From: an uncultured Candidatus Saccharibacteria bacterium
GTDB taxonomy: Bacteria > Patescibacteriota > Minisyncoccia > Phycocordibacterales > PALSA-1337
Direction: 5' to 3'
Assembly: GCA_964542675.1 (NCBI GenBank)
Contig: CAZIUH010000003.1
Location: 8,932 to 64,208, forward strand
DNA: 55,277 nucleotides
Program-made: the position numbers and the translations under genes
Shown here: piece by piece, positions 1 to 55,277 of the stretch
Layout of the letters: each line of letters starts with the position of its first letter
How positions within the stretch are numbered: the first letter of the stretch is position 1
Notes under the pieces: model-generated
Databases searched by the model: none
Told to the model about the DNA's origin: nothing
What the model saw: only the letters and a program-made list of their open reading frames with translations

Positions 1-189
1 CTGAAAATTGCTCCGCAATTTTCCTCTCCTCACTTCGTTCGGAGCGCCGGGATTCTGTCCTTACAGGACCAGTACAGGTTTCGTATTTTCTCAAAGCGAA
101 GCTTCTCGAAAATATACTCAACCTTTTCAAATCCCTGAAAATTGCTCCGCAATTTTCCTCTCCTCACTTCGTTCGGAGCGCCGGGATTC
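1..189 (-). repeat. 55-bp exact direct repeat (1-55 and 135-189, period 134) including the last 17 nt of tRNA-Pro
   Basis: ctgaaaattgctccgcaattttcctctcctcacttcgttcggagcgccgggattc occurs at 1-55 and 135-189; the first copy is cut by the window edge. Confidence 0.95.
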
Positions 190-245
190 GAACCCGGAGT
201 CACCTCTTCCCAAAAGAGGCATGTTAGCCGTTACACCACGCTCCG
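173..245 (-). tRNA. tRNA-Pro(TGG), CCA not encoded
   Basis: Reverse complement CGGAGCGTGGTGTAACGGCTAACATGCCTCTTTTGGGAAGAGGTGACTCCGGGTTCGAATCCCGGCGCTCCGA: acceptor stem, anticodon arm CCTCT-TT-TGG-GA-AGAGG, GTTCGAATC T-loop. Confidence 0.95.
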
Positions 246-349
246 GTGATGCACTTCAGCGTAACATATTATTTCTAAGATTCATAATTTTAACGGTAAT
301 AGCAAGGCAATATTATTTTTCACAGCCGAGAACTTGTTTGAATGGAGTA

Positions 350-412
350 TAATTTGTTAGACATTTTGGCTCTGCATGTTATGCCCCGTGAGCCAAAATG
401 TCTAACAAATTA
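350..412. repeat. 23-bp perfect inverted repeat with 17-nt loop
   Basis: taatttgttagacattttggctc (350-372) / gagccaaaatgtctaacaaatta (390-412), downstream of yraN. Confidence 0.85.
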
Positions 413-464
413 ACGACATGAGTCTCGCAGGATGTGAAAAATAATATTGCCTTGCTATTACACC

Positions 465-857
465 TTAAATAATAAGATTCTCTAACCATTTCACATGAGC
501 GCGATGGGTATTCATATTCAAAAAAACACAGAGGACATGGAATCGGAATGGGGTCTCAAGTCCCTCACCCTTTTCTTCCAAATATGTTTCAATAATTCTC
601 CGCAAATGCTTGACCTTCCAGCCATCAACATTATCTTCTGGTCTATGAGTATCGAAATATTCCTCGGAAAAATCACCAATGACACTTTTCACTTCAAAGA
701 AATGAATCATTTTGTCTTTTTCGGCAACAATATCTAGTTCGCCCCATTTTTTCAAATAATTACGATCAAGTATATGAAAACCCTTGCCTATTATGAATCC
801 GCAAGCAATATTTTCACCAATATTCCCTTTTGCGCGTTTATGTAACACAGTATTCAT
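465..857 (-). CDS. yraN: YraN family (UPF0102) PD-(D/E)xK endonuclease
   Basis: GNIGENIA...ILDRNY..KWGELDIVA...FFEVKS motifs; start placed at MNTVLHK. Confidence 0.9.
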   Translation of the reverse strand: MNTVLHKRAKGNIGENIACGFIIGKGFHILDRNYLKKWGELDIVAEKDKMIHFFEVKSVIGDFSEEYFDTHRPEDNVDGWKVKHLRRIIETYLEEKGEGLETPFRFHVLCVFLNMNTHRAHVKWLENLII

Positions 858-986
858 GACCTTTAAAGTTATGAGATTGATAACTGGCTTAATCAAGCCA
901 TTTCTTCTTTAAGAACATTGTTCAAAAAGGCAAAATCTACATATTAAAGCCATTTTTCATGACTTTTATCACCATTGTACACAGAC

Positions 987-1370
987 TTATCCACTGTTAT
1001 ACACTTTTTTAATTCTCCTCATAAACACAAAGTAAAATTTATCTCCCACATTAAGATTATTAACAATCCTACAATATTCATCGCTATCTAAAACACTTCG
1101 GAGTCTCTTTATTTTGTCTGTATTCTCATCAAGGACTAAATCCACTTCAAAATCTGAAGAGGGATCCTGTCCTTTTGCGATTTTTTGATATTTTTCTTTT
1201 AGCGATTTCTCTGTCTGGAATGGTACTTCTTCAAACTTAGCATCATTTGAAAATTTGGTTTGGGTTAATCCTTCTCGGGCTATAAAAGACCAACCCTCTA
1301 AGGCTTTACCCTTACAAAGTTTATCAAATTCAGACTCTTGATTAAAAAGATACTCTGTTGTATTAGCCAT
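987..1370 (-). CDS. hypothetical protein
   Basis: 127-aa ORF from MANTTEY, downstream of tRNA-Gly; the longer ORF-track start overlaps the tRNA. Confidence 0.6.
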   Translation of the reverse strand: MANTTEYLFNQESEFDKLCKGKALEGWSFIAREGLTQTKFSNDAKFEEVPFQTEKSLKEKYQKIAKGQDPSSDFEVDLVLDENTDKIKRLRSVLDSDEYCRIVNNLNVGDKFYFVFMRRIKKVYNSG

Positions 1371-1391
1371 ATAATATACAGTTAAACTGTG

Positions 1392-1462
1392 TGCGGGTAG
1401 GGAGAATCGAACTCCCACCTCGTCCTTGGCAAGGACGCGTCCTACCATTAAACAATACCCGC
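1392..1462 (-). tRNA. tRNA-Gly(GCC), CCA not encoded
   Basis: Reverse complement GCGGGTATTGTTTAATGGTAGGACGCGTCCTTGCCAAGGACGAGGTGGGAGTTCGATTCTCCCTACCCGCA folds as a cloverleaf. Confidence 0.95.
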
Positions 1463-1529
1463 ATAATTTCAAAATTACTTTACGAGTATAACTTATTTTA
1501 TTATTTTATCAAAGTCTTTTTTCTTTTTG

Positions 1530-1601
1530 TGCGCCCGGTAGGACTCGAACCTACAAAATCAGTTCCGAAGACTGATGTGATATCCATTTCACCACGGGCG
1601 C
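1530..1601 (-). tRNA. tRNA-Arg(TCG), CCA not encoded
   Basis: Reverse complement GCGCCCGTGGTGAAATGGATATCACATCAGTCTTCGGAACTGATTTTGTAGGTTCGAGTCCTACCGGGCGCA; anticodon arm TCAGT-CT-TCG-GA-ACTGA. Confidence 0.93.
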
Positions 1602-1649
1602 GTTATATTATATTACCTCATATAGCAAAAAACCCCAAATTATGATAAA

Positions 1650-2641
1650 GTTTTCACGTGAAAACAACTCAAAATAATACGATACCAAATGAAATTGTAA
1701 ATACCGTTGAAACACTCGAAAAAGCGGGCTATCAAGCATATCTTGTTGGCGGTTGCGTTAGAGACATATTTCTCGGAAAAAAACCGAGGGACTGGGATAT
1801 TACGACAAACGCGAACCCCGGTGAAATTCAAGGGCTTTTCCCAAAAACTGTATACGAGAATGTATATGGAACCGTAGTTGTAATCAATGAGGCAACTGAA
1901 GATGATACATTGAGAAATGTTGAAGTAACCCCATATCGCCTTGAATCAAAATATACCGATCGTCGCCACCCTGACGAAGTTAAATTCAGCGAAAAGATAG
2001 AGGACGATCTAAAACGTAGAGATTTTACGGTAAACGCTATTGCCGTGTCCCTTTCAAATGGCGCTATAAAGGATATTATTGACTTATACGAGGGTTTCCA
2101 GGACATAAAGGACAAAGTTATCAAAGCTGTGGGAAATGCGCAGGATCGCTTCAATGAGGATGCTTTACGTATGATACGAGCGATTAGGCTTGCCGTTGAA
2201 CTTGGTTTCACGATTGAAACGATTACTTACAAGGCTATTTGTGATCAAAATATGATACTGAAGGATATAGCGATGGAGCGAATTCATGACGAATTCATTA
2301 AAATCCTCATGTCTCCTAGCCCTAAAAAAGGTATAGAAATACTACATGAAACTGGATTATTGTTTCACGTGACACCTGAATTGGAAAAAGGGATAGGGGT
2401 TTCACAACCTCAAGCTCATGCACATGATGTATGGGAACATTTACTTCGTAGCGTACAATGTGCCGCCGACAAGAGTTTCGGTCTTGAATTACGTCTTGCA
2501 GCCCTATTCCATGACATTTCCAAGCCGAAAACTAAGGGTATTTCACGTGAAACACAACAGATTACGTTTTATAGCCATGAAGTAATTGGTTCACGTGAAA
2601 CACGCAAGATTCTTGAAAAAATGAAGTTTTCACGTGAAATA
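1650..2641. promoter_or_regulatory. parS: cluster of five parS-like 16-bp palindromes (1650-1665, 2361-2376, 2539-2554, 2587-2602, 2626-2641)
   Basis: gttttcacgtgaaaac, tgtttcacgtgacacc, tatttcacgtgaaaca, tggttcacgtgaaaca, gttttcacgtgaaata versus consensus TGTTTCACGTGAAACA (1-4 mismatches). Confidence 0.8.
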
Positions 2642-3145
2642 ACAGATAAAGTAGCAAATCTTGTCCGTTGGCATATGTTTTTTTCCGATACCGAGTTAAT
2701 TACCCTTTCTGCCGTCCGCCGTATGATAGTAAATGTCGGAAAAGACAGCATTTGGGATCTTATGAACTTACGGTTATGTGACCGAGTTGGAACCGGACGC
2801 CCGAAAGAAAATCCATATCGACTAAGAAAGTACAAAGCAATGATAGAAGAAGCATTGCGAGACCCTATTTCGGTAAAAATGCTGAAGATTGACGGTAATA
2901 TAATAATGGAAATATGTAAGATTCCGGCATGTAATAAAGTCGGATATATTTTGAATGCCCTATTCGATGAAGTCTTGAATGATCCCACACTGAATACAAC
3001 TGGATACCTTGAAAAAAGGGCTATAGATATAGCCAATCTACCAGAAAATGAAATGAAAAGACTAGGTGAAATGGGAAAGGAAAGGAAAATGGAGGAAGAA
3101 GAAAAGAATGTTGAAGAAATACGAAAAAGGTATCATGTTCAATAG
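1658..3145 (+). CDS. cca: CCA tRNA nucleotidyltransferase (class II) with HD domain
   Basis: YLVGGCVRD, DWDITT, RRDFTVNA, DRFNEDALRMIRAIR and AALFHDISKP motifs. Confidence 0.92.
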   Translation: MKTTQNNTIPNEIVNTVETLEKAGYQAYLVGGCVRDIFLGKKPRDWDITTNANPGEIQGLFPKTVYENVYGTVVVINEATEDDTLRNVEVTPYRLESKYTDRRHPDEVKFSEKIEDDLKRRDFTVNAIAVSLSNGAIKDIIDLYEGFQDIKDKVIKAVGNAQDRFNEDALRMIRAIRLAVELGFTIETITYKAICDQNMILKDIAMERIHDEFIKILMSPSPKKGIEILHETGLLFHVTPELEKGIGVSQPQAHAHDVWEHLLRSVQCAADKSFGLELRLAALFHDISKPKTKGISRETQQITFYSHEVIGSRETRKILEKMKFSREITDKVANLVRWHMFFSDTELITLSAVRRMIVNVGKDSIWDLMNLRLCDRVGTGRPKENPYRLRKYKAMIEEALRDPISVKMLKIDGNIIMEICKIPACNKVGYILNALFDEVLNDPTLNTTGYLEKRAIDIANLPENEMKRLGEMGKERKMEEEEKNVEEIRKRYHVQ

Positions 3146-3187
3146 CCAAACTTTCTTGTGATTCATTGAGTAATTCTTGTCCTATTG

Positions 3188-3234
3188 TTATCCACAGGTA
3201 TGTCCTTTACAACCATATCTATCGGACATACAAT
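3188..3234 (+). promoter_or_regulatory. DnaA box followed by sigma70-type promoter
   Basis: TTATCCACA 3188-3196; TTTACA 3206-3211, 17 bp, TACAAT 3229-3234. Confidence 0.6.
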
Positions 3235-3803
3235 ATAGGACAGATCCGTTCGTTGTCCGAGGTGAAAAATATATTTTATGCAAAATTATTTCGTATCACT
3301 TTGTCTTTGTTTAATTCTGCGTAAAAATATTTATCTTGACGAACATTAGCTCCTTCATAAACCAGCGGTTCGGGTGGGACCGCGCTCCTTTTTTCATGAA
3401 GTCCGTAGTGTTATTTTTGCATCCTTCTGTTGCTAGGTCAAAAAGGTGATGTATCTCTTTTCACACATTATAAAGCCGTCTTCCAGACGAGCTATTCAAT
3501 CAAGAGATATGAACATCACTTACCTTATGGAACAGTTCGGATAGCACTTCCGTGGAATGACAGACTGAGGGTCATCATGGAAACAGCCCGTTGGGGGCTT
3601 AAGTTCTTTAGTTCGATTTTTAACGGACTTCAAAACCGCGTTAAGTTATTTCACTCTCGATATAACCACTGACGCGGTTTAACTTTGCCCAATATTTTCA
3701 GAAGGTCAGACCACCTAAATTATATCCTCAACATAAATACTCAAATATCTCACTCTTCATGCGATGATAAGTTCACAAAATGGCTTTTAGTAGAGCCGTA
3801 AAA

Positions 3804-4592
3804 TTACTCAATAACAATATCAATAGGGCAATGGTCAGAACCCATAATATTGTCCAAAATTCGCGTTTTTTTGACCCTTTTTATGAGTCCTTTACTTACA
3901 AAAAAGTAGTCCAATCTCCAGCCAATATTTCTATCTCTAGCGAATGTTTTCATATCCCACCATGTGTATGCTTCCGTTTTATTAGGATTGAAATATCGGA
4001 AGGTGTCAATATACCCAGATTCTATTACTCGATCTATCCATTCACGTTCAATAGGAAGAAAACCGGTATGATTTTCATTTTCCCGCGGTCGAGCCAAATC
4101 AATCTCTTGATGGGCGGTATTGACATCACCGCAGAAAATAATCTCATATCCATCTTTTAGGAGCGTATTCGCATGATTCAGAAACAGATCATAATATTCA
4201 AGTTTGAATTTCAATCTATCTGGACCACCACCACCGTTGGGGAAGTAGTTATTAAAAAGTGCTATTTTGCCAATGTCCTTTATAGGATTGTTGAAAAAAA
4301 GCCCTAAATATCGTCCCTCTTGGTCATATTCTGTAATTCCGAGCCCATATTCAATATTTTCTGGCTCTATCTTTGAATATGTAGCCACACCACTATATCC
4401 TTTTCGAAGCTTTGAATGATCAAAATATGAATGATATCCTTCAGGGTTTTTTATTCCTGTCTCCAATTGATCCGGATGTGCTTTCGTTTCCTGCAAACAT
4501 AAAATATCCGGCGACTCATTCAAGAACCAATCAAAACCGCCTTTTTTCACATTGGCGCGGAGTCCGTTCACATTCCATGAGATGATGCGCAT
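3804..4592 (-). CDS. xth: exodeoxyribonuclease III / AP endonuclease
   Basis: MRIISWNVNGLRA, LCLQETK, GYSGVA, GDVNTAH, WRLDYF, GSDHCP motifs. Confidence 0.95.
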   Translation of the reverse strand: MRIISWNVNGLRANVKKGGFDWFLNESPDILCLQETKAHPDQLETGIKNPEGYHSYFDHSKLRKGYSGVATYSKIEPENIEYGLGITEYDQEGRYLGLFFNNPIKDIGKIALFNNYFPNGGGGPDRLKFKLEYYDLFLNHANTLLKDGYEIIFCGDVNTAHQEIDLARPRENENHTGFLPIEREWIDRVIESGYIDTFRYFNPNKTEAYTWWDMKTFARDRNIGWRLDYFFVSKGLIKRVKKTRILDNIMGSDHCPIDIVIE

Positions 4593-4649
4593 GGGGTAAT
4601 GATAACACATCTTGAAAATGAAATATCTTTGAAAAATTCGGCCAAAAAA

Positions 4650-5582
4650 TCATTTCTTCCTGTTATGAAACTGCTTATGAACCCTTTTCAGTTCTGAGTC
4701 CGTAATATGCGTGTAGATCTGCGTTGTGCCGATATTCGCGTGACCTAGAAGCATTTGGACCGAGCGTAAATCTGCACCATTACCTAGAAGATCAGTTGCA
4801 AAACAGTGGCGGATTACATGCGGAGTAACCTTCTTGGAAATACCGGCTTTGATGGCGTAATACTTGATGATTCGCTCGATCGAACGGGAAGTCAGGCCGG
4901 GATCATCATTCACTTTTCTGTCATCACCGGCGATTTTCCCGAAAAGGGAATCGCCCATATCGACGCGCTTGTCCAAATACTTTTTTAGCGCGCGTTTTGC
5001 TTCATCGGAAATGAAAACGACTCGGACCTTGTCGCCTTTACCGCGAACAGACAATTCATCGCCATGAAGATCAATATCGCGAGGCAGGGAACAAAGTTCG
5101 GAAACACGCAGGCCGGTGGAAAACAGCAGTTCCAGAATTGCCTTATCGCGTAACGCTTTCAAATCTTCACCCTTCGGCGCTTCGAGCAATCTTTCCAATT
5201 CTTCGGGAGTGATCAAGTCTATATGTCTCTCTCCAACCTTGGCCAATTCTATATGTTCCGGGGATAGTGTGCTTATATTTCTCCTAGCCAGATATTTCAG
5301 GAACGCGCGCAGAGAAATGAGATAGTAATTTTGTGTTTTTTTCTTCAGGGTACCCTTAGACTCATTTGAACCACTCATCCTGCCGGATGATTGACGATTG
5401 AGCCATAATCGGAACTCTCGTAATGAGTCGGGGGTGATAGCCGATAGATTATCGTTCTTCAAAAAGTCGAAAAATCGAGTTAAATAATGATCATAATTCT
5501 CAACGGTTTTCAATGAACGCCCCTTTTCTATCTCAATATATTCCAAAAATTGTTGTTTTAGCGTTTTAAGATTGTGCGACAT
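4650..5582 (-). CDS. xerC: XerC/XerD-family tyrosine recombinase
   Basis: [55 protein letters not shown] (R-K-HxxR-H-Y); XerC versus XerD not resolved. Confidence 0.85.
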
Positions 5583-5657
5583 GCTTTCATTGTATCAATA
5601 GCGCTAGTATATAGGAAATCTTGCGCACGATACCTATTCATGCTACTATACATGATC

Positions 5658-5924
5658 ATGCTTACAGCCAAACAAAAGGTGAAAATTATCAAGGAAACGA
5701 ATATACACGACAAAGATACGGGTTCTCCGGAAGTTCAAGTTGCCTTACTTTCAAAAAGGATAGAGGAATTGACCTCACATTTGAAGAAACACAAGAAAGA
5801 TAATCATTCACGTCGTGGTTTGCTCGGTATGGTGGCGGACAGGCAAACTCATATGAATTATCTAAAGAAAAATCATCCTAGAAGATATTCGGCGATAGCA
5901 AAGAAGCTAGATTTGAAGAAATAA
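5658..5924 (+). CDS. rpsO: 30S ribosomal protein S15
   Basis: [12 protein letters not shown]...[16 protein letters not shown]; ATG at 5658. Confidence 0.97.
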
Positions 5925-5987
5925 GCTATAATTCAATAGGTCTGTATTTTCATAAAGGCTTTTTATAAGTTCGTTAATAACATTTTT

Positions 5988-6506
5988 ATGTCAATAATAA
6001 AACATAAGGAACAGCGCGTCGGCATTTATATTGACGCGCAAAATCTATATCATAGTGGCAAGAATTTGTATCATTCAAAAGTCAATTTCGGACAGATCGT
6101 GAAAGACGCCTTGGACGGGCGTAAACTTGTCCGTGTCGTCGCGTATGTCATCGCCACAGAAACAGGTGAGGAAAACGCTTTTTTTGAAGCTCTGACAAAG
6201 GCAGGAATTGAAACGAAGGTAAAAGATTTGCAAGTTTTCAGTTCTGGCGTCAAGAAAGCAGACTGGGATGTGGGACTCGCGATAGACGCCGTCACGCTTT
6301 CGCCAAAATTGGATTCAATTGTACTCATTACGGGCGACGGTGATTTCGTACCGCTAGTGGAATACTTGCAGATGAATCAAGGCTGCCAAGTGGAAGTCGC
6401 TTCATTCGGCAAATCAACCTCAGCGAAACTTATTGAAGTAGCTGACAACTTCATGGATCTAGATGAAGCACCGAACAAATATTTGCTCAGGACGGGAAGG
6501 AAATAG
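5988..6506 (+). CDS. NYN domain protein (LabA/DUF88, PIN-like)
   Basis: IYIDAQNL, KKADWDVGLAIDA, LITGDGDFVPL motifs. Confidence 0.9.
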   Translation: MSIIKHKEQRVGIYIDAQNLYHSGKNLYHSKVNFGQIVKDALDGRKLVRVVAYVIATETGEENAFFEALTKAGIETKVKDLQVFSSGVKKADWDVGLAIDAVTLSPKLDSIVLITGDGDFVPLVEYLQMNQGCQVEVASFGKSTSAKLIEVADNFMDLDEAPNKYLLRTGRK

Positions 6507-6648
6507 GGGAAAGGAATAATTTTTAGAGATTTCAGCAATAATCAGCAGATGAATATTGAGTAAATGGGAAAATTGCCGCGGGTCTTGCATACGGCGATTT
6601 TTCTGTTAATATTCATTCTAGAAAACAACTCTCTTTGAAAGGAATGGT

Positions 6649-7104
6649 ATGAGGATAACTTTCGACGTAATAACGGAAGATTCACCGAATGTGTGGACTC
6701 TTTTCTCAGCACAGCGAATGGTACAATTGACAAGGCTCTTGCGCAATATCAACCCTAAATCAGTACCGGTTACAGATATAACATTGCGACAATTTTTCGA
6801 TCATTCCGGCACAATAGCGACGGCAATAAACTCCAATGGCAATATCGTTGGTATCGCTACTTTGATACTTTGTCACAAGATCGGCTGGCGTACTGCCCGG
6901 GTAGAGAATGTCTCCGTATTAAAAAGATACTCGGGACATAATATTGGTCGTGGACTCACGGAGATGATGATCTTTAGAGCAAGGGGTCTTGGGATAAGCC
7001 AGATTGACCTCATATGCAATCCGAAAAGGGAAAGGGCGAACGAGTTGTATGAAAAATTGGGGTTCAGAATAGAGCAAACAAATACACGCAGACTTATTTT
7101 ATAA
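6649..7104 (+). CDS. GNAT family N-acetyltransferase
   Basis: ARVENVSV..YSGHNIGRGL, L.CNPKRERANELYEKLGF. Confidence 0.85.
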   Translation: MRITFDVITEDSPNVWTLFSAQRMVQLTRLLRNINPKSVPVTDITLRQFFDHSGTIATAINSNGNIVGIATLILCHKIGWRTARVENVSVLKRYSGHNIGRGLTEMMIFRARGLGISQIDLICNPKRERANELYEKLGFRIEQTNTRRLIL

Positions 7105-7186
7105 GTTCTATAAATAAAGATTCACATCAGCGATATCAAGCGAAACACGCACGACTTCGCTTTGTTCTTTTCACTTCTCTCTTCAT

Positions 7187-7217
7187 GACCCATACTTCGG
7201 TATGGGTTTTGTTTTTT
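7187..7217 (+). terminator. intrinsic terminator
   Basis: acccatac-TTCG-gtatgggt followed by T-rich tract. Confidence 0.8.
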
Positions 7218-7275
7218 ATTAATATGATTTTATTATCTGTCACAAACAACTATCCATGGATGCTATAATCACCCC

Positions 7276-7674
7276 ATGAATTTACCTATTTTTCGCCGAT
7301 TTCAAATATTCCGTTCAATATTTCATACCCGTAGTCACAAACAATACCTCGCGTACAGAGAAACAGCACGCATGCTCATTACCGATCGGGTTAGACATTT
7401 CAATGTGCATTACGATTTACCCGTGAGAAAAATTGCCATCAGAAATCAGAAAAGCCGCTGGGGTAGTTGTTCAAAAAAGGGGAATCTAAATTTCAATTAT
7501 AAGCTCGCTCTCATGCCGGCGGAAATTCGCGACTATATCATAGTACATGAGATTTGCCATTTGAAAGAATTCAATCATGGTCGTGGATTTTGGAATCTAG
7601 TGAATGAAACTGTGCCGACTTACAAGGAAATGAGAAAAAAATTAAGAGAAATACATAAAATTGATTTAACCTGA
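7276..7674 (+). CDS. YgjP/DUF45-like M48 metal-dependent hydrolase
   Basis: QKSRWGSCS, DYIIVHEICHLKEFNHG (HExxH). Confidence 0.9.
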   Translation: MNLPIFRRFQIFRSIFHTRSHKQYLAYRETARMLITDRVRHFNVHYDLPVRKIAIRNQKSRWGSCSKKGNLNFNYKLALMPAEIRDYIIVHEICHLKEFNHGRGFWNLVNETVPTYKEMRKKLREIHKIDLT

Positions 7675-7746
7675 AAGACAAAGCAATAATAAATAGGTTA
7701 TACTAATACTTATCTGATTATTATAAACATCAATTATTTTCAATTC

Positions 7747-8235
7747 ATGAAAAAGAAAAACATTGTGGGATTGATTGTCGCCATCATTATTTCCGAACTC
7801 GCGGGAATTATCGGCGCCATATTCACAACCCCATCAATACCGACATGGTATGCCACGCTCGCGAAGCCAGCGCTCACGCCACCCGCTTGGGTATTCGGTC
7901 CGGTTTGGACAATATTATTCGCCCTTATGGGCATAGCGGCTTTCCTAATCTGGCGGAGCGGATGGGGAAGGAGAGATGTGAGATTCGCTCTCATGTTTTT
8001 CGCCATTCAGATGGTATTGAATATATTCTGGTCAATCATTTTCTTCGGATGGCATAATCCCGGCCTGGCATTTGTGGAAATTAATTTACTTTGGCTCGCC
8101 ATCCTAGTCACCATAGGCGTTTTCTCGAAAATTTCCAAAACAGCCGCGTGGTTATTATTACCTTACATTCTTTGGGTTAGTTTTGCCGTTTACTTGAATT
8201 ATTCCGTATGGCAACTTCTATCCGGTACTAACTAA
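7747..8235 (+). CDS. tspO: TspO/MBR tryptophan-rich sensory protein
   Basis: WYATLAKPALTPPAWVFGPVWTILF, LLLPYILWVSFAVYLN. Confidence 0.93.
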   Translation: MKKKNIVGLIVAIIISELAGIIGAIFTTPSIPTWYATLAKPALTPPAWVFGPVWTILFALMGIAAFLIWRSGWGRRDVRFALMFFAIQMVLNIFWSIIFFGWHNPGLAFVEINLLWLAILVTIGVFSKISKTAAWLLLPYILWVSFAVYLNYSVWQLLSGTN

Positions 8236-8245
8236 ACAATAAGAA

Positions 8246-8283
8246 GAAAACCGCGGTGTCCAGAAAAGGGAACGCGGTTTTTC
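8246..8283. terminator. probable bidirectional terminator hairpin
   Basis: aaaaccgcg...cgcggtttt between convergent genes. Confidence 0.6.
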
Positions 8284-8304
8284 GCCGGCACTGAGGTGGA
8301 AAGT

Positions 8305-8724
8305 CTAGTTCTGCTCGACGGGTTGAGTACGATTGACATACGCCACGCGTGTATCGGGTACAAGACCGTCTTTTCGAACAACGACTTCAACTCCTTTGCA
8401 ACGCGCCGCCAGACAATTATTGTCCTGAACAAAGTCTTTGAGCGCGCACCAGACACTTTCGCCGAGTTCCGTCAGGTTTTCCGGAGTTGGATTCATTTCT
8501 TTCGCCGACGAGAAATTCCGTATTCCGCTAATTTCGCAAATGATCTGCTCGCCGGTGTGTTTGTCTTGGAGCATATCAGATGAAAATGATATCTGAACAT
8601 CTTCGGGTTGACTATTCAGCGTTGGAATCTCCGCAACTATTTGTCTTAAATGCGAATGCAAGGCGCCAAGGCTGTTCTTTATCTCCTGAATGTCAGGGAT
8701 TTTATATATAATCAAATGTATCAT
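8305..8724 (-). CDS. hypothetical protein, paralog of 8992-9375
   Basis: 139-aa ORF with its own promoter and terminator; N-terminal pattern (LIIY.IP...LG.L.S.LR) shared with neighbour. Confidence 0.7.
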   Translation of the reverse strand: MIHLIIYKIPDIQEIKNSLGALHSHLRQIVAEIPTLNSQPEDVQISFSSDMLQDKHTGEQIICEISGIRNFSSAKEMNPTPENLTELGESVWCALKDFVQDNNCLAARCKGVEVVVRKDGLVPDTRVAYVNRTQPVEQN

Positions 8725-8794
8725 AAACTCACTCCGAATTGATTTTGCCCCATTTCACGCGTTGGTGCTGAATAGGGAAACTTTTCTAAACAGA

Positions 8795-8822
8795 ATACTA
8801 CTTGAATTGTAATTCCAGTCAA
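8795..8822 (-). promoter_or_regulatory. sigma70-type promoter
   Basis: TTGACT-16bp-TAGTAT on the minus strand. Confidence 0.55.
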
Positions 8823-8886
8823 GGAGCTGGATATAGTATTTAGAGAGTGTGACGATTTGAACAATAAATTTGAAAAACAGTAGAAA

Positions 8887-8918
8887 TAACCGCGAACCTC
8901 GTGAGAGGGGCGCGGTTA
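8887..8918 (-). terminator. terminator-like hairpin
   Basis: taaccgcg...cgcggtta, similar to the hairpin at 8246-8283. Confidence 0.55.
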
Positions 8919-8991
8919 ATGATATTGAGCAGATGAAAACTTCGCAGGAGATAATTTGATCATCGTCTTCATATGGCATTTGTGGTATATG

Positions 8992-9375
8992 TCACACTTC
9001 GGGACGATATCCCGGAGTACAAACTATGATTTTATCGCCAAATTTCTTCTTCAGGACATAGTTATTGTCCACGAATTTTTTCAATATGCTCCTAACCGTA
9101 ACATGAAGCAAGTCAGCCAACTGCGGTTGACTTCGATAATATTTTGGCTCCGGTGACCAGCTCATATAACAGCTTAATCCGTTATTGAGTTCTCCCTCGT
9201 GAGGTTCGGGAAAATGAATCTTAACATTGTCGCTTTCGAGATCAGGAGCATAAATGTCTTTAATCGCGATTCTGAGCGATGATATTAAAGTACCAAGTCC
9301 GGCCCTCGCGTCAGGTGGGCTACCGGGAAAACCGTATATAACTAGAACTAACATGGTATCGAAAACCATAAGCAT
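8992..9375 (-). CDS. hypothetical protein, paralog of 8305-8724
   Basis: 127-aa ORF; LVIYGFP...GLGTLISSLR...VKIHF...LKKFV aligns by eye with neighbour. Confidence 0.7.
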   Translation of the reverse strand: MLMVFDTMLVLVIYGFPGSPPDARAGLGTLISSLRIAIKDIYAPDLESDNVKIHFPEPHEGELNNGLSCYMSWSPEPKYYRSQPQLADLLHVTVRSILKKFVDNNYVLKKKFGDKIIVCTPGYRPEV

Positions 9376-9444
9376 ACCTCCATTTCGAGATTTACCCCAT
9401 TTTCATAGCATAATTACCAGAATATGAGGAACTTTCTAGCATGA

Positions 9445-9472
9445 ATGATACTTGAGATATACCATCTGTCAA
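9445..9472 (-). promoter_or_regulatory. sigma70-type promoter
   Basis: TTGACA-16bp-TATCAT on the minus strand. Confidence 0.65.
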
Positions 9473-9619
9473 TGACGTGAAAGTGTTGCAATTATACATT
9501 GAATGTACTTTTCTATATTTGTCAAAGATCATATAGTCATGTTACAGTGATATTGTTCGAAATATAGATAGAGTTCAAGACAGGGTCCGTGGCACCGCAT
9601 TATTAAAAGTAATGACTGG

Positions 9620-9699
9620 CCCCTGGATACACAGGTTTATATGCAAGCAAGTAATTCACGAATAATAAATGATTTGCCTTGCAATCTGTAATCTAGGGG
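9620..9699 (+). promoter_or_regulatory. long bulged hairpin in the pnp leader
   Basis: cccctggat/atctagggg, acag/ctgt and tgcaag/cttgca nested pairings. Confidence 0.55.
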
Positions 9700-9708
9700 T
9701 GAGTTAAC

Positions 9709-9786
9709 GAATTATGAATTAAGAATTATGAATAGACGCAACATGACCGCGTTTATTCATGGTTCATAATTCTTAATTCGTAATTC
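9709..9786. repeat. inverted array of tandem heptamers (GAATTAN)
   Basis: gaattat-gaattaa-gaattat-gaa ... ttc-ataattc-ttaattc-gtaattc. Confidence 0.85.
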
Positions 9787-9795
9787 AATAATAAG

Positions 9796-11946
9796 ATGAC
9801 AAAAAAAGAATACATACTTAAAGTCGGCGGCAAAACAATGATCGCTGAATTCAACGACCTAGCGGATCAGACAAACGGGGCCGTAATGTTGCGTTATGGT
9901 AATACGGTAGTCTTAGCGACAGTCGTAATAGGGGACTTGAAGGACAGTGACTATTTCCCACTGACAGTAGAGTACGAGGAAAGATTTTACGCCACGGGTA
10001 AAATTCTGGGGTCAAGATTCATGCGCCGAGAAGGGAGACCCTCGACAGAGGCGATACTTTCTGGACGCATAGTCGACCGTACGATTCGCCCTTTATTCAA
10101 TCAGAAAACCAGGAACGAGGTGCAAGTAGTCATAACAACACTTTCAATAGATCAAGATGATCCCGATGTAGTATCTGTTATCGCCGCATCGCTCGCGCTC
10201 GGAACTTCCGATATACCCTGGAACGGACCAGTATCGGCTGTACGCATAGGCAAGAATGGTGAATGGCTCGTAAATCCAGATTATAAAGCGCGCGAAGAAG
10301 CGGGCGTTAAGTTGGACATGGTCGCTTGCGGCAAAGATGGCATGATAAATATGATAGAAGTTGCTGGAAAGGAAGTCGGCGAGGAAATAGTCACAGAAGG
10401 ACTTGTCAAGGCTTCGGAAGAAATTGAGAAAATACAAAAGTGGCAGGCGAAAATTATCAAGGAAATCGGTAAAAAGAAGATTGAAGTCGTTTTACCCGAG
10501 CCGACAGAAGGTACAAAGGAATTATTCAGCGCCGAAATCGCTCCGAAACTTTTGAAATATGTATTTACAAGCGATCAGTCAGCCGGCGGAGATAAGAAGA
10601 AATTGGCGGAAATAAATGAAATCTGGATGTCAGCATTCAAAGAAAAAATGCCGGAAGGAAATGTTGGCATGGCGCAGGAAATATTCGAGGAAGCTGTAAA
10701 TGACGCGCTTCATAATGAGGCAATAGACAATGACAAGCGCCCAGATGGCAGGAAAATGGATGAACTTCGACCCTTGTTCGCCCAAGCCGGGAATGTTTCA
10801 CCTATACTTCATGGTACGGGAATATTCTTCCGCGGCGGCACGCATATAATGTCAATACTGACGCTCGGTTCGCCAGGTGACGCGCTCATTATAGACGGCG
10901 TTGTCGCGCAAGAAAATAAAAGATTCATGCATCATTATAACTTTCCGCCATTTTCCACGGGTGAGACTGGCAGAATGAGTGGAACGAACAGAAGAATGAT
11001 CGGGCATGGGGCGCTCGCGGAGAAAGCTTTGCTTCCTGTTATTCCGGAAAAAGATAAATTTCCGTACACTATTCGCCTCGTCTCCGAAGCATTCGCGTCA
11101 AATGGTTCAACATCCATGGGTTCGGTTTGCGGTTCCACGCTGGCATTGATGGACGGTGGTGTACCTATAAAGGCTCCAGTTGCCGGCATTGCTTCCGGAC
11201 TAATGATGCGAAATGAAAAAGAATACAAGGTTTTGACCGATATTCAAGGTCCTGAAGATCATCACGGTGACATGGATTTCAAAGTTGCCGGCACACGAAA
11301 TGGTATTACCGCCGTGCAAATGGATGTCAAAGTATCAGGAATTCCACTCAAGATATTCACCGAGGCTTTCGAAGCGGCCAAAAAAGCTCGCTTTCAAATT
11401 CTAGATGTTATTGAGAAAGAAATCGTCGCGCCGAGAGAAAAGATTTCTCCGAACGCACCAGAAATCATAGTTTTGAAGATCAAACCGGATCAAATCGGGC
11501 TTGTTATCGGCACCGGCGGCAAGACGATCAACGAGATTCGCGATGTCACGCATGTGGAAGATATAACAATCGAAGATGACGGTTCTGTCTTTATCACTGG
11601 CAAGAATGAGACGGCGCAAAAAGCCAAGGAAATTATTTACAATATGACCCGAGAATATATGCCAGGCGAGAAATTCCAAGGCGAGGTCACGCGTCTCATG
11701 GATTTCGGCGCCTTTGTCAAGATCGGACCGAATGCCGAGGGACTTGTTCATGTTTCCGAAATCGCGCCATTCCGAGTAGAAAATGTTACGACATATGTCA
11801 CAGAGGGAGACAAAGTCCCCGTAATGGTCAAAGAAGTTGATGATAAAGGTAGGATCAATCTCTCTATCAAAGCCGCCGATCCGAATTTCTTCGCAAAAAA
11901 GGAGGAAAAACCGAAACCGAGAACGGAGTTTCGGAAGAGGTTTTAA
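9796..11946 (+). CDS. pnp: polyribonucleotide nucleotidyltransferase (PNPase)
   Basis: PLTVEYEER, RREGRP, RPDGR, HYNFPPFSTGE, SNGSTSMGS, GDMDFKVAG; KH and S1 domains. Confidence 0.98.
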   Translation: MTKKEYILKVGGKTMIAEFNDLADQTNGAVMLRYGNTVVLATVVIGDLKDSDYFPLTVEYEERFYATGKILGSRFMRREGRPSTEAILSGRIVDRTIRPLFNQKTRNEVQVVITTLSIDQDDPDVVSVIAASLALGTSDIPWNGPVSAVRIGKNGEWLVNPDYKAREEAGVKLDMVACGKDGMINMIEVAGKEVGEEIVTEGLVKASEEIEKIQKWQAKIIKEIGKKKIEVVLPEPTEGTKELFSAEIAPKLLKYVFTSDQSAGGDKKKLAEINEIWMSAFKEKMPEGNVGMAQEIFEEAVNDALHNEAIDNDKRPDGRKMDELRPLFAQAGNVSPILHGTGIFFRGGTHIMSILTLGSPGDALIIDGVVAQENKRFMHHYNFPPFSTGETGRMSGTNRRMIGHGALAEKALLPVIPEKDKFPYTIRLVSEAFASNGSTSMGSVCGSTLALMDGGVPIKAPVAGIASGLMMRNEKEYKVLTDIQGPEDHHGDMDFKVAGTRNGITAVQMDVKVSGIPLKIFTEAFEAAKKARFQILDVIEKEIVAPREKISPNAPEIIVLKIKPDQIGLVIGTGGKTINEIRDVTHVEDITIEDDGSVFITGKNETAQKAKEIIYNMTREYMPGEKFQGEVTRLMDFGAFVKIGPNAEGLVHVSEIAPFRVENVTTYVTEGDKVPVMVKEVDDKGRINLSIKAADPNFFAKKEEKPKPRTEFRKRF

Positions 11947-11976
11947 ATTTCATACACTAATAAGTCTTCAAAGAAT

Positions 11977-12002
11977 AAAGGCGGTGGAGACATCGTCTTT
12001 GT
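11977..12002 (+). terminator. terminator-like hairpin after pnp
   Basis: aaaggcggtg-gaga-catcgtcttt. Confidence 0.5.
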
Positions 12003-12054
12003 TCAAAATGATTTCCCCAGTTGTCAATCGTCATTATTATTATTTCCAGCTATA

Positions 12055-13533
12055 ATGATACCAATGGACGAAAATTCAAAACCAAAAGCTCCAGCGAATT
12101 TACCCACGGAAGATACCGCGGACACGTTGATTCCGAAAGTATTTGAAGTTTCTGCCGATTTGGAAATGAAAGAGGTGAGTGAAAAGAAAGAATCAGAATC
12201 GGAAAATACACAGCCAGTAACATCGCAGCAATTACCGAAAACGCAATTGCAAGATGCCGTCGATAAAATAGGCAAGATCCCTCTACAAGATTTCAGCGCG
12301 CAATTGAGAAAAGCGCAGATGCCTTCAAAACCGGCAATGCCAACACCCCCTGTAAAACCGCCTCAATCATCATTGGTTCCACCATCATCTTCACCAACGT
12401 CACCGTCTATATCAACATCGCTAACACCTGTATCCGCGCCAAATTCAACAATTCCGGTAAATAGTCCTCAAGCCGAAAAATCTCCGACTATTACCGAAGA
12501 GAAATTCAATAGAAACACATTACGCACCTACGAGAGCGACGTGGCTAATTTTATGTCACATAAAAAAACATCCGTAGCTTCAATCGCGATGGCTGAACAT
12601 GAAAAACAAGGTAAAGTTGAGACTTTAGATAATGACAGCATGGTCGATGCCGAAGCGAGATCAAGAAGAAATAAGAAAATATTTATTACCATAATCAGCT
12701 TAACGCTGATTGTAGCCGGCATTATCGGAGGATATTATTTTTACAGTCAAAGTGTTTTCGCGCCCGTGACAATTGTTCCGCAAGCAATTCCCGTAACATC
12801 GCCTATTCCCTCAAACGCAAAAGTCTTGATAGCGATCGACGGTTTGTCTCCATTACAAATCGTCTCACGTATTAGGACTGAAATCGAAAAACCGCAGACA
12901 CCGAATACGATCAAAGAGATAATATTCACGAAAAATAACGGGGCGCAAACAACAAAAGTTGGCGGTGTAGAAATGCTAAATATTATGGGTATAGATCAAG
13001 ACGCGCCTGATATGCTCATAAGAACGCTCACGCCATCTTGGATGTTCGGCGAATATTTTGATACGAGCGGCAATAAAGATGTTTTCGTCGTCTTTACTCA
13101 TAATTATTTCCAGAATGCTTTCGCGGGAATGCTTTCGTGGGAAAATTTCATGGCCGATGACTTGAAACAATATATCGGGAATACCGTGCGTGTTAATCCA
13201 AATGATTCCATAACATCAACATCTCCAGATATGAACGCGAGTACAAGTACCACTTTGGAGTCTGTCATGGCAACACAATCAGCCACTTCAACAATTTTAG
13301 GAACTTCCTCGGCATTACAATCAAATCAATTTTCGCAAACATACTTTTCATTATTAGGACATTTCACCGACGGAATCATAAAAAACAAAGACGCGCGGGA
13401 GTTCAAGACTGATATGGGTAATGTTCTTTTCCTATATTCATTCGTCGACAATACGAAACTCATTTTAACTTCACGAGAGACGACTTTGGCGGAAATCATA
13501 TCTAGGCTTGAACAACAGACTTTTGTACGCTAG
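12055..13533 (+). CDS. hypothetical single-pass membrane protein with Pro/Ser-rich N-terminus
   Basis: 492-aa ORF, one TM (IFITIISLTLIVAGIIGGYYFY), LRTYESDV and NAFAGMLSWE segments. Confidence 0.8.
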   Translation: MIPMDENSKPKAPANLPTEDTADTLIPKVFEVSADLEMKEVSEKKESESENTQPVTSQQLPKTQLQDAVDKIGKIPLQDFSAQLRKAQMPSKPAMPTPPVKPPQSSLVPPSSSPTSPSISTSLTPVSAPNSTIPVNSPQAEKSPTITEEKFNRNTLRTYESDVANFMSHKKTSVASIAMAEHEKQGKVETLDNDSMVDAEARSRRNKKIFITIISLTLIVAGIIGGYYFYSQSVFAPVTIVPQAIPVTSPIPSNAKVLIAIDGLSPLQIVSRIRTEIEKPQTPNTIKEIIFTKNNGAQTTKVGGVEMLNIMGIDQDAPDMLIRTLTPSWMFGEYFDTSGNKDVFVVFTHNYFQNAFAGMLSWENFMADDLKQYIGNTVRVNPNDSITSTSPDMNASTSTTLESVMATQSATSTILGTSSALQSNQFSQTYFSLLGHFTDGIIKNKDAREFKTDMGNVLFLYSFVDNTKLILTSRETTLAEIISRLEQQTFVR

Positions 13534-13542
13534 AATAGTAAT

Positions 13543-13908
13543 ATGAATAAAAAAGATCTGGAATATTTCAAGAAAAAATTAATCGAGGAAAAAACCGCCA
13601 TTGAGGAAGAACTTTCTGGTATCGGAACAAAAAACCCCAGAAGCGCAACTGTTTGGGAGGCTACCAGCGGAGACATTGATGTTGATTCGGCCGATGAAAA
13701 TGAGACTGCCGACAAAATGGAGGAATTGGAAGAAAATTCTGGAATTGTTGATCAACTTAATAAGCAAATGAATGAAATCACGGTCGCTCTAGATAAGATT
13801 GCCAACAGTAAATACGGTATTTGCGAGATTTGTGGCGAACCCATCGAGCGAGACCGTCTCGAAGCGAATCCCAGCGCGAGAATTTCCATAAAACACGCGC
13901 ATAAATAA
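13543..13908 (+). CDS. TraR/DksA family transcription factor
   Basis: Coiled coil with DENETAD tip, YGICEICGEPIERDRLEANPSAR. Confidence 0.9.
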   Translation: MNKKDLEYFKKKLIEEKTAIEEELSGIGTKNPRSATVWEATSGDIDVDSADENETADKMEELEENSGIVDQLNKQMNEITVALDKIANSKYGICEICGEPIERDRLEANPSARISIKHAHK

Positions 13909-14071
13909 TTCTATTAAAGGTTTGTCTCTTGGAATTTTCCCAAGGTCGGGTTTTTTTACCAAAAATTTCATACTCTCTTGAGACTTTTTTTAGGAAAAAT
14001 TCATACTTTTTTTATTCTTTTTTTATTCTTTTTTTATCATTTCTTCATAACTCATTTGCTAGGATTTCCGC

Positions 14072-15595
14072 ATGAGCATTGCAAAAACATACAGCGCGCA
14101 ACTCATAGGGTTACAAAGTGAAATCATAACCGTCGAAGTTGATATTTCGAACGGTTTGAATTCATTCTCTGTCGTGGGTTTGGGTGACAGGGCGGTGGAG
14201 GAGTCCAAGGATCGTATTTCTGCCGCGATAAAAAATATAGGGTATTCATCACCAAAACAGAAGAATCAAAAAGTGATTATATCTCTGGCACCAGCTGATG
14301 TTCGCAAAGAGGGTCCGTCTTTCGACCTGGCAATGGCTCTCACATACCTGAAAGCCGCCGGCGAAATCCAGTTCAATTCCGAAAAGAAAATATTTTTTGG
14401 TGAATTATCTCTTGAGGGTAATATACGCAGAGTAAGCGGGCTCTTGCCTATTCTTTGTCAGGCAAAGAGACATGGTTTCACCGCAGCATTTGTGCCGATA
14501 GGCAATTCTCGTGAAGCGTCGCTCGCAGAAGGTATTATGGTATATCCAGTTTCATCGCTCGCTCAAATAATACGGCATCTCACGGGCGAGATTGAAATAA
14601 AACCGATTGAACAAATCGATAATTTTTGTTTAGAGCCGCAAAACGCAATCGATATGAACATAATTCGCGGCAACGAAACCGTGAAAAGGGGGCTTGAAAT
14701 CGCCGCCGCCGGAGCTCATAACATTCTGATGATTGGTCCACCGGGTACGGGGAAGACAATGTTGGCACACAGCTTTTGTTCTATCTTGCCACCGCTTTCC
14801 TATGAGCAATCCGTTGAAGTGACAAGTATCCATTCAGCCGCGCGAACTTTGAAGGAGGGGTTGATCATGTATCCACCATTTCGTTCGCCACATCATACGG
14901 CTTCATATCCTTCAATAGTCGGCGGTGGCGCTTTCCCTCGTCCCGGAGAAATAACATTGGCGCATAGAGGCGTGCTTTTTATGGATGAATTTCCAGAATT
15001 TGATCGTGAAGTCATAGAAGCTTTACGCCAACCACTTGAAGACCGTGTCATTACAATATCACGCGCGCGCGGAGTGATAACATTTCCAGCGCAGTGTATT
15101 CTGATAGCCTCAACGAATCCTTGTCCATGTGGAAAAGGTAAGAACAATGGCTGTATTTGCCCAGAAAGAGTGCGTGACAATTATAGGCGAAAAATTTCTG
15201 GACCAATCATCGATCGCATAGACATTTGGACTGATGTCAATAAGATTGATTACAAAAAATTAGCCGCGCAAACATCAAGCGGGGAAACTTCGGATATTAT
15301 TCGAAAGAGAATTGTCGTCGCGCGACTCAGACAGAAAAAACGATTTGATGAACATGGGATTTTCAAGCATTATAACAGTGAAATGAGCGCTCAAGATCTT
15401 GAAAAATGCGTTACCTTGACAGATCAGGCCAGAAACATTCTCCTTGTTTCCGCCGAAAGATTGGAATTATCCGGGCGGGCATTCCATAGAGTCATAAAGG
15501 TTGCTCAAACTATTGCCGACCTGGAGAAAGCGGATATCGTGGAAAAAGAATTTATTCTTGAAGCATTACAGTATCGGCACAAGATCAAAGAATAA
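14072..15595 (+). CDS. comM: ComM/YifB Mg-chelatase-like AAA+ ATPase
   Basis: LAPADVRKEG, GPPGTGKTMLA, PFRSPHHT, PGEITLAHRGVLFMDEFPEF, NPCPCG, SGPIIDRID. Confidence 0.95.
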   Translation: MSIAKTYSAQLIGLQSEIITVEVDISNGLNSFSVVGLGDRAVEESKDRISAAIKNIGYSSPKQKNQKVIISLAPADVRKEGPSFDLAMALTYLKAAGEIQFNSEKKIFFGELSLEGNIRRVSGLLPILCQAKRHGFTAAFVPIGNSREASLAEGIMVYPVSSLAQIIRHLTGEIEIKPIEQIDNFCLEPQNAIDMNIIRGNETVKRGLEIAAAGAHNILMIGPPGTGKTMLAHSFCSILPPLSYEQSVEVTSIHSAARTLKEGLIMYPPFRSPHHTASYPSIVGGGAFPRPGEITLAHRGVLFMDEFPEFDREVIEALRQPLEDRVITISRARGVITFPAQCILIASTNPCPCGKGKNNGCICPERVRDNYRRKISGPIIDRIDIWTDVNKIDYKKLAAQTSSGETSDIIRKRIVVARLRQKKRFDEHGIFKHYNSEMSAQDLEKCVTLTDQARNILLVSAERLELSGRAFHRVIKVAQTIADLEKADIVEKEFILEALQYRHKIKE

Positions 15596-15621
15596 AATAA
15601 CACATTGTCCTATTTATATCG

Positions 15622-16671
15622 TTAGAACGGATTCACGGCGCCGCGGATTTCGAAATGAAGATGTGGGCCGGTAGAATTGCCCGTGGAACCCAAAAGGGCA
15701 ATTGTTTCTCCCCGTGAGACTCGCTCGCCAACAGAAACAAGATTCTTGGAATTATGCGCGTAAAGAGTTTGCGTGCCGTTCGGATGTGAAATAACGATAT
15801 AATTACCATAACCACCATTCCAGCCGCCTGTGCGGGCAATGATAATCGTTCCAGCCGCTGAAGCATAAATAGGGGTACCTATAGGAGCGGCAAGGTCAAC
15901 AGCATTGTGTCCGTGTATTCCTTGTGTTTTACGCCCACCGACAATCGGCCGAATAAAACCACTGATAACACGATTGCTGGAAAGTACGGCGGATTGCGCG
16001 ATTTCCGAAGCTGACAATTCCACATCGGGAATAATTATAGATTGGCCGATAGGAAGCGGTGTTGATATAGTTAGATCGTTATAATTTAGGATATCATTAA
16101 CATCGGCTTCATACTTGCTTGCAATGCCATTTATCGTATCACCTTTCTTTATGGTATAAGAAATTCCAGTCACAGGCAGAATAGTAAGAGTCTGACCGAT
16201 TTTCAATACTGATTTACTATTGAGATTATTTGTCCATAAAATAGTGTTCACGGACACATTGAACATCCTCGAAACACCAGTGATGGTATCGCCTTCGCGA
16301 ACAACATAAGTGCTGATTTGTGTATTGTAGCTAGTATCATTAGCGATATTCGCCCCAACTAGATCAGCCACAAGTATTCCACTGTTATTTACCGGCAAAA
16401 TATCAGCCATAACGCTTTGGCTGGGATTAATATTCGCCGATGCTTGAAGCAAAGTGATCGTCTGAAGATTCTGGGTTAGACCAGAAGTCACGATCTTGGC
16501 TGAGGCCGGAGAGCTCTCGAATAATGATCCGATAAAAGAAAAGAGACCAGCATACGCGGTCCCGGTGTAAAGTGATAAAGTCATTACGGTAATCACAAGC
16601 ATAACAAGCCAAGTACTAATTCGCTTGTACGCAGTAAAGTATTTACATTTGTCATTAGGTAATAATTGCAT
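15622..16671 (-). CDS. LysM-domain M23 family peptidase
   Basis: TM/signal segment, two LysM repeats (YVVREGDT, YTIKKGDT), HNAVD...YAH...TGPHLHFE. Confidence 0.93.
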   Translation of the reverse strand: MQLLPNDKCKYFTAYKRISTWLVMLVITVMTLSLYTGTAYAGLFSFIGSLFESSPASAKIVTSGLTQNLQTITLLQASANINPSQSVMADILPVNNSGILVADLVGANIANDTSYNTQISTYVVREGDTITGVSRMFNVSVNTILWTNNLNSKSVLKIGQTLTILPVTGISYTIKKGDTINGIASKYEADVNDILNYNDLTISTPLPIGQSIIIPDVELSASEIAQSAVLSSNRVISGFIRPIVGGRKTQGIHGHNAVDLAAPIGTPIYASAAGTIIIARTGGWNGGYGNYIVISHPNGTQTLYAHNSKNLVSVGERVSRGETIALLGSTGNSTGPHLHFEIRGAVNPF

Positions 16672-16946
16672 AATAGCTTTTATCTATCTGCAAATCTGTC
16701 ATGTCTTTCTTTCTAACTTTCTGGAATGATTTCCTAAACAATAAATGGCTTTATAAAGCCGTATATTGGGGCAAAGTTTTAGGTTATCTCATGTAGGGTA
16801 TCAAGTACCGGTTTATTGTCAACTGACTTTATACACAGTGATACTAATTGATTGATTGTCAATGTTCATGTCTTGATATGTTTGCCGATGATATTATTTT
16901 ATTGTTCACAACTAGCTTACGGCACATAAACTGTTAATATAGATCT

Positions 16947-18926
16947 GTGTCAAATCTAAATCCAGAACAAATCAAAGCCGTAACAACGACTGATGGTCCG
17001 GTTCTTATCGTTGCCGGCGCCGGTTCGGGCAAAACCAGAGTCATTACGCATAGAATCCTGAATTTGATCAAAAATGGGGTGGCACCGCGTAATATTCTCG
17101 CCATAACATTCACGAACAAAGCGGCAAAAGAGATGCGCGAGCGTGTTTTCGTCCTTCTTGCCGAGGAAAAAGGACTGAATACTCCGATTTCCATCGACTG
17201 GTCATCTACTCGCAATGCCGAAATACCTTTTGTCGGCACATTTCATTCCCTTGGAGTTCATATTCTTCGAGAAAACGCGACTTTGCTCAAACTTAGCCGC
17301 TATTTCACCATATTTGACCGTTCAGATTCAAAAAGGGCAGTCAAGGAAGCAATGCGGCAAAGTTCTGTTGACCCGAAAAAATTCGAGCCGAATGTTATTT
17401 TGAACAAAATTTCACTTGCCAAAGGAGACGGTATGAGTCACATGCAATACAGAGATGGAGCTAAAGACTTTATGGAAGAAATGGTGGCCAACATTTGGGA
17501 GAAATATGATGCTATTCTTGCCAAGGAAAAAGCTTTGGATTTTGACGATTTGCTTTTGAAAACATGTCAACTATTGGAAAATAATCTTGAAATCAGGAAA
17601 TATTACAACTCTATTTGGAAATATATTCATATAGACGAATATCAGGATACGAATAGGGTACAATACAAAATAGCCAAATATTTAGCCATTTCCGATAAGA
17701 ATATTTGCGTTGTCGGGGATGCTGATCAAAACATATATAGCTGGCGTGGAGCGACCATTGAAAACATTCTGAACTTCGAAAGAGATTATCCAGAAACTAC
17801 CGTTATTGTCCTTGAGAAAAATTATAGATCAACAAAGACCATACTTGCCGCCGCGAATATGGTGATTGAGAAAAATGCGTTGCGTAAAAAAAAGATACTT
17901 TATACCGAAAACGATGAGGGTGAGAAAGTTTCGCTTATTGTTTCATACACAGAAACGGATGAAGCGCGAGCAATCGCCGATATTTGTCGAGACGTTATCG
18001 CCAATGGAACTTCCCCACAAGAGATTGCTGTTCTATATCGGACAAATTTTCAGTCCAGAGCGCTTGAAGAAGCTTTTATAAAGAAAAAAGTGCCGTATCA
18101 AATGCTTGGAACAAAATTTTTTGAGAGAAAAGAAGTGAAAGACGTGCTTTCATATATTCGCGCGGCATTAAATAAAGAAAGTTTGGGAGATATCGCCAGA
18201 ATTATCAATGTGCCGACCCGAGGCATAGGCAAAGCGACTGTCGCGAAAATATTTTCTAATATGGAAAACCTGATTCCCGAGGTAACTCGGACGCAAATCG
18301 CAAGTTTCAGAAAATTACTTGACGATATTAAAAGAGAAATTATGGAGAAGAAGCCTTCGGAAGCGGTGAAGTTTGTAATTCAAGAAAGCGGCATCGAAAA
18401 AATGTATAACGCGACTCTATCAGATGAGCGAGGCAGACATGACAGCGATGACGAGGAAAGATTGCTCAACATTCGTGAACTTGTTTCAGTCACGATCCAA
18501 TATGATCACATGAATGGGGAAGAAGGCGTTTTGGCACTTCTTGAAAATGCCGCCCTCGCGACCGATCAAGATGATTTGGACAAGAAAGAAAACGCAGTAA
18601 AACTTATGACCGTGCACGCTTCGAAAGGACTTGAGTTTGATATGGTTTGTATTACGGGAATGGAACAAGACTTATTTCCGTTCAAACATTTGGACGAAGG
18701 CGAATTGGGCAAGAATGATGAGGAGGAAGAACGAAGATTATTCTATGTAGCGCTAACTAGAGCCAAGAAAAAGGTGTGTCTAAGCTACACAATTGTACGC
18801 ACAATCTATGGCGCGCAGAGGGTCAATTCCCCGTCAGAGTTCATTGAAGATATCGAAAAAGAACTTATAGAAGACGTGTCGAATGAAAAACCGACGGGAG
18901 CGAAAGCGATTTTTATAGATTTCTGA
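16947..18926 (+). CDS. pcrA: PcrA/UvrD ATP-dependent DNA helicase
   Basis: AGAGSGKT, DEYQDTN, VGDADQNIYSWRGA, LMTVHASKGLEF, EERRLFYVALTRA. Confidence 0.96.
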   Translation: MSNLNPEQIKAVTTTDGPVLIVAGAGSGKTRVITHRILNLIKNGVAPRNILAITFTNKAAKEMRERVFVLLAEEKGLNTPISIDWSSTRNAEIPFVGTFHSLGVHILRENATLLKLSRYFTIFDRSDSKRAVKEAMRQSSVDPKKFEPNVILNKISLAKGDGMSHMQYRDGAKDFMEEMVANIWEKYDAILAKEKALDFDDLLLKTCQLLENNLEIRKYYNSIWKYIHIDEYQDTNRVQYKIAKYLAISDKNICVVGDADQNIYSWRGATIENILNFERDYPETTVIVLEKNYRSTKTILAAANMVIEKNALRKKKILYTENDEGEKVSLIVSYTETDEARAIADICRDVIANGTSPQEIAVLYRTNFQSRALEEAFIKKKVPYQMLGTKFFERKEVKDVLSYIRAALNKESLGDIARIINVPTRGIGKATVAKIFSNMENLIPEVTRTQIASFRKLLDDIKREIMEKKPSEAVKFVIQESGIEKMYNATLSDERGRHDSDDEERLLNIRELVSVTIQYDHMNGEEGVLALLENAALATDQDDLDKKENAVKLMTVHASKGLEFDMVCITGMEQDLFPFKHLDEGELGKNDEEEERRLFYVALTRAKKKVCLSYTIVRTIYGAQRVNSPSEFIEDIEKELIEDVSNEKPTGAKAIFIDF

Positions 18927-18937
18927 TAGTATGCTAT

Positions 18938-19156
18938 TGGAGTCAGTGGCGGGCGGTATATTCATTTTTCACAATCGAGTATTTTTCCTGTGCGACGAAC
19001 GACTAGCATTTTCCAAGATTTTTGTACGTGAATGTCCGAGAGGACAAAAATCATGTAAAAATGCTGGAGTGAGGAGAAGGTAAAGTGAGAATCAACCTAA
19101 TATACACAGGATACGCAGATTGTAAAAAATGAATGTACCGCCTGCCACAGACTCCA
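18938..19156 (+). repeat. ~220-nt palindromic element with long terminal stem and inner hairpin
   Basis: tggagtc.gtggcgggcggtatattcattttt.acaatc pairs with gattgt.aaaaatgaatgtaccgcctgccac.gactcca, including G-U pairs on the plus strand. Confidence 0.8.
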
Positions 19157-19163
19157 TAAAAAA

Positions 19164-19964
19164 ATGCAAATTCAACCCAAAAAATCACTCGGGCAACATT
19201 TCCTGCATTCAAGAAAAGTTTTGAACGATATTATTTCTGCCGCGAATATTCAGAAAGATGAAATAATTCTGGAGATCGGTCCGGGAACGGGAATACTCAC
19301 GCGCGAATTATTGAACGCGAGAGTAAATGTAGTGGCAGTTGAAAAAGATATTCGTTCTTATGAATTATTAAAAGAAAAATTCGCCGGTGAACGCGCAAAA
19401 GGAAGTCTAATATTGAAATACGGCGACATTTTAAAATTTGATTGTCTTGCTACTGGTTTGAAAAAAGGTGAATACGCTTTGGTCGCGAATATTCCATATT
19501 ACATAACTGGGGCGATTCTAGAAAAATTTTTGGCAAATGATCCGCGACCGAACAGAATGGTCATGCTCACTCAGAAAGAAGTGGCGGATAGGATAGTAGC
19601 AAATGATGGAAAAGAAAGCATACTGTCAATTTCAGTAAAAGCTTTCGGCGAGCCACGAATTGTCGCCAAAGTTCCGAGAGGAGCATTCGCGCCACCGCCA
19701 ACCGTTGATTCGGCAATTCTTGAAATAAACAATATCTCTATCAAGAAATTCACCAATAGAGGGCTTGAAATAAGGAGATTTTTCGATATTGTTCGTACTG
19801 GCTTCGCTCATAAAAGGAAATTATTGATGAGAAATCTAGAAGATGTCGCGGATTTGGAGAATATCAAAAAAGTTTGGAATTATCTATCTTTTGACGAAAA
19901 AGTTAGAGCCGAAGATTTGAGCCTGGAACAGTGGTTTGCGCTATCCACAAAAATCAGCGCATAA
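19164..19964 (+). CDS. rsmA: 16S rRNA dimethyladenosine transferase
   Basis: KKSLGQHFL, LEIGPGTGILT, VANIPYYIT, QKEVADRI, FAPPPTVDS. Confidence 0.97.
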   Translation: MQIQPKKSLGQHFLHSRKVLNDIISAANIQKDEIILEIGPGTGILTRELLNARVNVVAVEKDIRSYELLKEKFAGERAKGSLILKYGDILKFDCLATGLKKGEYALVANIPYYITGAILEKFLANDPRPNRMVMLTQKEVADRIVANDGKESILSISVKAFGEPRIVAKVPRGAFAPPPTVDSAILEINNISIKKFTNRGLEIRRFFDIVRTGFAHKRKLLMRNLEDVADLENIKKVWNYLSFDEKVRAEDLSLEQWFALSTKISA

Positions 19965-19996
19965 TTGCCTTCCTTTGCGCTATAATTGTGTATAGT

Positions 19997-20821
19997 ATGG
20001 CTATATTATACCCGCACAAGCAGACGGTAATCATTTTCATCGTATGTGTTGTCGTCGTTGGCGCGGTCACTTGGTATTCACACGGATTAAATATCACTCA
20101 AATACAAAACCAGAAAGGAACGAATACCACGGCCTCGGCAAATATTGATCAGATTTCTACAACCGATGTCTCTAACGACTGGCAAAAGCAATTCTTCGGC
20201 TCTGCGACTAGCAGTGTCAAGCTTTCAGCGAAAAAACCCGCGAATACGACCGCCGAAACGCCGCTTTCGTTCACCGATCAGCTTGGTCGGGACTATTTCT
20301 CGCAATATATGATGGCTATGCAAGCCGGACTCGATAGCGATCCAAATGTAACTAACAGCATCAACAACCGATTTATCGAGCGTGTCGCCAATGCTGCCAA
20401 CCCGACGATATACTCCATGAAAGATATCTATTTGATTTCTGATAAAAATATCGAAGTGATCACCAATTATAAAAAAAACTTGACATACACTCTACAAAAT
20501 ATGCCGAGCGACGACGCGGCGACTATTGCCAACGACGCGTTTAACAATGGAGACATGGAATCGCTGAGTAAAATCGATCGTATTGTAAACGGATATGAAG
20601 CTGTGGCCATGTCTTTGCGAACAATGCCTGTACCACAATCAGTGGCGCAATATCATTTGGATTTATTGAATGGTATTAGTATAACTCTCTATAATGCAAA
20701 ATCACTTCGAAATGTTGAAAAAGATCCTGTTCAAGGGCTAGCGGCTGTCGGTATATACATTGTGGGTTTAGAAAATATATCAACCGCATTAAATAATATA
20801 CAACAAAAAATATGGCAATAA
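19997..20821 (+). CDS. hypothetical membrane-anchored protein (T4SS-like cluster)
   Basis: N-terminal TM, helical C-terminal part; start at MAILYP. Confidence 0.75.
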   Translation: MAILYPHKQTVIIFIVCVVVVGAVTWYSHGLNITQIQNQKGTNTTASANIDQISTTDVSNDWQKQFFGSATSSVKLSAKKPANTTAETPLSFTDQLGRDYFSQYMMAMQAGLDSDPNVTNSINNRFIERVANAANPTIYSMKDIYLISDKNIEVITNYKKNLTYTLQNMPSDDAATIANDAFNNGDMESLSKIDRIVNGYEAVAMSLRTMPVPQSVAQYHLDLLNGISITLYNAKSLRNVEKDPVQGLAAVGIYIVGLENISTALNNIQQKIWQ

Positions 20822-22524
20822 TAAAAATGATGAAATCATTATTTTCTATGCGAAAGATTGTAACATTAATGTTGATAGTAACATTGTTATCGCAAGCATT
20901 GTTGCCACTCTCTGTGCATGCGGTGTTTACAACAGTGACAGAAATAGGCGGCAATCTCGTGACAAATTTAGTAACCACGGGAAAGGTAACGGCGCAAACA
21001 GTCAAGGAATATGTTCTCGACACTCTGGCATATAGCATTGCAGGTATTATGCTCCAACAGGTAACAGCCAGCGTGGTCAATTGGATTAATACTGGTTTCC
21101 AAGGCAATCCTTCTTTCTTGACCAATCCAGAAGCTTTTTTTCTTGATGTCGGAGACCAAATAACCGGTAATTTCATTTCTGAAACAGGAGTTTTGTCAGG
21201 TCTCTGTACACCATTTAGTATTGATATCCGTTTGGCTCTTGCTTTGGGTCAAAATAATAATATGTATAAGAGATACACTTGTACCTTGAATTCAGTGATT
21301 CAGAATGTAGGCAATTCGACGATAAATGGCAGAAGTATAAACGGTTTTATGAATGGCGACTTCAGTCAAGGGGGTTGGCCAGCTTTCATTACCATGACAA
21401 CTCAACCACAAAATAATATCGTTGGCGCATATTTGACCGCGCAAAGTGATCTCTTGCAAAAGATAGGGGTAACACAAAATCGTTACAGCCAAGATCTCAT
21501 TCAGGGTAGCGGTTTTCTGTCATGGAAAAAATGTACAGATATCAGTGAAGACGATTATATGGCGCAACGAGATTATGATGAAGAAATGATGGGTGCAGAC
21601 TATTCTTCCCTGAATAGTTCTGGCAATCGGTCACTCAATGTTGGAACAGATATGTATAGCGGTGGAGATGTAAGTGTTCAAAAATCAGGTTCAGCTTTGC
21701 ATCCCACATACAAGAGTTGCGAAACTCAAACTCCAGGCTCGGTTATCGGCGGAGCGATAAATAAATCTTTGGGAATTCCACAGGACAGACTCAATCTGGC
21801 GGCTTCATTCAATCAAATCGTCAGCGCTTTATTCGCTCAGTTGGTAACACAAGTATTATCAGGAGGGCTCAAGAGCGCCAGTAATCCCGGACCCTCGGGA
21901 ATTGTTAGTGGTATTGCGTACCAATTGTCCACACAAACCGAAAACGATCAACTCGCTGATGCGCGACAGAGACTGCACGGCGGAGTAACTGAATATTACA
22001 TGACTACTTCACAGTATGTTCAGTTACGACAGCAAGCCGTGGATTCCATCACCAGCGTCAAAAATCAATATCTCGCCGCAAAAGTCTGCTTCGACATGAA
22101 GGTTGGCTCGACAACACCAGTTTCTGGCTTATCTATGGATAAAATATCTTATGCCAGGAGTGAAATGGCTTCCATCGATACTGCTATTGCCACAAAGATA
22201 GTGGCTTTAGAGAATATCTACGGTCCGAAATTAACTGATGCAAACAATAAAAAAACAACCATACAAAAACTTCTTCTTGATATAGATAATGCGACAACAA
22301 CAGGTTCCATACAAAAAGTTTCTGAGACATTCTCTACGGCCGTTCAAGGAGGTTCTATAGATCAGACCACGCCTAATGCAATTCCTGCATTCACTTCCCA
22401 GATCGATATTATGAACGCACAAAATGATCTACAGACTTTACAGGAACAGCTTACGCCGCTTTCAATAGAAGCCAGCCAATTCCAGGAATCATGCAATATG
22501 TTCCCGAATTATTTCATGCCGTAA
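20812..22524 (+). CDS. hypothetical secreted/membrane protein (T4SS-like cluster)
   Basis: 570-aa ORF, signal peptide (..LSVHA), VVNWINTGFQGNPSF and GFLSWKKC segments, coiled-coil C-terminus; start uncertain. Confidence 0.8.
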   Translation: MAIIKMMKSLFSMRKIVTLMLIVTLLSQALLPLSVHAVFTTVTEIGGNLVTNLVTTGKVTAQTVKEYVLDTLAYSIAGIMLQQVTASVVNWINTGFQGNPSFLTNPEAFFLDVGDQITGNFISETGVLSGLCTPFSIDIRLALALGQNNNMYKRYTCTLNSVIQNVGNSTINGRSINGFMNGDFSQGGWPAFITMTTQPQNNIVGAYLTAQSDLLQKIGVTQNRYSQDLIQGSGFLSWKKCTDISEDDYMAQRDYDEEMMGADYSSLNSSGNRSLNVGTDMYSGGDVSVQKSGSALHPTYKSCETQTPGSVIGGAINKSLGIPQDRLNLAASFNQIVSALFAQLVTQVLSGGLKSASNPGPSGIVSGIAYQLSTQTENDQLADARQRLHGGVTEYYMTTSQYVQLRQQAVDSITSVKNQYLAAKVCFDMKVGSTTPVSGLSMDKISYARSEMASIDTAIATKIVALENIYGPKLTDANNKKTTIQKLLLDIDNATTTGSIQKVSETFSTAVQGGSIDQTTPNAIPAFTSQIDIMNAQNDLQTLQEQLTPLSIEASQFQESCNMFPNYFMP

Positions 22525-22642
22525 TAGAAAAGTGAGAAGTGAGAAAGAAGAGAGTAGAGAAGCGCGGGTAATAAGAAAAAAATAAACTTTGGGACAAAAA
22601 ATTAGGAAGATTGGGTATGTCGAGGAAAATTAAATGAATTAG

Positions 22643-24568
22643 ATGAATAGATTCAAATCATATTACAAAATCATAAAGAAAATCCTGCCGATATTATTTT
22701 TGGCGGTTGTTGTTTGGATGGGGATGGGCGGAGTGGCGCATGCACAGGGTGCCATTGCTTCGGCCGCGGGTTGGCTTTTCGACAAAGTACTGTTTAATCC
22801 AGTACTTCAGCTCGTGGCATATCTAGCGCATATTTTATTTTCTCTGTCGAGCATGTTTCTCGCTATGTGCGGAACACTCATGAATGTCGGAATACAATTG
22901 ACTGTTCATCTCGGAACATTTATTCATAACAATGACATTATTTACACGGTATGGGGAACTATCCGTGATATAGCAAGCATATTACTCATCTTCTTCATCT
23001 TATGGGCGGCATTACAAATGATTTTGAGTCTAAAATCTGCGGGATATGCAACTTTGATAAAAAATATTGTGATAGCCGGTATCCTCATCAACTTCAGTTT
23101 TTTCCTTGCACAAGTCTTGATTGACGCGTCAAATATCGTTTCTTTGCAATTCTACAATGCCATGGCACCTTCACAAGATGTGGAATACCTTCCGGATGAT
23201 ACATTGGGTCAAGTCATATCAAAGACAATAACCAATGGCAGTGGTGGCGTGTCTGGAATATTTTCCAGCGCGCTTGGGGTAAATCAGTGGTGGAGCAATA
23301 AAAGTAATTTTCAATCTTCTGTTAGCACTGCCGGTGGAGATACGAACCTGTTAATGGGCATCATTATTTCCAATGTTGCCGGCACTTTAGTGCAAATACT
23401 GGCAGGTCTAAGCTTTTTAGCTGCGGCCCTCGCAACTTTATGGCGTAGCGTTATTCTGATTCTTCTTCTGGGCTTTTCTCCAATATGGATAGCTGCATAT
23501 GCTATGCCACAATTAAAGGATTTCAAAGACCAATGGATGGGGCCATTCAAGTCCAATCTTTTATTTCTACCGACTTATTTAATGTTCATGTATGTCGCGG
23601 TATTAATAATAAGCAAGAGCGATCTAAACTTTTTAGTTTCCAATCTCTCCACAAATTCTGGTAATACATCTGGGGTATATATTCAATTATTTGTCGCATT
23701 CGCTATCATTATCATTTTGGTAAATGTTCCCCTTATCGCCGCGTTGAAATTCTCCAGTCTGAATCTGAAAGTAGTAAAAAGTTTGGGAGATTCCATGGAA
23801 AGTTTCAGAAAATGGGCAACAACAGGTAGATTGAAAGCAACATCGGGATGGACAGGGAGGAATGTGGTTGGACAGGGTGCCTACGCTTTGAATAAGAGCG
23901 ACACCTTGCGCGGACTGGCAAGGTGGAGTCCTGCCGCTGGGATATTAGCTTCAAAAGGTCTTTCGAAAGTAAGTTCTGCCAGTTTTGGTGGGAAAAAAGA
24001 TGGTTATGATACATCACTAAAACGACAAAAGAAGGATATTGAGGCTATGCATAGACGAATTGGTGAAGTAGAGAGAAGTGATTATGGATCAATCGGGGAG
24101 TTTAAAGAGGCAGAGAAAAAAGCAAGGGAGGATCAGGCAGGGTTCAGAACAAGTCTAATTCGTCCGAATTTGTTTAACAGAATGATGGGAATAAGAGGTA
24201 ATCGTGAAGCAGAAGCAAAACTGAGCGAGGATGCTCGCAAAAAAGCACTTTTAAACAGTTTGAAAGTTGACAAGAAGGCGCGGGAAGACAAAACTCAAGA
24301 ACTAAAAGAATTAAATAAAAGGCTTGAGAATGATGCTCGAGGTGTTGGATTTGCCCCCGGTAAAACTCCAAGTGCGGAAGACTTAGAGAGAAGAAGAAAA
24401 TTGGAAGAAGAGGTTGGGAGATTGGATGAACAAATTGAGAAGGCAGAAGAGGAAAAAGAAAAAGAAAGTATTGAACGAATCGTGAAGGGTGTTAGAGAAA
24501 AGAATGACGAAGAAAAAGGTGGTAAATCTGAAAAAAAGAAGGAAGAAAACGAAAGTAATAAAACATAA
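22643..24568 (+). CDS. VirB6/TrbL-like polytopic membrane protein
   Basis: About 8 TM segments (WGTIRDIAS, ILINFSFFLAQVLIDASN, LLLGFSPI), charged coiled-coil tail; upstream of PrgI/VirB4. Confidence 0.65.
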   Translation: MNRFKSYYKIIKKILPILFLAVVVWMGMGGVAHAQGAIASAAGWLFDKVLFNPVLQLVAYLAHILFSLSSMFLAMCGTLMNVGIQLTVHLGTFIHNNDIIYTVWGTIRDIASILLIFFILWAALQMILSLKSAGYATLIKNIVIAGILINFSFFLAQVLIDASNIVSLQFYNAMAPSQDVEYLPDDTLGQVISKTITNGSGGVSGIFSSALGVNQWWSNKSNFQSSVSTAGGDTNLLMGIIISNVAGTLVQILAGLSFLAAALATLWRSVILILLLGFSPIWIAAYAMPQLKDFKDQWMGPFKSNLLFLPTYLMFMYVAVLIISKSDLNFLVSNLSTNSGNTSGVYIQLFVAFAIIIILVNVPLIAALKFSSLNLKVVKSLGDSMESFRKWATTGRLKATSGWTGRNVVGQGAYALNKSDTLRGLARWSPAAGILASKGLSKVSSASFGGKKDGYDTSLKRQKKDIEAMHRRIGEVERSDYGSIGEFKEAEKKAREDQAGFRTSLIRPNLFNRMMGIRGNREAEAKLSEDARKKALLNSLKVDKKAREDKTQELKELNKRLENDARGVGFAPGKTPSAEDLERRRKLEEEVGRLDEQIEKAEEEKEKESIERIVKGVREKNDEEKGGKSEKKKEENESNKT

Positions 24569-24573
24569 ATCCT

Positions 24574-25317
24574 ATGAAACTATTCACAGCAAACGAAATA
24601 CAAGCTCAATTCGAGAAACTTCCAAAAGAGGTGCAGACAGCTATTACATCTACGGAAATCAATGACAAGATAGAAGCGCTTGCGAAGAAACATAATTTGT
24701 TAATCGATCAAACAGGTGAACTTGTTGATGAAATCGGTTTAACAATGATGGGTTTGTCGAAATCCGCCGATTTTGTTGACCATATCATCACACGATGTTC
24801 TATTAACAGAAAAAATGCAGAGGATATCGCTACAGATATCAACAGAGAAATATTCGATTCCATACGACAACATATGAGACAGATCGAAGAAAAAGTGGAG
24901 CGGGAAGAAATAAAGCCTCAAAACATTAACCAAGCCGAGAATGATAATAGTGCCCTCGAGCGCGCGGGGGATTTTGAGATATTGAGTGAAAGCGGAAGTG
25001 AGAGTATTCGTCGTAATGATGCAAATAGTAGGGCGAGAAATTATGGGGGTGGAAAAGAAGAGAAGAATGAGGAAGTGAATAGGGAGACAAAAAATGTGGA
25101 AAATATTGAAAATGATAATTTGCTAGGAGGTCCAACAGGAATAGTTGTAACCAAGGAGAAGGTTGTACCCGAAGCGTCGACAAATCTGCCGGTAGAGAAA
25201 CCTAATATCGAGGAGCCTGCTACAACACCTCTTGTTGAAAATTCAGTCACACCGCCACCAACCCTGAAACCGCCGCAAAAAGGGTATGTGAATGATCCAT
25301 ACAGAGAACCATTTTAA
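24574..25317 (+). CDS. hypothetical protein with C-terminal DPYREP motif
   Basis: Helical N-terminal domain, disordered acidic/Pro linker, ends NDPYREPF. Confidence 0.75.
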   Translation: MKLFTANEIQAQFEKLPKEVQTAITSTEINDKIEALAKKHNLLIDQTGELVDEIGLTMMGLSKSADFVDHIITRCSINRKNAEDIATDINREIFDSIRQHMRQIEEKVEREEIKPQNINQAENDNSALERAGDFEILSESGSESIRRNDANSRARNYGGGKEEKNEEVNRETKNVENIENDNLLGGPTGIVVTKEKVVPEASTNLPVEKPNIEEPATTPLVENSVTPPPTLKPPQKGYVNDPYREPF

Positions 25318-25758
25318 TCAGTTAAGTTTCCTCTCATGCTTATCCATGAAATCAGTAATATGTTTCATGTACGCTTTGTATTGCCCTATATCGTTCGTTA
25401 TATCACTTAACACTTTGCCTTTGTCCACCTTTTCATATCCATGAACCAATTTATTCCTCAATCCAACAGACTTTGAGATTTTAAATGCCAGTTCATTGGG
25501 AATAATGCCATTTTTTCCTAAAATGGGGAATGTTCCTTCGTAATCATCCGGCGATTCCAAATTGCCACGAGTTATTATGTGGGTGTTAATGTCAATCGCG
25601 GCATCAATGATCAACTGGAAGAGTCTGGCAATGATATGCATTTCAGGACTGACGACAGTAATTCTCCCGAGTTTAACTTGATCGAGATAAGGACTGAGTT
25701 CCTCCATATACGAACTCATTGCGGAAAGTTTACTTGTGATAACATCGATATTAGGCAT
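25318..25758 (-). CDS. hepT: HepT (DUF86) HEPN ribonuclease toxin
   Basis: RX4HXY motif: GLRNKLVHGYEKVD. Confidence 0.88.
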   Translation of the reverse strand: MPNIDVITSKLSAMSSYMEELSPYLDQVKLGRITVVSPEMHIIARLFQLIIDAAIDINTHIITRGNLESPDDYEGTFPILGKNGIIPNELAFKISKSVGLRNKLVHGYEKVDKGKVLSDITNDIGQYKAYMKHITDFMDKHERKLN

Positions 25759-26161
25759 AGGTTTTTTGCAAGAATTTCTTCAATCGTATAGCACGATATA
25801 TCCGCAATGGTTTGGTATCTACATATGAACGAAAGGCGTGAATTTTGAACAAGTCAAATACGCTGGAATTTTCCTCGTACAATAAAATTCCTTCTTCCGC
25901 CACCCGTTTCTTCAATTCGGGAGAAACATTTTCCAAATTAACTTCCTCAATTTCCGTATTATTAAATACACGAGCGATTGCACGATTAATATCATATGAT
26001 TCATGGTAGTCAATCTCCTTGCGTGCGATAAAGCCGATATCAATATCGCTTTTGGGGTGTGTATGACCAGTCGCTTGTGAACCGAATAGCACAACAAGCG
26101 CCAATTCATACTTCTTGGCGATCACAGCAATTTTTTTCTTTGTATCATCATTGATAATCAT
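25751..26161 (-). CDS. mntA: MntA minimal nucleotidyltransferase antitoxin
   Basis: LFGSQATGHTHPKSDIDI (GSX10DXD); overlaps hepT start. Confidence 0.88.
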   Translation of the reverse strand: MIINDDTKKKIAVIAKKYELALVVLFGSQATGHTHPKSDIDIGFIARKEIDYHESYDINRAIARVFNNTEIEEVNLENVSPELKKRVAEEGILLYEENSSVFDLFKIHAFRSYVDTKPLRIYRAIRLKKFLQKTYA

Positions 26162-26216
26162 AAATATATACTATCATTTATTGGTATACATCGCCAGATA
26201 GGGTATAATAATACAA

Positions 26217-26654
26217 ATGCGATATCAAGTACCTCAATTCATAGAAGTAGAAGACAAAATCTTCGGACCCCTGACTTTGAAGCAATTCATATACCTAGCT
26301 GGCGGCGGGGGGCTATCATTCGTTGTATACGTTCTTATGGGAAGTCTCCTTCTATCGTTCATTCCGATAGTTATAATCATAGGGATTTCCGTGGCACTGG
26401 CGTTCTACAAAGTCTATAATCACTTTCCTTTAGTAAATATCGCCGAATCGGCGTTCAATTATTACAGGGGAAGTAAATTGTTCATCTGGAAGAAAGAGGA
26501 AAATAAGAAAACAGAGAATGAAAACAAAGCAATGAAGGAAGTAAAGGATTACGCGTCACTCACCGTTCCGAAGATTTCCGACAGCAAACTGAAAGATTTG
26601 GCGTGGAGTTTGGACATCAAGGAAAGTATGTATTCGAATGAGAACCAGAAGTAA
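26217..26654 (+). CDS. PrgI family protein (VirB3-like)
   Basis: MRYQVPQFIEVEDKIFGPLTLKQF followed by two TMs. Confidence 0.85.
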   Translation: MRYQVPQFIEVEDKIFGPLTLKQFIYLAGGGGLSFVVYVLMGSLLLSFIPIVIIIGISVALAFYKVYNHFPLVNIAESAFNYYRGSKLFIWKKEENKKTENENKAMKEVKDYASLTVPKISDSKLKDLAWSLDIKESMYSNENQK

Positions 26655-26659
26655 TACGC

Positions 26660-26732
26660 TGTCATTTTCGCGAAAGCGGGAATTTAGTATAATAATAAAA
26701 GTTATTAGATTCCCGCTTTCGCGAAAATGACA
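26660..26732. repeat. 24-bp perfect inverted repeat, dRS3-like GTCATT..CGCGAAAGCGGGAAT palindrome
   Basis: tgtcattttcgcgaaagcgggaat (26660-26683) / attcccgctttcgcgaaaatgaca (26709-26732). Confidence 0.85.
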
Positions 26733-27377
26733 CAACAAAAAATGGCGACAAAATCTCAAACAACTCAGGAATTCGTACCCGTCCAAGAAATACGCGACGG
26801 CGTGGTTATTTTGCGCGGTGGCGGAATGAGATCAGTCGTCTTGGCGTCATCTCTGAACTTCGCTCTCAAATCGGCCGATGAACAAAGCTCAATACTGTTT
26901 CAGTTTCAGAATTTTTTGAACTCTCTCGATTTTCCGATACAGATCGTCGTCCAATCAAAAAAGTTAGATATCAGGCCGTATATTGCCCTACTTGAAGGAC
27001 GCTACAAGGAACAGATAACCGAACTTATGAAAATCCAAGTGCGTGAGTATATAGATTTCATACGAACATTCGTGGAGAACACCAATATAATGACAAAAAG
27101 TTTCTTTGTCGTCGTACCGTATGACCCGCCGATAATGACAACGAGTAATAATCCAATATCAAAATTCTTACCGAAAAAGCAAGGTGGAGCGACATCGACT
27201 ATAGACGAACAATTCCAGGAATATAGAACGCAACTTGAACAAAGAGTTTCTGTGATTGAACAAGGATTAGTCAGATGTGGCGTCCGCACGGCAGAACTCG
27301 GAACCGAGGAAGTGGTAGAATTGTTCTACAAGTTATTCAATCCAGGGGAAACGGAGAAACCGATTCAGATAACATAG
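26727..27377 (+). CDS. T4SS accessory protein resembling a VirB4/TraC N-terminal region
   Basis: LNFALKSADEQ..FQNFLNSLDFPIQI; lies between PrgI and VirB4; true start may be ATG 26742. Confidence 0.7.
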   Translation: MTQQKMATKSQTTQEFVPVQEIRDGVVILRGGGMRSVVLASSLNFALKSADEQSSILFQFQNFLNSLDFPIQIVVQSKKLDIRPYIALLEGRYKEQITELMKIQVREYIDFIRTFVENTNIMTKSFFVVVPYDPPIMTTSNNPISKFLPKKQGGATSTIDEQFQEYRTQLEQRVSVIEQGLVRCGVRTAELGTEEVVELFYKLFNPGETEKPIQIT

Positions 27378-27387
27378 GACAATATTC

Positions 27388-27493
27388 CGCAAGCTCCGAA
27401 GCGAAGCCGACACTTCGCGGAACGAGCCTTAGCGGAGCGGAACGATTAATGGCTCGTGAAGCGAATGTGTCGGCGAAGCACGCGAAGCTTGCG
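27388..27493 (+). repeat. palindromic element family 2, copy 1
   Basis: gccgacacttcgc..cgagcctta..taa.ggctcg..gcgaa.gtgtcggc; homologous to the reverse complement of 41607-41696. Confidence 0.85.
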
Positions 27494-27506
27494 AACAAAT
27501 AAACTT

Positions 27507-29321
27507 ATGTCAATCTTTTCAAAATTATTCGGCAAAAAACAACCTTCACCTATCGTTTCCATCTTGCCCGAGGAAATATATCAGGCCGGTGTTTTGGAAC
27601 TAAAAGATATCATCGCGCCATCCGCTTTGAAGATAAGTCCGAAGGAGTTGAATCTGGGCGAAAAAGTCGGCCGTACGCTTTTCGTCATTTCATATCCGAG
27701 GTTCCTGCAAGAAAGTTGGTTTGCTCCGATAATAAACTTGGATAAAGTATTTAATGTTTCCATTTTCATACATCCTGTGGACACTGCCAAGATTTTGCGC
27801 CATTTTCAGAAGAAAGTTGCCGAGGTGCAGAGTCAGATTTCACGCAGGGAAGAGAAGGGTTTGGTGCGCGACCCGGCTCTGGATACAGCTTATCAAGACT
27901 TGGAAAATCTCCGTGATCAACTCATGCAGGCGCAGGAAAGACTTTTTGACGTCGGTGTTTATATTACGATATTAGCCGATTCAACTGGCGAACTTGATAA
28001 ACTAGAATCGGAGATAAAATCAATTCTTGAGTCAAAACTTGTATATGTTAAACCCGCACTATTTCAACAGGAACAGGGATTCAAAAGCGTTTTGCCTATC
28101 GCCGACGATCAGCTCGCCGTTCATTCCAAACTCAATTCTTCACCGCTTTCCAGTCTTTTCCCGTTTGTTTCTTTTGATCTGACTTCAGATAAAGGAATTT
28201 TATACGGAATAAATCGCCATAATTCTTCTCTTGTCCTCTTTGACCGCTTTCTATTGGAAAACTACAATTCCGTCACATTCGCCGTTGCCGGCGCGGGAAA
28301 ATCTTACTGTACCAAGCTAGAAATTCTGCGCACTCTCATGTTTGACACAGAGGTAATAGTCATAGATCCGGAAAAAGAATATGAGTATATGGCAGAAGCA
28401 ACCGGAGGGAAGTATTTCAACATTTCTTTGAATTCAGAACATCATGTCAATCCATTTGATTTACCCATACCGCGAGAAGATGAAAGCGCTTCTGATGTAC
28501 TCCGCTCAAATATCATTAATCTGGTCGGACTTTTCCGAATAATGCTCGGCGGTTTGTCTCAAGAAGAAGACGCCATCATTGATCGCGCCATAACGGAAAC
28601 ATATGCCTTGAAAGATATTACCGCAGAATCCAATTTCGCCAATGTTGAGCCGCCGCTTTTGTCCGATTTTGAACTTGTTTTGGCCGGAATGGAAGGCGCG
28701 GAATCTCTGGTTGAGAGATTGTCGAAATACACAAAGGGCACATGGTCCGGTTTTATCAACCGTCCATCAAACATTGATATCAATAAAAAATTCGTTGTCT
28801 TTTCACTCCGTGACATGGAAGACGAACTCAAACCCGTCGCGATGTATCTCATCACTCATTATATTTGGAACGCAATCCGCAAAAATCTGAGAAAGCGACT
28901 CCTTGTTATTGATGAGGCCTGGTGGATGATGAAATCAGAAGATACGGCTTCGTTCCTATTTAGTATGGCGAAAAGGGGACGCAAATATTTTCTCGGATTG
29001 GCGACTATCACCCAGGACGTTGATGACTTCTTGAAGTCCCCGTACGGCATGCCGATTGTGACAAACTCTTCCATTCAAATTCTCTTGAAACAATCGCCAA
29101 GCGTCATAGACTATGTACAAAAAACTTTCAACCTTACGGACGAAGAAAAATACTTATTACTCGAATCCGATGTCGGAGAAGGTATGTTTTTCGTCGGTTT
29201 GAAGCATGTTGCCATGAAGATCGTGAGTTCATATACAGAAGATCAGATCATTACCACAAATCCGCAACAACTAATAGCGATCAGAGACGCGAAGAAACAA
29301 CTCGAGGACTCGGGGCAATAA
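27507..29321 (+). CDS. virB4: VirB4-like type IV secretion ATPase
   Basis: Walker A AVAGAGKS, IDPEKEY, Walker B LLVIDEAW, KRGRKY..TQDV; start at MSIFSK. Confidence 0.88.
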   Translation: MSIFSKLFGKKQPSPIVSILPEEIYQAGVLELKDIIAPSALKISPKELNLGEKVGRTLFVISYPRFLQESWFAPIINLDKVFNVSIFIHPVDTAKILRHFQKKVAEVQSQISRREEKGLVRDPALDTAYQDLENLRDQLMQAQERLFDVGVYITILADSTGELDKLESEIKSILESKLVYVKPALFQQEQGFKSVLPIADDQLAVHSKLNSSPLSSLFPFVSFDLTSDKGILYGINRHNSSLVLFDRFLLENYNSVTFAVAGAGKSYCTKLEILRTLMFDTEVIVIDPEKEYEYMAEATGGKYFNISLNSEHHVNPFDLPIPREDESASDVLRSNIINLVGLFRIMLGGLSQEEDAIIDRAITETYALKDITAESNFANVEPPLLSDFELVLAGMEGAESLVERLSKYTKGTWSGFINRPSNIDINKKFVVFSLRDMEDELKPVAMYLITHYIWNAIRKNLRKRLLVIDEAWWMMKSEDTASFLFSMAKRGRKYFLGLATITQDVDDFLKSPYGMPIVTNSSIQILLKQSPSVIDYVQKTFNLTDEEKYLLLESDVGEGMFFVGLKHVAMKIVSSYTEDQIITTNPQQLIAIRDAKKQLEDSGQ

Positions 29322-29327
29322 TTTTCT

Positions 29328-29365
29328 CAAGGTTCGACCTCAGGAATTCCTGAGGTCGAACCTTG
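29328..29365. repeat. 38-bp perfect loop-less palindrome
   Basis: caaggttcgacctcaggaa|ttcctgaggtcgaaccttg. Confidence 0.92.
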
Positions 29366-29380
29366 TGTTATAATTCCTTC

Positions 29381-29815
29381 ATGGAAGATAATAAACCAAA
29401 ATACCGAATAGGAACTTCTGGAATGTTATTTTGGATTTTGTTTGCCGCATTAGCGGACCTTTTAAGTTTGATACCTTTTGTTGGGAGCATTGTTGGACCG
29501 ATATATTGGGTCTGCTTCAGTATATACCTTTGGAAAATCGGTTGTGGACTATTGAATGCTCGCAGACTGGCAACAGGAATAACTTCAATGGTAATAGAAA
29601 TAATACCCGCTTTTCAGGCATTTCCCACGATATTGATTGGAACGATAGCAATAATAGTAATGGTACGTACGGAAGATAAAACCGGTATTACGGTCCCCGG
29701 GCTTGGAAGTAAGAAACCCGCAAGTACCTTGGTTGAAAACGGTGTGAATCCTCCACGAGTTCAGCAGACACCATTAAATCAGGACGGAATTCGTGCGCCG
29801 AACGGAGGATTGTGA
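29381..29815 (+). CDS. hypothetical membrane protein
   Basis: About 3 TM segments (DLLSLIPFVG, IEIIPAFQAFP); start at MEDNK. Confidence 0.75.
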   Translation: MEDNKPKYRIGTSGMLFWILFAALADLLSLIPFVGSIVGPIYWVCFSIYLWKIGCGLLNARRLATGITSMVIEIIPAFQAFPTILIGTIAIIVMVRTEDKTGITVPGLGSKKPASTLVENGVNPPRVQQTPLNQDGIRAPNGGL

Positions 29816-29871
29816 TAAACACTTTGCGTATCCACTCGCAAGTTTTCCGTAAAATTGATAAAATAGCGGTA

Positions 29872-30918
29872 ATGAAAGCTCTCTTCGCTTTTACATTTAT
29901 CTTTTTAATATTCGCTTTTGCGGTTTCAGCCCAAGGCGTGCCGACTTCCATTCAGGGAATAGATTTGCGACTTTCCACGGAAAATCCTGTTCCGGAACAG
30001 CAAATAACCGTTACGGCTGAAAGTTATACATCAGATTTGAATTCTGCCAGTGTTATATGGACATTGAATGGACTACTATATCAAAAAGGTACGGGTATTA
30101 CGGCTATTCAAGTTCAAGCCCCCGCTCTCGGAAAAAAGCTTCGGGTTGAAATTATCGCGAGCGTTACGGGTGGAAAAGAATTGAAAGCAAATATTGATAT
30201 CGGTTCGGGTAGCATTGATATTATCGTTGAAAGCGAAGGTTATGTTCCACCATTTTTCCCTGGGAAAATACCTCTTTCATACCAAAATACCTACAAAATC
30301 ATTGCTGTGCCGCATCTTGCCGATTCTTCAAGTAAGGAATATGATCCGCGGACTCTAACATATCAATGGTCAAAAGATTCTAAGGTTGTTCAAGATCAAA
30401 GCGGTTTTAGTAAACAAACATTCATATGGCAAGACGATATTATTCCGCGCCAAAGAATGATAAATATTCGCGTGACGACCGGAGACGGCCGTGCTCAGGC
30501 GGAAAAAGTCATTTTTATACAAGCACAAGGCCCGAATATTATTTTTTACAACAATGATCCGCTTTACGGACCAATGTATAACAAAGCAATTATTGACAGA
30601 ATAGGGTTAGGCACAAGTCGTGAACTTTCTGTGTTAGCTGTTCCTTATGGATTTAATAAACCTCTAAAGGGCATCGGTAATCTATTATTCACATGGCTGG
30701 TAAATTCCATGGAACAAATGAATCTTTCCGCCAGTCAATCCATCGTTTTGCGCGCTCCAGAAGGTGTCAGTGGTTCTTCTAATATTCAACTACAAATCCG
30801 CAACAACAAAGATATCTTGCAAAGCGCGCAAGGTAGCTTTTCGGCGGTTTTTTCGGCCAATGAATCAATTAATTCAGCTACAAGCACTAATTCATTAAAT
30901 AATTACAATGGCATATAA
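29872..30918 (+). CDS. hypothetical secreted beta-rich (Ig-like) protein
   Basis: Signal peptide, repeated W-containing strands (VIWTLNG, YQWSKD, FTWLVN); start at MKALFAF. Confidence 0.75.
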   Translation: MKALFAFTFIFLIFAFAVSAQGVPTSIQGIDLRLSTENPVPEQQITVTAESYTSDLNSASVIWTLNGLLYQKGTGITAIQVQAPALGKKLRVEIIASVTGGKELKANIDIGSGSIDIIVESEGYVPPFFPGKIPLSYQNTYKIIAVPHLADSSSKEYDPRTLTYQWSKDSKVVQDQSGFSKQTFIWQDDIIPRQRMINIRVTTGDGRAQAEKVIFIQAQGPNIIFYNNDPLYGPMYNKAIIDRIGLGTSRELSVLAVPYGFNKPLKGIGNLLFTWLVNSMEQMNLSASQSIVLRAPEGVSGSSNIQLQIRNNKDILQSAQGSFSAVFSANESINSATSTNSLNNYNGI

Positions 30919-32101
30919 CAATAAACAAATAAACAGATACCTAATCATTACCATAATGATTATTATGACGTTTTCTTTTTCCGCCACTATTGTTTCAGGT
31001 CCAGTACATACCATTCAAGCGGCAACACCATCGGGGAATGAAGATAAAACATATACTTTGCTCGAACCTTTGCCCTACCTGCCAAATTCTGGACAGATCA
31101 ATGAGGGCGGGCAAGTAAAAAATATCAATCTGGGAAGTTTTATCCAATACGCGTTCAATCTATTAATCGCCGTTGCCGCCGTTGCCGCGGTGTTCATGAT
31201 GGTTTACGGGGGATTCTTATACATGACATCTGATGCATGGAGTAAAAAAAGTGAGGGAATAACAAAATTTAAGAACGCCATATACGGCTTATTAATGGTA
31301 CTCTCGGCCTTTCTAATTCTAAGAACAGTTAATCCGAAACTGGTTGAGATTCCAAAAAGTATCCCGCCAATAGACGTTCCTGCTTCGCAAATGCAGTCAC
31401 CAATGGCTTTGTTTGATCAGATGCTTGCAGACGCTCAAGCCGACAGACAACGATTAACAAGTGAACTTATTTTTAAACAAGATCAAACGGATACATTAGT
31501 ATCTTCTTTAAGTGATAGAAATGCAATACTGAGAGGTGAGCTGAGGGAACTACTCTCAAGTGGTGAAAACAATTCACGGATTCAAGTGATAGAAGATGAA
31601 TTAGCTGAAAATGATGCAAAGATCTTAAATGCAGAATCAATTATGTCTGCGGATACGACAAAGGCAATTATTCAGACTAGAGTTGCTTCCCAAACATTTC
31701 TAAATCTCAACAGCATGAATATTATCAGTGGTTTAGACCTAAATAAAATAACTGCTGAAATTTCAACAGGAGTAAATGAGATAGATAAGATTAAGCGTGA
31801 TGGTATCACTGAATTAGTAAATCTAGGCTCGAACGACGCAACTTTATCAAACAGTATTATTATGGAAGCCGAAAAAGCCAAGATTTCACTGCAACTTAAC
31901 GGGCTTGATGCACAAGTTCAATTAACTGATAAAGATCACACTTTCCTAGCTTTTGAAAATAATATAATAGATCCAAGTCTAAATAAAATTGCACAAGAAA
32001 TTTACGCGGTTCAGGATCCTACAATAAGAGAACAACTACGACTAAAATATATGGATGTAAAAAAACGAATTGATGATCTAAAAATATCAACGAAAAAATA
32101 A
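30908..32101 (+). CDS. VirB2/TrbC-like pilin domain protein with coiled-coil extension
   Basis: YTLLEPLP...LLIAVAAVAAVFMMVYGGFLYMTS...KNAIYGLLMVLSAFLILRTVNPKLV. Confidence 0.7.
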   Translation: MAYNNKQINRYLIITIMIIMTFSFSATIVSGPVHTIQAATPSGNEDKTYTLLEPLPYLPNSGQINEGGQVKNINLGSFIQYAFNLLIAVAAVAAVFMMVYGGFLYMTSDAWSKKSEGITKFKNAIYGLLMVLSAFLILRTVNPKLVEIPKSIPPIDVPASQMQSPMALFDQMLADAQADRQRLTSELIFKQDQTDTLVSSLSDRNAILRGELRELLSSGENNSRIQVIEDELAENDAKILNAESIMSADTTKAIIQTRVASQTFLNLNSMNIISGLDLNKITAEISTGVNEIDKIKRDGITELVNLGSNDATLSNSIIMEAEKAKISLQLNGLDAQVQLTDKDHTFLAFENNIIDPSLNKIAQEIYAVQDPTIREQLRLKYMDVKKRIDDLKISTKK

Positions 32102-32103
32102 CC

Positions 32104-33432
32104 ATGCACAAAATTATCAAAATCCTAACTGTAATAGTAACCCTCCTGATCATCGCAGGCGCCGTTTATTATTGGTATTTTTACATTTACGTTTCTTCTA
32201 CACCGACAACAACAGAAAATCAGAATCCAACAACCGGCTTCATTCCTTTTGACCGCGATATTCCCGCGTCATCGGGACAAGACGCCGGGGACTCAAATAA
32301 CGGTAATACCACTTCCGCAAGTAATGTTCAAACCACAGCGCCACTTCCAATTCTGCGTCTTTTGAGCGCGACACCGGTCGGAGGTTACGGAGCCAGCACA
32401 ACAGCCAGCACAACTGTCGTGAGATGGGTAGATAGGGGAAGAGGGAATATTTATGAGGCCAGAGGCGATAGATTGGACATTACGACGATTTCGAACACAT
32501 TATTGCCGAGAGTGTATGAAAGTTGGTGGAATAAGAATGACACATCATTCGTGGGACAATATTTGAGCGATAAGGGCGATGAGATAACAACCGTTATCGC
32601 GAATATTCAGAAAAGAGTGGCTCCAACACCGGCAAAAACTGGAACGAGCACATCAGTTATGACGGAGACAATTCAAAATCAACAGGTAACTGGAACTATA
32701 TATGAATTAAAAGGTAAAGTCGTATCAGGAAATATTATTGCCGTCGCTTCATCACCGAAAAGAGATCGTATTTTAGTAATAAATAATGATAATGGTCGCG
32801 CTATTGGCTATGTGTCCAACTTTGACGGTAGCAAACAAACTCAATTGTTTGATTTGCCGTTCACTCAACTTGTCGCGGAATGGCCGGAAGAAAATACTAT
32901 CGCCATCACAACGAAAGCCGGCGCCAATTATTCTGGCTATTTGTATTTCGTGAATGTGAAAACCGGCGTTCTGACGCAAATTCTCGGAAATATGCCCGGT
33001 CTAGCGACAAAAGTAAGCAAGGACGCGATAAGGGTATTGTATTCAAGCGCGACAAAAGATACTAACATGACCAAAACCATAATTTATGAGATAAATACCG
33101 GAAAATCAACAGAAATGATATTCCGCACATTCGCCGATAAATGTGTATGGAGCTCAAAATTCAAAGAAGAAGTCTACTGCGCCCTGCCATCAAAAATTAC
33201 CACTGGCATATATCCTGACGATTGGTACCTCGGCAAAGTATCGTTCATTGATGATATTTGGTTGTTAAACTCCACTACCGGCCAAATACATCGCGTTTCA
33301 AAACTACTTAGCCAAGCAAATCAACTTATCGACGTATTCAATATTGAACTCGACACTAACGGTGATTTCCTCTATTTCATGAACAAGAACAATCTGTCAC
33401 TCTGGTCACTCGATCTTGTTTCATCGAATTAA
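32104..33432 (+). CDS. hypothetical membrane-anchored, probably beta-propeller, protein
   Basis: N-terminal TM, Thr-rich linker, SPKRDRI / KCVWS / YPDDWYLG / LWSLDL. Confidence 0.78.
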   Translation: MHKIIKILTVIVTLLIIAGAVYYWYFYIYVSSTPTTTENQNPTTGFIPFDRDIPASSGQDAGDSNNGNTTSASNVQTTAPLPILRLLSATPVGGYGASTTASTTVVRWVDRGRGNIYEARGDRLDITTISNTLLPRVYESWWNKNDTSFVGQYLSDKGDEITTVIANIQKRVAPTPAKTGTSTSVMTETIQNQQVTGTIYELKGKVVSGNIIAVASSPKRDRILVINNDNGRAIGYVSNFDGSKQTQLFDLPFTQLVAEWPEENTIAITTKAGANYSGYLYFVNVKTGVLTQILGNMPGLATKVSKDAIRVLYSSATKDTNMTKTIIYEINTGKSTEMIFRTFADKCVWSSKFKEEVYCALPSKITTGIYPDDWYLGKVSFIDDIWLLNSTTGQIHRVSKLLSQANQLIDVFNIELDTNGDFLYFMNKNNLSLWSLDLVSSN

Positions 33433-33435
33433 TCT

Positions 33436-33594
33436 CCCGGAATCACAACAAACAAAGCATGTTTTTCAAGACGAGGACTGCGATTGTCTCGCGGTCTTAG
33501 GATGATGTATAAAAAACAACATCTGAATAAATATTGCATCAATAGGAACAGTTCCGCAGTTTTGAAAAACATGCTTTGTTTGTTGTGATTCGGG
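33436..33594 (+). repeat. palindromic element family 1, copy A
   Basis: Arms gaatcacaacaaacaaagcatgtttttcaagac / gttttgaaaaacatgctttgtttgttgtgattc; core 33473-33558 GAGGACTGCGATT...ATAGGAACAGTTCCGCA. Confidence 0.9.
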
Positions 33595-33596
33595 TA

Positions 33597-34352
33597 TTAT
33601 TTCTTCGCGTATTGTCTGCGTATGACTAATTCCTGTGCAAGAGTAAATAATGCGCTCACGGACCAGTATAATGCGATAATAGACGCCACCTGAGGAAATT
33701 TCAAAGGAATCAACCAATAAGTTGAGGCGAAAGCCAAAATCGGCAACATATATTTCATCTGTTTATTCATGGACGCCGCGAAGTCCAATGGGGGAGTACC
33801 TGTAACATGATTATTCGTCGTTACGGCTTTGAATTGTTTCGACGCCAGAGAATATTTGAGTTGAACATATTGAGCAATCGCGGTAACTATCGCCAAAACA
33901 AGGCTTGGTGTTGTCAAATCTATCAATCCCAAAAATTGCGTCTTCACCATAGGAATAGAAACAAATGAATACAAATATTCCGGGTTGATTGTTGGTATTA
34001 TTTTATAAAAAACGGAAAGTAGTGCTAGCAATATCGGCAATTGAATGAAAAGAAGTAAGATTCCTGAAAACGGTTTTATGCCTTTTGCTTTATAAAGCTC
34101 CATAACCTTAAGAGCTTGCGCTTGCCGATCGTTCGCGTACTGCGCTTTTATTTGATTCGACTCAGGTTCTATCTCTTTCATTCTGATCTGTGTTAGTATC
34201 GACACCTTTGAGAGATGAAATAGCGCCAACTTCACAATAATGGTGAAAATAATAACGGCCAATCCAACGTCAATCCAAGGCAAAATGTCCATAACACTCA
34301 CCAAACCGTTATATAAAGGTAAAAAAATAAAATTATGATACAAATATGTCAT
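33597..34352 (-). CDS. yidC: YidC/Oxa1 membrane protein insertase
   Basis: GLAVIIFTIIVKL, MELYK..GIKPFSG.LLLFIQLPI, LYWSVS; synteny with rnpA-rpmH-dnaA. Confidence 0.93.
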   Translation of the reverse strand: MTYLYHNFIFLPLYNGLVSVMDILPWIDVGLAVIIFTIIVKLALFHLSKVSILTQIRMKEIEPESNQIKAQYANDRQAQALKVMELYKAKGIKPFSGILLLFIQLPILLALLSVFYKIIPTINPEYLYSFVSIPMVKTQFLGLIDLTTPSLVLAIVTAIAQYVQLKYSLASKQFKAVTTNNHVTGTPPLDFAASMNKQMKYMLPILAFASTYWLIPLKFPQVASIIALYWSVSALFTLAQELVIRRQYAKK

Positions 34353-34383
34353 TTATTGTTTGCAACTTACAAATTATCGTCTA

Positions 34384-34734
34384 TTAATCGCCGTTTACAG
34401 CCTTCATCAGCTTGGATTTTATGAGCAAATCTTTGAGAGCAGTCCTGATAGTTTCAAATTTATAATCTTTCAAATCGCTCTTAGAGAAGATAATAACATG
34501 AACACCGGAAATAACGGAGGGGAATAATTCTCTTATAACACTATACAACCGCCGTCTTGCCCTATTACGCGCCACGGCCGTCTTCGCGACCTTCACAGGT
34601 GCTACGGCAGAAATACATGTATTTGGTTGATTCAACACATATCGCAAAACAAAAAGGGGGGAACTTATAACTTTCCCTTTCTTTATCACTTCCAATAGCC
34701 GTTTAGTTGTCAGTCTATTAGACTTTTTCAACAT
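34384..34734 (-). CDS. rnpA: ribonuclease P protein component
   Basis: MLKKSNRL, KVAKTAVARNRARRR (RNR motif). Confidence 0.93.
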   Translation of the reverse strand: MLKKSNRLTTKRLLEVIKKGKVISSPLFVLRYVLNQPNTCISAVAPVKVAKTAVARNRARRRLYSVIRELFPSVISGVHVIIFSKSDLKDYKFETIRTALKDLLIKSKLMKAVNGD

Positions 34735-34735
34735 A

Positions 34736-34870
34736 TTAAACTGTTACACGATACCTGCCTTTAGCTCTGCGCCTCGCAACGGCCTTTTTCCCACCAGGCG
34801 ATTTCATTCTAGCGCGAAATCCATGCGTCTTGGCGCGTTTTCTTTTGTTTGGTTTGTATGTGAATGACAT
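34736..34870 (-). CDS. rpmH: 50S ribosomal protein L34 (not in the ORF track)
   Basis: Manual translation [44 protein letters not shown]. Confidence 0.97.
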
Positions 34871-34918
34871 GACTAGGAAATTATTACATCTTTTTTATTT
34901 TTATGCAAGATAAAAGAG

Positions 34919-34977
34919 TTCTCCACAACTTATCAACATATTTTATGCCTCTCCACAAGTTCCCAGATTTATAAACA
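34919..34977 (+). promoter_or_regulatory. degenerate DnaA-box cluster upstream of dnaA
   Basis: ttctccaca 34919, ttatcaaca 34930, ctctccaca 34949, ttataaaca 34969. Confidence 0.75.
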
Positions 34978-34998
34978 GGTATATACTAGAAACACCTT

Positions 34999-36345
34999 AT
35001 GAATGAATATTCTCAAATTTGGCAGACCGCGCTGATCGAAATACAGTCGATTGTTTCCCCAGCGAATTATTCCACTTGGGTCAAAACTACTCGTATTGTC
35101 CGTGAGGAGGAGGGGGTGGTATTCCTTGGCGTACCAAATGAATTCACCAGGGAATGGTTATTCAAGAAATGTCACAACTCAATTCTGCGCATATTAAGAC
35201 AGCTGAACGAACGTGTACGTGCCCTAGAATATGTTGTTTTGAAAGAGGATGAACAAAAACTCGACGGAGGAAAGAAGGGTTTGGCCATGGCGCCGACGCT
35301 TTCTATACCCCTAGAAAATTTCTACGTAAACAAAGATGATAATCTCAATTCCCGCTACACATTCGAAAATTTTGTGGTCGGACCATTCAACGAAATCGCT
35401 CACGCCGCCGCGCAAACAGTTGTGAAAGCGCCGGGGCAGGCATACAATCCGTTCTTCGTGTACGGAAGGACGGGTGTCGGAAAAACTCATTTGATCCAAT
35501 CTATAGGCAATAAGATTAAGAATTTGTTCCCTAACAAAAAAGTATATTATCTAACCGCGGAAAAATTCGGATCCGATTTTTTCGACTCGTTACAGATCAA
35601 CAAAGCTCAACAATTCAAGGAAAAATACCGTAAATACGATGTTCTTATAATGGATGATGTTCAATTTTTCGGCAGCAAGGAAAAATTCCAGGAAGAATTT
35701 TTTCACTTATTCAATACTTTTTATGATACCGCTCGCCAACTCATTTTTTCGAGCGATAGACATCCGAATATCATTCCGAATTTGGAAGATCGCATACGAA
35801 GTCGTTTCAGCACCGGTATGGTTATTGATATCGCTGAATTAGACAAAGAGTCTAGAATGGCTATAGTTAGAGCCAAATGCCAGCCTCATAGCATTACTCT
35901 AACTGAAGAAATAATCGATTATCTTGCTTCTGAGGTTGAAGAAAATATCAGAGAAATAGAGGGTATAGTCAACATTATCGCTCATAATACCCAATACAAA
36001 GGTAGGGAGCTTAACTTAAATGAAATAAAAACCATCATCAAAACAAACGCTCGACCGAAGAAAATGCTTTCCGTTAAAGAAGTAGTGAAAATCGTCTGCG
36101 ACTTTTACAATATAGACGAGAATAGTATATACAACAAGACTCGAAGGAAGGAAATTGTGAAACCGCGCCAAGTGGTTATGTACATCCTGCGTGAAGATTT
36201 TAGTATTTCATTTCCATCTATTGGAGACAAACTGGGTGGACGTGATCATACGACAGTCATTCACTCGTATGAGAAAGTAAAAGAAGATTTGAAGACTAAT
36301 AACTTATTATCAGAAGAAGTATCACGCATACGGACAATGTTATAA
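34999..36345 (+). CDS. dnaA: chromosomal replication initiator DnaA
   Basis: YTFENFVVG, YNPFFVYGRTGVGKTHL, MDDVQF, RIRSRF, GGRDHTTVIH. Confidence 0.98.
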   Translation: MNEYSQIWQTALIEIQSIVSPANYSTWVKTTRIVREEEGVVFLGVPNEFTREWLFKKCHNSILRILRQLNERVRALEYVVLKEDEQKLDGGKKGLAMAPTLSIPLENFYVNKDDNLNSRYTFENFVVGPFNEIAHAAAQTVVKAPGQAYNPFFVYGRTGVGKTHLIQSIGNKIKNLFPNKKVYYLTAEKFGSDFFDSLQINKAQQFKEKYRKYDVLIMDDVQFFGSKEKFQEEFFHLFNTFYDTARQLIFSSDRHPNIIPNLEDRIRSRFSTGMVIDIAELDKESRMAIVRAKCQPHSITLTEEIIDYLASEVEENIREIEGIVNIIAHNTQYKGRELNLNEIKTIIKTNARPKKMLSVKEVVKIVCDFYNIDENSIYNKTRRKEIVKPRQVVMYILREDFSISFPSIGDKLGGRDHTTVIHSYEKVKEDLKTNNLLSEEVSRIRTML

Positions 36346-36585
36346 AAAATTTTATGTGGAAATCATGTTAATAAAAATGTATTACTTGGGTAAAATATGA
36401 ACGCAAAAAACAAATATAAATTTAAATGAATAAATTAAACATGTTGTTAGTAAAAAAATAATTATAAATATTCAAAAATACTAATATTTAACCACTGTTT
36501 TTCAACTTATCAACATATTCACTCCCTTAATAACAATAAAGAGTTATATAAAAAATAATTATTAACACTAACACTATTATATTAT
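36346..36585. other. oriC: probable oriC (AT-rich dnaA-dnaN spacer with degenerate DnaA boxes)
   Basis: Very AT-rich; tgtggaaat 36355, tgttaataa 36366, ttatcaaca 36507, ttattaaca 36559. Confidence 0.75.
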
Positions 36586-37695
36586 ATGAAACTTGAATTA
36601 CATTTTCAGGATTTTAAAAAAGCAGTACTATTATCGGAAAAAATTGCCGGTAAACATATGACTTTACCTGTATTGTCATGCCTTCTTTTTGATGTGAAAA
36701 AAGGATCTCTTCATATAAAAGCAACAAACCTTGATCTTGGTATAGAGACAATAATATCGGCAAAGTCGGATACTGAAAACGTTTTTGCCATTCCCGCCGC
36801 GATTTTGTCCGCGTTCCTGTCCCAAATAAGCGATTATGACGGGGTTATTCGGTTGGAGTCTGTATCGGGAAATATACAAATAAACACATCAAAATCAAAA
36901 GGAGTGATAAAAACCGTGCCACATGAAGATTTTCCAAGTATTCCCGAGGTGACAAATGAACGAAAAGTTCAATTAACATCCGATATTATCGTAAAAGGGT
37001 TAAAATCCGTATGGTATAGCGCGTCAGTTTCTAGCGTCAAACCAGAATTATCTAGTGTTTATGTTTATACGCAGAACAATCATCTTATTTTTGTGGCTAC
37101 AGATTCATTTCGTTTGGCTGAGAAAAAACTTAATTTACCCACAGCCACAATAGTTGGGGACATTTTGATTCCATTCAAAAATGTCGCCGATATGATACGA
37201 ATACTTGAATCAACCACGGAAACAATTACGATCGAAATGAATAAAAACCTTATTTCCTTTGAAGTTCCGGGCAAAATCCGCATAATATCTCGAGTTATTG
37301 ATGGGGTATTTCCAGATTATAAACAGATTATCCCCAAATCATATACAACCGAAATTATCGCTTTGAAACAAGACCTTTTGAACGCGCTCCGAATATCAAA
37401 TGTTTTTTCGGATAAATTCAATCAAATACATTTGACGGCTGATCCGAAAGGTAAACTATTTGAGGTACAAACAAAAAATAGCGATATTGGCGAAAATAAA
37501 ACGACCATAGATGCCGCCGTGACGGGCGATAGGGTAGAAATCAATTTCAATTACAAGTATGTGGTAGATTGCTTCCAATCTATCGATGCTGATAGCGTTT
37601 CTCTTCAACTGGGAGGCACAAATAGGCCGATGGTCATACGCCCGGTGTCCGGAGATCAATCGTTTATGTATTTGGTTATGCCCATGAATCGTTAA
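36586..37695 (+). CDS. dnaN: DNA polymerase III beta sliding clamp
   Basis: ATNLDLGI, VATDSFRLAE, SRVIDGVFPDYKQIIP, YLVMPM. Confidence 0.97.
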   Translation: MKLELHFQDFKKAVLLSEKIAGKHMTLPVLSCLLFDVKKGSLHIKATNLDLGIETIISAKSDTENVFAIPAAILSAFLSQISDYDGVIRLESVSGNIQINTSKSKGVIKTVPHEDFPSIPEVTNERKVQLTSDIIVKGLKSVWYSASVSSVKPELSSVYVYTQNNHLIFVATDSFRLAEKKLNLPTATIVGDILIPFKNVADMIRILESTTETITIEMNKNLISFEVPGKIRIISRVIDGVFPDYKQIIPKSYTTEIIALKQDLLNALRISNVFSDKFNQIHLTADPKGKLFEVQTKNSDIGENKTTIDAAVTGDRVEINFNYKYVVDCFQSIDADSVSLQLGGTNRPMVIRPVSGDQSFMYLVMPMNR

Positions 37696-37956
37696 ATGTT
37701 CAATATATCTCAATTTTTAAATAGAATACGCGGTACTCAAGGAAAACAAATACTTCAAAGAAACATTGTGCGTAATGTCGTGCTAAAAAATATTGGCATT
37801 GATATTCCCGCAGAAAATATCACGATAAAATCAGCTGTAATTTTTTTGAATAATATTTCACAATCCGCGAAATCGGCTGTGTACGTGAAAAAACAAATTA
37901 TTTTGAATGAGATTAATAAAGGGCAAGATACTATAATTGTCCGAGATATTAAATGA
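37696..37956 (+). CDS. small protein, possibly DciA/DUF721-like
   Basis: Abuts the dnaN stop; pattern S.SAKSAVYVKKQIILNEIN...IVRDIK. Confidence 0.5.
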   Translation: MFNISQFLNRIRGTQGKQILQRNIVRNVVLKNIGIDIPAENITIKSAVIFLNNISQSAKSAVYVKKQIILNEINKGQDTIIVRDIK

Positions 37957-37978
37957 TGAGATTGTTCCACGCAATTCG

Positions 37979-40507
37979 CTATTTAGCAATTGAAAAGTTC
38001 GCTACTGCCTGGCCCTTATTGGAAACACTGTCATATACAATAACGGATAGAGAGTTGCTGGACTCATTCAAATTACCAACATCAACCGGCAGAAATGAGA
38101 AATTTAGAGGATTAGTAATAGCGGTCAGAACAAATTTTCCATTCAGATAAACTTCGGTTTTTTGCGCGGGATACGCGCCGTCTAGTTTCAATTGTACCGA
38201 TAAAATTTCTTGAGGATTTATCAGTGAATCAGTAACTGGAGAAACGATCGTGATTTTAGGAACTTTTTCCGGTGTGTGAACATCATCCGTTTCGTTCGGA
38301 ATAATCATAGTGCCCGTTACTTCTTGGAAATTCGGGTGTGAAATCATATATTCCGTTAGCCAATTGCGGATGCCGTATTCCCAATTCGCATATTGAGAAT
38401 CTTGCTCTGGGTTCGTTGGGGCGGGTCCCGTTGGATCGTCTTTTCTTACCCAATGCAAAATTGTATGTACGCTATTGAATACAACTTCCTGTTTCAATTC
38501 TGCCGGCGTATAATCCGTGGCCAATTTTCCTGATATTTTATCTTTCCAATAAGACAAACCACCCCACCATATACCATGCAAAACGGGCTTGTTATCCGTC
38601 TTTGTCACTGGTGGAGATTGGAAATTTTCAACAGGGAGAATCTTCACCGCCTCTGACATGAACGCGCCCCACAATGGCGTTATGATAAGACCGGCGACAT
38701 TATGTTGCATCGGTCTATTGTCGTTGTTTCCGGCCCATGCTCCCACAACCAAATTGGGAGCGTAACCCATGGTCCAGACATCTCGATAATCATTCGTGGT
38801 TCCAGTTTTGATGGCAATTTGTCTGCCGACATTATCAGCGATTGGCTTCAAACTGGCCATACGTACCTTGGTATCCGATAATATATCGGATATTTGTCTG
38901 GAAATTTCCGGAGCTAGCACTTGAACAGGATTTATTTTTGCCTCTTCCAATACAATTTTGTTGCCGTCTTCAACCTTCAATACGGATCGATAAGGATTGC
39001 GAATGCCGTCGTTGGCGAATACTCCATATGCGCTAGTCATATCAAGTAAGGAGACTTCACCACCGCCCAAGACCAGAGTAAGTCCATATCGATTCGGGTC
39101 TGTAAGAGTGGTAATGCCCAAATCTTCGGCAGTTTGTATGGAATCGGGTATTCCCGACAAATATAATGCTTTCACGGCGGGAATGTTTCTTGATTGTGCC
39201 AATGCCTGACGAATTGTGAGTGGTCCCTCGAATATATTGTCATATTCAACGGGGGAATAGCATATTTTTGTCGCGTCGGCGCGTGGATTTTTCGTTTTAC
39301 CTTCTGGCGTGCACTCCGATGAAAATTCAGTGTTAACATCAAACAGTATGGTTTCCGGCGTATAGCCTTTTTTGAACGCGGTCGCATAAACGAATGGCTT
39401 GAATGTGGAGCCCGGTTGCCTCTTCGCCAAAGCAACATTATAATTCCCGTCAATTGTCTGATCGAAATAATCTTTCGATCCAACCAAAGCGAGAATATCT
39501 CCCGTTTTCGGATCAATGGCGACCATCGCGGTATTGCTAGCATTGAAATTTTCCGCAAGCGAAGGGCCAAACTTCGCAATCGTCTGCTCCATTTTCTGTT
39601 GCATGTCGTAATCGAGTGTTGTTATGATGTTCAGACCGTTCTGACTGACAACATCTTCACCGTATTTTTGTACTAAATAATCTTTTACCATCATAACGAA
39701 GTGGGGAGCGCGTATGCCAGCGCTATTTTTTGACAAGAATTGAACTTTCTCCTGTTGGGCCGTATTGAATTCTTCATCTGATATAACATCGGTATCTTTC
39801 ATTCTTTGTAGAACCAATTGTTGTCTAGCATTTAATTCATCGCGATGTGTTCCGTATGGGGAATAATATGTCGGTGCTTGGGGAATGGCGGCCATGTAAG
39901 CGGCTTCGGCTAGTGTCACATCTTTAACAGGTCTTCCGAAGAATGCTTGGCTAGCCTCTTCAGCGCCGTAAATAGTGCCACCGTAAGAGATTTCATTGAA
40001 ATATGCCTCCAGAATTTGGTCTTTTGTCATTACTTTTTCCAGTTTTATCGCCAAAACCAATTCTTTGATCTTTCTCGTTATAGTCTTATCTTGAGTTAAT
40101 AGAGAATTTTTAACAACTTGCTGAGTAATGGTTGATCCTCCCTGATTAACCTTGCCACTTAGTAGATTGTCGATCGCGGCCCGCAAAATGGCAGTTGGAC
40201 GAAAACCGAAATGAGTATAAAAGTCCGAATCTTCTATGGCGATAGTTGCTTTTTGGAGGTTTGGAGAAATATCTGATAAAGGAATAACAGTTCTTTTTAC
40301 ATCAGTATTCACATCATAAAGAAGAATAGTGCCGGTACGATCATATATTTTTGTCGACTGAGTGACGACGCGCGTGGCAAAAGTATTTAGGTCGGGCATT
40401 TGCAGAGTTGCTACCCATAACGCGCCGATGCCTATACACAAGAAAAATGCCGAAAAGGCAAGAAAAACAAGCGAACGTATGAATCTTCTTTTTTTATGTC
40501 GAGACAT
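37979..40507 (-). CDS. class A penicillin-binding protein (PBP1A family)
   Basis: Glycosyltransferase motifs EDSDFYTH, GGSTITQQ, RKIKE; transpeptidase STFK, SRN, KTG; C-terminal Ig-like domain. Confidence 0.95.
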   Translation of the reverse strand: MSRHKKRRFIRSLVFLAFSAFFLCIGIGALWVATLQMPDLNTFATRVVTQSTKIYDRTGTILLYDVNTDVKRTVIPLSDISPNLQKATIAIEDSDFYTHFGFRPTAILRAAIDNLLSGKVNQGGSTITQQVVKNSLLTQDKTITRKIKELVLAIKLEKVMTKDQILEAYFNEISYGGTIYGAEEASQAFFGRPVKDVTLAEAAYMAAIPQAPTYYSPYGTHRDELNARQQLVLQRMKDTDVISDEEFNTAQQEKVQFLSKNSAGIRAPHFVMMVKDYLVQKYGEDVVSQNGLNIITTLDYDMQQKMEQTIAKFGPSLAENFNASNTAMVAIDPKTGDILALVGSKDYFDQTIDGNYNVALAKRQPGSTFKPFVYATAFKKGYTPETILFDVNTEFSSECTPEGKTKNPRADATKICYSPVEYDNIFEGPLTIRQALAQSRNIPAVKALYLSGIPDSIQTAEDLGITTLTDPNRYGLTLVLGGGEVSLLDMTSAYGVFANDGIRNPYRSVLKVEDGNKIVLEEAKINPVQVLAPEISRQISDILSDTKVRMASLKPIADNVGRQIAIKTGTTNDYRDVWTMGYAPNLVVGAWAGNNDNRPMQHNVAGLIITPLWGAFMSEAVKILPVENFQSPPVTKTDNKPVLHGIWWGGLSYWKDKISGKLATDYTPAELKQEVVFNSVHTILHWVRKDDPTGPAPTNPEQDSQYANWEYGIRNWLTEYMISHPNFQEVTGTMIIPNETDDVHTPEKVPKITIVSPVTDSLINPQEILSVQLKLDGAYPAQKTEVYLNGKFVLTAITNPLNFSFLPVDVGNLNESSNSLSVIVYDSVSNKGQAVANFSIAK

Positions 40508-40566
40508 TAGGCCTATATTATAACATCTATATATAGCACCCGTTCACAATGTATACAAGTTATTTG

Positions 40567-40842
40567 TCACTGCTCCCATTTGTCGTTAAATGGGTCTAAT
40601 TCGTCATCATCAAGACCAAGTTCATCCAACTCCAGATCGGTCTCCTCGGTTTCAAGAAGAGGATCAACAGGCAACTTTTCTTCATGGTCAATGAGACCGT
40701 CAATTTCTTCTGCGTCAATCGGTTTTTTCACCTTCACATTCGGCGACATGACATCTTTCTCAATATCCGAAACACTATTGTTAATTTTTTGGGAATCAGT
40801 TCTCTTAATTTGTTTTTGTTGTTTGCCTTTTACTGTTGGCAT
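40567..40842 (-). CDS. small acidic hypothetical protein
   Basis: Basic N-terminus, D/E-rich tail ending DPFNDKWEQ. Confidence 0.6.
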   Translation of the reverse strand: MPTVKGKQQKQIKRTDSQKINNSVSDIEKDVMSPNVKVKKPIDAEEIDGLIDHEEKLPVDPLLETEETDLELDELGLDDDELDPFNDKWEQ

Positions 40843-40940
40843 TTTGATTTCATTAAGACTGATAATGAATTGTTTAATTTGTAGCAGATGTTAATTTTTT
40901 TGGCAACAATTAAAACTGTGGATAATTATCGATGTCATTT

Positions 40941-41092
40941 CGCGAACAAGGACACAAATAATTTCCTCGTGGCGAGGACTGCGATTGTCACGCTGTCACA
41001 AGGAGATGTACAACAAATAATCGTTGATTATCGTTTATGGTAATAGAAACAGTTCCGCAGCCACGAGGAAATTATTTGTGTCCTTGTTCGCG
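40941..41092 (+). repeat. palindromic element family 1, copy B
   Basis: Perfect 33-bp arms cgcgaacaaggacacaaataatttcctcgtggc; core 40974-41059 GAGGACTGCGATT...ATAGAAACAGTTCCGCA. Confidence 0.9.
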
Positions 41093-41111
41093 GAGACTTG
41101 ATACCCATTAT

Positions 41112-41591
41112 TTATTTAAAATTTCTGATTCTGGCGCCGCATGTTAAAGCGACGGCGATAGCGTCGTATTCATCGTCAAGTTTTTTCTTTGGCGTTTTTA
41201 CGAGCAAATGCACCATTTTTATCATTCTTGTTTTGTCGCTTGTGCCGTCGCCGGTAATCGCCGTTTTTATTTCCATGGGACTATATTCAAATATTGTCAA
41301 ATTTCTTTTTATCGCTTCATATATTATTATCCCTCTAGCTTCGGCTACGCGCATGGCGGTTTTCTGATTCTTGGTTATAAATAGAGTTTCAAGTGCCACA
41401 ACTTTTGGCTTGAATTTATCCATAATTCGTACAACTTCTTTACCGATTTCGCGTAGGCGCCAATATATTGATTTTTTCTTTGAAGTTGAAAAACAAGCAG
41501 AATATAGCACCACTTCTCTTAATTTTGCGGTTTTTTCTACAACCGCCATGCCGAGACGATCATAGCCGGGATCTATTCCAAGGATTTTCAT
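41112..41591 (-). CDS. ruvC: Holliday junction resolvase RuvC
   Basis: ILGIDPG, VALETLF, AEARG, DDEYDAIAVA. Confidence 0.95.
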   Translation of the reverse strand: MKILGIDPGYDRLGMAVVEKTAKLREVVLYSACFSTSKKKSIYWRLREIGKEVVRIMDKFKPKVVALETLFITKNQKTAMRVAEARGIIIYEAIKRNLTIFEYSPMEIKTAITGDGTSDKTRMIKMVHLLVKTPKKKLDDEYDAIAVALTCGARIRNFK

Positions 41592-41606
41592 AATGGATTA
41601 ATTATA

Positions 41607-41696
41607 CCGCTCCCATGGCCGACGCTTCCCTCCGCGAGTCCTTAATCGCACCACTTCGTTAAGGCTCACTCCGGGAAGTGTCGGCTATGGGAGCGG
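41607..41696 (-). repeat. palindromic element family 2, copy 2
   Basis: Reverse complement ccgctcccatagccgacacttcccggagtgagccttaacgaagtggtgcgattaaggactcgcggagggaagcgtcggccatgggagcgg. Confidence 0.85.
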
Positions 41697-41717
41697 CCGA
41701 CGGTAAATAATTAAAAG

Positions 41718-42248
41718 TTACTCTGCGTTAGTAAATACTTCTTGTACCTCATCATTCGCATCCAAATCTTCAATGAGTTTGGTTAATTTCTCAATATTGG
41801 CGTTCTCAAGTGGTATAGTTGTGGTCGGTGTCCAACCCCCATGAGTTTTTTCGAATGCCCAAGAAGCACTGCCGGGGGAGGCGAGTGACAACTCATGCAA
41901 GGCGAGAATATGTTTGATTTCTTGCGCGGCTTTATTATGATTGTCGGTAAGCGCGCTTATAAGGATCGCCACGCCTCCGGGTCCGTATGCTTCATAGACG
42001 AATGATTCCATGGCGACACTGTCGGTGGCTTTCTTCACGGCGCGGTCTATAGTATCGTTCGGCATATTCTCTTTGCGAGCCTTCTCTATGGCGGCCACAA
42101 GTCCCGGTGATAAGAGATTGCCACCGGATTTCTTGGCCTCTACCGTGATGAGGCGCACGTATTTACCGAATGATTTGCTCTTTTGCGCGTCATTCTTGGC
42201 TTTCAAATGCTTTATTTTCGAGAATTTATTGTGGCCGGACATGCCCAT
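41718..42248 (-). CDS. yebC: YebC/PmpR family protein (short form)
   Basis: MSGHNKFSKIKH, NMPNDTIDRA, YEAYGPGGVA, LTDN, DEVQEVFTN. Confidence 0.93.
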   Translation of the reverse strand: MGMSGHNKFSKIKHLKAKNDAQKSKSFGKYVRLITVEAKKSGGNLLSPGLVAAIEKARKENMPNDTIDRAVKKATDSVAMESFVYEAYGPGGVAILISALTDNHNKAAQEIKHILALHELSLASPGSASWAFEKTHGGWTPTTTIPLENANIEKLTKLIEDLDANDEVQEVFTNAE

Positions 42249-42380
42249 AGTTTACATTTTGTGATGGAAAACGTAAAGTCTGACTTAATATTGACGATTA
42301 TATCATTGGATTAATCATCTTATTGACAATCTTTCCGGTGCCAGGAAATTGATAACAAATGATAATTTTGGATTAATAAC

Positions 42381-42680
42381 AAATCTCATCGGGTATTTTG
42401 TTTTGGGAGGTTCCTCTATCATTCATTTTACAATAGAATAAATTACTGCAAGTTGCTCGCTATACTTTTTCTAATTGTGTTCTAGTTCTTTCACCTTATG
42501 TGCTAATTTTTTGTTGGTTGCAAGCAATTCACGAAGCTTAATAAATGCACGAATTATAAATATGTTCATTTGTACTGCACATGGACTATTCAATATTGGT
42601 GAGAGCATGGAAACACCATATTCAGTAAATGTATAAGGTGTATGATATCGTCCGCCCCATCTTGATATTGCAGATTGTAA
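42381..42680 (-). pseudogene. ORF6N-domain protein remnant
   Basis: Manual translation LQSAISRWGGRYHTPYTFTEYGVSMLSPILNSPCAVQMNIFIIRAFIKLRELL...HN*KKY...VK*MIEEPPKTKYPMRF; stops at 42471-42473 and 42423-42425, N-terminus missing. Confidence 0.8.
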
Positions 42681-42786
42681 TATAGCCGTATGTTAACATT
42701 TTCAACACCTAAAAATTGCTTTTAGCCCTCTGTTGTAAGTTGGAAAATATTGGATATGTATGCCCGGTCCAACACATTTTCTATAC

Positions 42787-43797
42787 CTATAACAACTTCG
42801 CGGCTCCTTTCACCCCGAGATGCGCATACGCTCGATCTGTAGCAGTGCGTCCACGTGATGTTCGTTCGAGCAACCCTAACTGTATCAAATACGGTTCATA
42901 AACCTCTTCGACGGTCGCTTGTTCTTCGGACAGCGCTGCGGCGATCGTATTTAGGCCGACGGGTCCGCCGCCGAACTTCGTTATTATAACTTTCAAAATA
43001 TCTCGATCAGCATTGGTAAGACCGAGAGTGTCAACGCCGAGCATAGTTAGCGCTTTCTCAACAATATCTTTTGAAAGGGGAACCTTGTTTATCTGCGCGT
43101 AATCTCGACAACGCTTCAAGTGAAAATTCGCCGTGCGCGGAGTGAAGCGTGAACGTGTGGCGATTTCACCGACTGCTCCCTCATGAATATCTATGCCAAG
43201 AATTTTGGACGAACGGCGAATAATTTCGGCGATTTCATCATTCGAGTAAAATTCCAGCTTGAATACGCCGCCAGAAAAACGGGAACGCAAAGGCGCGGAA
43301 ATCATGGCGATGCGGGTGGTGGCCGCGATTAGGGTAAATGGCGGCAAATCAAGTTGTATGGTTCTAGCTGAAGGGCCTTTACCTATGATAATATCAAGAG
43401 TGCCTGATTCCATAGCGGGGTAAAGAACTTCCTCAATAGCTTTGTTTAGGCGATGGATTTCATCTATAAACAGAATGTCTCCAGCCGACAAATTCGTGAC
43501 AATTGAAGCTAGATCTCCCACCTTCAAAATAGCGGGTCCAGAGGTAATCTTCATTTGAGCGCCAGTTTCTTTGGCGATGAGGTGAGCCAATGTCGTCTTT
43601 CCCAGTCCCGGCGGACCATAGAAAAGCATATGTTCTGGCGGATGTTCACGTTCTTTTGCGGCAGTTAGAAGTATATGGAGATTATCTTTCGCGTTTTTCT
43701 GACCGATATAATCCTCCCAACGTGAAGGTCGGAGGGTCTGGTCGAGAAAACCAACCTCTTTTTCATCGGTAACTGAATTTTTTGCAATCCTTGACAT
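42787..43797 (-). CDS. ruvB: Holliday junction branch-migration ATPase RuvB
   Basis: LRP..EDYIGQ, GPPGLGKTTLA, FIDEIHRL, PLRSRF, EVYEPYLIQ. Confidence 0.97.
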   Translation of the reverse strand: MSRIAKNSVTDEKEVGFLDQTLRPSRWEDYIGQKNAKDNLHILLTAAKEREHPPEHMLFYGPPGLGKTTLAHLIAKETGAQMKITSGPAILKVGDLASIVTNLSAGDILFIDEIHRLNKAIEEVLYPAMESGTLDIIIGKGPSARTIQLDLPPFTLIAATTRIAMISAPLRSRFSGGVFKLEFYSNDEIAEIIRRSSKILGIDIHEGAVGEIATRSRFTPRTANFHLKRCRDYAQINKVPLSKDIVEKALTMLGVDTLGLTNADRDILKVIITKFGGGPVGLNTIAAALSEEQATVEEVYEPYLIQLGLLERTSRGRTATDRAYAHLGVKGAAKLL

Positions 43798-43819
43798 ATA
43801 ATTGTGTTTATGCTAGCAT
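43791..43819 (+). promoter_or_regulatory. sigma70-type promoter with extended -10, overlapping the ruvB start codon
   Basis: TTGACA 43791-43796, 17 bp, TGnTAGCAT ending at 43819. Confidence 0.7.
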
Positions 43820-43825
43820 GGAGGT

Positions 43826-44022
43826 GACATCGAAAAATAAATACATAAACGAGATTGTGAACCTCTAAGCAATGGCCTTCCCAGGTTTGGGTATAGTTCT
43901 AAGGACATTCTGGTTTTCTTTTTTATAAAGAAGTGACTGGAATTATCCTCGGGAATATACCTCGCTTCCGGCATCACGCCAGAAGATATTGCTTAGAGAT
44001 TCGTGGTCTCGTTTTTTTATTT
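43826..44022 (+). ncRNA. structured ~190-nt non-coding RNA, 6S RNA candidate
   Basis: Promoter upstream; closing stem aaacgagattgtgaa.ctctaagcaat / attgcttagag.ttcgtggtctcgttt with G-U pairs, central bubble, long apical stem, terminal T-tract. Confidence 0.55.
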
Positions 44023-44118
44023 CTCTCCTGCCGCCATACTAACGCCAGGCGCGCGAATAAAGCAATCTTTTCTGGGGATAAGTTTATGAGAAAACGAAAT
44101 TTGAATTAAATCCAGTTA

Positions 44119-44421
44119 TCATCTAACTTTCATTCCTGATTGTTGGAGGGCATTCGTATAAGATGTATGAATTTTTGCCAGCTCATCGTGCAGGTGTTGC
44201 TGTTCCCTTTTTATCATATCGATATCGTGTTTTAGTATGGGAATACGTCTCTCCAAGTCTTTAAGTTGGTGAGTTTTGAGTTCGATATCTTTCTTTAATT
44301 GGGTCATTTCAGGTTCTGCCTTTTTTAATTCGGCTTCCTTGTCATTCATTTCCCTGGTTTCTTTTAGAATCTGTTGTTCCAGTTGCTTGATTGCTTGTTC
44401 TAAGTTTGCGGATGTTTGCAT
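44119..44421 (-). CDS. small coiled-coil hypothetical protein
   Basis: 100-aa heptad-rich ORF directly downstream of pilB. Confidence 0.7.
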   Translation of the reverse strand: MQTSANLEQAIKQLEQQILKETREMNDKEAELKKAEPEMTQLKKDIELKTHQLKDLERRIPILKHDIDMIKREQQHLHDELAKIHTSYTNALQQSGMKVR

Positions 44422-44430
44422 ATTTTTTTA

Positions 44431-46107
44431 TTAATTATCCTTTAATGTTATTACTCTCTCCAGCTCTTCAAGCGATGTAATTCCTCGTAATACTTTTAAG
44501 ACGCCATCTTGTTTCATCGTAAGTATTCCTTGACCTTTTGCCGCTTCCCATATTTCACGGTCGCTCGCGCTCATTTGCACGACTTTCTCTATCCGTTGAT
44601 TCATGAGAATCGCTTCGAAAATACCAATGCGACCTTTGTAACCGGTATGATTACATTTATCACAACCGGCGGGGAGATATATTTTTTCGTAGGTAGTTGG
44701 AACGAGAGCTTTGTCTTCAATGGTATTAAGTGTTGTTTCTATTTCCTCTTTGGTTTTCCCCTCAATTATAGATTCCTTTTTGCATATTGGACACAGGACG
44801 CGCACAAGCCTTTGCGCCATTGAAACGCGAAGCGCGGAAGGAATAATACTGGGATTTGCGCCGAGATCTATAAGTCGCGGGAACGTGCCGCCGGCATCAT
44901 TGGTATGTAAAGTAGAGAAAACTAGATGTCCGGTTAGGGCGGAATTGATGGCGATATCGGCGGTTTCGTTATCCCGAATTTCACCGACCATAATAATATC
45001 CGGATCCTGTCTAACCGCGGCGCGCAGACCTTCCAAGAAATTGTAACCCTTGTCATTCACCTGAGTCTGAACAATTCCCGGCAGATGATACTCGATCGGA
45101 TCTTCTATTGTGATAATCTTCACGCCGGGATTGCTGACCTTTTTCAGAAAAGCGTAAAGAGTTGTAGTTTTTCCCGAACCGGTCGGACCGGTCGTGAGAA
45201 TCATTCCATCTGGGCGATTTATTTCCGCGTTCAGAATATCGAGTAGTTTCGGGTGAATGCCCATCTGATCGAGCGGTATGCTTATGCTTTTCGGATTGAG
45301 CAGGCGAAGCACCACCGATTCGTTGTATGCTCCGGGAAGTATTGACGCGCGTACCTCTACATCGCCGATTGGCAGGCGGATGCTAAAACGGCCGTCCTGT
45401 GAATCCTTTTTGATATTTAATTTCATTCCAGAAATAAGTTTGATACGCGATAGAAGAAGGGCGTATGTTTCATTATCAAAACGAGTTACATCCTGAAGTA
45501 CTCCATCAAGACGATATCGAAGGAGAACATAAGTTTCTTCAGGTTCCAAATGAACATCGGATGCTTCTATCGCGAGAGCGCCCGCGAGAAGTGTTTCCAA
45601 TATTCGCGATACCCTGTAGCTTTTTTTGCCTGCCGTTGTTGTTTCCAAAATCGTTTTGATGGTCGGTAAGCTTTTGGCTTGTTCTATGATTTCTTCGATT
45701 TCCTTATTTGAAATTTCGAGTGAACCAGCTTTATTCTCATAGGCGAAAGAAAGGTCTTTGTATAGGTTCCATGCTTTTTCAAGTCCCGGTGTGGAGGTTA
45801 TGTAAATTTCCGGTTGATACCCTTTACCTTTTAGATCAGAGATCACCGCCTCAATCTTCTCTCCCCGCGGATTGCGCGTGGCAATCTTAATTTTTTTATC
45901 AATCAAAGCGAAAGCCGCAGCAAGTGCTCCGCGCGCTGTTTTTTCGTCTATCAGACGCAAGGCGTCAGAATTTATTGGAATACCCAATAAATTGATATAC
46001 TCCACACCGTATTTTGCCGACAGAATCTGCACCAAATCCTCCTCCTCTTTGCGGTGTATTTCTTCGAGCTTTCTATTTTGTTTGTCTTCGTCAAATGTGA
46101 TGGTCAT
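44431..46107 (-). CDS. pilB: PilB/GspE type IV pilus assembly ATPase
   Basis: ASDVHLEP, RYRLDG, QDGR, TGPTGSGKTTT, TIEDPIEY, RQDPD..GEIRD, TGHLVFSTLH, CPIC/CDKC. Confidence 0.92.
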   Translation of the reverse strand: MTITFDEDKQNRKLEEIHRKEEEDLVQILSAKYGVEYINLLGIPINSDALRLIDEKTARGALAAAFALIDKKIKIATRNPRGEKIEAVISDLKGKGYQPEIYITSTPGLEKAWNLYKDLSFAYENKAGSLEISNKEIEEIIEQAKSLPTIKTILETTTAGKKSYRVSRILETLLAGALAIEASDVHLEPEETYVLLRYRLDGVLQDVTRFDNETYALLLSRIKLISGMKLNIKKDSQDGRFSIRLPIGDVEVRASILPGAYNESVVLRLLNPKSISIPLDQMGIHPKLLDILNAEINRPDGMILTTGPTGSGKTTTLYAFLKKVSNPGVKIITIEDPIEYHLPGIVQTQVNDKGYNFLEGLRAAVRQDPDIIMVGEIRDNETADIAINSALTGHLVFSTLHTNDAGGTFPRLIDLGANPSIIPSALRVSMAQRLVRVLCPICKKESIIEGKTKEEIETTLNTIEDKALVPTTYEKIYLPAGCDKCNHTGYKGRIGIFEAILMNQRIEKVVQMSASDREIWEAAKGQGILTMKQDGVLKVLRGITSLEELERVITLKDN

Positions 46108-46161
46108 AAAATGTCAAATTATTGCCTATATTATAGAGCATAATGGGGAAAACCGCCTGCA

Positions 46162-46190
46162 TTGACAAACAAGACGGAATCTGCTATACT
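46162..46190 (+). promoter_or_regulatory. near-consensus sigma70 promoter
   Basis: TTGACA-17bp-TGcTATACT. Confidence 0.75.
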
Positions 46191-46243
46191 GTTTTTAGAA
46201 CATTCCAAATGACTTGGGGTGGAAAAAACAGTTTGAAGATTTT

Positions 46244-46540
46244 ATGAAAAAACATTTTTTTCTTTTGTTGGTATTAGCAATCTCGACTGGTGGGTGTGTA
46301 ACTTACCAGAAGAAGAATCTGGAGATTCGCAACCCGGCCGCGCCGATATCTGACCATTCGGTCAAGTGGTCGATCGGGAGTTTGCTCCCGTCAGTGGAGG
46401 TGATCCATATTCACCCCACGGATTATGCCCCGCGATATGTGCCGGCGCCCGTGTGGGTGCCGTACGGGCAGCCGATTTACGGCGCGCCGTATCACAACGC
46501 GCCGCCGATGGTGCCATATGGAGGTCGGTATCGCTACTGA
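46244..46540 (+). CDS. putative lipoprotein with Pro/Tyr-rich tail
   Basis: MKKHFFLLLVLAISTGGC lipobox-like signal; own promoter and terminator. Confidence 0.7.
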   Translation: MKKHFFLLLVLAISTGGCVTYQKKNLEIRNPAAPISDHSVKWSIGSLLPSVEVIHIHPTDYAPRYVPAPVWVPYGQPIYGAPYHNAPPMVPYGGRYRY

Positions 46541-46561
46541 TACCGCCATAAACAGTTTCAT

Positions 46562-46596
46562 TCAGCCGTTTCTCGAAAGAGGACGGCTGATTTTTT
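46562..46596 (+). terminator. intrinsic terminator
   Basis: tcagccgtttctc-GAAA-gaggacggctga followed by tttttt. Confidence 0.85.
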
Positions 46597-46668
46597 ATTA
46601 GAATTGAGGTAGTGGCCTACCCTTGTGGCTGGCTTGCATGATTCAAAAAAGTGATGTATACTGCTGGC

Positions 46669-47274
46669 ATGAAAAAGAATACACATTTCATGTTGTCAGT
46701 CGCGTTGGCTGTTATATGTTTTATGGGTGTTAGCAATGTGAATGCTCAATATTACGACTATTCCGGCTATTCAGATTATTCCGGCTATTCAAGTTACTAC
46801 GACTATGGATCCTATAGCGGCTATGATTATTATGATTACGGCTCGTACGGAAGCTATGACTACTACGATTCATATAATTATGGCTCGTATGACTATTATG
46901 ATACATATTCTCCGACATATTATTCTTCGTACTCTTCATATTATCCGAGTTATGATTATGTTTCATATTCCTCATACTATCCTTCATATACTTCATACAA
47001 TTATTCCAACTACTTTGTGCCAAATTATAATGTCGGCGGCTACTATGGATATAATTATCGATCATATAGCTCCGCGCCGGCATACGGTATTTACGCCAAA
47101 AATGTAGTACCAGAACGCGCTCCATATAGTTACAATTCATGTAACTCTGGTTGTGGATCATACGGTTATGATGATTATCGTGATGGAAATAATAACCGCG
47201 GATATGATTACGGTGGCGGGAATAATAGAAATAATCAGAATGGTAATTATAATTATGGAGGGGGACACAGATAA
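46669..47274 (+). CDS. secreted Tyr/Ser/Gly/Asn-rich low-complexity protein
   Basis: Signal peptide ending VNA-Q, followed by YSGYSD/YYDYGSY-type repeats. Confidence 0.75.
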   Translation: MKKNTHFMLSVALAVICFMGVSNVNAQYYDYSGYSDYSGYSSYYDYGSYSGYDYYDYGSYGSYDYYDSYNYGSYDYYDTYSPTYYSSYSSYYPSYDYVSYSSYYPSYTSYNYSNYFVPNYNVGGYYGYNYRSYSSAPAYGIYAKNVVPERAPYSYNSCNSGCGSYGYDDYRDGNNNRGYDYGGGNNRNNQNGNYNYGGGHR

Positions 47275-47302
47275 TATTTTTCAATTAGTGTAAAATGTGT
47301 GC

Positions 47303-49852
47303 ATGGCCAAGAACCATACCGGTAAAAAGAAAAGACTAATACTGTTGGACGCGCACGCTATCTTGCATCGCGCATATCATGCTTTGCCGGATTTTTCTAC
47401 AAAAAATGGTGAGCCGACAGGCGCGCTTTATGGTCTTTCGGCTATGCTCATAAAAATCATTGAGGATTTGAAACCCGATTATATTATCGCTTGTTATGAT
47501 GTAAAGGGTCCGACATATCGGCATGAAGCGTACAAAGAATACAAAGCGGGACGTAAAGCCGCCGAAGACGATCTTATCGCGCAGATGAAAAGTTCGCGGA
47601 GGATTTTCGAGGCGCTCAATATTCCAATTTATGATAAACAAGGGTTTGAAGCTGATGATGTTATAGGTACGATTGTAGAAAATCTGAAGGATGATAAATC
47701 CGTGGAAACAATAATAGCTTCAGGCGATATGGACACCATGCAACTCATTCGTGGCGACGATGTGAAAGTCTATACTCTGAAAAAGGGAATAAACGATACG
47801 ATAATGTATAACGAGAAGGCGGTCCGTGATCGTTTCGGTTTCGGGCCGGAACTCATCGCGGATTATAAAGGTTTGCGTGGTGATCCTTCGGATAATATTC
47901 CAGGCATCAAAGGAATCGGCGAGAAGACGGCGACGATTCTGATTTCAAGTTTCGGTACCATAGAAAACGTATACCATGAATTGGAATCCGGTCACGGAAA
48001 GGGTGGAGACGTGAAATTCGAAAAGGCCGGAATAAGCCCGCGTCTCATTCAGGTTCTGAAAGATAATAAAGAAGAAGCGGAATTCAGTAAAACTCTAGCG
48101 ACAATTCGAAAGGATGTGCCGATTGATTTCGTTTTGCCGGAGAAAACATTCAAGGAAAACTTCGATGTGAAGAAGATCGATGAATTGTGGCGTGAATTGG
48201 AGTTCCGGACATTGCCGCAGAGGTTGGAGAAGGTTATCGGAGTTTCGAACAGTTCGGCGAATGGAAGCATCGCGCCTGCAGGTCTTGCAAACACAGTTTC
48301 TGTGGACACGCCGTCGACGTCATTCGCCACAAACGAAACCATGGCAAACGACGTCGCGTCTGGTTCTCGCCTCCGTCCTGGTGGGGAAATGCAAGGGGAT
48401 TTACTCGACGAAGGCTCCGAAGCGTCCACAGAAACCGTGTTTGCAAGACCTGCAGAGCGTGAAGAATTCGAAAAAGTCGCTATTGCGCGTTGGATCATAG
48501 ATTCCAATATTACAAATCCGCAAATGAAGGATATTTTGCGTTTTGCCGATACGAAAGATTTCGAAGTTGCCAAGAAAGCTGTTTTCGAAGAATTGAACAA
48601 GAAAGATTTGCGGAAAGTTTATGAAAAAATAGAACTGCCTCTCATTCCCGTCGTTTATAAGATGGATAAAAAAGGAATCAAAATAGATAGAAATTTTCTG
48701 AAGAAATTATCGAAAGAATATCATTCGGTCATTGAAAGTTTGGAAAAGAAAATATGGAATGAAGCTAGCGGAGAATTCAATATCAATTCGCCGAAACAAT
48801 TGGGCGAATTTCTCTTTGACAAGCTCGGACTCAAGGTGAAGAATCAGAAGAAAACGGCGGGCGGGGCGCGTTCAACGAAAGAATCGGAATTGGAAAAAAT
48901 GCGCGACATGCATCCGGTTATCCCTATGATTTTCGAATACCGCGAATTGGCGAAACTGCTTGGTACCTATATTGACGCGATTCCGCCCTTACTAGATTCA
49001 AACGATCGGCTTCATACGCATTTTCTCCAAGCTGGCACGACGACTGGCAGAATGGCTTCACAGGAACCGAATTTACAGAATATTCCGGTGAAATCAGAAC
49101 TGGGTCGGGCGATTCGAAAAGCGTTTATTGCCGACAAAGGATTCAAGCTTGCCGCTTTGGATTATTCACAAATTGAATTACGCATTGCCGCCTTTTTGTC
49201 CGGTGATGAAAAGATGATAGATATTTTCCGGAAAGGAGAAGATGTGCATACTTCGGTGGCTTCATTCGTCTTCAATGTCTCTTTGAAAGACGTGACTCCG
49301 GAAATGCGCCGTCAGGCAAAAGTGATAAATTTCGGAATAATTTACGGCATGGGTGTTCTGGCTTTGAAACAAAATCTTGGTTCGACCCGCGAAGACGCGC
49401 AGAAATTCTTGAATGATTATTTCAATACTTTTTCAACTCTGGCGCGGTACTTGAATGACGTGAAGGCGGAAACGGCCAAGAAAGGGTATACGGAAACATT
49501 ATTTGGGCGCAGGCGATACTTTGAGGGGATTAATTCCCATATTCCATATATCAAAGCGCAGGCGGAAAGAATGGCGATCAATGCACCTATCCAAGGGACG
49601 GAAGCGGATATTATCAAGCTGGCTATGATCCGTATCGATGAATACTTGAAGAATACCAAGCTCGAAGATATTGCATTTCCTCTATTACAAGTGCATGATG
49701 AATTGGTTCTGGAAATTCAGGAGGACCGGGCTGAGGAAATCGCGCGTGAGATCAAGAAAATTATGGAAAGTGTCGTTGATACAAAAGAGACAAAAGGAAT
49801 TGTTTTGACAGCGCAGATACATATCGGCGATAATTGGGGAGAATTGAAATAA
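47303..49852 (+). CDS. polA: DNA polymerase I
   Basis: 5'-3' exonuclease (HRAYHA, EADD, GDPSDNIPG), polymerase motifs DYSQIELR, KVINFGIIYG, QVHDEL; 3'-5' exonuclease region short and degenerate. Confidence 0.96.
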   Translation: MAKNHTGKKKRLILLDAHAILHRAYHALPDFSTKNGEPTGALYGLSAMLIKIIEDLKPDYIIACYDVKGPTYRHEAYKEYKAGRKAAEDDLIAQMKSSRRIFEALNIPIYDKQGFEADDVIGTIVENLKDDKSVETIIASGDMDTMQLIRGDDVKVYTLKKGINDTIMYNEKAVRDRFGFGPELIADYKGLRGDPSDNIPGIKGIGEKTATILISSFGTIENVYHELESGHGKGGDVKFEKAGISPRLIQVLKDNKEEAEFSKTLATIRKDVPIDFVLPEKTFKENFDVKKIDELWRELEFRTLPQRLEKVIGVSNSSANGSIAPAGLANTVSVDTPSTSFATNETMANDVASGSRLRPGGEMQGDLLDEGSEASTETVFARPAEREEFEKVAIARWIIDSNITNPQMKDILRFADTKDFEVAKKAVFEELNKKDLRKVYEKIELPLIPVVYKMDKKGIKIDRNFLKKLSKEYHSVIESLEKKIWNEASGEFNINSPKQLGEFLFDKLGLKVKNQKKTAGGARSTKESELEKMRDMHPVIPMIFEYRELAKLLGTYIDAIPPLLDSNDRLHTHFLQAGTTTGRMASQEPNLQNIPVKSELGRAIRKAFIADKGFKLAALDYSQIELRIAAFLSGDEKMIDIFRKGEDVHTSVASFVFNVSLKDVTPEMRRQAKVINFGIIYGMGVLALKQNLGSTREDAQKFLNDYFNTFSTLARYLNDVKAETAKKGYTETLFGRRRYFEGINSHIPYIKAQAERMAINAPIQGTEADIIKLAMIRIDEYLKNTKLEDIAFPLLQVHDELVLEIQEDRAEEIAREIKKIMESVVDTKETKGIVLTAQIHIGDNWGELK
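48276..48455 (-). mobile_element. 180-bp in-frame palindromic insertion within polA
   Basis: 32-bp arms ctgcaggtcttgcaaacac(a/g)gtttctgtggac at 48276-48307 and 48424-48455; inner hairpin cgacgtc..gcca/tggc..gacgtcg. Confidence 0.75.
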
Positions 49853-49866
49853 TTCTCGAACGCAGT

Positions 49867-50028
49867 TCGCCCGCAAACAAAGACAATATTATTTTTTGGA
49901 AGACTACGGAACTGTTCCTATAGTTTATTATGAAAGTTTGGTTAGATTGTTATACAGAATCCTGAGACAGAGTGATGAATCGCAGTCCTCGTCTTCCAAA
50001 AAATAATATTGTCTTTGTTTGCGGGCGA
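49867..50028 (-). repeat. palindromic element family 1, copy C
   Basis: Perfect 38-bp arms tcgcccgcaaacaaagacaatattattttttggaagac; core 49905-49990 reads GAGGACTGCGATT...ATAGGAACAGTTCCGTA on the minus strand. Confidence 0.9.
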
Positions 50029-50047
50029 TAGGATGTATAATGGAAAA

Positions 50048-50560
50048 ATGAAATCAATCATTTCACATTCATTGGAAGAAACAAAAAAAATCGCCGAAAA
50101 ATGGTTGGTGGAGATTTCAGTTAGCGCAGATTCTTCAAATCTGAATGTTTCTCTCGAGTCAGGTAATTCCAACGGTAAGTTTTCCAAAGGTGCGGCTGTT
50201 GTTGGTTTGTGTGGACCTTTGGGTTCGGGTAAAACCGCTTTTGTTCAGGCGGTTGCAGAGGTGCTTGGCGTGAAGGAACAAGTTACAAGCCCGACTTATG
50301 TGCTTATGAAATTGTATGGGGTCGATTCGAAATCAAAAATCGGACATTTACCATGGAACCGATTGGTACATATCGATGCATATAGATTGGAAAAGGCGGA
50401 GGAAGTCGGTGCACTCAATTTCGAATCTATCGTCTCCGATTCACGCAATTTGATTCTTATTGAATGGGCTGACAATATTAAAGACGCTTTGCCGCCTGAT
50501 TGGAAAAAGATAGATTTCGAGACGGTGTCGGAGACAGAGAGAAGAATGAGTTTTTCTTAG
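50048..50560 (+). CDS. tsaE: tRNA threonylcarbamoyladenosine biosynthesis ATPase TsaE
   Basis: GPLGSGKTAF, VTSPTYVL, HIDAYRL, LIEWA. Confidence 0.93.
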   Translation: MKSIISHSLEETKKIAEKWLVEISVSADSSNLNVSLESGNSNGKFSKGAAVVGLCGPLGSGKTAFVQAVAEVLGVKEQVTSPTYVLMKLYGVDSKSKIGHLPWNRLVHIDAYRLEKAEEVGALNFESIVSDSRNLILIEWADNIKDALPPDWKKIDFETVSETERRMSFS

Positions 50561-50616
50561 AAAGATCCAAAAAGGAAAAGTATGAATTTTTTTGAGACTT
50601 GCGCTACAATACGGCA

Positions 50617-51357
50617 ATGCTATATGTATATCACGGATCTGATATTCAAAAAGGACTGGAGAAATCACACAGTCTGGTAAATTCATTGCGTGCGAAAAAA
50701 CCAAATGCGATTTTTGTCGCTATAGACGCGGATCATTTCACCTCGTCGGTTATTGAGGAACATCTGGGCGGTCAGGGATTATTTTCCAATAAGTACATCA
50801 TTCTTCTGGATCGTGTAACGGAAAACAAGGATGTCAAAGATATTTTACCTGATTACATTCCGGCAATGAAAGAATCCACGAATATTTTCATTGTCCATGA
50901 AGGCAAACTAAATGCGGAACTTGCGAGATTATTCCAGAAATATGCCGAGAAAGTTATTCTCTGCGAAGAAGTGAGTAGTGACGGTTCTTTTAATAAGAAA
51001 GATTTCAGTGTATTCGCACTCGGTGACGCGCTGGCGTCTCGAGAACCATTCAAGGCTTGGATTCTATATAGACAGGCGGTGGATAAAGGGATAGGAAGCG
51101 AAAGTATTCTCGGCACATTATTTTGGCAAATGAAGTCGGTTAAAGTTGTGTCGCAAGTCGAGACTGCGAGAGAAGCCGGGCTCAATCCTTTTGTCTTCGG
51201 GAATTGCCGACGGTTCGCGCGGAACTTCTCGGAAAAGGAATTGAATGGCTATATTTCCGACTTGATCACCCTATACCACGATGGTCACCGAGGGCTCGCG
51301 GATATCGAAATCGGGTTGGAAAAGCTTGTCCTCAATTGCGGAAAACCTAAATTGTGA
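50617..51357 (+). CDS. holA: DNA polymerase III delta subunit-like
   Basis: LYVYHG, GLFSNKYIILL, VFALGDAL, GLNPFV pattern. Confidence 0.7.
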   Translation: MLYVYHGSDIQKGLEKSHSLVNSLRAKKPNAIFVAIDADHFTSSVIEEHLGGQGLFSNKYIILLDRVTENKDVKDILPDYIPAMKESTNIFIVHEGKLNAELARLFQKYAEKVILCEEVSSDGSFNKKDFSVFALGDALASREPFKAWILYRQAVDKGIGSESILGTLFWQMKSVKVVSQVETAREAGLNPFVFGNCRRFARNFSEKELNGYISDLITLYHDGHRGLADIEIGLEKLVLNCGKPKL

Positions 51358-51429
51358 TAATCTGTCAATGCATGGGGAATAGTCGTTTGTGATGAAAAGT
51401 GAACAGTATCTGTAAACGGGAAAATAAAT

Positions 51430-51503
51430 GCGCCCATAGCTCAGCCCGGTAGAGCACCTGCCTTTTAAGCAGAGGGTCGTTGGTTCGAATCCAACTGGGC
51501 GCA
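51430..51503 (+). tRNA. tRNA-Lys(TTT), CCA not encoded
   Basis: GCGCCCATAGCTCAGCCCGGTAGAGCACCTGCCTTTTAAGCAGAGGGTCGTTGGTTCGAATCCAACTGGGCGCA folds as a cloverleaf. Confidence 0.95.
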
Positions 51504-51599
51504 CAGAAATATTGAAAACGATATAATATCAAAACTAGACGGAAAGAGTTAAACTATTAGTAAATTGTCGGAGTTTACGAATAATAAATATTCAATAAC

Positions 51600-51914
51600 A
51601 TGCCATCAGAAGAAACGATTAAACCAACGCCGGAAAATAAGACCGGAGACGAGATCGAAAACGAAGGAAAATTCGGCAGTAATGAAAAAATAGAAAAAGA
51701 ATTGACCCCGGAAAATGTTCAATACTATATCGAGCAGGGCAAGCCGATTGATGTGAAAGTGAAGGGTTCGACAGGGGAAAATGAAGAGGGTTGGTTTGTG
51801 TCAAAAGTTGATTTGGCTGCTGGATTGGCACGAGTATTTAGACCAGGTGAAAATGGTGAAAAACCACAAGAGAAAAAAGTGCCACTAGAAGACTTGGAAA
51901 AGTGGAACGAATAA
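51600..51914 (+). CDS. hypothetical protein
   Basis: 104-aa acidic ORF, VKVKGSTGENEEGW...KKVPLEDLEKWN. Confidence 0.7.
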   Translation: MPSEETIKPTPENKTGDEIENEGKFGSNEKIEKELTPENVQYYIEQGKPIDVKVKGSTGENEEGWFVSKVDLAAGLARVFRPGENGEKPQEKKVPLEDLEKWNE

Positions 51915-51943
51915 TCAACCGGTGATATCGGTTTACAAATATT

Positions 51944-52312
51944 TTACAATGGCATATCAAATGCCATTTTCCCCGCGCCTGTCGCCATGAGAGAAATTGC
52001 CATGACAAGAAGGAGAACATAATAATTCACACCATCTGTGAATAGTTCTTTGTTCTTTGCTTTGAGAACGAGTTGGACTATAAGAACAATCGCGATAATG
52101 AGTGCGGCAAGTTGGGTATAAAGACCGATCAAAATGAAAATTGCGACAAGAATCTGAGCAAAACCGTAAAGCATGTTATTCATACCAGAATTTTTGTTGC
52201 GTCCAACCAGTCTTCGATACCCGAAATAAACTATGGTAATACCGAGGACAAGACGAATGATCAAGGGAGAGAATTCCTGATATGATAAAAGGGATGGGAA
52301 TAATGAAAGCAT
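51944..52312 (-). CDS. DoxX family membrane protein
   Basis: LIIRLVLG, LIGLYTQLAAL, TGAGKMAFD. Confidence 0.8.
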   Translation of the reverse strand: MLSLFPSLLSYQEFSPLIIRLVLGITIVYFGYRRLVGRNKNSGMNNMLYGFAQILVAIFILIGLYTQLAALIIAIVLIVQLVLKAKNKELFTDGVNYYVLLLVMAISLMATGAGKMAFDMPL

Positions 52313-52345
52313 GGTTGTTATATTATATGTTAATGTGGGTATTAT

Positions 52346-52828
52346 ATGATAAAACGAATAACATATCTAATCCTTGACAATATTCGCAGTGTCTATAATA
52401 CCGGATCTGTATTTCGCACGGCGGAGACGCTTGGTATTTCCAAGATTTTTTGTGTTGGGACAACGCCCACGCCGATCGATAGATTCGGTCGTAAAAGAAG
52501 CGATTTTGCCAAAGTTGCTCTGGGCGCGGAAAATTCAATCTCCTGGGAACATATTGATAACGCGCGCGGGCTTATTGAACAACTAAAGAAGGAAGGATTT
52601 GAAATAGTCGCATTGGAACAGGCTGAAAGATCGGTTGATTACAAAACAATCAAAAAAGGTCGAGGGAATAAAATGGCAATAATTCTCGGTAATGAAATTG
52701 AAGGCGTTTCAAAATCACTTCTGAAAATGGCAAATATTATTGCGGTGATCCCAATGAAAGGGAAGAAAGAGTCCTTGAATGTTTCTGTTGCCGCGGGGGT
52801 TTTTCTTTATCGATTGCTGGATAATTAG
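52346..52828 (+). CDS. TrmH/SpoU RNA methyltransferase
   Basis: LDNIRSVYNTGSVFRTAE, LGNEIEG, IPMKGKKESLNVSVAAG. Confidence 0.92.
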   Translation: MIKRITYLILDNIRSVYNTGSVFRTAETLGISKIFCVGTTPTPIDRFGRKRSDFAKVALGAENSISWEHIDNARGLIEQLKKEGFEIVALEQAERSVDYKTIKKGRGNKMAIILGNEIEGVSKSLLKMANIIAVIPMKGKKESLNVSVAAGVFLYRLLDN

Positions 52829-52854
52829 CTTATTAACAAATACATAAGTCGGGA

Positions 52855-53793
52855 TTATCTGCTCAACTTCTGATGTTTATCGCAGAAATGCGCGCTTCTC
52901 GCGCCGATAACTATTCGCGTAATAATGCCGCCACAGCCGCGTTTGGCGCATTTTGTTCCAGTTTTCTGATACGCATAGTGTTGTTCCTGGAATCCACCTT
53001 TTTCACCATGGATGTTACGGTAATCGGACATGGAATCTCCACCGAAATCGATCCCTCTTGAAAGTGTTTGTTTAATAGCTCTGAATAAAGCTTTCAATTT
53101 GGCGGTTGATATATTATGCACATGTTCAAGCGGATTGATATCCGCGCGCCAGAGCGATTCGTCGGCGTAAATATTCCCAATCCCGGCGATTATTTTTTGA
53201 TCCGTGATAACTTGTTTCACTTTTCCATTCAAGCGTAATAATAATCGTGTCTTGAACTTCTCATAAGTAAAAATCCTTTTTAACGGTTCTGGCCCAATAT
53301 TTTTCAAGTGTTCACTTTCATTCATTCGTCTTGAATCAACCAGGGTAACCTTGGCAAACTTCCTTAAATCAGAAAGCGCCAACCGTTTTCCGTTGGAAAA
53401 AGTCAGGACAAAATGAATATGCCTATTAAAAGGGTCTTTCAGCGATTCTGGTTTTATTGGTATCCAAATTCTCTCAAGGTTTTTCTCGTTTTTTGGGGGA
53501 GAATTAAACTTATATTCGCCGTAAAGTAAATGCCCGGTCATCTTCATATGAATCAAAATAATCTTATTGCCATTTAAATAAATGAGAATATTCTTCGCGC
53601 GGCGACTCACACTGATAATTTTTTTTCCGATAATTTCATTCTTGAAATATAAGAAATATTTTGGGTCCTTGATATTTCCGGAACCGGTGAAATACGCGCT
53701 ATTGTAATCCGACCAGATGTCGGAAATACGAAGCCCGACCACAGTGCGAGTGAGTCCATTCACGGTTGTTTGTACCTCAGGAAGTTCAGGCAT
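52855..53793 (-). CDS. mutM: formamidopyrimidine-DNA glycosylase Fpg
   Basis: MPELPEVQT, HMKMTG, AGIGNIYADESLW, C-terminal zinc finger. Confidence 0.95.
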   Translation of the reverse strand: MPELPEVQTTVNGLTRTVVGLRISDIWSDYNSAYFTGSGNIKDPKYFLYFKNEIIGKKIISVSRRAKNILIYLNGNKIILIHMKMTGHLLYGEYKFNSPPKNEKNLERIWIPIKPESLKDPFNRHIHFVLTFSNGKRLALSDLRKFAKVTLVDSRRMNESEHLKNIGPEPLKRIFTYEKFKTRLLLRLNGKVKQVITDQKIIAGIGNIYADESLWRADINPLEHVHNISTAKLKALFRAIKQTLSRGIDFGGDSMSDYRNIHGEKGGFQEQHYAYQKTGTKCAKRGCGGIITRIVIGARSAHFCDKHQKLSR

Positions 53794-53807
53794 GTTAGAA
53801 TATTACC

Positions 53808-55067
53808 ATGCGTTATTATCTTATTGTTCTTTCTCTTATCCTTTTGCTCGGTTTGCCGTGGTTTTCGGTCAATTATCCGGATCAGATGCAAAATCTAAAA
53901 CTGTCAATCGCTTATTTCGTAGATCAGATCGCCGCCGTTGTCATGCATAATCCGCGTACCATTGCTGGACTACAATCGAAATATAACGTGGCAACGTCGC
54001 GAAGGCAAGAAAAAATAAGAATACTGCTCGTGCCGGGACATGAGCCAAGTTACGGTGGCGCGGAATTTGGTTCTATCAAAGAGCGTGACTTGAATGTTGA
54101 ACTGGCGAATGATTTGGAGCAAATCCTCGCGAATAATAGCAAATATCAAGTCTTAGTGACGCGAAGCACGACAGCATGGTCTCCGGAGTTCTCGGATTAT
54201 TTCAGTAATTCATGGCAGAATATCATAGATTGGGTCAAAGTGTATCAACAGGAATCTCTGAAACTCATATCAGTCAACTCCACCAATGGAAAACCAAGGA
54301 TATATCATAACACGGCCCCGCGGAATGTTGCGCTACGCCTGTATGGCATCACGAAATGGTCGAATGAGCACAATATTGATATTGCCATTCATATTCACTT
54401 CAACGATAATCCGGGACATTCATCAAATACGCCCGGCAAGTATAGCGGTTTCACTATTTACGTGCCGGAAAAAAATTATATGAATAGCACAACGACGCAA
54501 GCGATCGCACAGACGGTTTATGAACGACTTTCGAAATACAATCCGATTAGTGATTTGCTCGGCGAATCAAGTGGCATCACGTATGAACCTGACTTGATAG
54601 CGATCGGCGCGAACAATACGGCCGATGCCGCAAGCATGCTTATTGAATACGGTTATATTTATGAATCTCAATTTACAAATCCGGCCTTACGAGACCTTAC
54701 TTTAAAAGATTTGGCGTTTCAAACATATCTGGGTTTGCAAGATTTCTTTGATCCGAGCAATGCCATAAGTTTGGCGAAGTCATATGACACATTAGTCTTG
54801 CCGCATGAATGGCGATCGTTGATTGACGTCAGAAGTAATTCTTCACGGGATGTTTTCGCTCTACAAACCGCATTTATTTCCGATGGATTGTATCCTCCGG
54901 TTCCAAAAGATTTGAATGATTGTCCGCGTACGGGCACATTGGGACCATGTACGAAAGCGGCGCTAAGTGAATTTCAGAAAAAGTACGGAATTACGGGTGA
55001 AAATGGAATAGTTGGTCCGAGAACTTTAGAGATTTTGAATCAAACATTCGGCGTTAGGGTGAACTAA
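53808..55067 (+). CDS. N-acetylmuramoyl-L-alanine amidase with C-terminal peptidoglycan-binding domain
   Basis: VPGH, KERDLN, IHIHFN, LIEYGY; GPCTKAALSEFQKKYGI...GIVGPRT. Confidence 0.85.
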   Translation: MRYYLIVLSLILLLGLPWFSVNYPDQMQNLKLSIAYFVDQIAAVVMHNPRTIAGLQSKYNVATSRRQEKIRILLVPGHEPSYGGAEFGSIKERDLNVELANDLEQILANNSKYQVLVTRSTTAWSPEFSDYFSNSWQNIIDWVKVYQQESLKLISVNSTNGKPRIYHNTAPRNVALRLYGITKWSNEHNIDIAIHIHFNDNPGHSSNTPGKYSGFTIYVPEKNYMNSTTTQAIAQTVYERLSKYNPISDLLGESSGITYEPDLIAIGANNTADAASMLIEYGYIYESQFTNPALRDLTLKDLAFQTYLGLQDFFDPSNAISLAKSYDTLVLPHEWRSLIDVRSNSSRDVFALQTAFISDGLYPPVPKDLNDCPRTGTLGPCTKAALSEFQKKYGITGENGIVGPRTLEILNQTFGVRVN

Positions 55068-55086
55068 AATCCGCTTATCCCAAGTA

Positions 55087-55143
55087 TTCGTAACAATCGC
55101 GCAGTCCTCGCTTTGAAAAATATGACTTCCTATTGGTCGCGGG
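55087..55143 (-). repeat. palindromic element family 1, partial copy D
   Basis: Reverse complement ...atttttcaaagc-GAGGACTGCGCGATTGTTACG; second half absent. Confidence 0.6.
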
Positions 55144-55277
55144 ACAAGACATCCAATTCTTCTCTTGCAACCTTGGCATCGTTCCAAGGTGTTTTCGTTC
55201 CATTCATGCCCATAATGTATGGGTCAGTGCCTTTGCCGGTTATGAGAACAGAATCGCCCGGTTTCGCGCACTCGCAT
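55130..55277 (-). CDS. murE: MurE ligase C-terminus (partial, runs off the window)
   Basis: Manual translation ...AKPGDSVLITGKGTDPYIMGMNGTKTPWNDAKVAREELDVLSRDQ*. Confidence 0.8.
   Translation of the reverse strand, partial: CECAKPGDSVLITGKGTDPYIMGMNGTKTPWNDAKVAREELDVLSRDQ

What the first reader, a model, noticed from the sequence alone, without database searches (positions are those of the whole stretch)
33436..55143. Candidate new element family: fixed 86-nt core closed by copy-specific, self-complementary arms
Seen: three full copies (33436-33594 +, 40941-41092 +, 49867-50028 -) and a half copy (55087-55143 -). Each full core is exactly 86 nt and reads GAGGACTGCGATT...GTC...AGGA..TGTA....A...ATAG(G/A)AACAGTTCCG(C/T)A, with GGACTG able to pair with CAGTTC. 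The 33-38-bp arms differ strongly between copies (gaatcacaacaaacaaagcatgtttttcaagac; cgcgaacaaggacacaaataatttcctcgtggc; tcgcccgcaaacaaagacaatattattttttggaagac), yet each is a perfect or near-perfect inverted repeat. All lie just past stop codons of core genes (yidC, ruvC, polA, murE). This is the reverse of classical MITEs, which have conserved ends and variable middles. Inference: a non-autonomous element or ncRNA recognised as a folded single strand, whose arms are actively homogenised or templated from each other, mobilised in trans by an unidentified enzyme. Four copies in 22 kb suggest many more genome-wide.
Basis: partly seen in the sequence, partly recalled or inferred. Interest (0 to 1): 0.85.

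Follow-up and report, generated by a model that had tools for sequence, protein, structure and literature searches.

The report
Hairpin repeats with copy-specific arms
A short non-coding insert found at gene ends in a tiny-genome lake bacterium keeps a fixed middle while every copy has its own pair of matching arms; this design is not in the RNA catalogue I searched, and what moves it and what it does are unknown.

Summary
The window holds three full copies and one half copy. The 629-kb genome holds 8 full copies, each with an 85-86-nt core closed by 33-38-bp arms. All 33 arm pairs covary (99.6% paired; 0 of 500 shuffles reach this). Arm sequences are barely more alike than shuffled ones (0.53 vs 0.45).

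It is an insertion. A relative's orthologous yidC site is empty, with no palindrome there. There is no target duplication and no Rfam match.

It is the local variant of a wider family. The junction arm-C|GAGGACUG...AGUUCCGCA|G-arm recurs across the genus: an 18-nt 5' motif occurs in 52 of 92 genomes. A 20-nt apical module also occurs in Ralstonia megaplasmids and viral contigs. In short forms its apex fits the "mini-hairpin DNA" consensus.

In one relative, six copies have 97-100% identical cores but near-unrelated arms, so core and arms evolve separately.

Folding is strand-specific: the sense strand is more stable in 33 of 39 elements.

Best reading (about 0.5): a non-autonomous hairpin element read as a folded single strand by an unknown trans factor, with cores spreading between copies. 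RNA or ssDNA is undecided and no enzyme was found. New variant of a known kind; interest 0.65.

The parts
33435..33472 (+). copy 1, 5' arm (pairs with 33559-33596; one bulge near the outer end, one G-U)
33473..33558 (+). copy 1, 86-nt core (GAGGACUGCGAUU ... AUAGGAACAGUUCCGCA)
33559..33596 (+). copy 1, 3' arm; it abuts the stop codon of yidC (33597-34352, -)
40941..41092 (+). copy 2: arm 40941-40973, core 40974-41059, arm 41060-41092; 19 nt from the ruvC stop
49867..50028 (-). copy 3: 5' arm 49991-50028, core 49905-49990, 3' arm 49867-49904; 38-bp perfect arms; 14 nt past the polA stop and upstream of tsaE
55087..55145 (-). half copy: family-type 5' arm (about 55110-55145) plus the first part of the core with a 2-nt insertion. 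The rest is replaced by the 3' end of an amidase gene (53808-55067, +). No partner arm exists.
296..461 (+). another member of the superfamily, of the type common in relatives: 29-bp arms, a 108-nt loop beginning GCCGAGAACUUGUUUGAAUGG and ending GAGUCUCGCAGGA, with a long inner hairpin

Best explanation
The copies are non-coding DNA insertions of one family, here called family A (8 full copies in this genome). Family A belongs to a superfamily of hairpin-closed elements common in this small-genome genus. The unit is arm - core - arm'.

When the sense strand is single-stranded, the arms zip into a 33-38-bp helix. That helix presents a fixed junction and the core behind it. The junction is an internal loop GA/GCA followed by the helix GGAC-U-G : C-A-G-(U)-UCC.

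I propose that a factor acting in trans reads this junction and apex, not the arms. The arms only have to pair, so they drift freely. A change in one arm is either lost or matched. The matching comes from selection on foldability, from template switching within the hairpin, or both.

Cores spread among resident copies by gene conversion or by re-insertion. This puts identical cores between unrelated arms.

Shown: the fold, its strand asymmetry, insertion versus an empty site, decoupling of core and arms, absence of target duplication, and the distribution.

Inferred: the trans factor, how the arms are kept matched, how cores spread, and whether the folded strand is DNA or RNA. I lean slightly to DNA, because the apex of the short relatives fits a DNA mini-hairpin consensus.
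For: (1) Fold. 33 of 33 arm pairs covary, 99.6% of cells pair, and 0 of 500 shuffles reach this. Slid controls give 41-50% paired. The fold z-score is -11.9.

(2) Strand asymmetry.
- In the 8 copies, the arm exceptions are 6 G-U/U-G against 1 C-A.
- Among 39 distinct superfamily elements, the sense strand folds better in 33 (full element) and 31 (core alone). Wilcoxon p = 2e-6 and 2e-4.
- Some subfamilies keep a 1-nt bulge on the 3' arm only.

(3) Insertion.
- G087 has the two convergent genes abutting, with no element and no palindrome at the yidC site.
- Its close kin G085 has a different inverted repeat there.
- No direct repeat longer than 3 nt flanks any of the 8 copies.

(4) Core and arms are decoupled. 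Shuffled-arm identity is given in brackets.
- G067: 6 copies, core identity 0.99 (0.97-1.00), arms 0.56 (0.47).
- G000: core 0.72, arms 0.53 (0.45).
- G060: core 0.77, arms 0.61 (0.48).
- In G060, inner-arm types cut across core types (by reading).

(5) A conserved reading module.
- The 18-nt 5' motif occurs in 52 of 92 other genus genomes, at 1-11 per genome, with controls near 0. It occurs in 3 genomes of 3 other families among 400 of the class.
- A 20-nt apical module closed by unrelated helices occurs in 6 viral contigs of GC 0.43-0.65. It also occurs in 130 Ralstonia plasmid records.
- 6 of 8 distinct short apices fit GCGN(1-2)AGC, against a shuffled rate of 0.013. This is the 'mini-hairpin DNA' consensus (PMC13037366; abstract and passages read).

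(6) Position. Elements lie at gene 3' ends. Only 1 of 24 elements is in a divergent (promoter) context.
Against: No candidate enzyme was found.
- The genome's only Y1 transposase frame stops at 78 aa.
- Across the genus, Y1 and the motif give 30 both, 22 motif only, 18 Y1 only and 22 neither. This is my hand count; the odds ratio is about 1.7.
- The copy-rich genomes G060, G067 and G043 have none.
- 6 intact Y1 loci carry no motif.
- No TnpB zinc ribbon, Y2 transposase or Rep_trans was found. The Y2 control rang nowhere, so that blank says little.
- The only reverse transcriptase sits next to an Avd gene, as in diversity-generating retroelements.

Other points against:
- Only one empty site was seen, and it is in a genome whose genes are 78% identical, so the ancestral state is uncertain.
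- All 8 family-A copies are old (cores 63-80% alike) yet keep near-perfect arms. Only one decayed copy exists. This fits selection on resident copies, that is a host function, better than pure selfish spread.
- Family A itself lacks the mini-hairpin apex and was found in this one population only.
- Wobble asymmetry is weak in relatives: 9 G-U type against 5 A-C type.
- The energy asymmetry was not corrected for base composition or for kinship among copies.
- No link exists to local GC skew: 5 copies lie on the G-rich side and 5 on the C-rich side.
- The Ralstonia pattern count alone is not above its control. The case there rests on the hairpin context.
Confidence: 0.5

Rival explanations
1. 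The element is a structured RNA with a host function. It is transcribed, the long perfect helix is cut by RNase III (as with rRNA or phage T7 processing stems), and a small RNA is released. That RNA carries the conserved junction as a protein handle and the variable interior as its specific part. Alternatively the hairpin marks and protects mRNA 3' ends between closely packed genes.
For: - All resident copies keep near-perfect helices even though cores have diverged about 28%.
- Exceptions are almost only G-U on one strand.
- The sense strand folds better in 33 of 39 elements.
- Apical loops of GNRA type appear in short relatives.
- An RNase III gene is present.
- Elements fill the gaps at gene ends exactly; 6 of 8 face the stop of a convergent gene.
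Against: - No consistent promoter-like site lies in or before the three window copies. Counts are not above shuffles.
- Orientation is not tied to flanking transcription: 5 antisense against 4 sense in tandem contexts.
- No U-run follows the helix. The T-run lies inside the 5' arm, the opposite polarity to this genome's ordinary terminators.
- The site is empty in a relative.
- Triloop apices of the GNA kind are the DNA-type stable form (PMC13037366; PMC3201870 by abstract only).
- No Rfam family matches.
Confidence: 0.27
2. Only the core, with a few inner base pairs, is mobile. It inserts into the centre of palindromes already present at gene ends (terminator-like hairpins), so the arms are target DNA.
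For: - Identical cores sit in unrelated arms in G067.
- There is a sharp change from shared inner arm to unrelated outer arm in G060 and G306.
- Known insertion sequences that target hairpin loops exist (recalled, not tested).
Against: - The one empty site has no palindrome.
- Among 41 inverted repeats with exact arms of 16 bp or more in this genome, none with a short loop has the arm polarity (T-run left, A-run right). The short-loop ones are A-run/stem/T-run terminators of 8-11-bp stems.
- Arms carry family-wide features: a T-run 6-8 nt from the core and, in 4-5 of 8 copies, CGCRAAC at the outer end.
Confidence: 0.08
3. The elements are single-strand DNA signals rather than mobile DNA: hairpins that stay free of single-strand-binding protein and recruit a primase or polymerase on exposed DNA. 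Known analogues are the priming sites of phage G4 and plasmid ssi signals, which carry mini-hairpins.
For: - The apex fits the mini-hairpin consensus in 6 of 8 short forms.
- The review reports such motifs at the G4 primase site, at ssiA and at N4 promoters (passages read).
- The module occurs on viral contigs and megaplasmids.
Against: - Family A lacks the mini-hairpin.
- Element strand shows no relation to local GC skew.
- The site is empty in a relative.
- Copy number varies from 0 to 11 among kin, which is odd for a replication function.
Confidence: 0.05

Closest known systems
REP sequences and REPINs moved by RAYT (Y1 HUH) transposases
   Same: Short, non-coding and multi-copy. They sit at gene ends, form long hairpins and are thought to be read as folded single strands. 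A Y1 transposase family is present in about half of the genus.
   Different: In REPINs the arms are the conserved, recognised part, alike genome-wide, and the middle is a short spacer. Here the arms are near-unrelated and the middle is conserved. Neither Y1 presence nor Y1 position tracks the element.
Bacterial MITEs and ERIC/Correia-type intergenic repeats
   Same: Size (about 150-165 bp), inverted ends, no coding capacity, intergenic position, and presence/absence between relatives.
   Different: No shared terminal inverted repeats and no target duplication. No parent insertion sequence with the same ends was seen. Each pair of arms stays perfectly matched, whereas MITE ends decay independently.
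Integron attC sites and other recombination sites read as folded single-strand DNA
   Same: Each copy is its own imperfect palindrome. Recognition is by shape plus a few fixed bases and is strand-specific. They sit directly after stop codons.
   Different: In attC the fixed bases are at the outer ends and the centre varies (recalled). Here the centre is fixed. The genes are core genes in both orientations, not cassette arrays. No integrase link was tested.
Origin hairpins of rolling-circle replicons and single-strand initiation signals (G4 origin, ssiA) with mini-hairpin DNA
   Same: A conserved loop is presented by a stem whose sequence is free. The apex fits GCGNAGC/GCGNNAGC as in PMC13037366.
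   Different: Those are single sites on phages and plasmids next to their Rep or primase genes. Here there are 8-11 chromosomal copies at gene ends, no Rep gene was found, and family A has no mini-hairpin.
RNase III processing stems (rRNA operons, phage T7 early RNA)
   Same: A long helix formed by flanks closes a functional middle. RNase III is encoded.
   Different: The helix is not attached to any known RNA. No promoter or transcript evidence exists. The helices are perfect rather than interrupted.

Membership tests
Any Rfam 15 family | Covariance-model match at or near the gathering score | tested here: not met
   The whole window at gathering gave tRNAs only. Copy 1, five relatives' loci, 14 other hairpin loci and the Ralstonia copy were scanned at E up to 0.1-10. 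Only plant or animal microRNA-precursor models hit, far below their cut-offs, which means a generic long hairpin.
MITE | Terminal inverted repeats shared by the copies of a family | tested here: not met
   Left-arm identity among the 8 copies is 0.53, against 0.45 for shuffled arms. Core identity is 0.72.
MITE | Direct target-site duplication flanking each copy | tested here: not met
   The longest direct repeat at the boundaries of the 8 copies is 0-3 nt.
MITE | A parent insertion sequence with the same ends and a transposase | tested here: inconclusive
   No copy of the end motifs flanks a long insert in the loci examined. The genome shows only a truncated Y1 frame. The genome is 95.7% complete and repeats break assemblies.
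REPIN / RAYT system | Arms are copies of one REP sequence conserved genome-wide | tested here: not met
REPIN / RAYT system | A Y1 (RAYT) gene that co-occurs with, and is flanked by, the repeats | tested here: not met
   30 both, 22 motif only, 18 Y1 only and 22 neither among 92 genomes (hand count). No motif lies within 6 Y1 loci of relatives or the own locus.
Integron attC | Conserved core sites at the outer ends with a variable centre | tested here: not met
   The centre is conserved and the arms vary. 4-5 of 8 outer ends share CGCRAAC/GTTYGCG, which I could not equate with the attC core sites (consensus recalled, not tested).
Integron attC | Lies in a cassette array next to an integron integrase | not tested
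   The flanking genes are yidC, ruvC, polA and tsaE, in both orientations. No integrase search was run.
Intrinsic (rho-independent) terminator | A G+C-rich hairpin directly followed by a U-run | tested here: not met
   No terminator-like site coincides with the arms in the three copies. The T-run lies inside the 5' arm.
Mini-hairpin DNA motif (GCGNAGC / GCGNNAGC) | The motif stands at the apex of the element | tested here: not met
   For family A of this window, no such motif is visible in the 8 aligned cores (by reading). It is met in 6 of 8 distinct short apices of relatives, Ralstonia and viral contigs.
Superfamily defined here (arm-C|GAGGACUG ... AGUUCCGCA|G-arm) | Both junction motifs directly abut complementary arms | tested here: met
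   8 of 8 family-A copies, with one or two substitutions in the C1 and C20 copies. 21 model hits in 9 other genus genomes show the same junction.

The most novel reading that the evidence does not exclude
The arms are not inherited but made anew at each insertion. The mobile unit is the core plus a few inner base pairs. Integration copies some 20-30 nt back across the core by fold-back (template-switch) synthesis. The result is an inverted duplication in place of the direct target duplication of ordinary transposition. The 20-nt apical module with its DNA mini-hairpin is shared with Ralstonia megaplasmids and viral contigs. It would then be the landing pad of a widespread, still unknown enzyme that works on single-stranded DNA.
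Probability: 0.12. Interest if true: 0.9.

Novelty: new variant of a known kind. Interest (0 to 1): 0.65.

Why it matters
Bacterial dispersed repeats are normally recognised by conserved ends. This family inverts that pattern: a fixed junction and apex with arms that are free in sequence.

It offers three things if the reading holds.
- A case where shape, not sequence, of 30-40 bp is maintained at every copy.
- A natural experiment on how long perfect palindromes survive and co-evolve in a minimal genome.
- A short module (20 nt, with a hyperstable mini-hairpin) shared across phyla and viruses, which points to an unidentified single-strand-reading factor.

There is also a practical consequence. 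Such hairpins break short-read assemblies of small-genome bacteria, so their number and their effect on genome structure are underestimated.

Tried and rejected
- Known RNA families: none found.
- Papers. Searches on Patescibacteria or candidate phyla radiation with inverted repeats or MITEs, on conserved-loop/variable-stem repeats, on Ralstonia repeats, and on four strings of the module itself found nothing describing this element. The string hits were eukaryotic 5.8S rRNA primers (listing only). One preprint (10.1101/2023.09.22.558884) was read in passages and is unrelated. Supplements were closed and not seen. The library lacks most subscription journals.
- Arms as guides: arms match nothing else in the genome beyond 14-16 nt, about the chance level. 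Arms were not tested against viral collections.
- Internal promoter: I saw a TTGTCA-18-TATAAC-like pair in the consensus core, but the scan tool did not report it in the three copies and counts were not above shuffles. I dropped it.
- Replication-strand bias: none seen.
- Enzymes: Y1, TnpB, Y2, Rep_trans and RT gave no link.
- Expression: no RNA holder was listed.
- Population variation: laying contigs of four lake-water DNA runs showed the same strain, no joint skipping an element, and contigs ending in the arms.
- Recent empty sites. G067 has no close kin among 92 genomes; the best is 71% identical. The G085 element's site in G087 falls exactly at two contig ends, so it is uninformative.
- Family-A pattern in metagenome contigs: only this organism, plus one chance hit.
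- Neighbours of the module on viral contigs: 9 of 10 proteins had no Pfam family and one is a tape-measure protein.
- E. coli genomes: only chance coding hits.
- The single genome-contig scan was wasted on a pattern that was too loose (119+ chance hits in unrelated phyla). The organism's name and the module's distribution over all species therefore remain unknown.
- murE identity: not settled.

Full report
Reading the four places shows three complete elements and one truncated one at the stated coordinates. Each complete element has an 86-nt core that begins GAGGACUGCGAUU and ends AUAGRAACAGUUCCGYA. The core lies between two arms that pair without gaps over 33-38 bp. The genome that holds the window has 628,756 bases in 25 contigs, about 41% G+C, and is rated 95.7% complete. 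It carries 8 full copies by nhmmer (E 4e-21 to 1e-15) and nothing else but two weak partial hits. On the alignment of the 8 copies, all 33 arm pairs change on both sides and 99.6% of cells pair. None of 500 shuffles reaches the observed values, and sliding the partner by 1-3 columns drops pairing to 41-50%. Left arms of different copies are 0.53 identical, against 0.45 for shuffled arms. Cores are 0.72 identical. The copies are not an assembly artefact. Identical copies stand in independent metagenome contigs, and a contig of another run spans copy 1 without a difference.

CONTEXT.
Pfam names the neighbours yidC, ruvC, polA and tsaE. The elements fill the gaps at gene ends almost exactly, with 5-19 nt to the nearest stop. 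Six of the 8 copies face the stop codon of a convergent gene with their 3' arm. In the three tandem contexts of this genome, the element is antisense to both neighbours. Over 24 superfamily elements with flanks, the right neighbour is convergent in 16 of 22. Tandem contexts split 5 antisense to 4 sense, and only one element lies between divergent genes. The half copy has a typical 5' arm and the start of the core. It then runs into the 3' end of an amidase gene and has no partner arm anywhere.

IT IS AN INSERTION.
In G087, whose genes are about 78% identical in DNA, the two convergent genes at the yidC site abut, with no element and no palindrome. G085, about 93% like G087 in the flank I read, carries a different inverted repeat at the same place. 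No direct repeat longer than 3 nt flanks any of the 8 copies.

IT IS A LOCAL VARIANT OF A MUCH WIDER FAMILY.
A covariance model of the 8 copies found 21 further elements in 9 of 92 other genomes of the genus. They share with family A only the junction: arm-C|GAGGACUG at the 5' side and AGUUCCGCA|G-arm at the 3' side. They also share a T-run 6-8 nt before the core. Their interiors differ, ranging from 30-41-nt cores to cores of 92-166 nt with a long inner hairpin.

Their 18-nt 5' motif, allowing up to 2 mismatches, occurs in 52 of 92 genus genomes at 1-11 copies, with backward-read controls near zero. Of the 30 loci I inspected, 6 lacked the 3' motif (five are coding look-alikes, one has a variant 3' motif) and 3 had short or decayed arms. 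In a sample of 400 genomes of the class, 4 outside the genus matched with up to 1 mismatch. One of these is a coding look-alike, leaving 3 genomes of 3 other families. All sampled genomes are small, 0.4-1.9 Mb, which together with the lake-water origin fits a candidate-phyla-radiation lineage. That placement is inference; I could not name the organism.

The window genome itself has two members of the common type, at window 296-461 and at C7:2711-2872. The family-A core pattern was found in metagenome contigs only in this same organism.

A 20-NT MODULE REACHES BEYOND THE PHYLUM.
The shortest cores read GAGGACUGUCUGAGCGAAGCGAGUUCCGCA. Their inner 20 nt, CUGUCUGAGCG(A/C)AGCGAGUU, stand at the tip of helices of unrelated sequence in several places. 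One is 6 viral contigs with G+C of 0.43-0.65. Another is Ralstonia megaplasmids, in 130 of the 156 plasmid records that matched. In strain GMI1000 there are four copies arranged as two inverted pairs, each at the apex of a hairpin of about 45 bp.

The plain pattern count in that record is not above its control, so the argument rests on the hairpin context. E. coli genomes have only chance coding hits. Six of 8 distinct short apices fit GCGN(1-2)AGC, against 1.3% of shuffles. A 2026 review (PMC13037366; abstract and passages read) describes GCGNAGC/GCGNNAGC as 'mini-hairpin DNA'. The review calls it extraordinarily stable as single-stranded DNA and reports it at the primase site of phage G4, in plasmid ssiA and in phage N4 promoters. 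Family A has no such apex.

THE FOLD IS STRAND-SPECIFIC.
In the 33-bp frames of the 8 copies, the exceptions to Watson-Crick pairing are 6 G-U/U-G and one C-A. On the other strand these would be six mismatches. In relatives the bias is weaker, 9 G-U type against 5 A-C type, plus 7 other mismatches and 5 gaps among 594 pairs. Some subfamilies keep a one-base bulge on the 3' arm only. Folding 39 distinct elements in both senses gives the sense strand the lower energy in 33 (full element) and 31 (core alone), with p = 2e-6 and 2e-4. This test is not corrected for composition or for kinship. It shows that one strand folds on its own. It does not show whether that strand is RNA or DNA.

CORE AND ARMS EVOLVE SEPARATELY.
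In G067, six copies have 98-nt cores that are 97-100% identical. Their arms are 0.56 identical (shuffled 0.47), and each pair is complementary. In G306, three copies share the 30-nt core and 7 inner arm pairs and then differ completely over about 38 further perfect pairs. In G060, inner-arm types cut across core types (by reading). In G047 the opposite is seen. Eleven copies are near-identical in core, arms and some flank, many lie at contig ends, and they form part of a larger composite repeat. One older copy there shows a clustered, compensated 3-nt change in the arms.

Point mutation with compensation cannot give unrelated arms around identical cores. One possibility is that cores spread between resident hairpins, by gene conversion using the conserved junction motifs or by re-insertion. 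Another is that arms are produced at insertion. A third is that cores enter pre-existing palindromes. The third is disfavoured for two reasons. The empty site has no palindrome. And none of this genome's 41 long inverted repeats with a short loop has the arm polarity; those are ordinary A-run/stem/T-run terminators.

WHAT MOVES OR READS IT IS UNKNOWN.
The genome has one Y1 (IS200/RAYT-type) frame that stops after 78 residues. Across the genus, Y1 and the motif overlap no more than loosely: 30 both, 22 motif only, 18 Y1 only, 22 neither, by my hand count. The copy-rich G060, G067 and G043 have none, and six intact Y1 loci carry no motif. No TnpB zinc ribbon, Y2 transposase or Rep_trans was found. 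The only reverse transcriptase lies beside an Avd gene, as in diversity-generating retroelements. RNase III is encoded. No promoter-like or terminator-like site coincides with the three copies above the shuffle level. Element strand does not follow local GC skew. No RNA run was listed.

VERDICT.
This is a non-coding insertion that works as a folded single strand, with a fixed junction and apex and free arms. No Rfam family matches it, and the features that define MITEs, REPINs, attC sites and intrinsic terminators were tested and not met.

I rate 'non-autonomous hairpin element read by an unknown trans factor, with cores spreading among copies' at about 0.5. A host RNA function gets about 0.27, because every old copy keeps perfect arms. 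Core-only insertion into palindromes gets about 0.08, and a single-strand DNA priming-type signal about 0.05.

It is a new variant of a known kind (dispersed hairpin repeats). The unusual points are the inverted conservation pattern, the identical cores in unrelated arms, and a cross-phylum 20-nt module with a DNA mini-hairpin. The limits are one distant empty site, no expression data, no enzyme, no closed genomes, and a literature check confined to open-access text without supplements.

Noticed in passing
window 48276-48455 (inside polA, 47297-49852 +); also G000 C1:103854-104037: A different long inverted repeat (19-27-bp exact arms extended by imperfect pairing, 130-142-nt loop) lies in frame inside polA, between the 5'-3' exonuclease and polymerase domains. 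Its paralogue lies in frame in a 986-codon ORF. Both encode a similar stretch of about 60 aa (GAN[TI]VSVDTPSTS ... GSEASTET). This resembles the in-frame palindromic elements of Rickettsia (recalled).
   Followed up: partly
G000 C6:19046-19203, C2:5352-5484, C5:18804-18941, C3:5703-5837 (outside the window; the window starts at C3:8932), C25:1618-1794, C7:22331-22485, C5:8891-9066, C2:34802-35005, C14:6528-6724: At least 9 further long inverted repeats (21-46-bp arms, 65-142-nt loops) have other core families. Four share attgccRgaggcataac. Several sit in frame inside long ORFs (1050, 797, 626 and 361 codons). None has an Rfam match.
   Followed up: partly
window 26660-26732 (C3:35591-35663); G085 at the yidC site (L184): A REPIN-like repeat whose 23-24-bp arms each contain a small hairpin (TTCCCGC GAAA GCGGGAA type). 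A relative carries the same kind of repeat at the site where this genome has copy 1.
   Followed up: no
window 29328-29365 (C3:38259-38296); C7:12784-12818: Two related perfect palindromes with no spacer or a 1-nt spacer (17-19-bp arms), which is unusual for bacterial DNA.
   Followed up: no
G000 C1:34540-38202 (L186): A 419-aa reverse transcriptase lies beside an Avd-like gene: a likely diversity-generating retroelement.
   Followed up: partly
G000 C7:18-254 (-): An IS200/RAYT-type Y1 transposase frame stops after 78 residues, just past the HUH region, close to a contig end.
   Followed up: partly
Ralstonia pseudosolanacearum GMI1000 megaplasmid NC_003296.1, about 302.7-303.1 kb and 756.9-757.3 kb: Two unannotated composite structures of about 450 bp. 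Each has two hairpins of about 45 bp in inverted orientation carrying the 20-nt module at the tip, inside a further outer inverted repeat. The locus is conserved in 130 Ralstonia plasmid records.
   Followed up: partly
G047 C46:24900-28200 (L235) and ten other G047 loci: Eleven near-identical short-core elements are embedded in a larger composite repeat of nested hairpins. Several lie at contig ends, so these repeats fragment the assembly.
   Followed up: partly
window 40947-40962 versus G000 C4:13831-13846: A 16-nt exact match links the arm of copy 2 to a distant site (BLAST E 0.003 for that query). I judged it near chance over 9 arms.
   Followed up: no

Follow-up and report, generated by a model that had tools for sequence, protein, structure and literature searches.

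How does a conserved gene such as polA come to carry a long palindrome within its reading frame? Is such a segment translated, removed or used as an RNA? Did it arise in place, or did it arrive from elsewhere? These questions are raised by a window of 55,277 nt, the whole stretch of DNA analysed here, from an uncultured Candidatus Saccharibacteria bacterium (GCA_964542675.1, contig CAZIUH010000003.1, positions 8,932 to 64,208). By its open reading frame and Pfam domains, the host gene polA (47297..49852, + strand) is predicted to encode a DNA polymerase I of 851 aa with 5_3_exonuc_N at residues 13-181, 5_3_exonuc at 184-285 and DNA_pol_A at 466-849 (E 9.7e-139). The palindromic element (48276..48455, + strand) corresponds to residues 327-387, in the linker separating 5_3_exonuc from DNA_pol_A, a linker that is hypervariable among PolA orthologs of the genus. 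The original prediction had set it between the 5'-3' exonuclease and a degenerate 3'-5' exonuclease region; the first of these boundaries holds, while for the second Pfam gave no 3'-5' exonuclease domain, and a scan of the whole protein named no family in residues 286-465. The segment is 180 nt long, contains no stop in the host frame and is GC-richer than its flanks (0.56-0.57 vs 0.31-0.47), all as predicted. It lies one base off the codon boundaries, codon 327 starting at 48275.

The element folds into a three-way junction. Its outer stem, P1, is formed by a 5' arm (48276..48307) and a 3' arm (48424..48455), 32 nt each, 97% complementary and separated by 116 nt, in agreement with the 32-bp arms with one mismatch that had been described. 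Inside lie two hairpins: P2 (48315..48356; 16 pairs and a 10-nt loop, columns 42-57/68-83 of A5, the alignment of the five copies introduced below), with inner hairpin arms at 48315-48329 and 48342-48356, and P3 (48369..48415; 9 pairs and a 29-nt loop, A5 columns 96-104/134-142). Two junction strands complete the structure, GTCTGGTTCTCGCC (48358..48371) and GGCTCCGAAGCGTC (48413..48426), all features being given on the + strand. The predicted fold has -90.8 kcal/mol on the + strand (z -8.9) and -110.1 kcal/mol on the - strand (z -12.2), and on either strand none of 200 shuffles was as stable. All three mismatches are A.C on the + strand and G.U on the - strand, as the original prediction had it. 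A covariance model, R1, scores the polA copy at 192.4 bits (contig C3 57205-57388, window 48274-48457).

Is the polA copy alone? Five copies of this subfamily, called E1 here, lie in four different genes of three organisms, each in frame and oriented alike: two in this genome (G000), in polA and secA, two in another member of the genus (G099), in parB and argS, and one on a metagenome contig (L073), in polA at the same linker site as the copy in the window. The distance between the arms is exactly 116 nt in all five. Four have arms of 32-38 nt, the L073 copy having a perfect arm of 21 nt and, outside it, one of 15 nt, and in four of the copies the maximal stems span 180, 184, 188 and 192 nt. 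The original prediction had proposed a genome-wide search for copies both within and between genes; the secA copy is one of the former, and none of the five is intergenic. The shared orientation in four independent insertions is weak evidence (p ~0.125), because the mirror frame is open as well. An nhmmer --max search with a two-copy alignment found no third copy in the genome, where diverged members in ArgS and RecG were seen by eye and motif. A DNA search of 60 relatives gave matches of 19-23 nt only, none of them real, and a 20-mer scan of a collection of genome contigs gave none. Exact junction-pattern scans of genome and metagenome collections returned only the G099 pair and one contig, and a peptide profile run against 1.84 billion representative proteins returned one marginal match. 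A search for longer PolA homologues found the genome's own PolA only; as the SecA copy of this genome escaped it too, it counts as weak. By these searches, the E1 subfamily is rare.

The orthologs tell where the element is absent. The original prediction expected relatives to lack the segment, and its peptide indeed occurs in 0 of 29 aligned PolA orthologs of the genus; the converse case, an alignable peptide in an ortholog without the DNA palindrome, did not occur, as the sole ortholog with such a peptide has the palindrome too. None of the SecA relatives that aligned has the peptide (29 loci were fetched, of which L060 did not align). E1 is also missing from ParB of this genome and from SecA of G099, a genome that is 85% complete, in which polA was not found and which is hence uninformative for that gene. 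What occupies these sites in other species? In the polA linker, G000 and L073 have E1 where L093 has a member of a different subfamily; at the argS site, E1 is found in G099 and a copy from another subfamily in G000; the secA linker of G099 has another palindrome at the same place, and ParB of G000 has an unrelated linker. On this comparison, permissive sites are reused by different elements, and the family as a whole is one that sits in frame in several genes, with most orthologs free of a copy.

How are the arms held together while their sequence changes? Across the five copies, 28 of 59 base pairs have changed on both sides (18/34 in P1, 7/16 in P2 and 3/9 in P3), a level reached by 0 of 500 shuffles and compared with 2-9 in slid registers. 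Paired cells make up 88.8%, vs 33-41% when the register is slid. The stems covary, and the conservation is at the level of nucleotides: the two 14-nt junction strings do not vary among the five copies, even at third codon positions, and the invariant sites number 32/60, 23/60 and 28/60 for the three codon positions. Because these sites are evenly spread over codon positions, the constraint appears to act on DNA or RNA and not on the peptide. The two orthologous polA copies show the same behaviour, being 64% identical within the element (116/180) vs 73-80% in the flanks, with both sides changed in 19 pairs where 10.1 are expected (P < 1e-4); 15 of the 19 are Watson-Crick in both copies. The L073 copy is nearer to the copies of G099 (75%) than to those of this genome (65%), and the coordinated arm changes could reflect replacement by another copy instead of evolution in place.

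Can the element be explained without a mobile repeat? One proposal is that a fast-evolving linker came to contain a palindrome by chance, or that the segment is an artefact of assembly or amplification. The linker is hypervariable, as noted, and fold-back chimeras do arise in amplified metagenome DNA, but there are five related copies in three organisms, and the arm sequence, with up to three mismatches allowed, is found at its two places only in the window and in none of 100 shuffles. Moreover, the segment recurs unchanged (0 differences) in Logan contigs of three runs: X1 and X2, possibly both source samples, with a single piece each at depths of 31.8 and 12, and X5, which carries no source flag, with piece 48197-48900. 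An identical PolA protein occurs on 4 contigs. Independent assemblies thus carry the element. Joints skipping the segment were absent from the contigs of all three runs, so that a lack of sequence support for it, which the original prediction had named as grounds for abandoning the idea, did not turn up. This proposal is already refuted and keeps virtually no probability; the sequences mark the segment as a repeat element, not a chance palindrome. Is it then excised, by a self-splicing or self-cleaving RNA or as an intein-like peptide, to leave a mature PolA without the insert? A conserved three-way junction with invariant strands and covarying helices does resemble a functional RNA core. However, Rfam (cmscan of 48150-48580, both strands, E up to 10) gave one sub-threshold snoRNA match, outside the element, and at gathering score the whole window yielded 4 tRNAs only; the known self-cleaving and self-splicing RNAs of Rfam 15 gave no match. 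A hammerhead-type core was dropped on the lengths of the junction strands, 7, 12 and 8 nt, vs the 7/3/1 pattern of a hammerhead; an integron attC-like site and a retron were also considered and dropped, as was a terminator, none being found at the element. The host frame is open in 5/5 copies, as is the mirror frame on the opposite strand, and each of the remaining four is open in two copies at most (0-2 of 5); this openness is not something that an excised sequence would require, and the stem spans are not all multiples of three. An intein is also at odds with the length of the insert, since about 60 aa is below the size of an intein, and with the lack of a Pfam match in the linker. Excision is therefore very unlikely. 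Because the frames stay open in essential genes, the element is presumably read through as a segment of about 60 aa of PolA.

If the element is translated, is the peptide what selection keeps? An adaptive module in PolA, SecA, ParB and ArgRS could account for motifs common to the E1 peptides, such as SGSR and GSEAS, and for an insert kept in the polA of two species. The motifs are shared because they translate the invariant junction strands, identical at third codon positions, and the count of invariant sites reveals no third-position relaxation. The peptides are of low complexity (64.6% of their residues are S, G, A, P, D or T), and the four host proteins have no functional relation, all of which leaves adaptive insertion highly improbable. 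By composition and linker position, the insert may form a disordered surface loop. The element had also been proposed as a route to new protein sequence; this is possible, but the conservation pattern is without sign of selection on the peptide. Alternatively, the host could select a structured antisense RNA, or a cis-regulatory structure, inside its essential genes, with the strand opposite polA as the functional one. The consensus fold of E1 is more stable on the antisense strand (-118.1 vs -100.2 kcal/mol), and wobble positions in its helices number 14 on that strand vs 3 on the sense strand (p = 0.013). The asymmetry is gone when 18 further members of the superfamily are counted (22 vs 18, p = 0.64) and in superfamily elements of the opposite orientation (8 vs 7), no promoter-like or terminator-like site was found at the element, and if the element regulated polA or secA, most orthologs would not be expected to lack it. 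The original claim that the element folds antisense thus holds for the polA copy and the E1 subfamily and not for the other members; the antisense bias is not supported as a functional property, and host-selected antisense or regulatory function seems unlikely.

How far does the repeat family extend beyond E1? Within the genus, model R1 found 65 distinct places (69 matches, of which 4 were reverse-strand repeats of training copies), spread over 29 of 93 genomes; in the other genera of the order, represented by 150 genomes, it found none. Under strict filters it missed the diverged ArgS and RecG members of this genome. Superfamily elements are 127-184 nt long, and the cores of both junction strands, TTCTCG (from 48358..48371) and TCCGAA (from 48413..48426), are each kept in 18 of 23 members. 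Among 18 matches inspected, 12 lie in open frames of at least 200 aa and 6 are without such a spanning frame. Pfam names 11 of the 12 hosts, as PolA, RecG, DnaE, TsaD, UvrD, UvrA, RecO, a phosphoribosyltransferase or a TrwB-like ATPase. Going by these names, members of the superfamily sit in many of the housekeeping genes of this genus.

Taken with the related in-frame copies and the empty orthologs, this genus-wide superfamily supports the original prediction of an in-frame palindrome in a conserved gene like the Rickettsia palindromic elements (RPE). We consider it probable that a non-autonomous hairpin-forming repeat of ~184 nt has moved among the genes of the genus, is tolerated in frame and is read through. 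The repeat would be defined by its long outer stem, its two inner hairpins and its invariant junction strands, and would have entered different genes in different species of a single genus of Patescibacteria (class Paceibacteria). Copies would survive only where they are harmless, in the hypervariable linkers at the surface of large housekeeping proteins, and only where one of the two stop-free mirror frames of the element continues that of the host; the ribosome would then read through it, adding ~60 aa with a high content of Ser, Gly, Ala and Pro. Selection would act on the stems and the junction of the nucleic acid and not on the peptide, letting the arms drift fast yet stay complementary, either by compensatory selection or by the copying of one arm from the other during replication or repair. 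Present or past mobility we infer from the distribution of copies.

What moves the element? Our best guess is a trans-acting enzyme for which the conserved junction of the folded single strand would be the recognition site. The search for a mobilising transposase covered Y1_Tnp (PF01797) only. This genome has one match, a 78-aa remnant, and the family is present in 49/93 genomes of the genus, namely in 14/29 with the element and 35/64 without it, that is, with no association (Fisher p = 0.66). Of the sites compared, SecA of G099 and ParB of G000, none was an empty site near enough to give the exact ends or a target-site duplication. A bolder idea, which we rate as unlikely, is that the invariant junction (ACG / TTCTCG / TCCGAA) is the active core of an undescribed structure-guided mobile nucleic acid, either as a small catalyst made of RNA or DNA or as the site, in a folded single strand, used by a recombinase. 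Such an element may favour landing in DNA that already forms hairpins, which would explain why the polA, argS and secA linkers hold different subfamilies or unrelated palindromes across species, and why the arms vary between copies yet stay paired.

Does the element belong to a known class? A literature search returned nothing relevant. The nearest likeness is to RPE, described as palindromic repeats of ~105-146 bp that fold into a long stem-loop (PMC2229807). Shared with RPE, on the accounts cited here, are palindromic hairpin repeats of 100-200 nt in several families, in-frame positions in conserved housekeeping genes of a reduced-genome bacterium, tolerance of the added peptide and, within those accounts, no known transposase. 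In-frame insertion into conserved genes was seen for PolA, SecA, ParB and ArgRS and, in the superfamily, for RecG, DnaE, UvrA, UvrD, RecO and TsaD. The host phylum is different, Patescibacteria, and the likeness claimed is one of mode of action, with no sequence relation shown. The element is also longer (180-184 nt), and it has a three-way junction with invariant strands where the RPE described are simple long stem-loops. E1 copies are all genic (5/5), whereas RPE copies also lie between genes and in RNA genes, and translation, shown for the RPE in gmk (PMC2229807), is suggested for E1 by open frames. In-frame selfish palindromes have so far been treated as a Rickettsia peculiarity, a 2024 review calling a similar process only "conceivable" in other prokaryotes (PMC10969869). 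Our findings support a structurally distinct family that behaves in an RPE-like manner in Patescibacteria, a group that is uncultivated and accounts for a very large share of bacterial diversity, in genes that span replication, repair, secretion and translation. This helps to account for the hypervariable linkers and unusual additional segments that proteins of such organisms contain, and calls for caution from annotators and structure predictors, as such inserts derive from repeat DNA and are not acquired domains. The conserved junction and covarying helices also make a tractable case for how hairpin repeats move and keep their arms paired.

Other classes share single traits. REP/REPIN sequences, moved by RAYT (Y1 HUH) transposases (PMC3733652), are palindromes thought to act as folded single strands, and the Y1 family is common in the genus, as given above; by that description, REPs are 20-40 bp long and lie outside genes, whereas the elements here are 127-184 nt and inside genes, so length, genic position and the lack of a Y1_Tnp association all speak against membership. 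PARCELs resemble the element in being dyad-symmetric coding DNA that passes from gene to gene and from genome to genome. They differ in consisting of amphipathic 25-residue repeats in tandem, found in membrane-targeted ORFs of unknown function and selected as protein; the elements here occur singly, in housekeeping enzymes, and their peptide shows no sign of being selected. Among bacterial MITEs, the 107-bp form of Correia/NEMIS, ERIC and YPAL have open frames (PMC2229807), and like them the element is small and non-autonomous, with a stable RNA fold and, sometimes, an in-frame fusion. A parent with shared ends was absent from the PF01797 search (the 78-aa remnant and the 93 genomes discussed above). 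As described there, MITEs have conserved terminal repeats, often with TA target duplications, and lie mostly between genes. The E1 copies do have terminal inverted repeats, but unlike those of MITEs their arms covary between copies instead of conserving their sequence.

The DNA polymerase I gene (polA ORF 47297..49852, + strand, 851 aa) carries a 180-nt palindromic element at window 48276-48455. Its arms lie where the original prediction had placed them (48276-48307 and 48424-48455, 32 nt with one mismatch, separated by 116 nt), and an arm pair of this kind occurs in none of 100 shuffles. An inner hairpin joins 48315-48329 to 48342-48356. The element is also GC-richer than its surroundings, as had been claimed (0.56-0.57 versus 0.31-0.47), and folds at -90.8 kcal/mol on the + strand (z -8.9 against shuffles) and at -110.1 kcal/mol on the - strand (z -12.2). 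The element begins one base after the start of codon 327 (48275), out of step with the codon boundaries, and corresponds to PolA residues 327-387, which Pfam places after the 5_3_exonuc domain (end at 285) and before DNA_pol_A (start at 466). Is the segment a genuine part of the gene? It is identical (0 differences) in contigs from three public DNA runs, two of which may be source samples, and no joined polA form skipping the element was found among these contigs. The identical PolA protein is present on four contigs.

A genome-wide search for copies, proposed with the prediction, found a second one in the host genome (628,756 bases in 25 contigs, 95.7% complete). This copy, 73% identical to the polA element, is inserted in frame close to the beginning of SecA, where it causes 46 positions of the SecA_DEAD profile to be spread over 110 residues. 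Searching the DNA of all 93 genus genomes revealed one further carrier, G099, whose genes for a ParB protein and for arginyl-tRNA synthetase each contain an in-frame copy. A scan for two invariant junction strings added a metagenome contig, L073, on which the polA ortholog of a closer relative carries the element at the corresponding place in the linker. The five copies (subfamily E1) agree in orientation and in reading frame with respect to their host genes, and the arm spacing is exactly 116 nt in every one. The secA and argS copies have outer-arm sequence in common, so the arms are part of the element and not of the target. The gap expected in relatives was found too: the peptide is absent from PolA of all 29 other genus members aligned, across which the linker between exonuclease and polymerase is very variable in length and non-alignable. 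Likewise, the element is absent from the SecA site of the alignable relatives (29 loci fetched, of which L060 did not align), from the ParB of the host genome and from the SecA of G099; the polA of G099, a genome 85% complete, was not found. Different genes are thus occupied in different species, the signature of movement after species divergence, and the idea of a phenomenon resembling the Rickettsia palindromic elements (RPEs) is supported by these in-frame repeat copies.

What is being conserved in the element? No internal gap is needed to align the five copies, and they share a three-way junction, in which an outer stem (P1, 34 pairs) meets two inner hairpins (P2, 16 pairs; P3, 9 pairs). 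As many as 28 of the 59 pairs are changed on both sides, a number matched by none of 500 shuffles and to be compared with 2-9 in slid registers; paired cells make up 88.8% in the true register versus 33-41% when slid. The five copies do not differ at all in two 14-nt junction strands, 48358-48371 and 48413-48426. The three codon positions have similar shares of invariant sites (32/60, 23/60 and 28/60), and for this reason the shared peptide motifs SGSR and GSEAS are no more than the translated junction. It is the nucleic acid that is constrained and not the protein. The host frame is free of stops in all five copies, as is the mirror frame on the opposite strand, and each of the remaining four is open in 0-2 of the five, a pattern that fits read-through translation. 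S, G, A, P, D and T together account for 64.6% of the peptide. Because the mirror frame is open as well, the shared orientation of the four independent insertions is weak evidence (about 1 in 8).

How the stems change can be followed in the pair of orthologous polA elements. The host and L073 elements have 64% identity (116/180), compared with 73-80% in the flanking polA, and differ at 49 of 118 paired and 16 of 66 unpaired positions. Pairs changed on both sides number 19, where random placement would give 10.1 (P < 1e-4), and 15 of the 19 are Watson-Crick in both copies. Given the low identity and the excess of doubly changed pairs, the stems change fast but in step. Compensatory selection is a possible cause. 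Quasi-palindromes are corrected by template switch, and copying from arm to arm might equally produce such paired changes. Replacement by another copy is a live option for the arm changes, since the L073 element is nearer to the G099 copies (75%) than to that of the host (65%).

Trained on the five copies, a covariance model matches 65 distinct places in 29 of the 93 genus genomes; it has no match in 150 genomes from other genera of the same order. Within the host genome the two training copies are reported and none of the other 18 large hairpins, and hence the model does not match long stems generally. The layout and junction cores are retained in 18 inspected matches, which comprise at least three subfamilies and short forms of 127-130 nt; over 23 elements the cores ACG, TTCTCG and TCCGAA are kept in 22, 18 and 18, respectively (counted from alignment rows). 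Open frames of at least 200 aa contain twelve of the 18, seven in the orientation of the model and five in the opposite one. The Pfam assignments of these hosts are PolA, RecG, DnaE, TsaD, UvrD, UvrA, RecO, phosphoribosyltransferase (two) and TrwB-like ATPase (two), with one host lacking a match. The PolA host carries a different subfamily, again in the linker (residue 336); a model match at G003:C8:2683-2813 falls within the polA of that genome (C8:1248-3779), in the linker by coordinates alone. The host genome has two further in-frame members of another subfamily, missed by the model under strict filters: one in ArgS (C7:22329-22487), at the very site where the argS of G099 has E1, and one in a RecG-type helicase (C25:1618-1794), assigned by eye from shared motifs.

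The element had also been claimed to fold antisense to its gene. This holds for E1, with 14 antisense versus 3 sense G.U helix positions (p = 0.013) and a consensus fold of -118.1 kcal/mol antisense versus -100.2 sense, but not for the superfamily, as the G.U counts in 18 other members are 22 versus 18 (p = 0.64) and those in elements opposite to the host gene are 8 versus 7. No promoter-like or terminator-like signal was found at the element; the asymmetry is not taken as evidence for an antisense function. How, then, do these elements move? The sole match to a Y1 HUH transposase (PF01797) in the host genome is a 78-aa remnant of IS200/IS605 type at the start of a contig (C7:18-254, - strand). 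PF01797 matches occur in 49 of the 93 genus genomes, full-length and longer forms among them, and show no association with the element (14/29 genomes with it versus 35/64 without, Fisher p = 0.66), a result to be read as lack of support only, because the genomes, being related, are not independent of one another, and many of them are incomplete. Neither the SecA of G099 nor the ParB of the host genome offered an empty site revealing the ends or a target duplication.

RPEs form ten families of palindromic repeats, with a length given as 105-146 bp in one source and as about 150 bp in a second, and occupy many conserved genes of Rickettsia in frame; the one in gmk is translated and enzyme activity is kept (PMC2229807, PMC10969869). 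E1 shows the same insertion behaviour. It differs from them in lineage and size, in folding as a three-way junction and in lying strictly within genes. A limited keyword search (Patescibacteria, candidate phyla radiation, Parcubacteria) found no report of such repeats among the titles and abstracts listed, and a 2024 MITE review makes no mention of Patescibacteria. With E1, the range of in-frame palindromic elements widens to include a huge, uncultivated lineage, and the conserved structural core invites mechanistic work.

Other palindromes share these genes and genomes. Linker inverted repeats of at least 16 bp occur in 5 of 28 polA ORFs, the host's included, and are of at least three unrelated types. 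In the polA of G029, which encodes the nearest PolA ortholog sampled, a palindrome of ~173 nt (L010 2902-3074; 37-nt arms, 99-nt loop) lies at linker residue 329. A short GC-rich type, GTCATTCCCGCGAAGGCGGGAATCC, lies in the polA linkers of G010, G011 and G036 (L018, L019 and L025), translated as IPAKAGIQ / DSRLRGND, and a 30-nt inverted repeat at window 26660-26732 is similar to it. The secA of G099 (L108) has an unrelated palindrome of ~100 nt, with ends GTCCCGCGCGCC...GGCGCGCGGGAC, in the linker matching the SecA insertion of the host genome. In several relatives protein matches break near polA query residue 131 and secA query residue 250, with 80-190 nt between, which suggests further in-frame insertions elsewhere; the model match G010:C4:73086-73209 overlaps such a gap in SecA.

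A hairpin scan of the host genome gave 20 large hairpins in 629 kb (29-46 nt matched per arm, loops of 62-142 nt), five of them at window 296-461, 18938-19156, 33435-33596, 40939-41094 and 49867-50028. Besides the polA/secA pair they belong to other families, in each of which the core is conserved, whereas every copy has arms of its own that are complementary to each other. One family, whose core ends are GAGGACTGCGATTGT...TAGGAACAGTTCCGCAG, has eight intergenic copies, one of them 15 nt 3' of the polA stop codon. A separate family with core ATTGCCAGAGGCATAA... is in frame at C5:18802-18943 and C6:19046-19203, in a 361-aa frame, presumably RsmH-like from its flanking motifs, and a 1050-aa open frame. 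Directly 5' of polA, window 46651-47274 (+) encodes a 207-aa low-complexity product, extremely rich in Tyr, Ser, Gly and Asp, with a hydrophobic stretch at its N-terminus.
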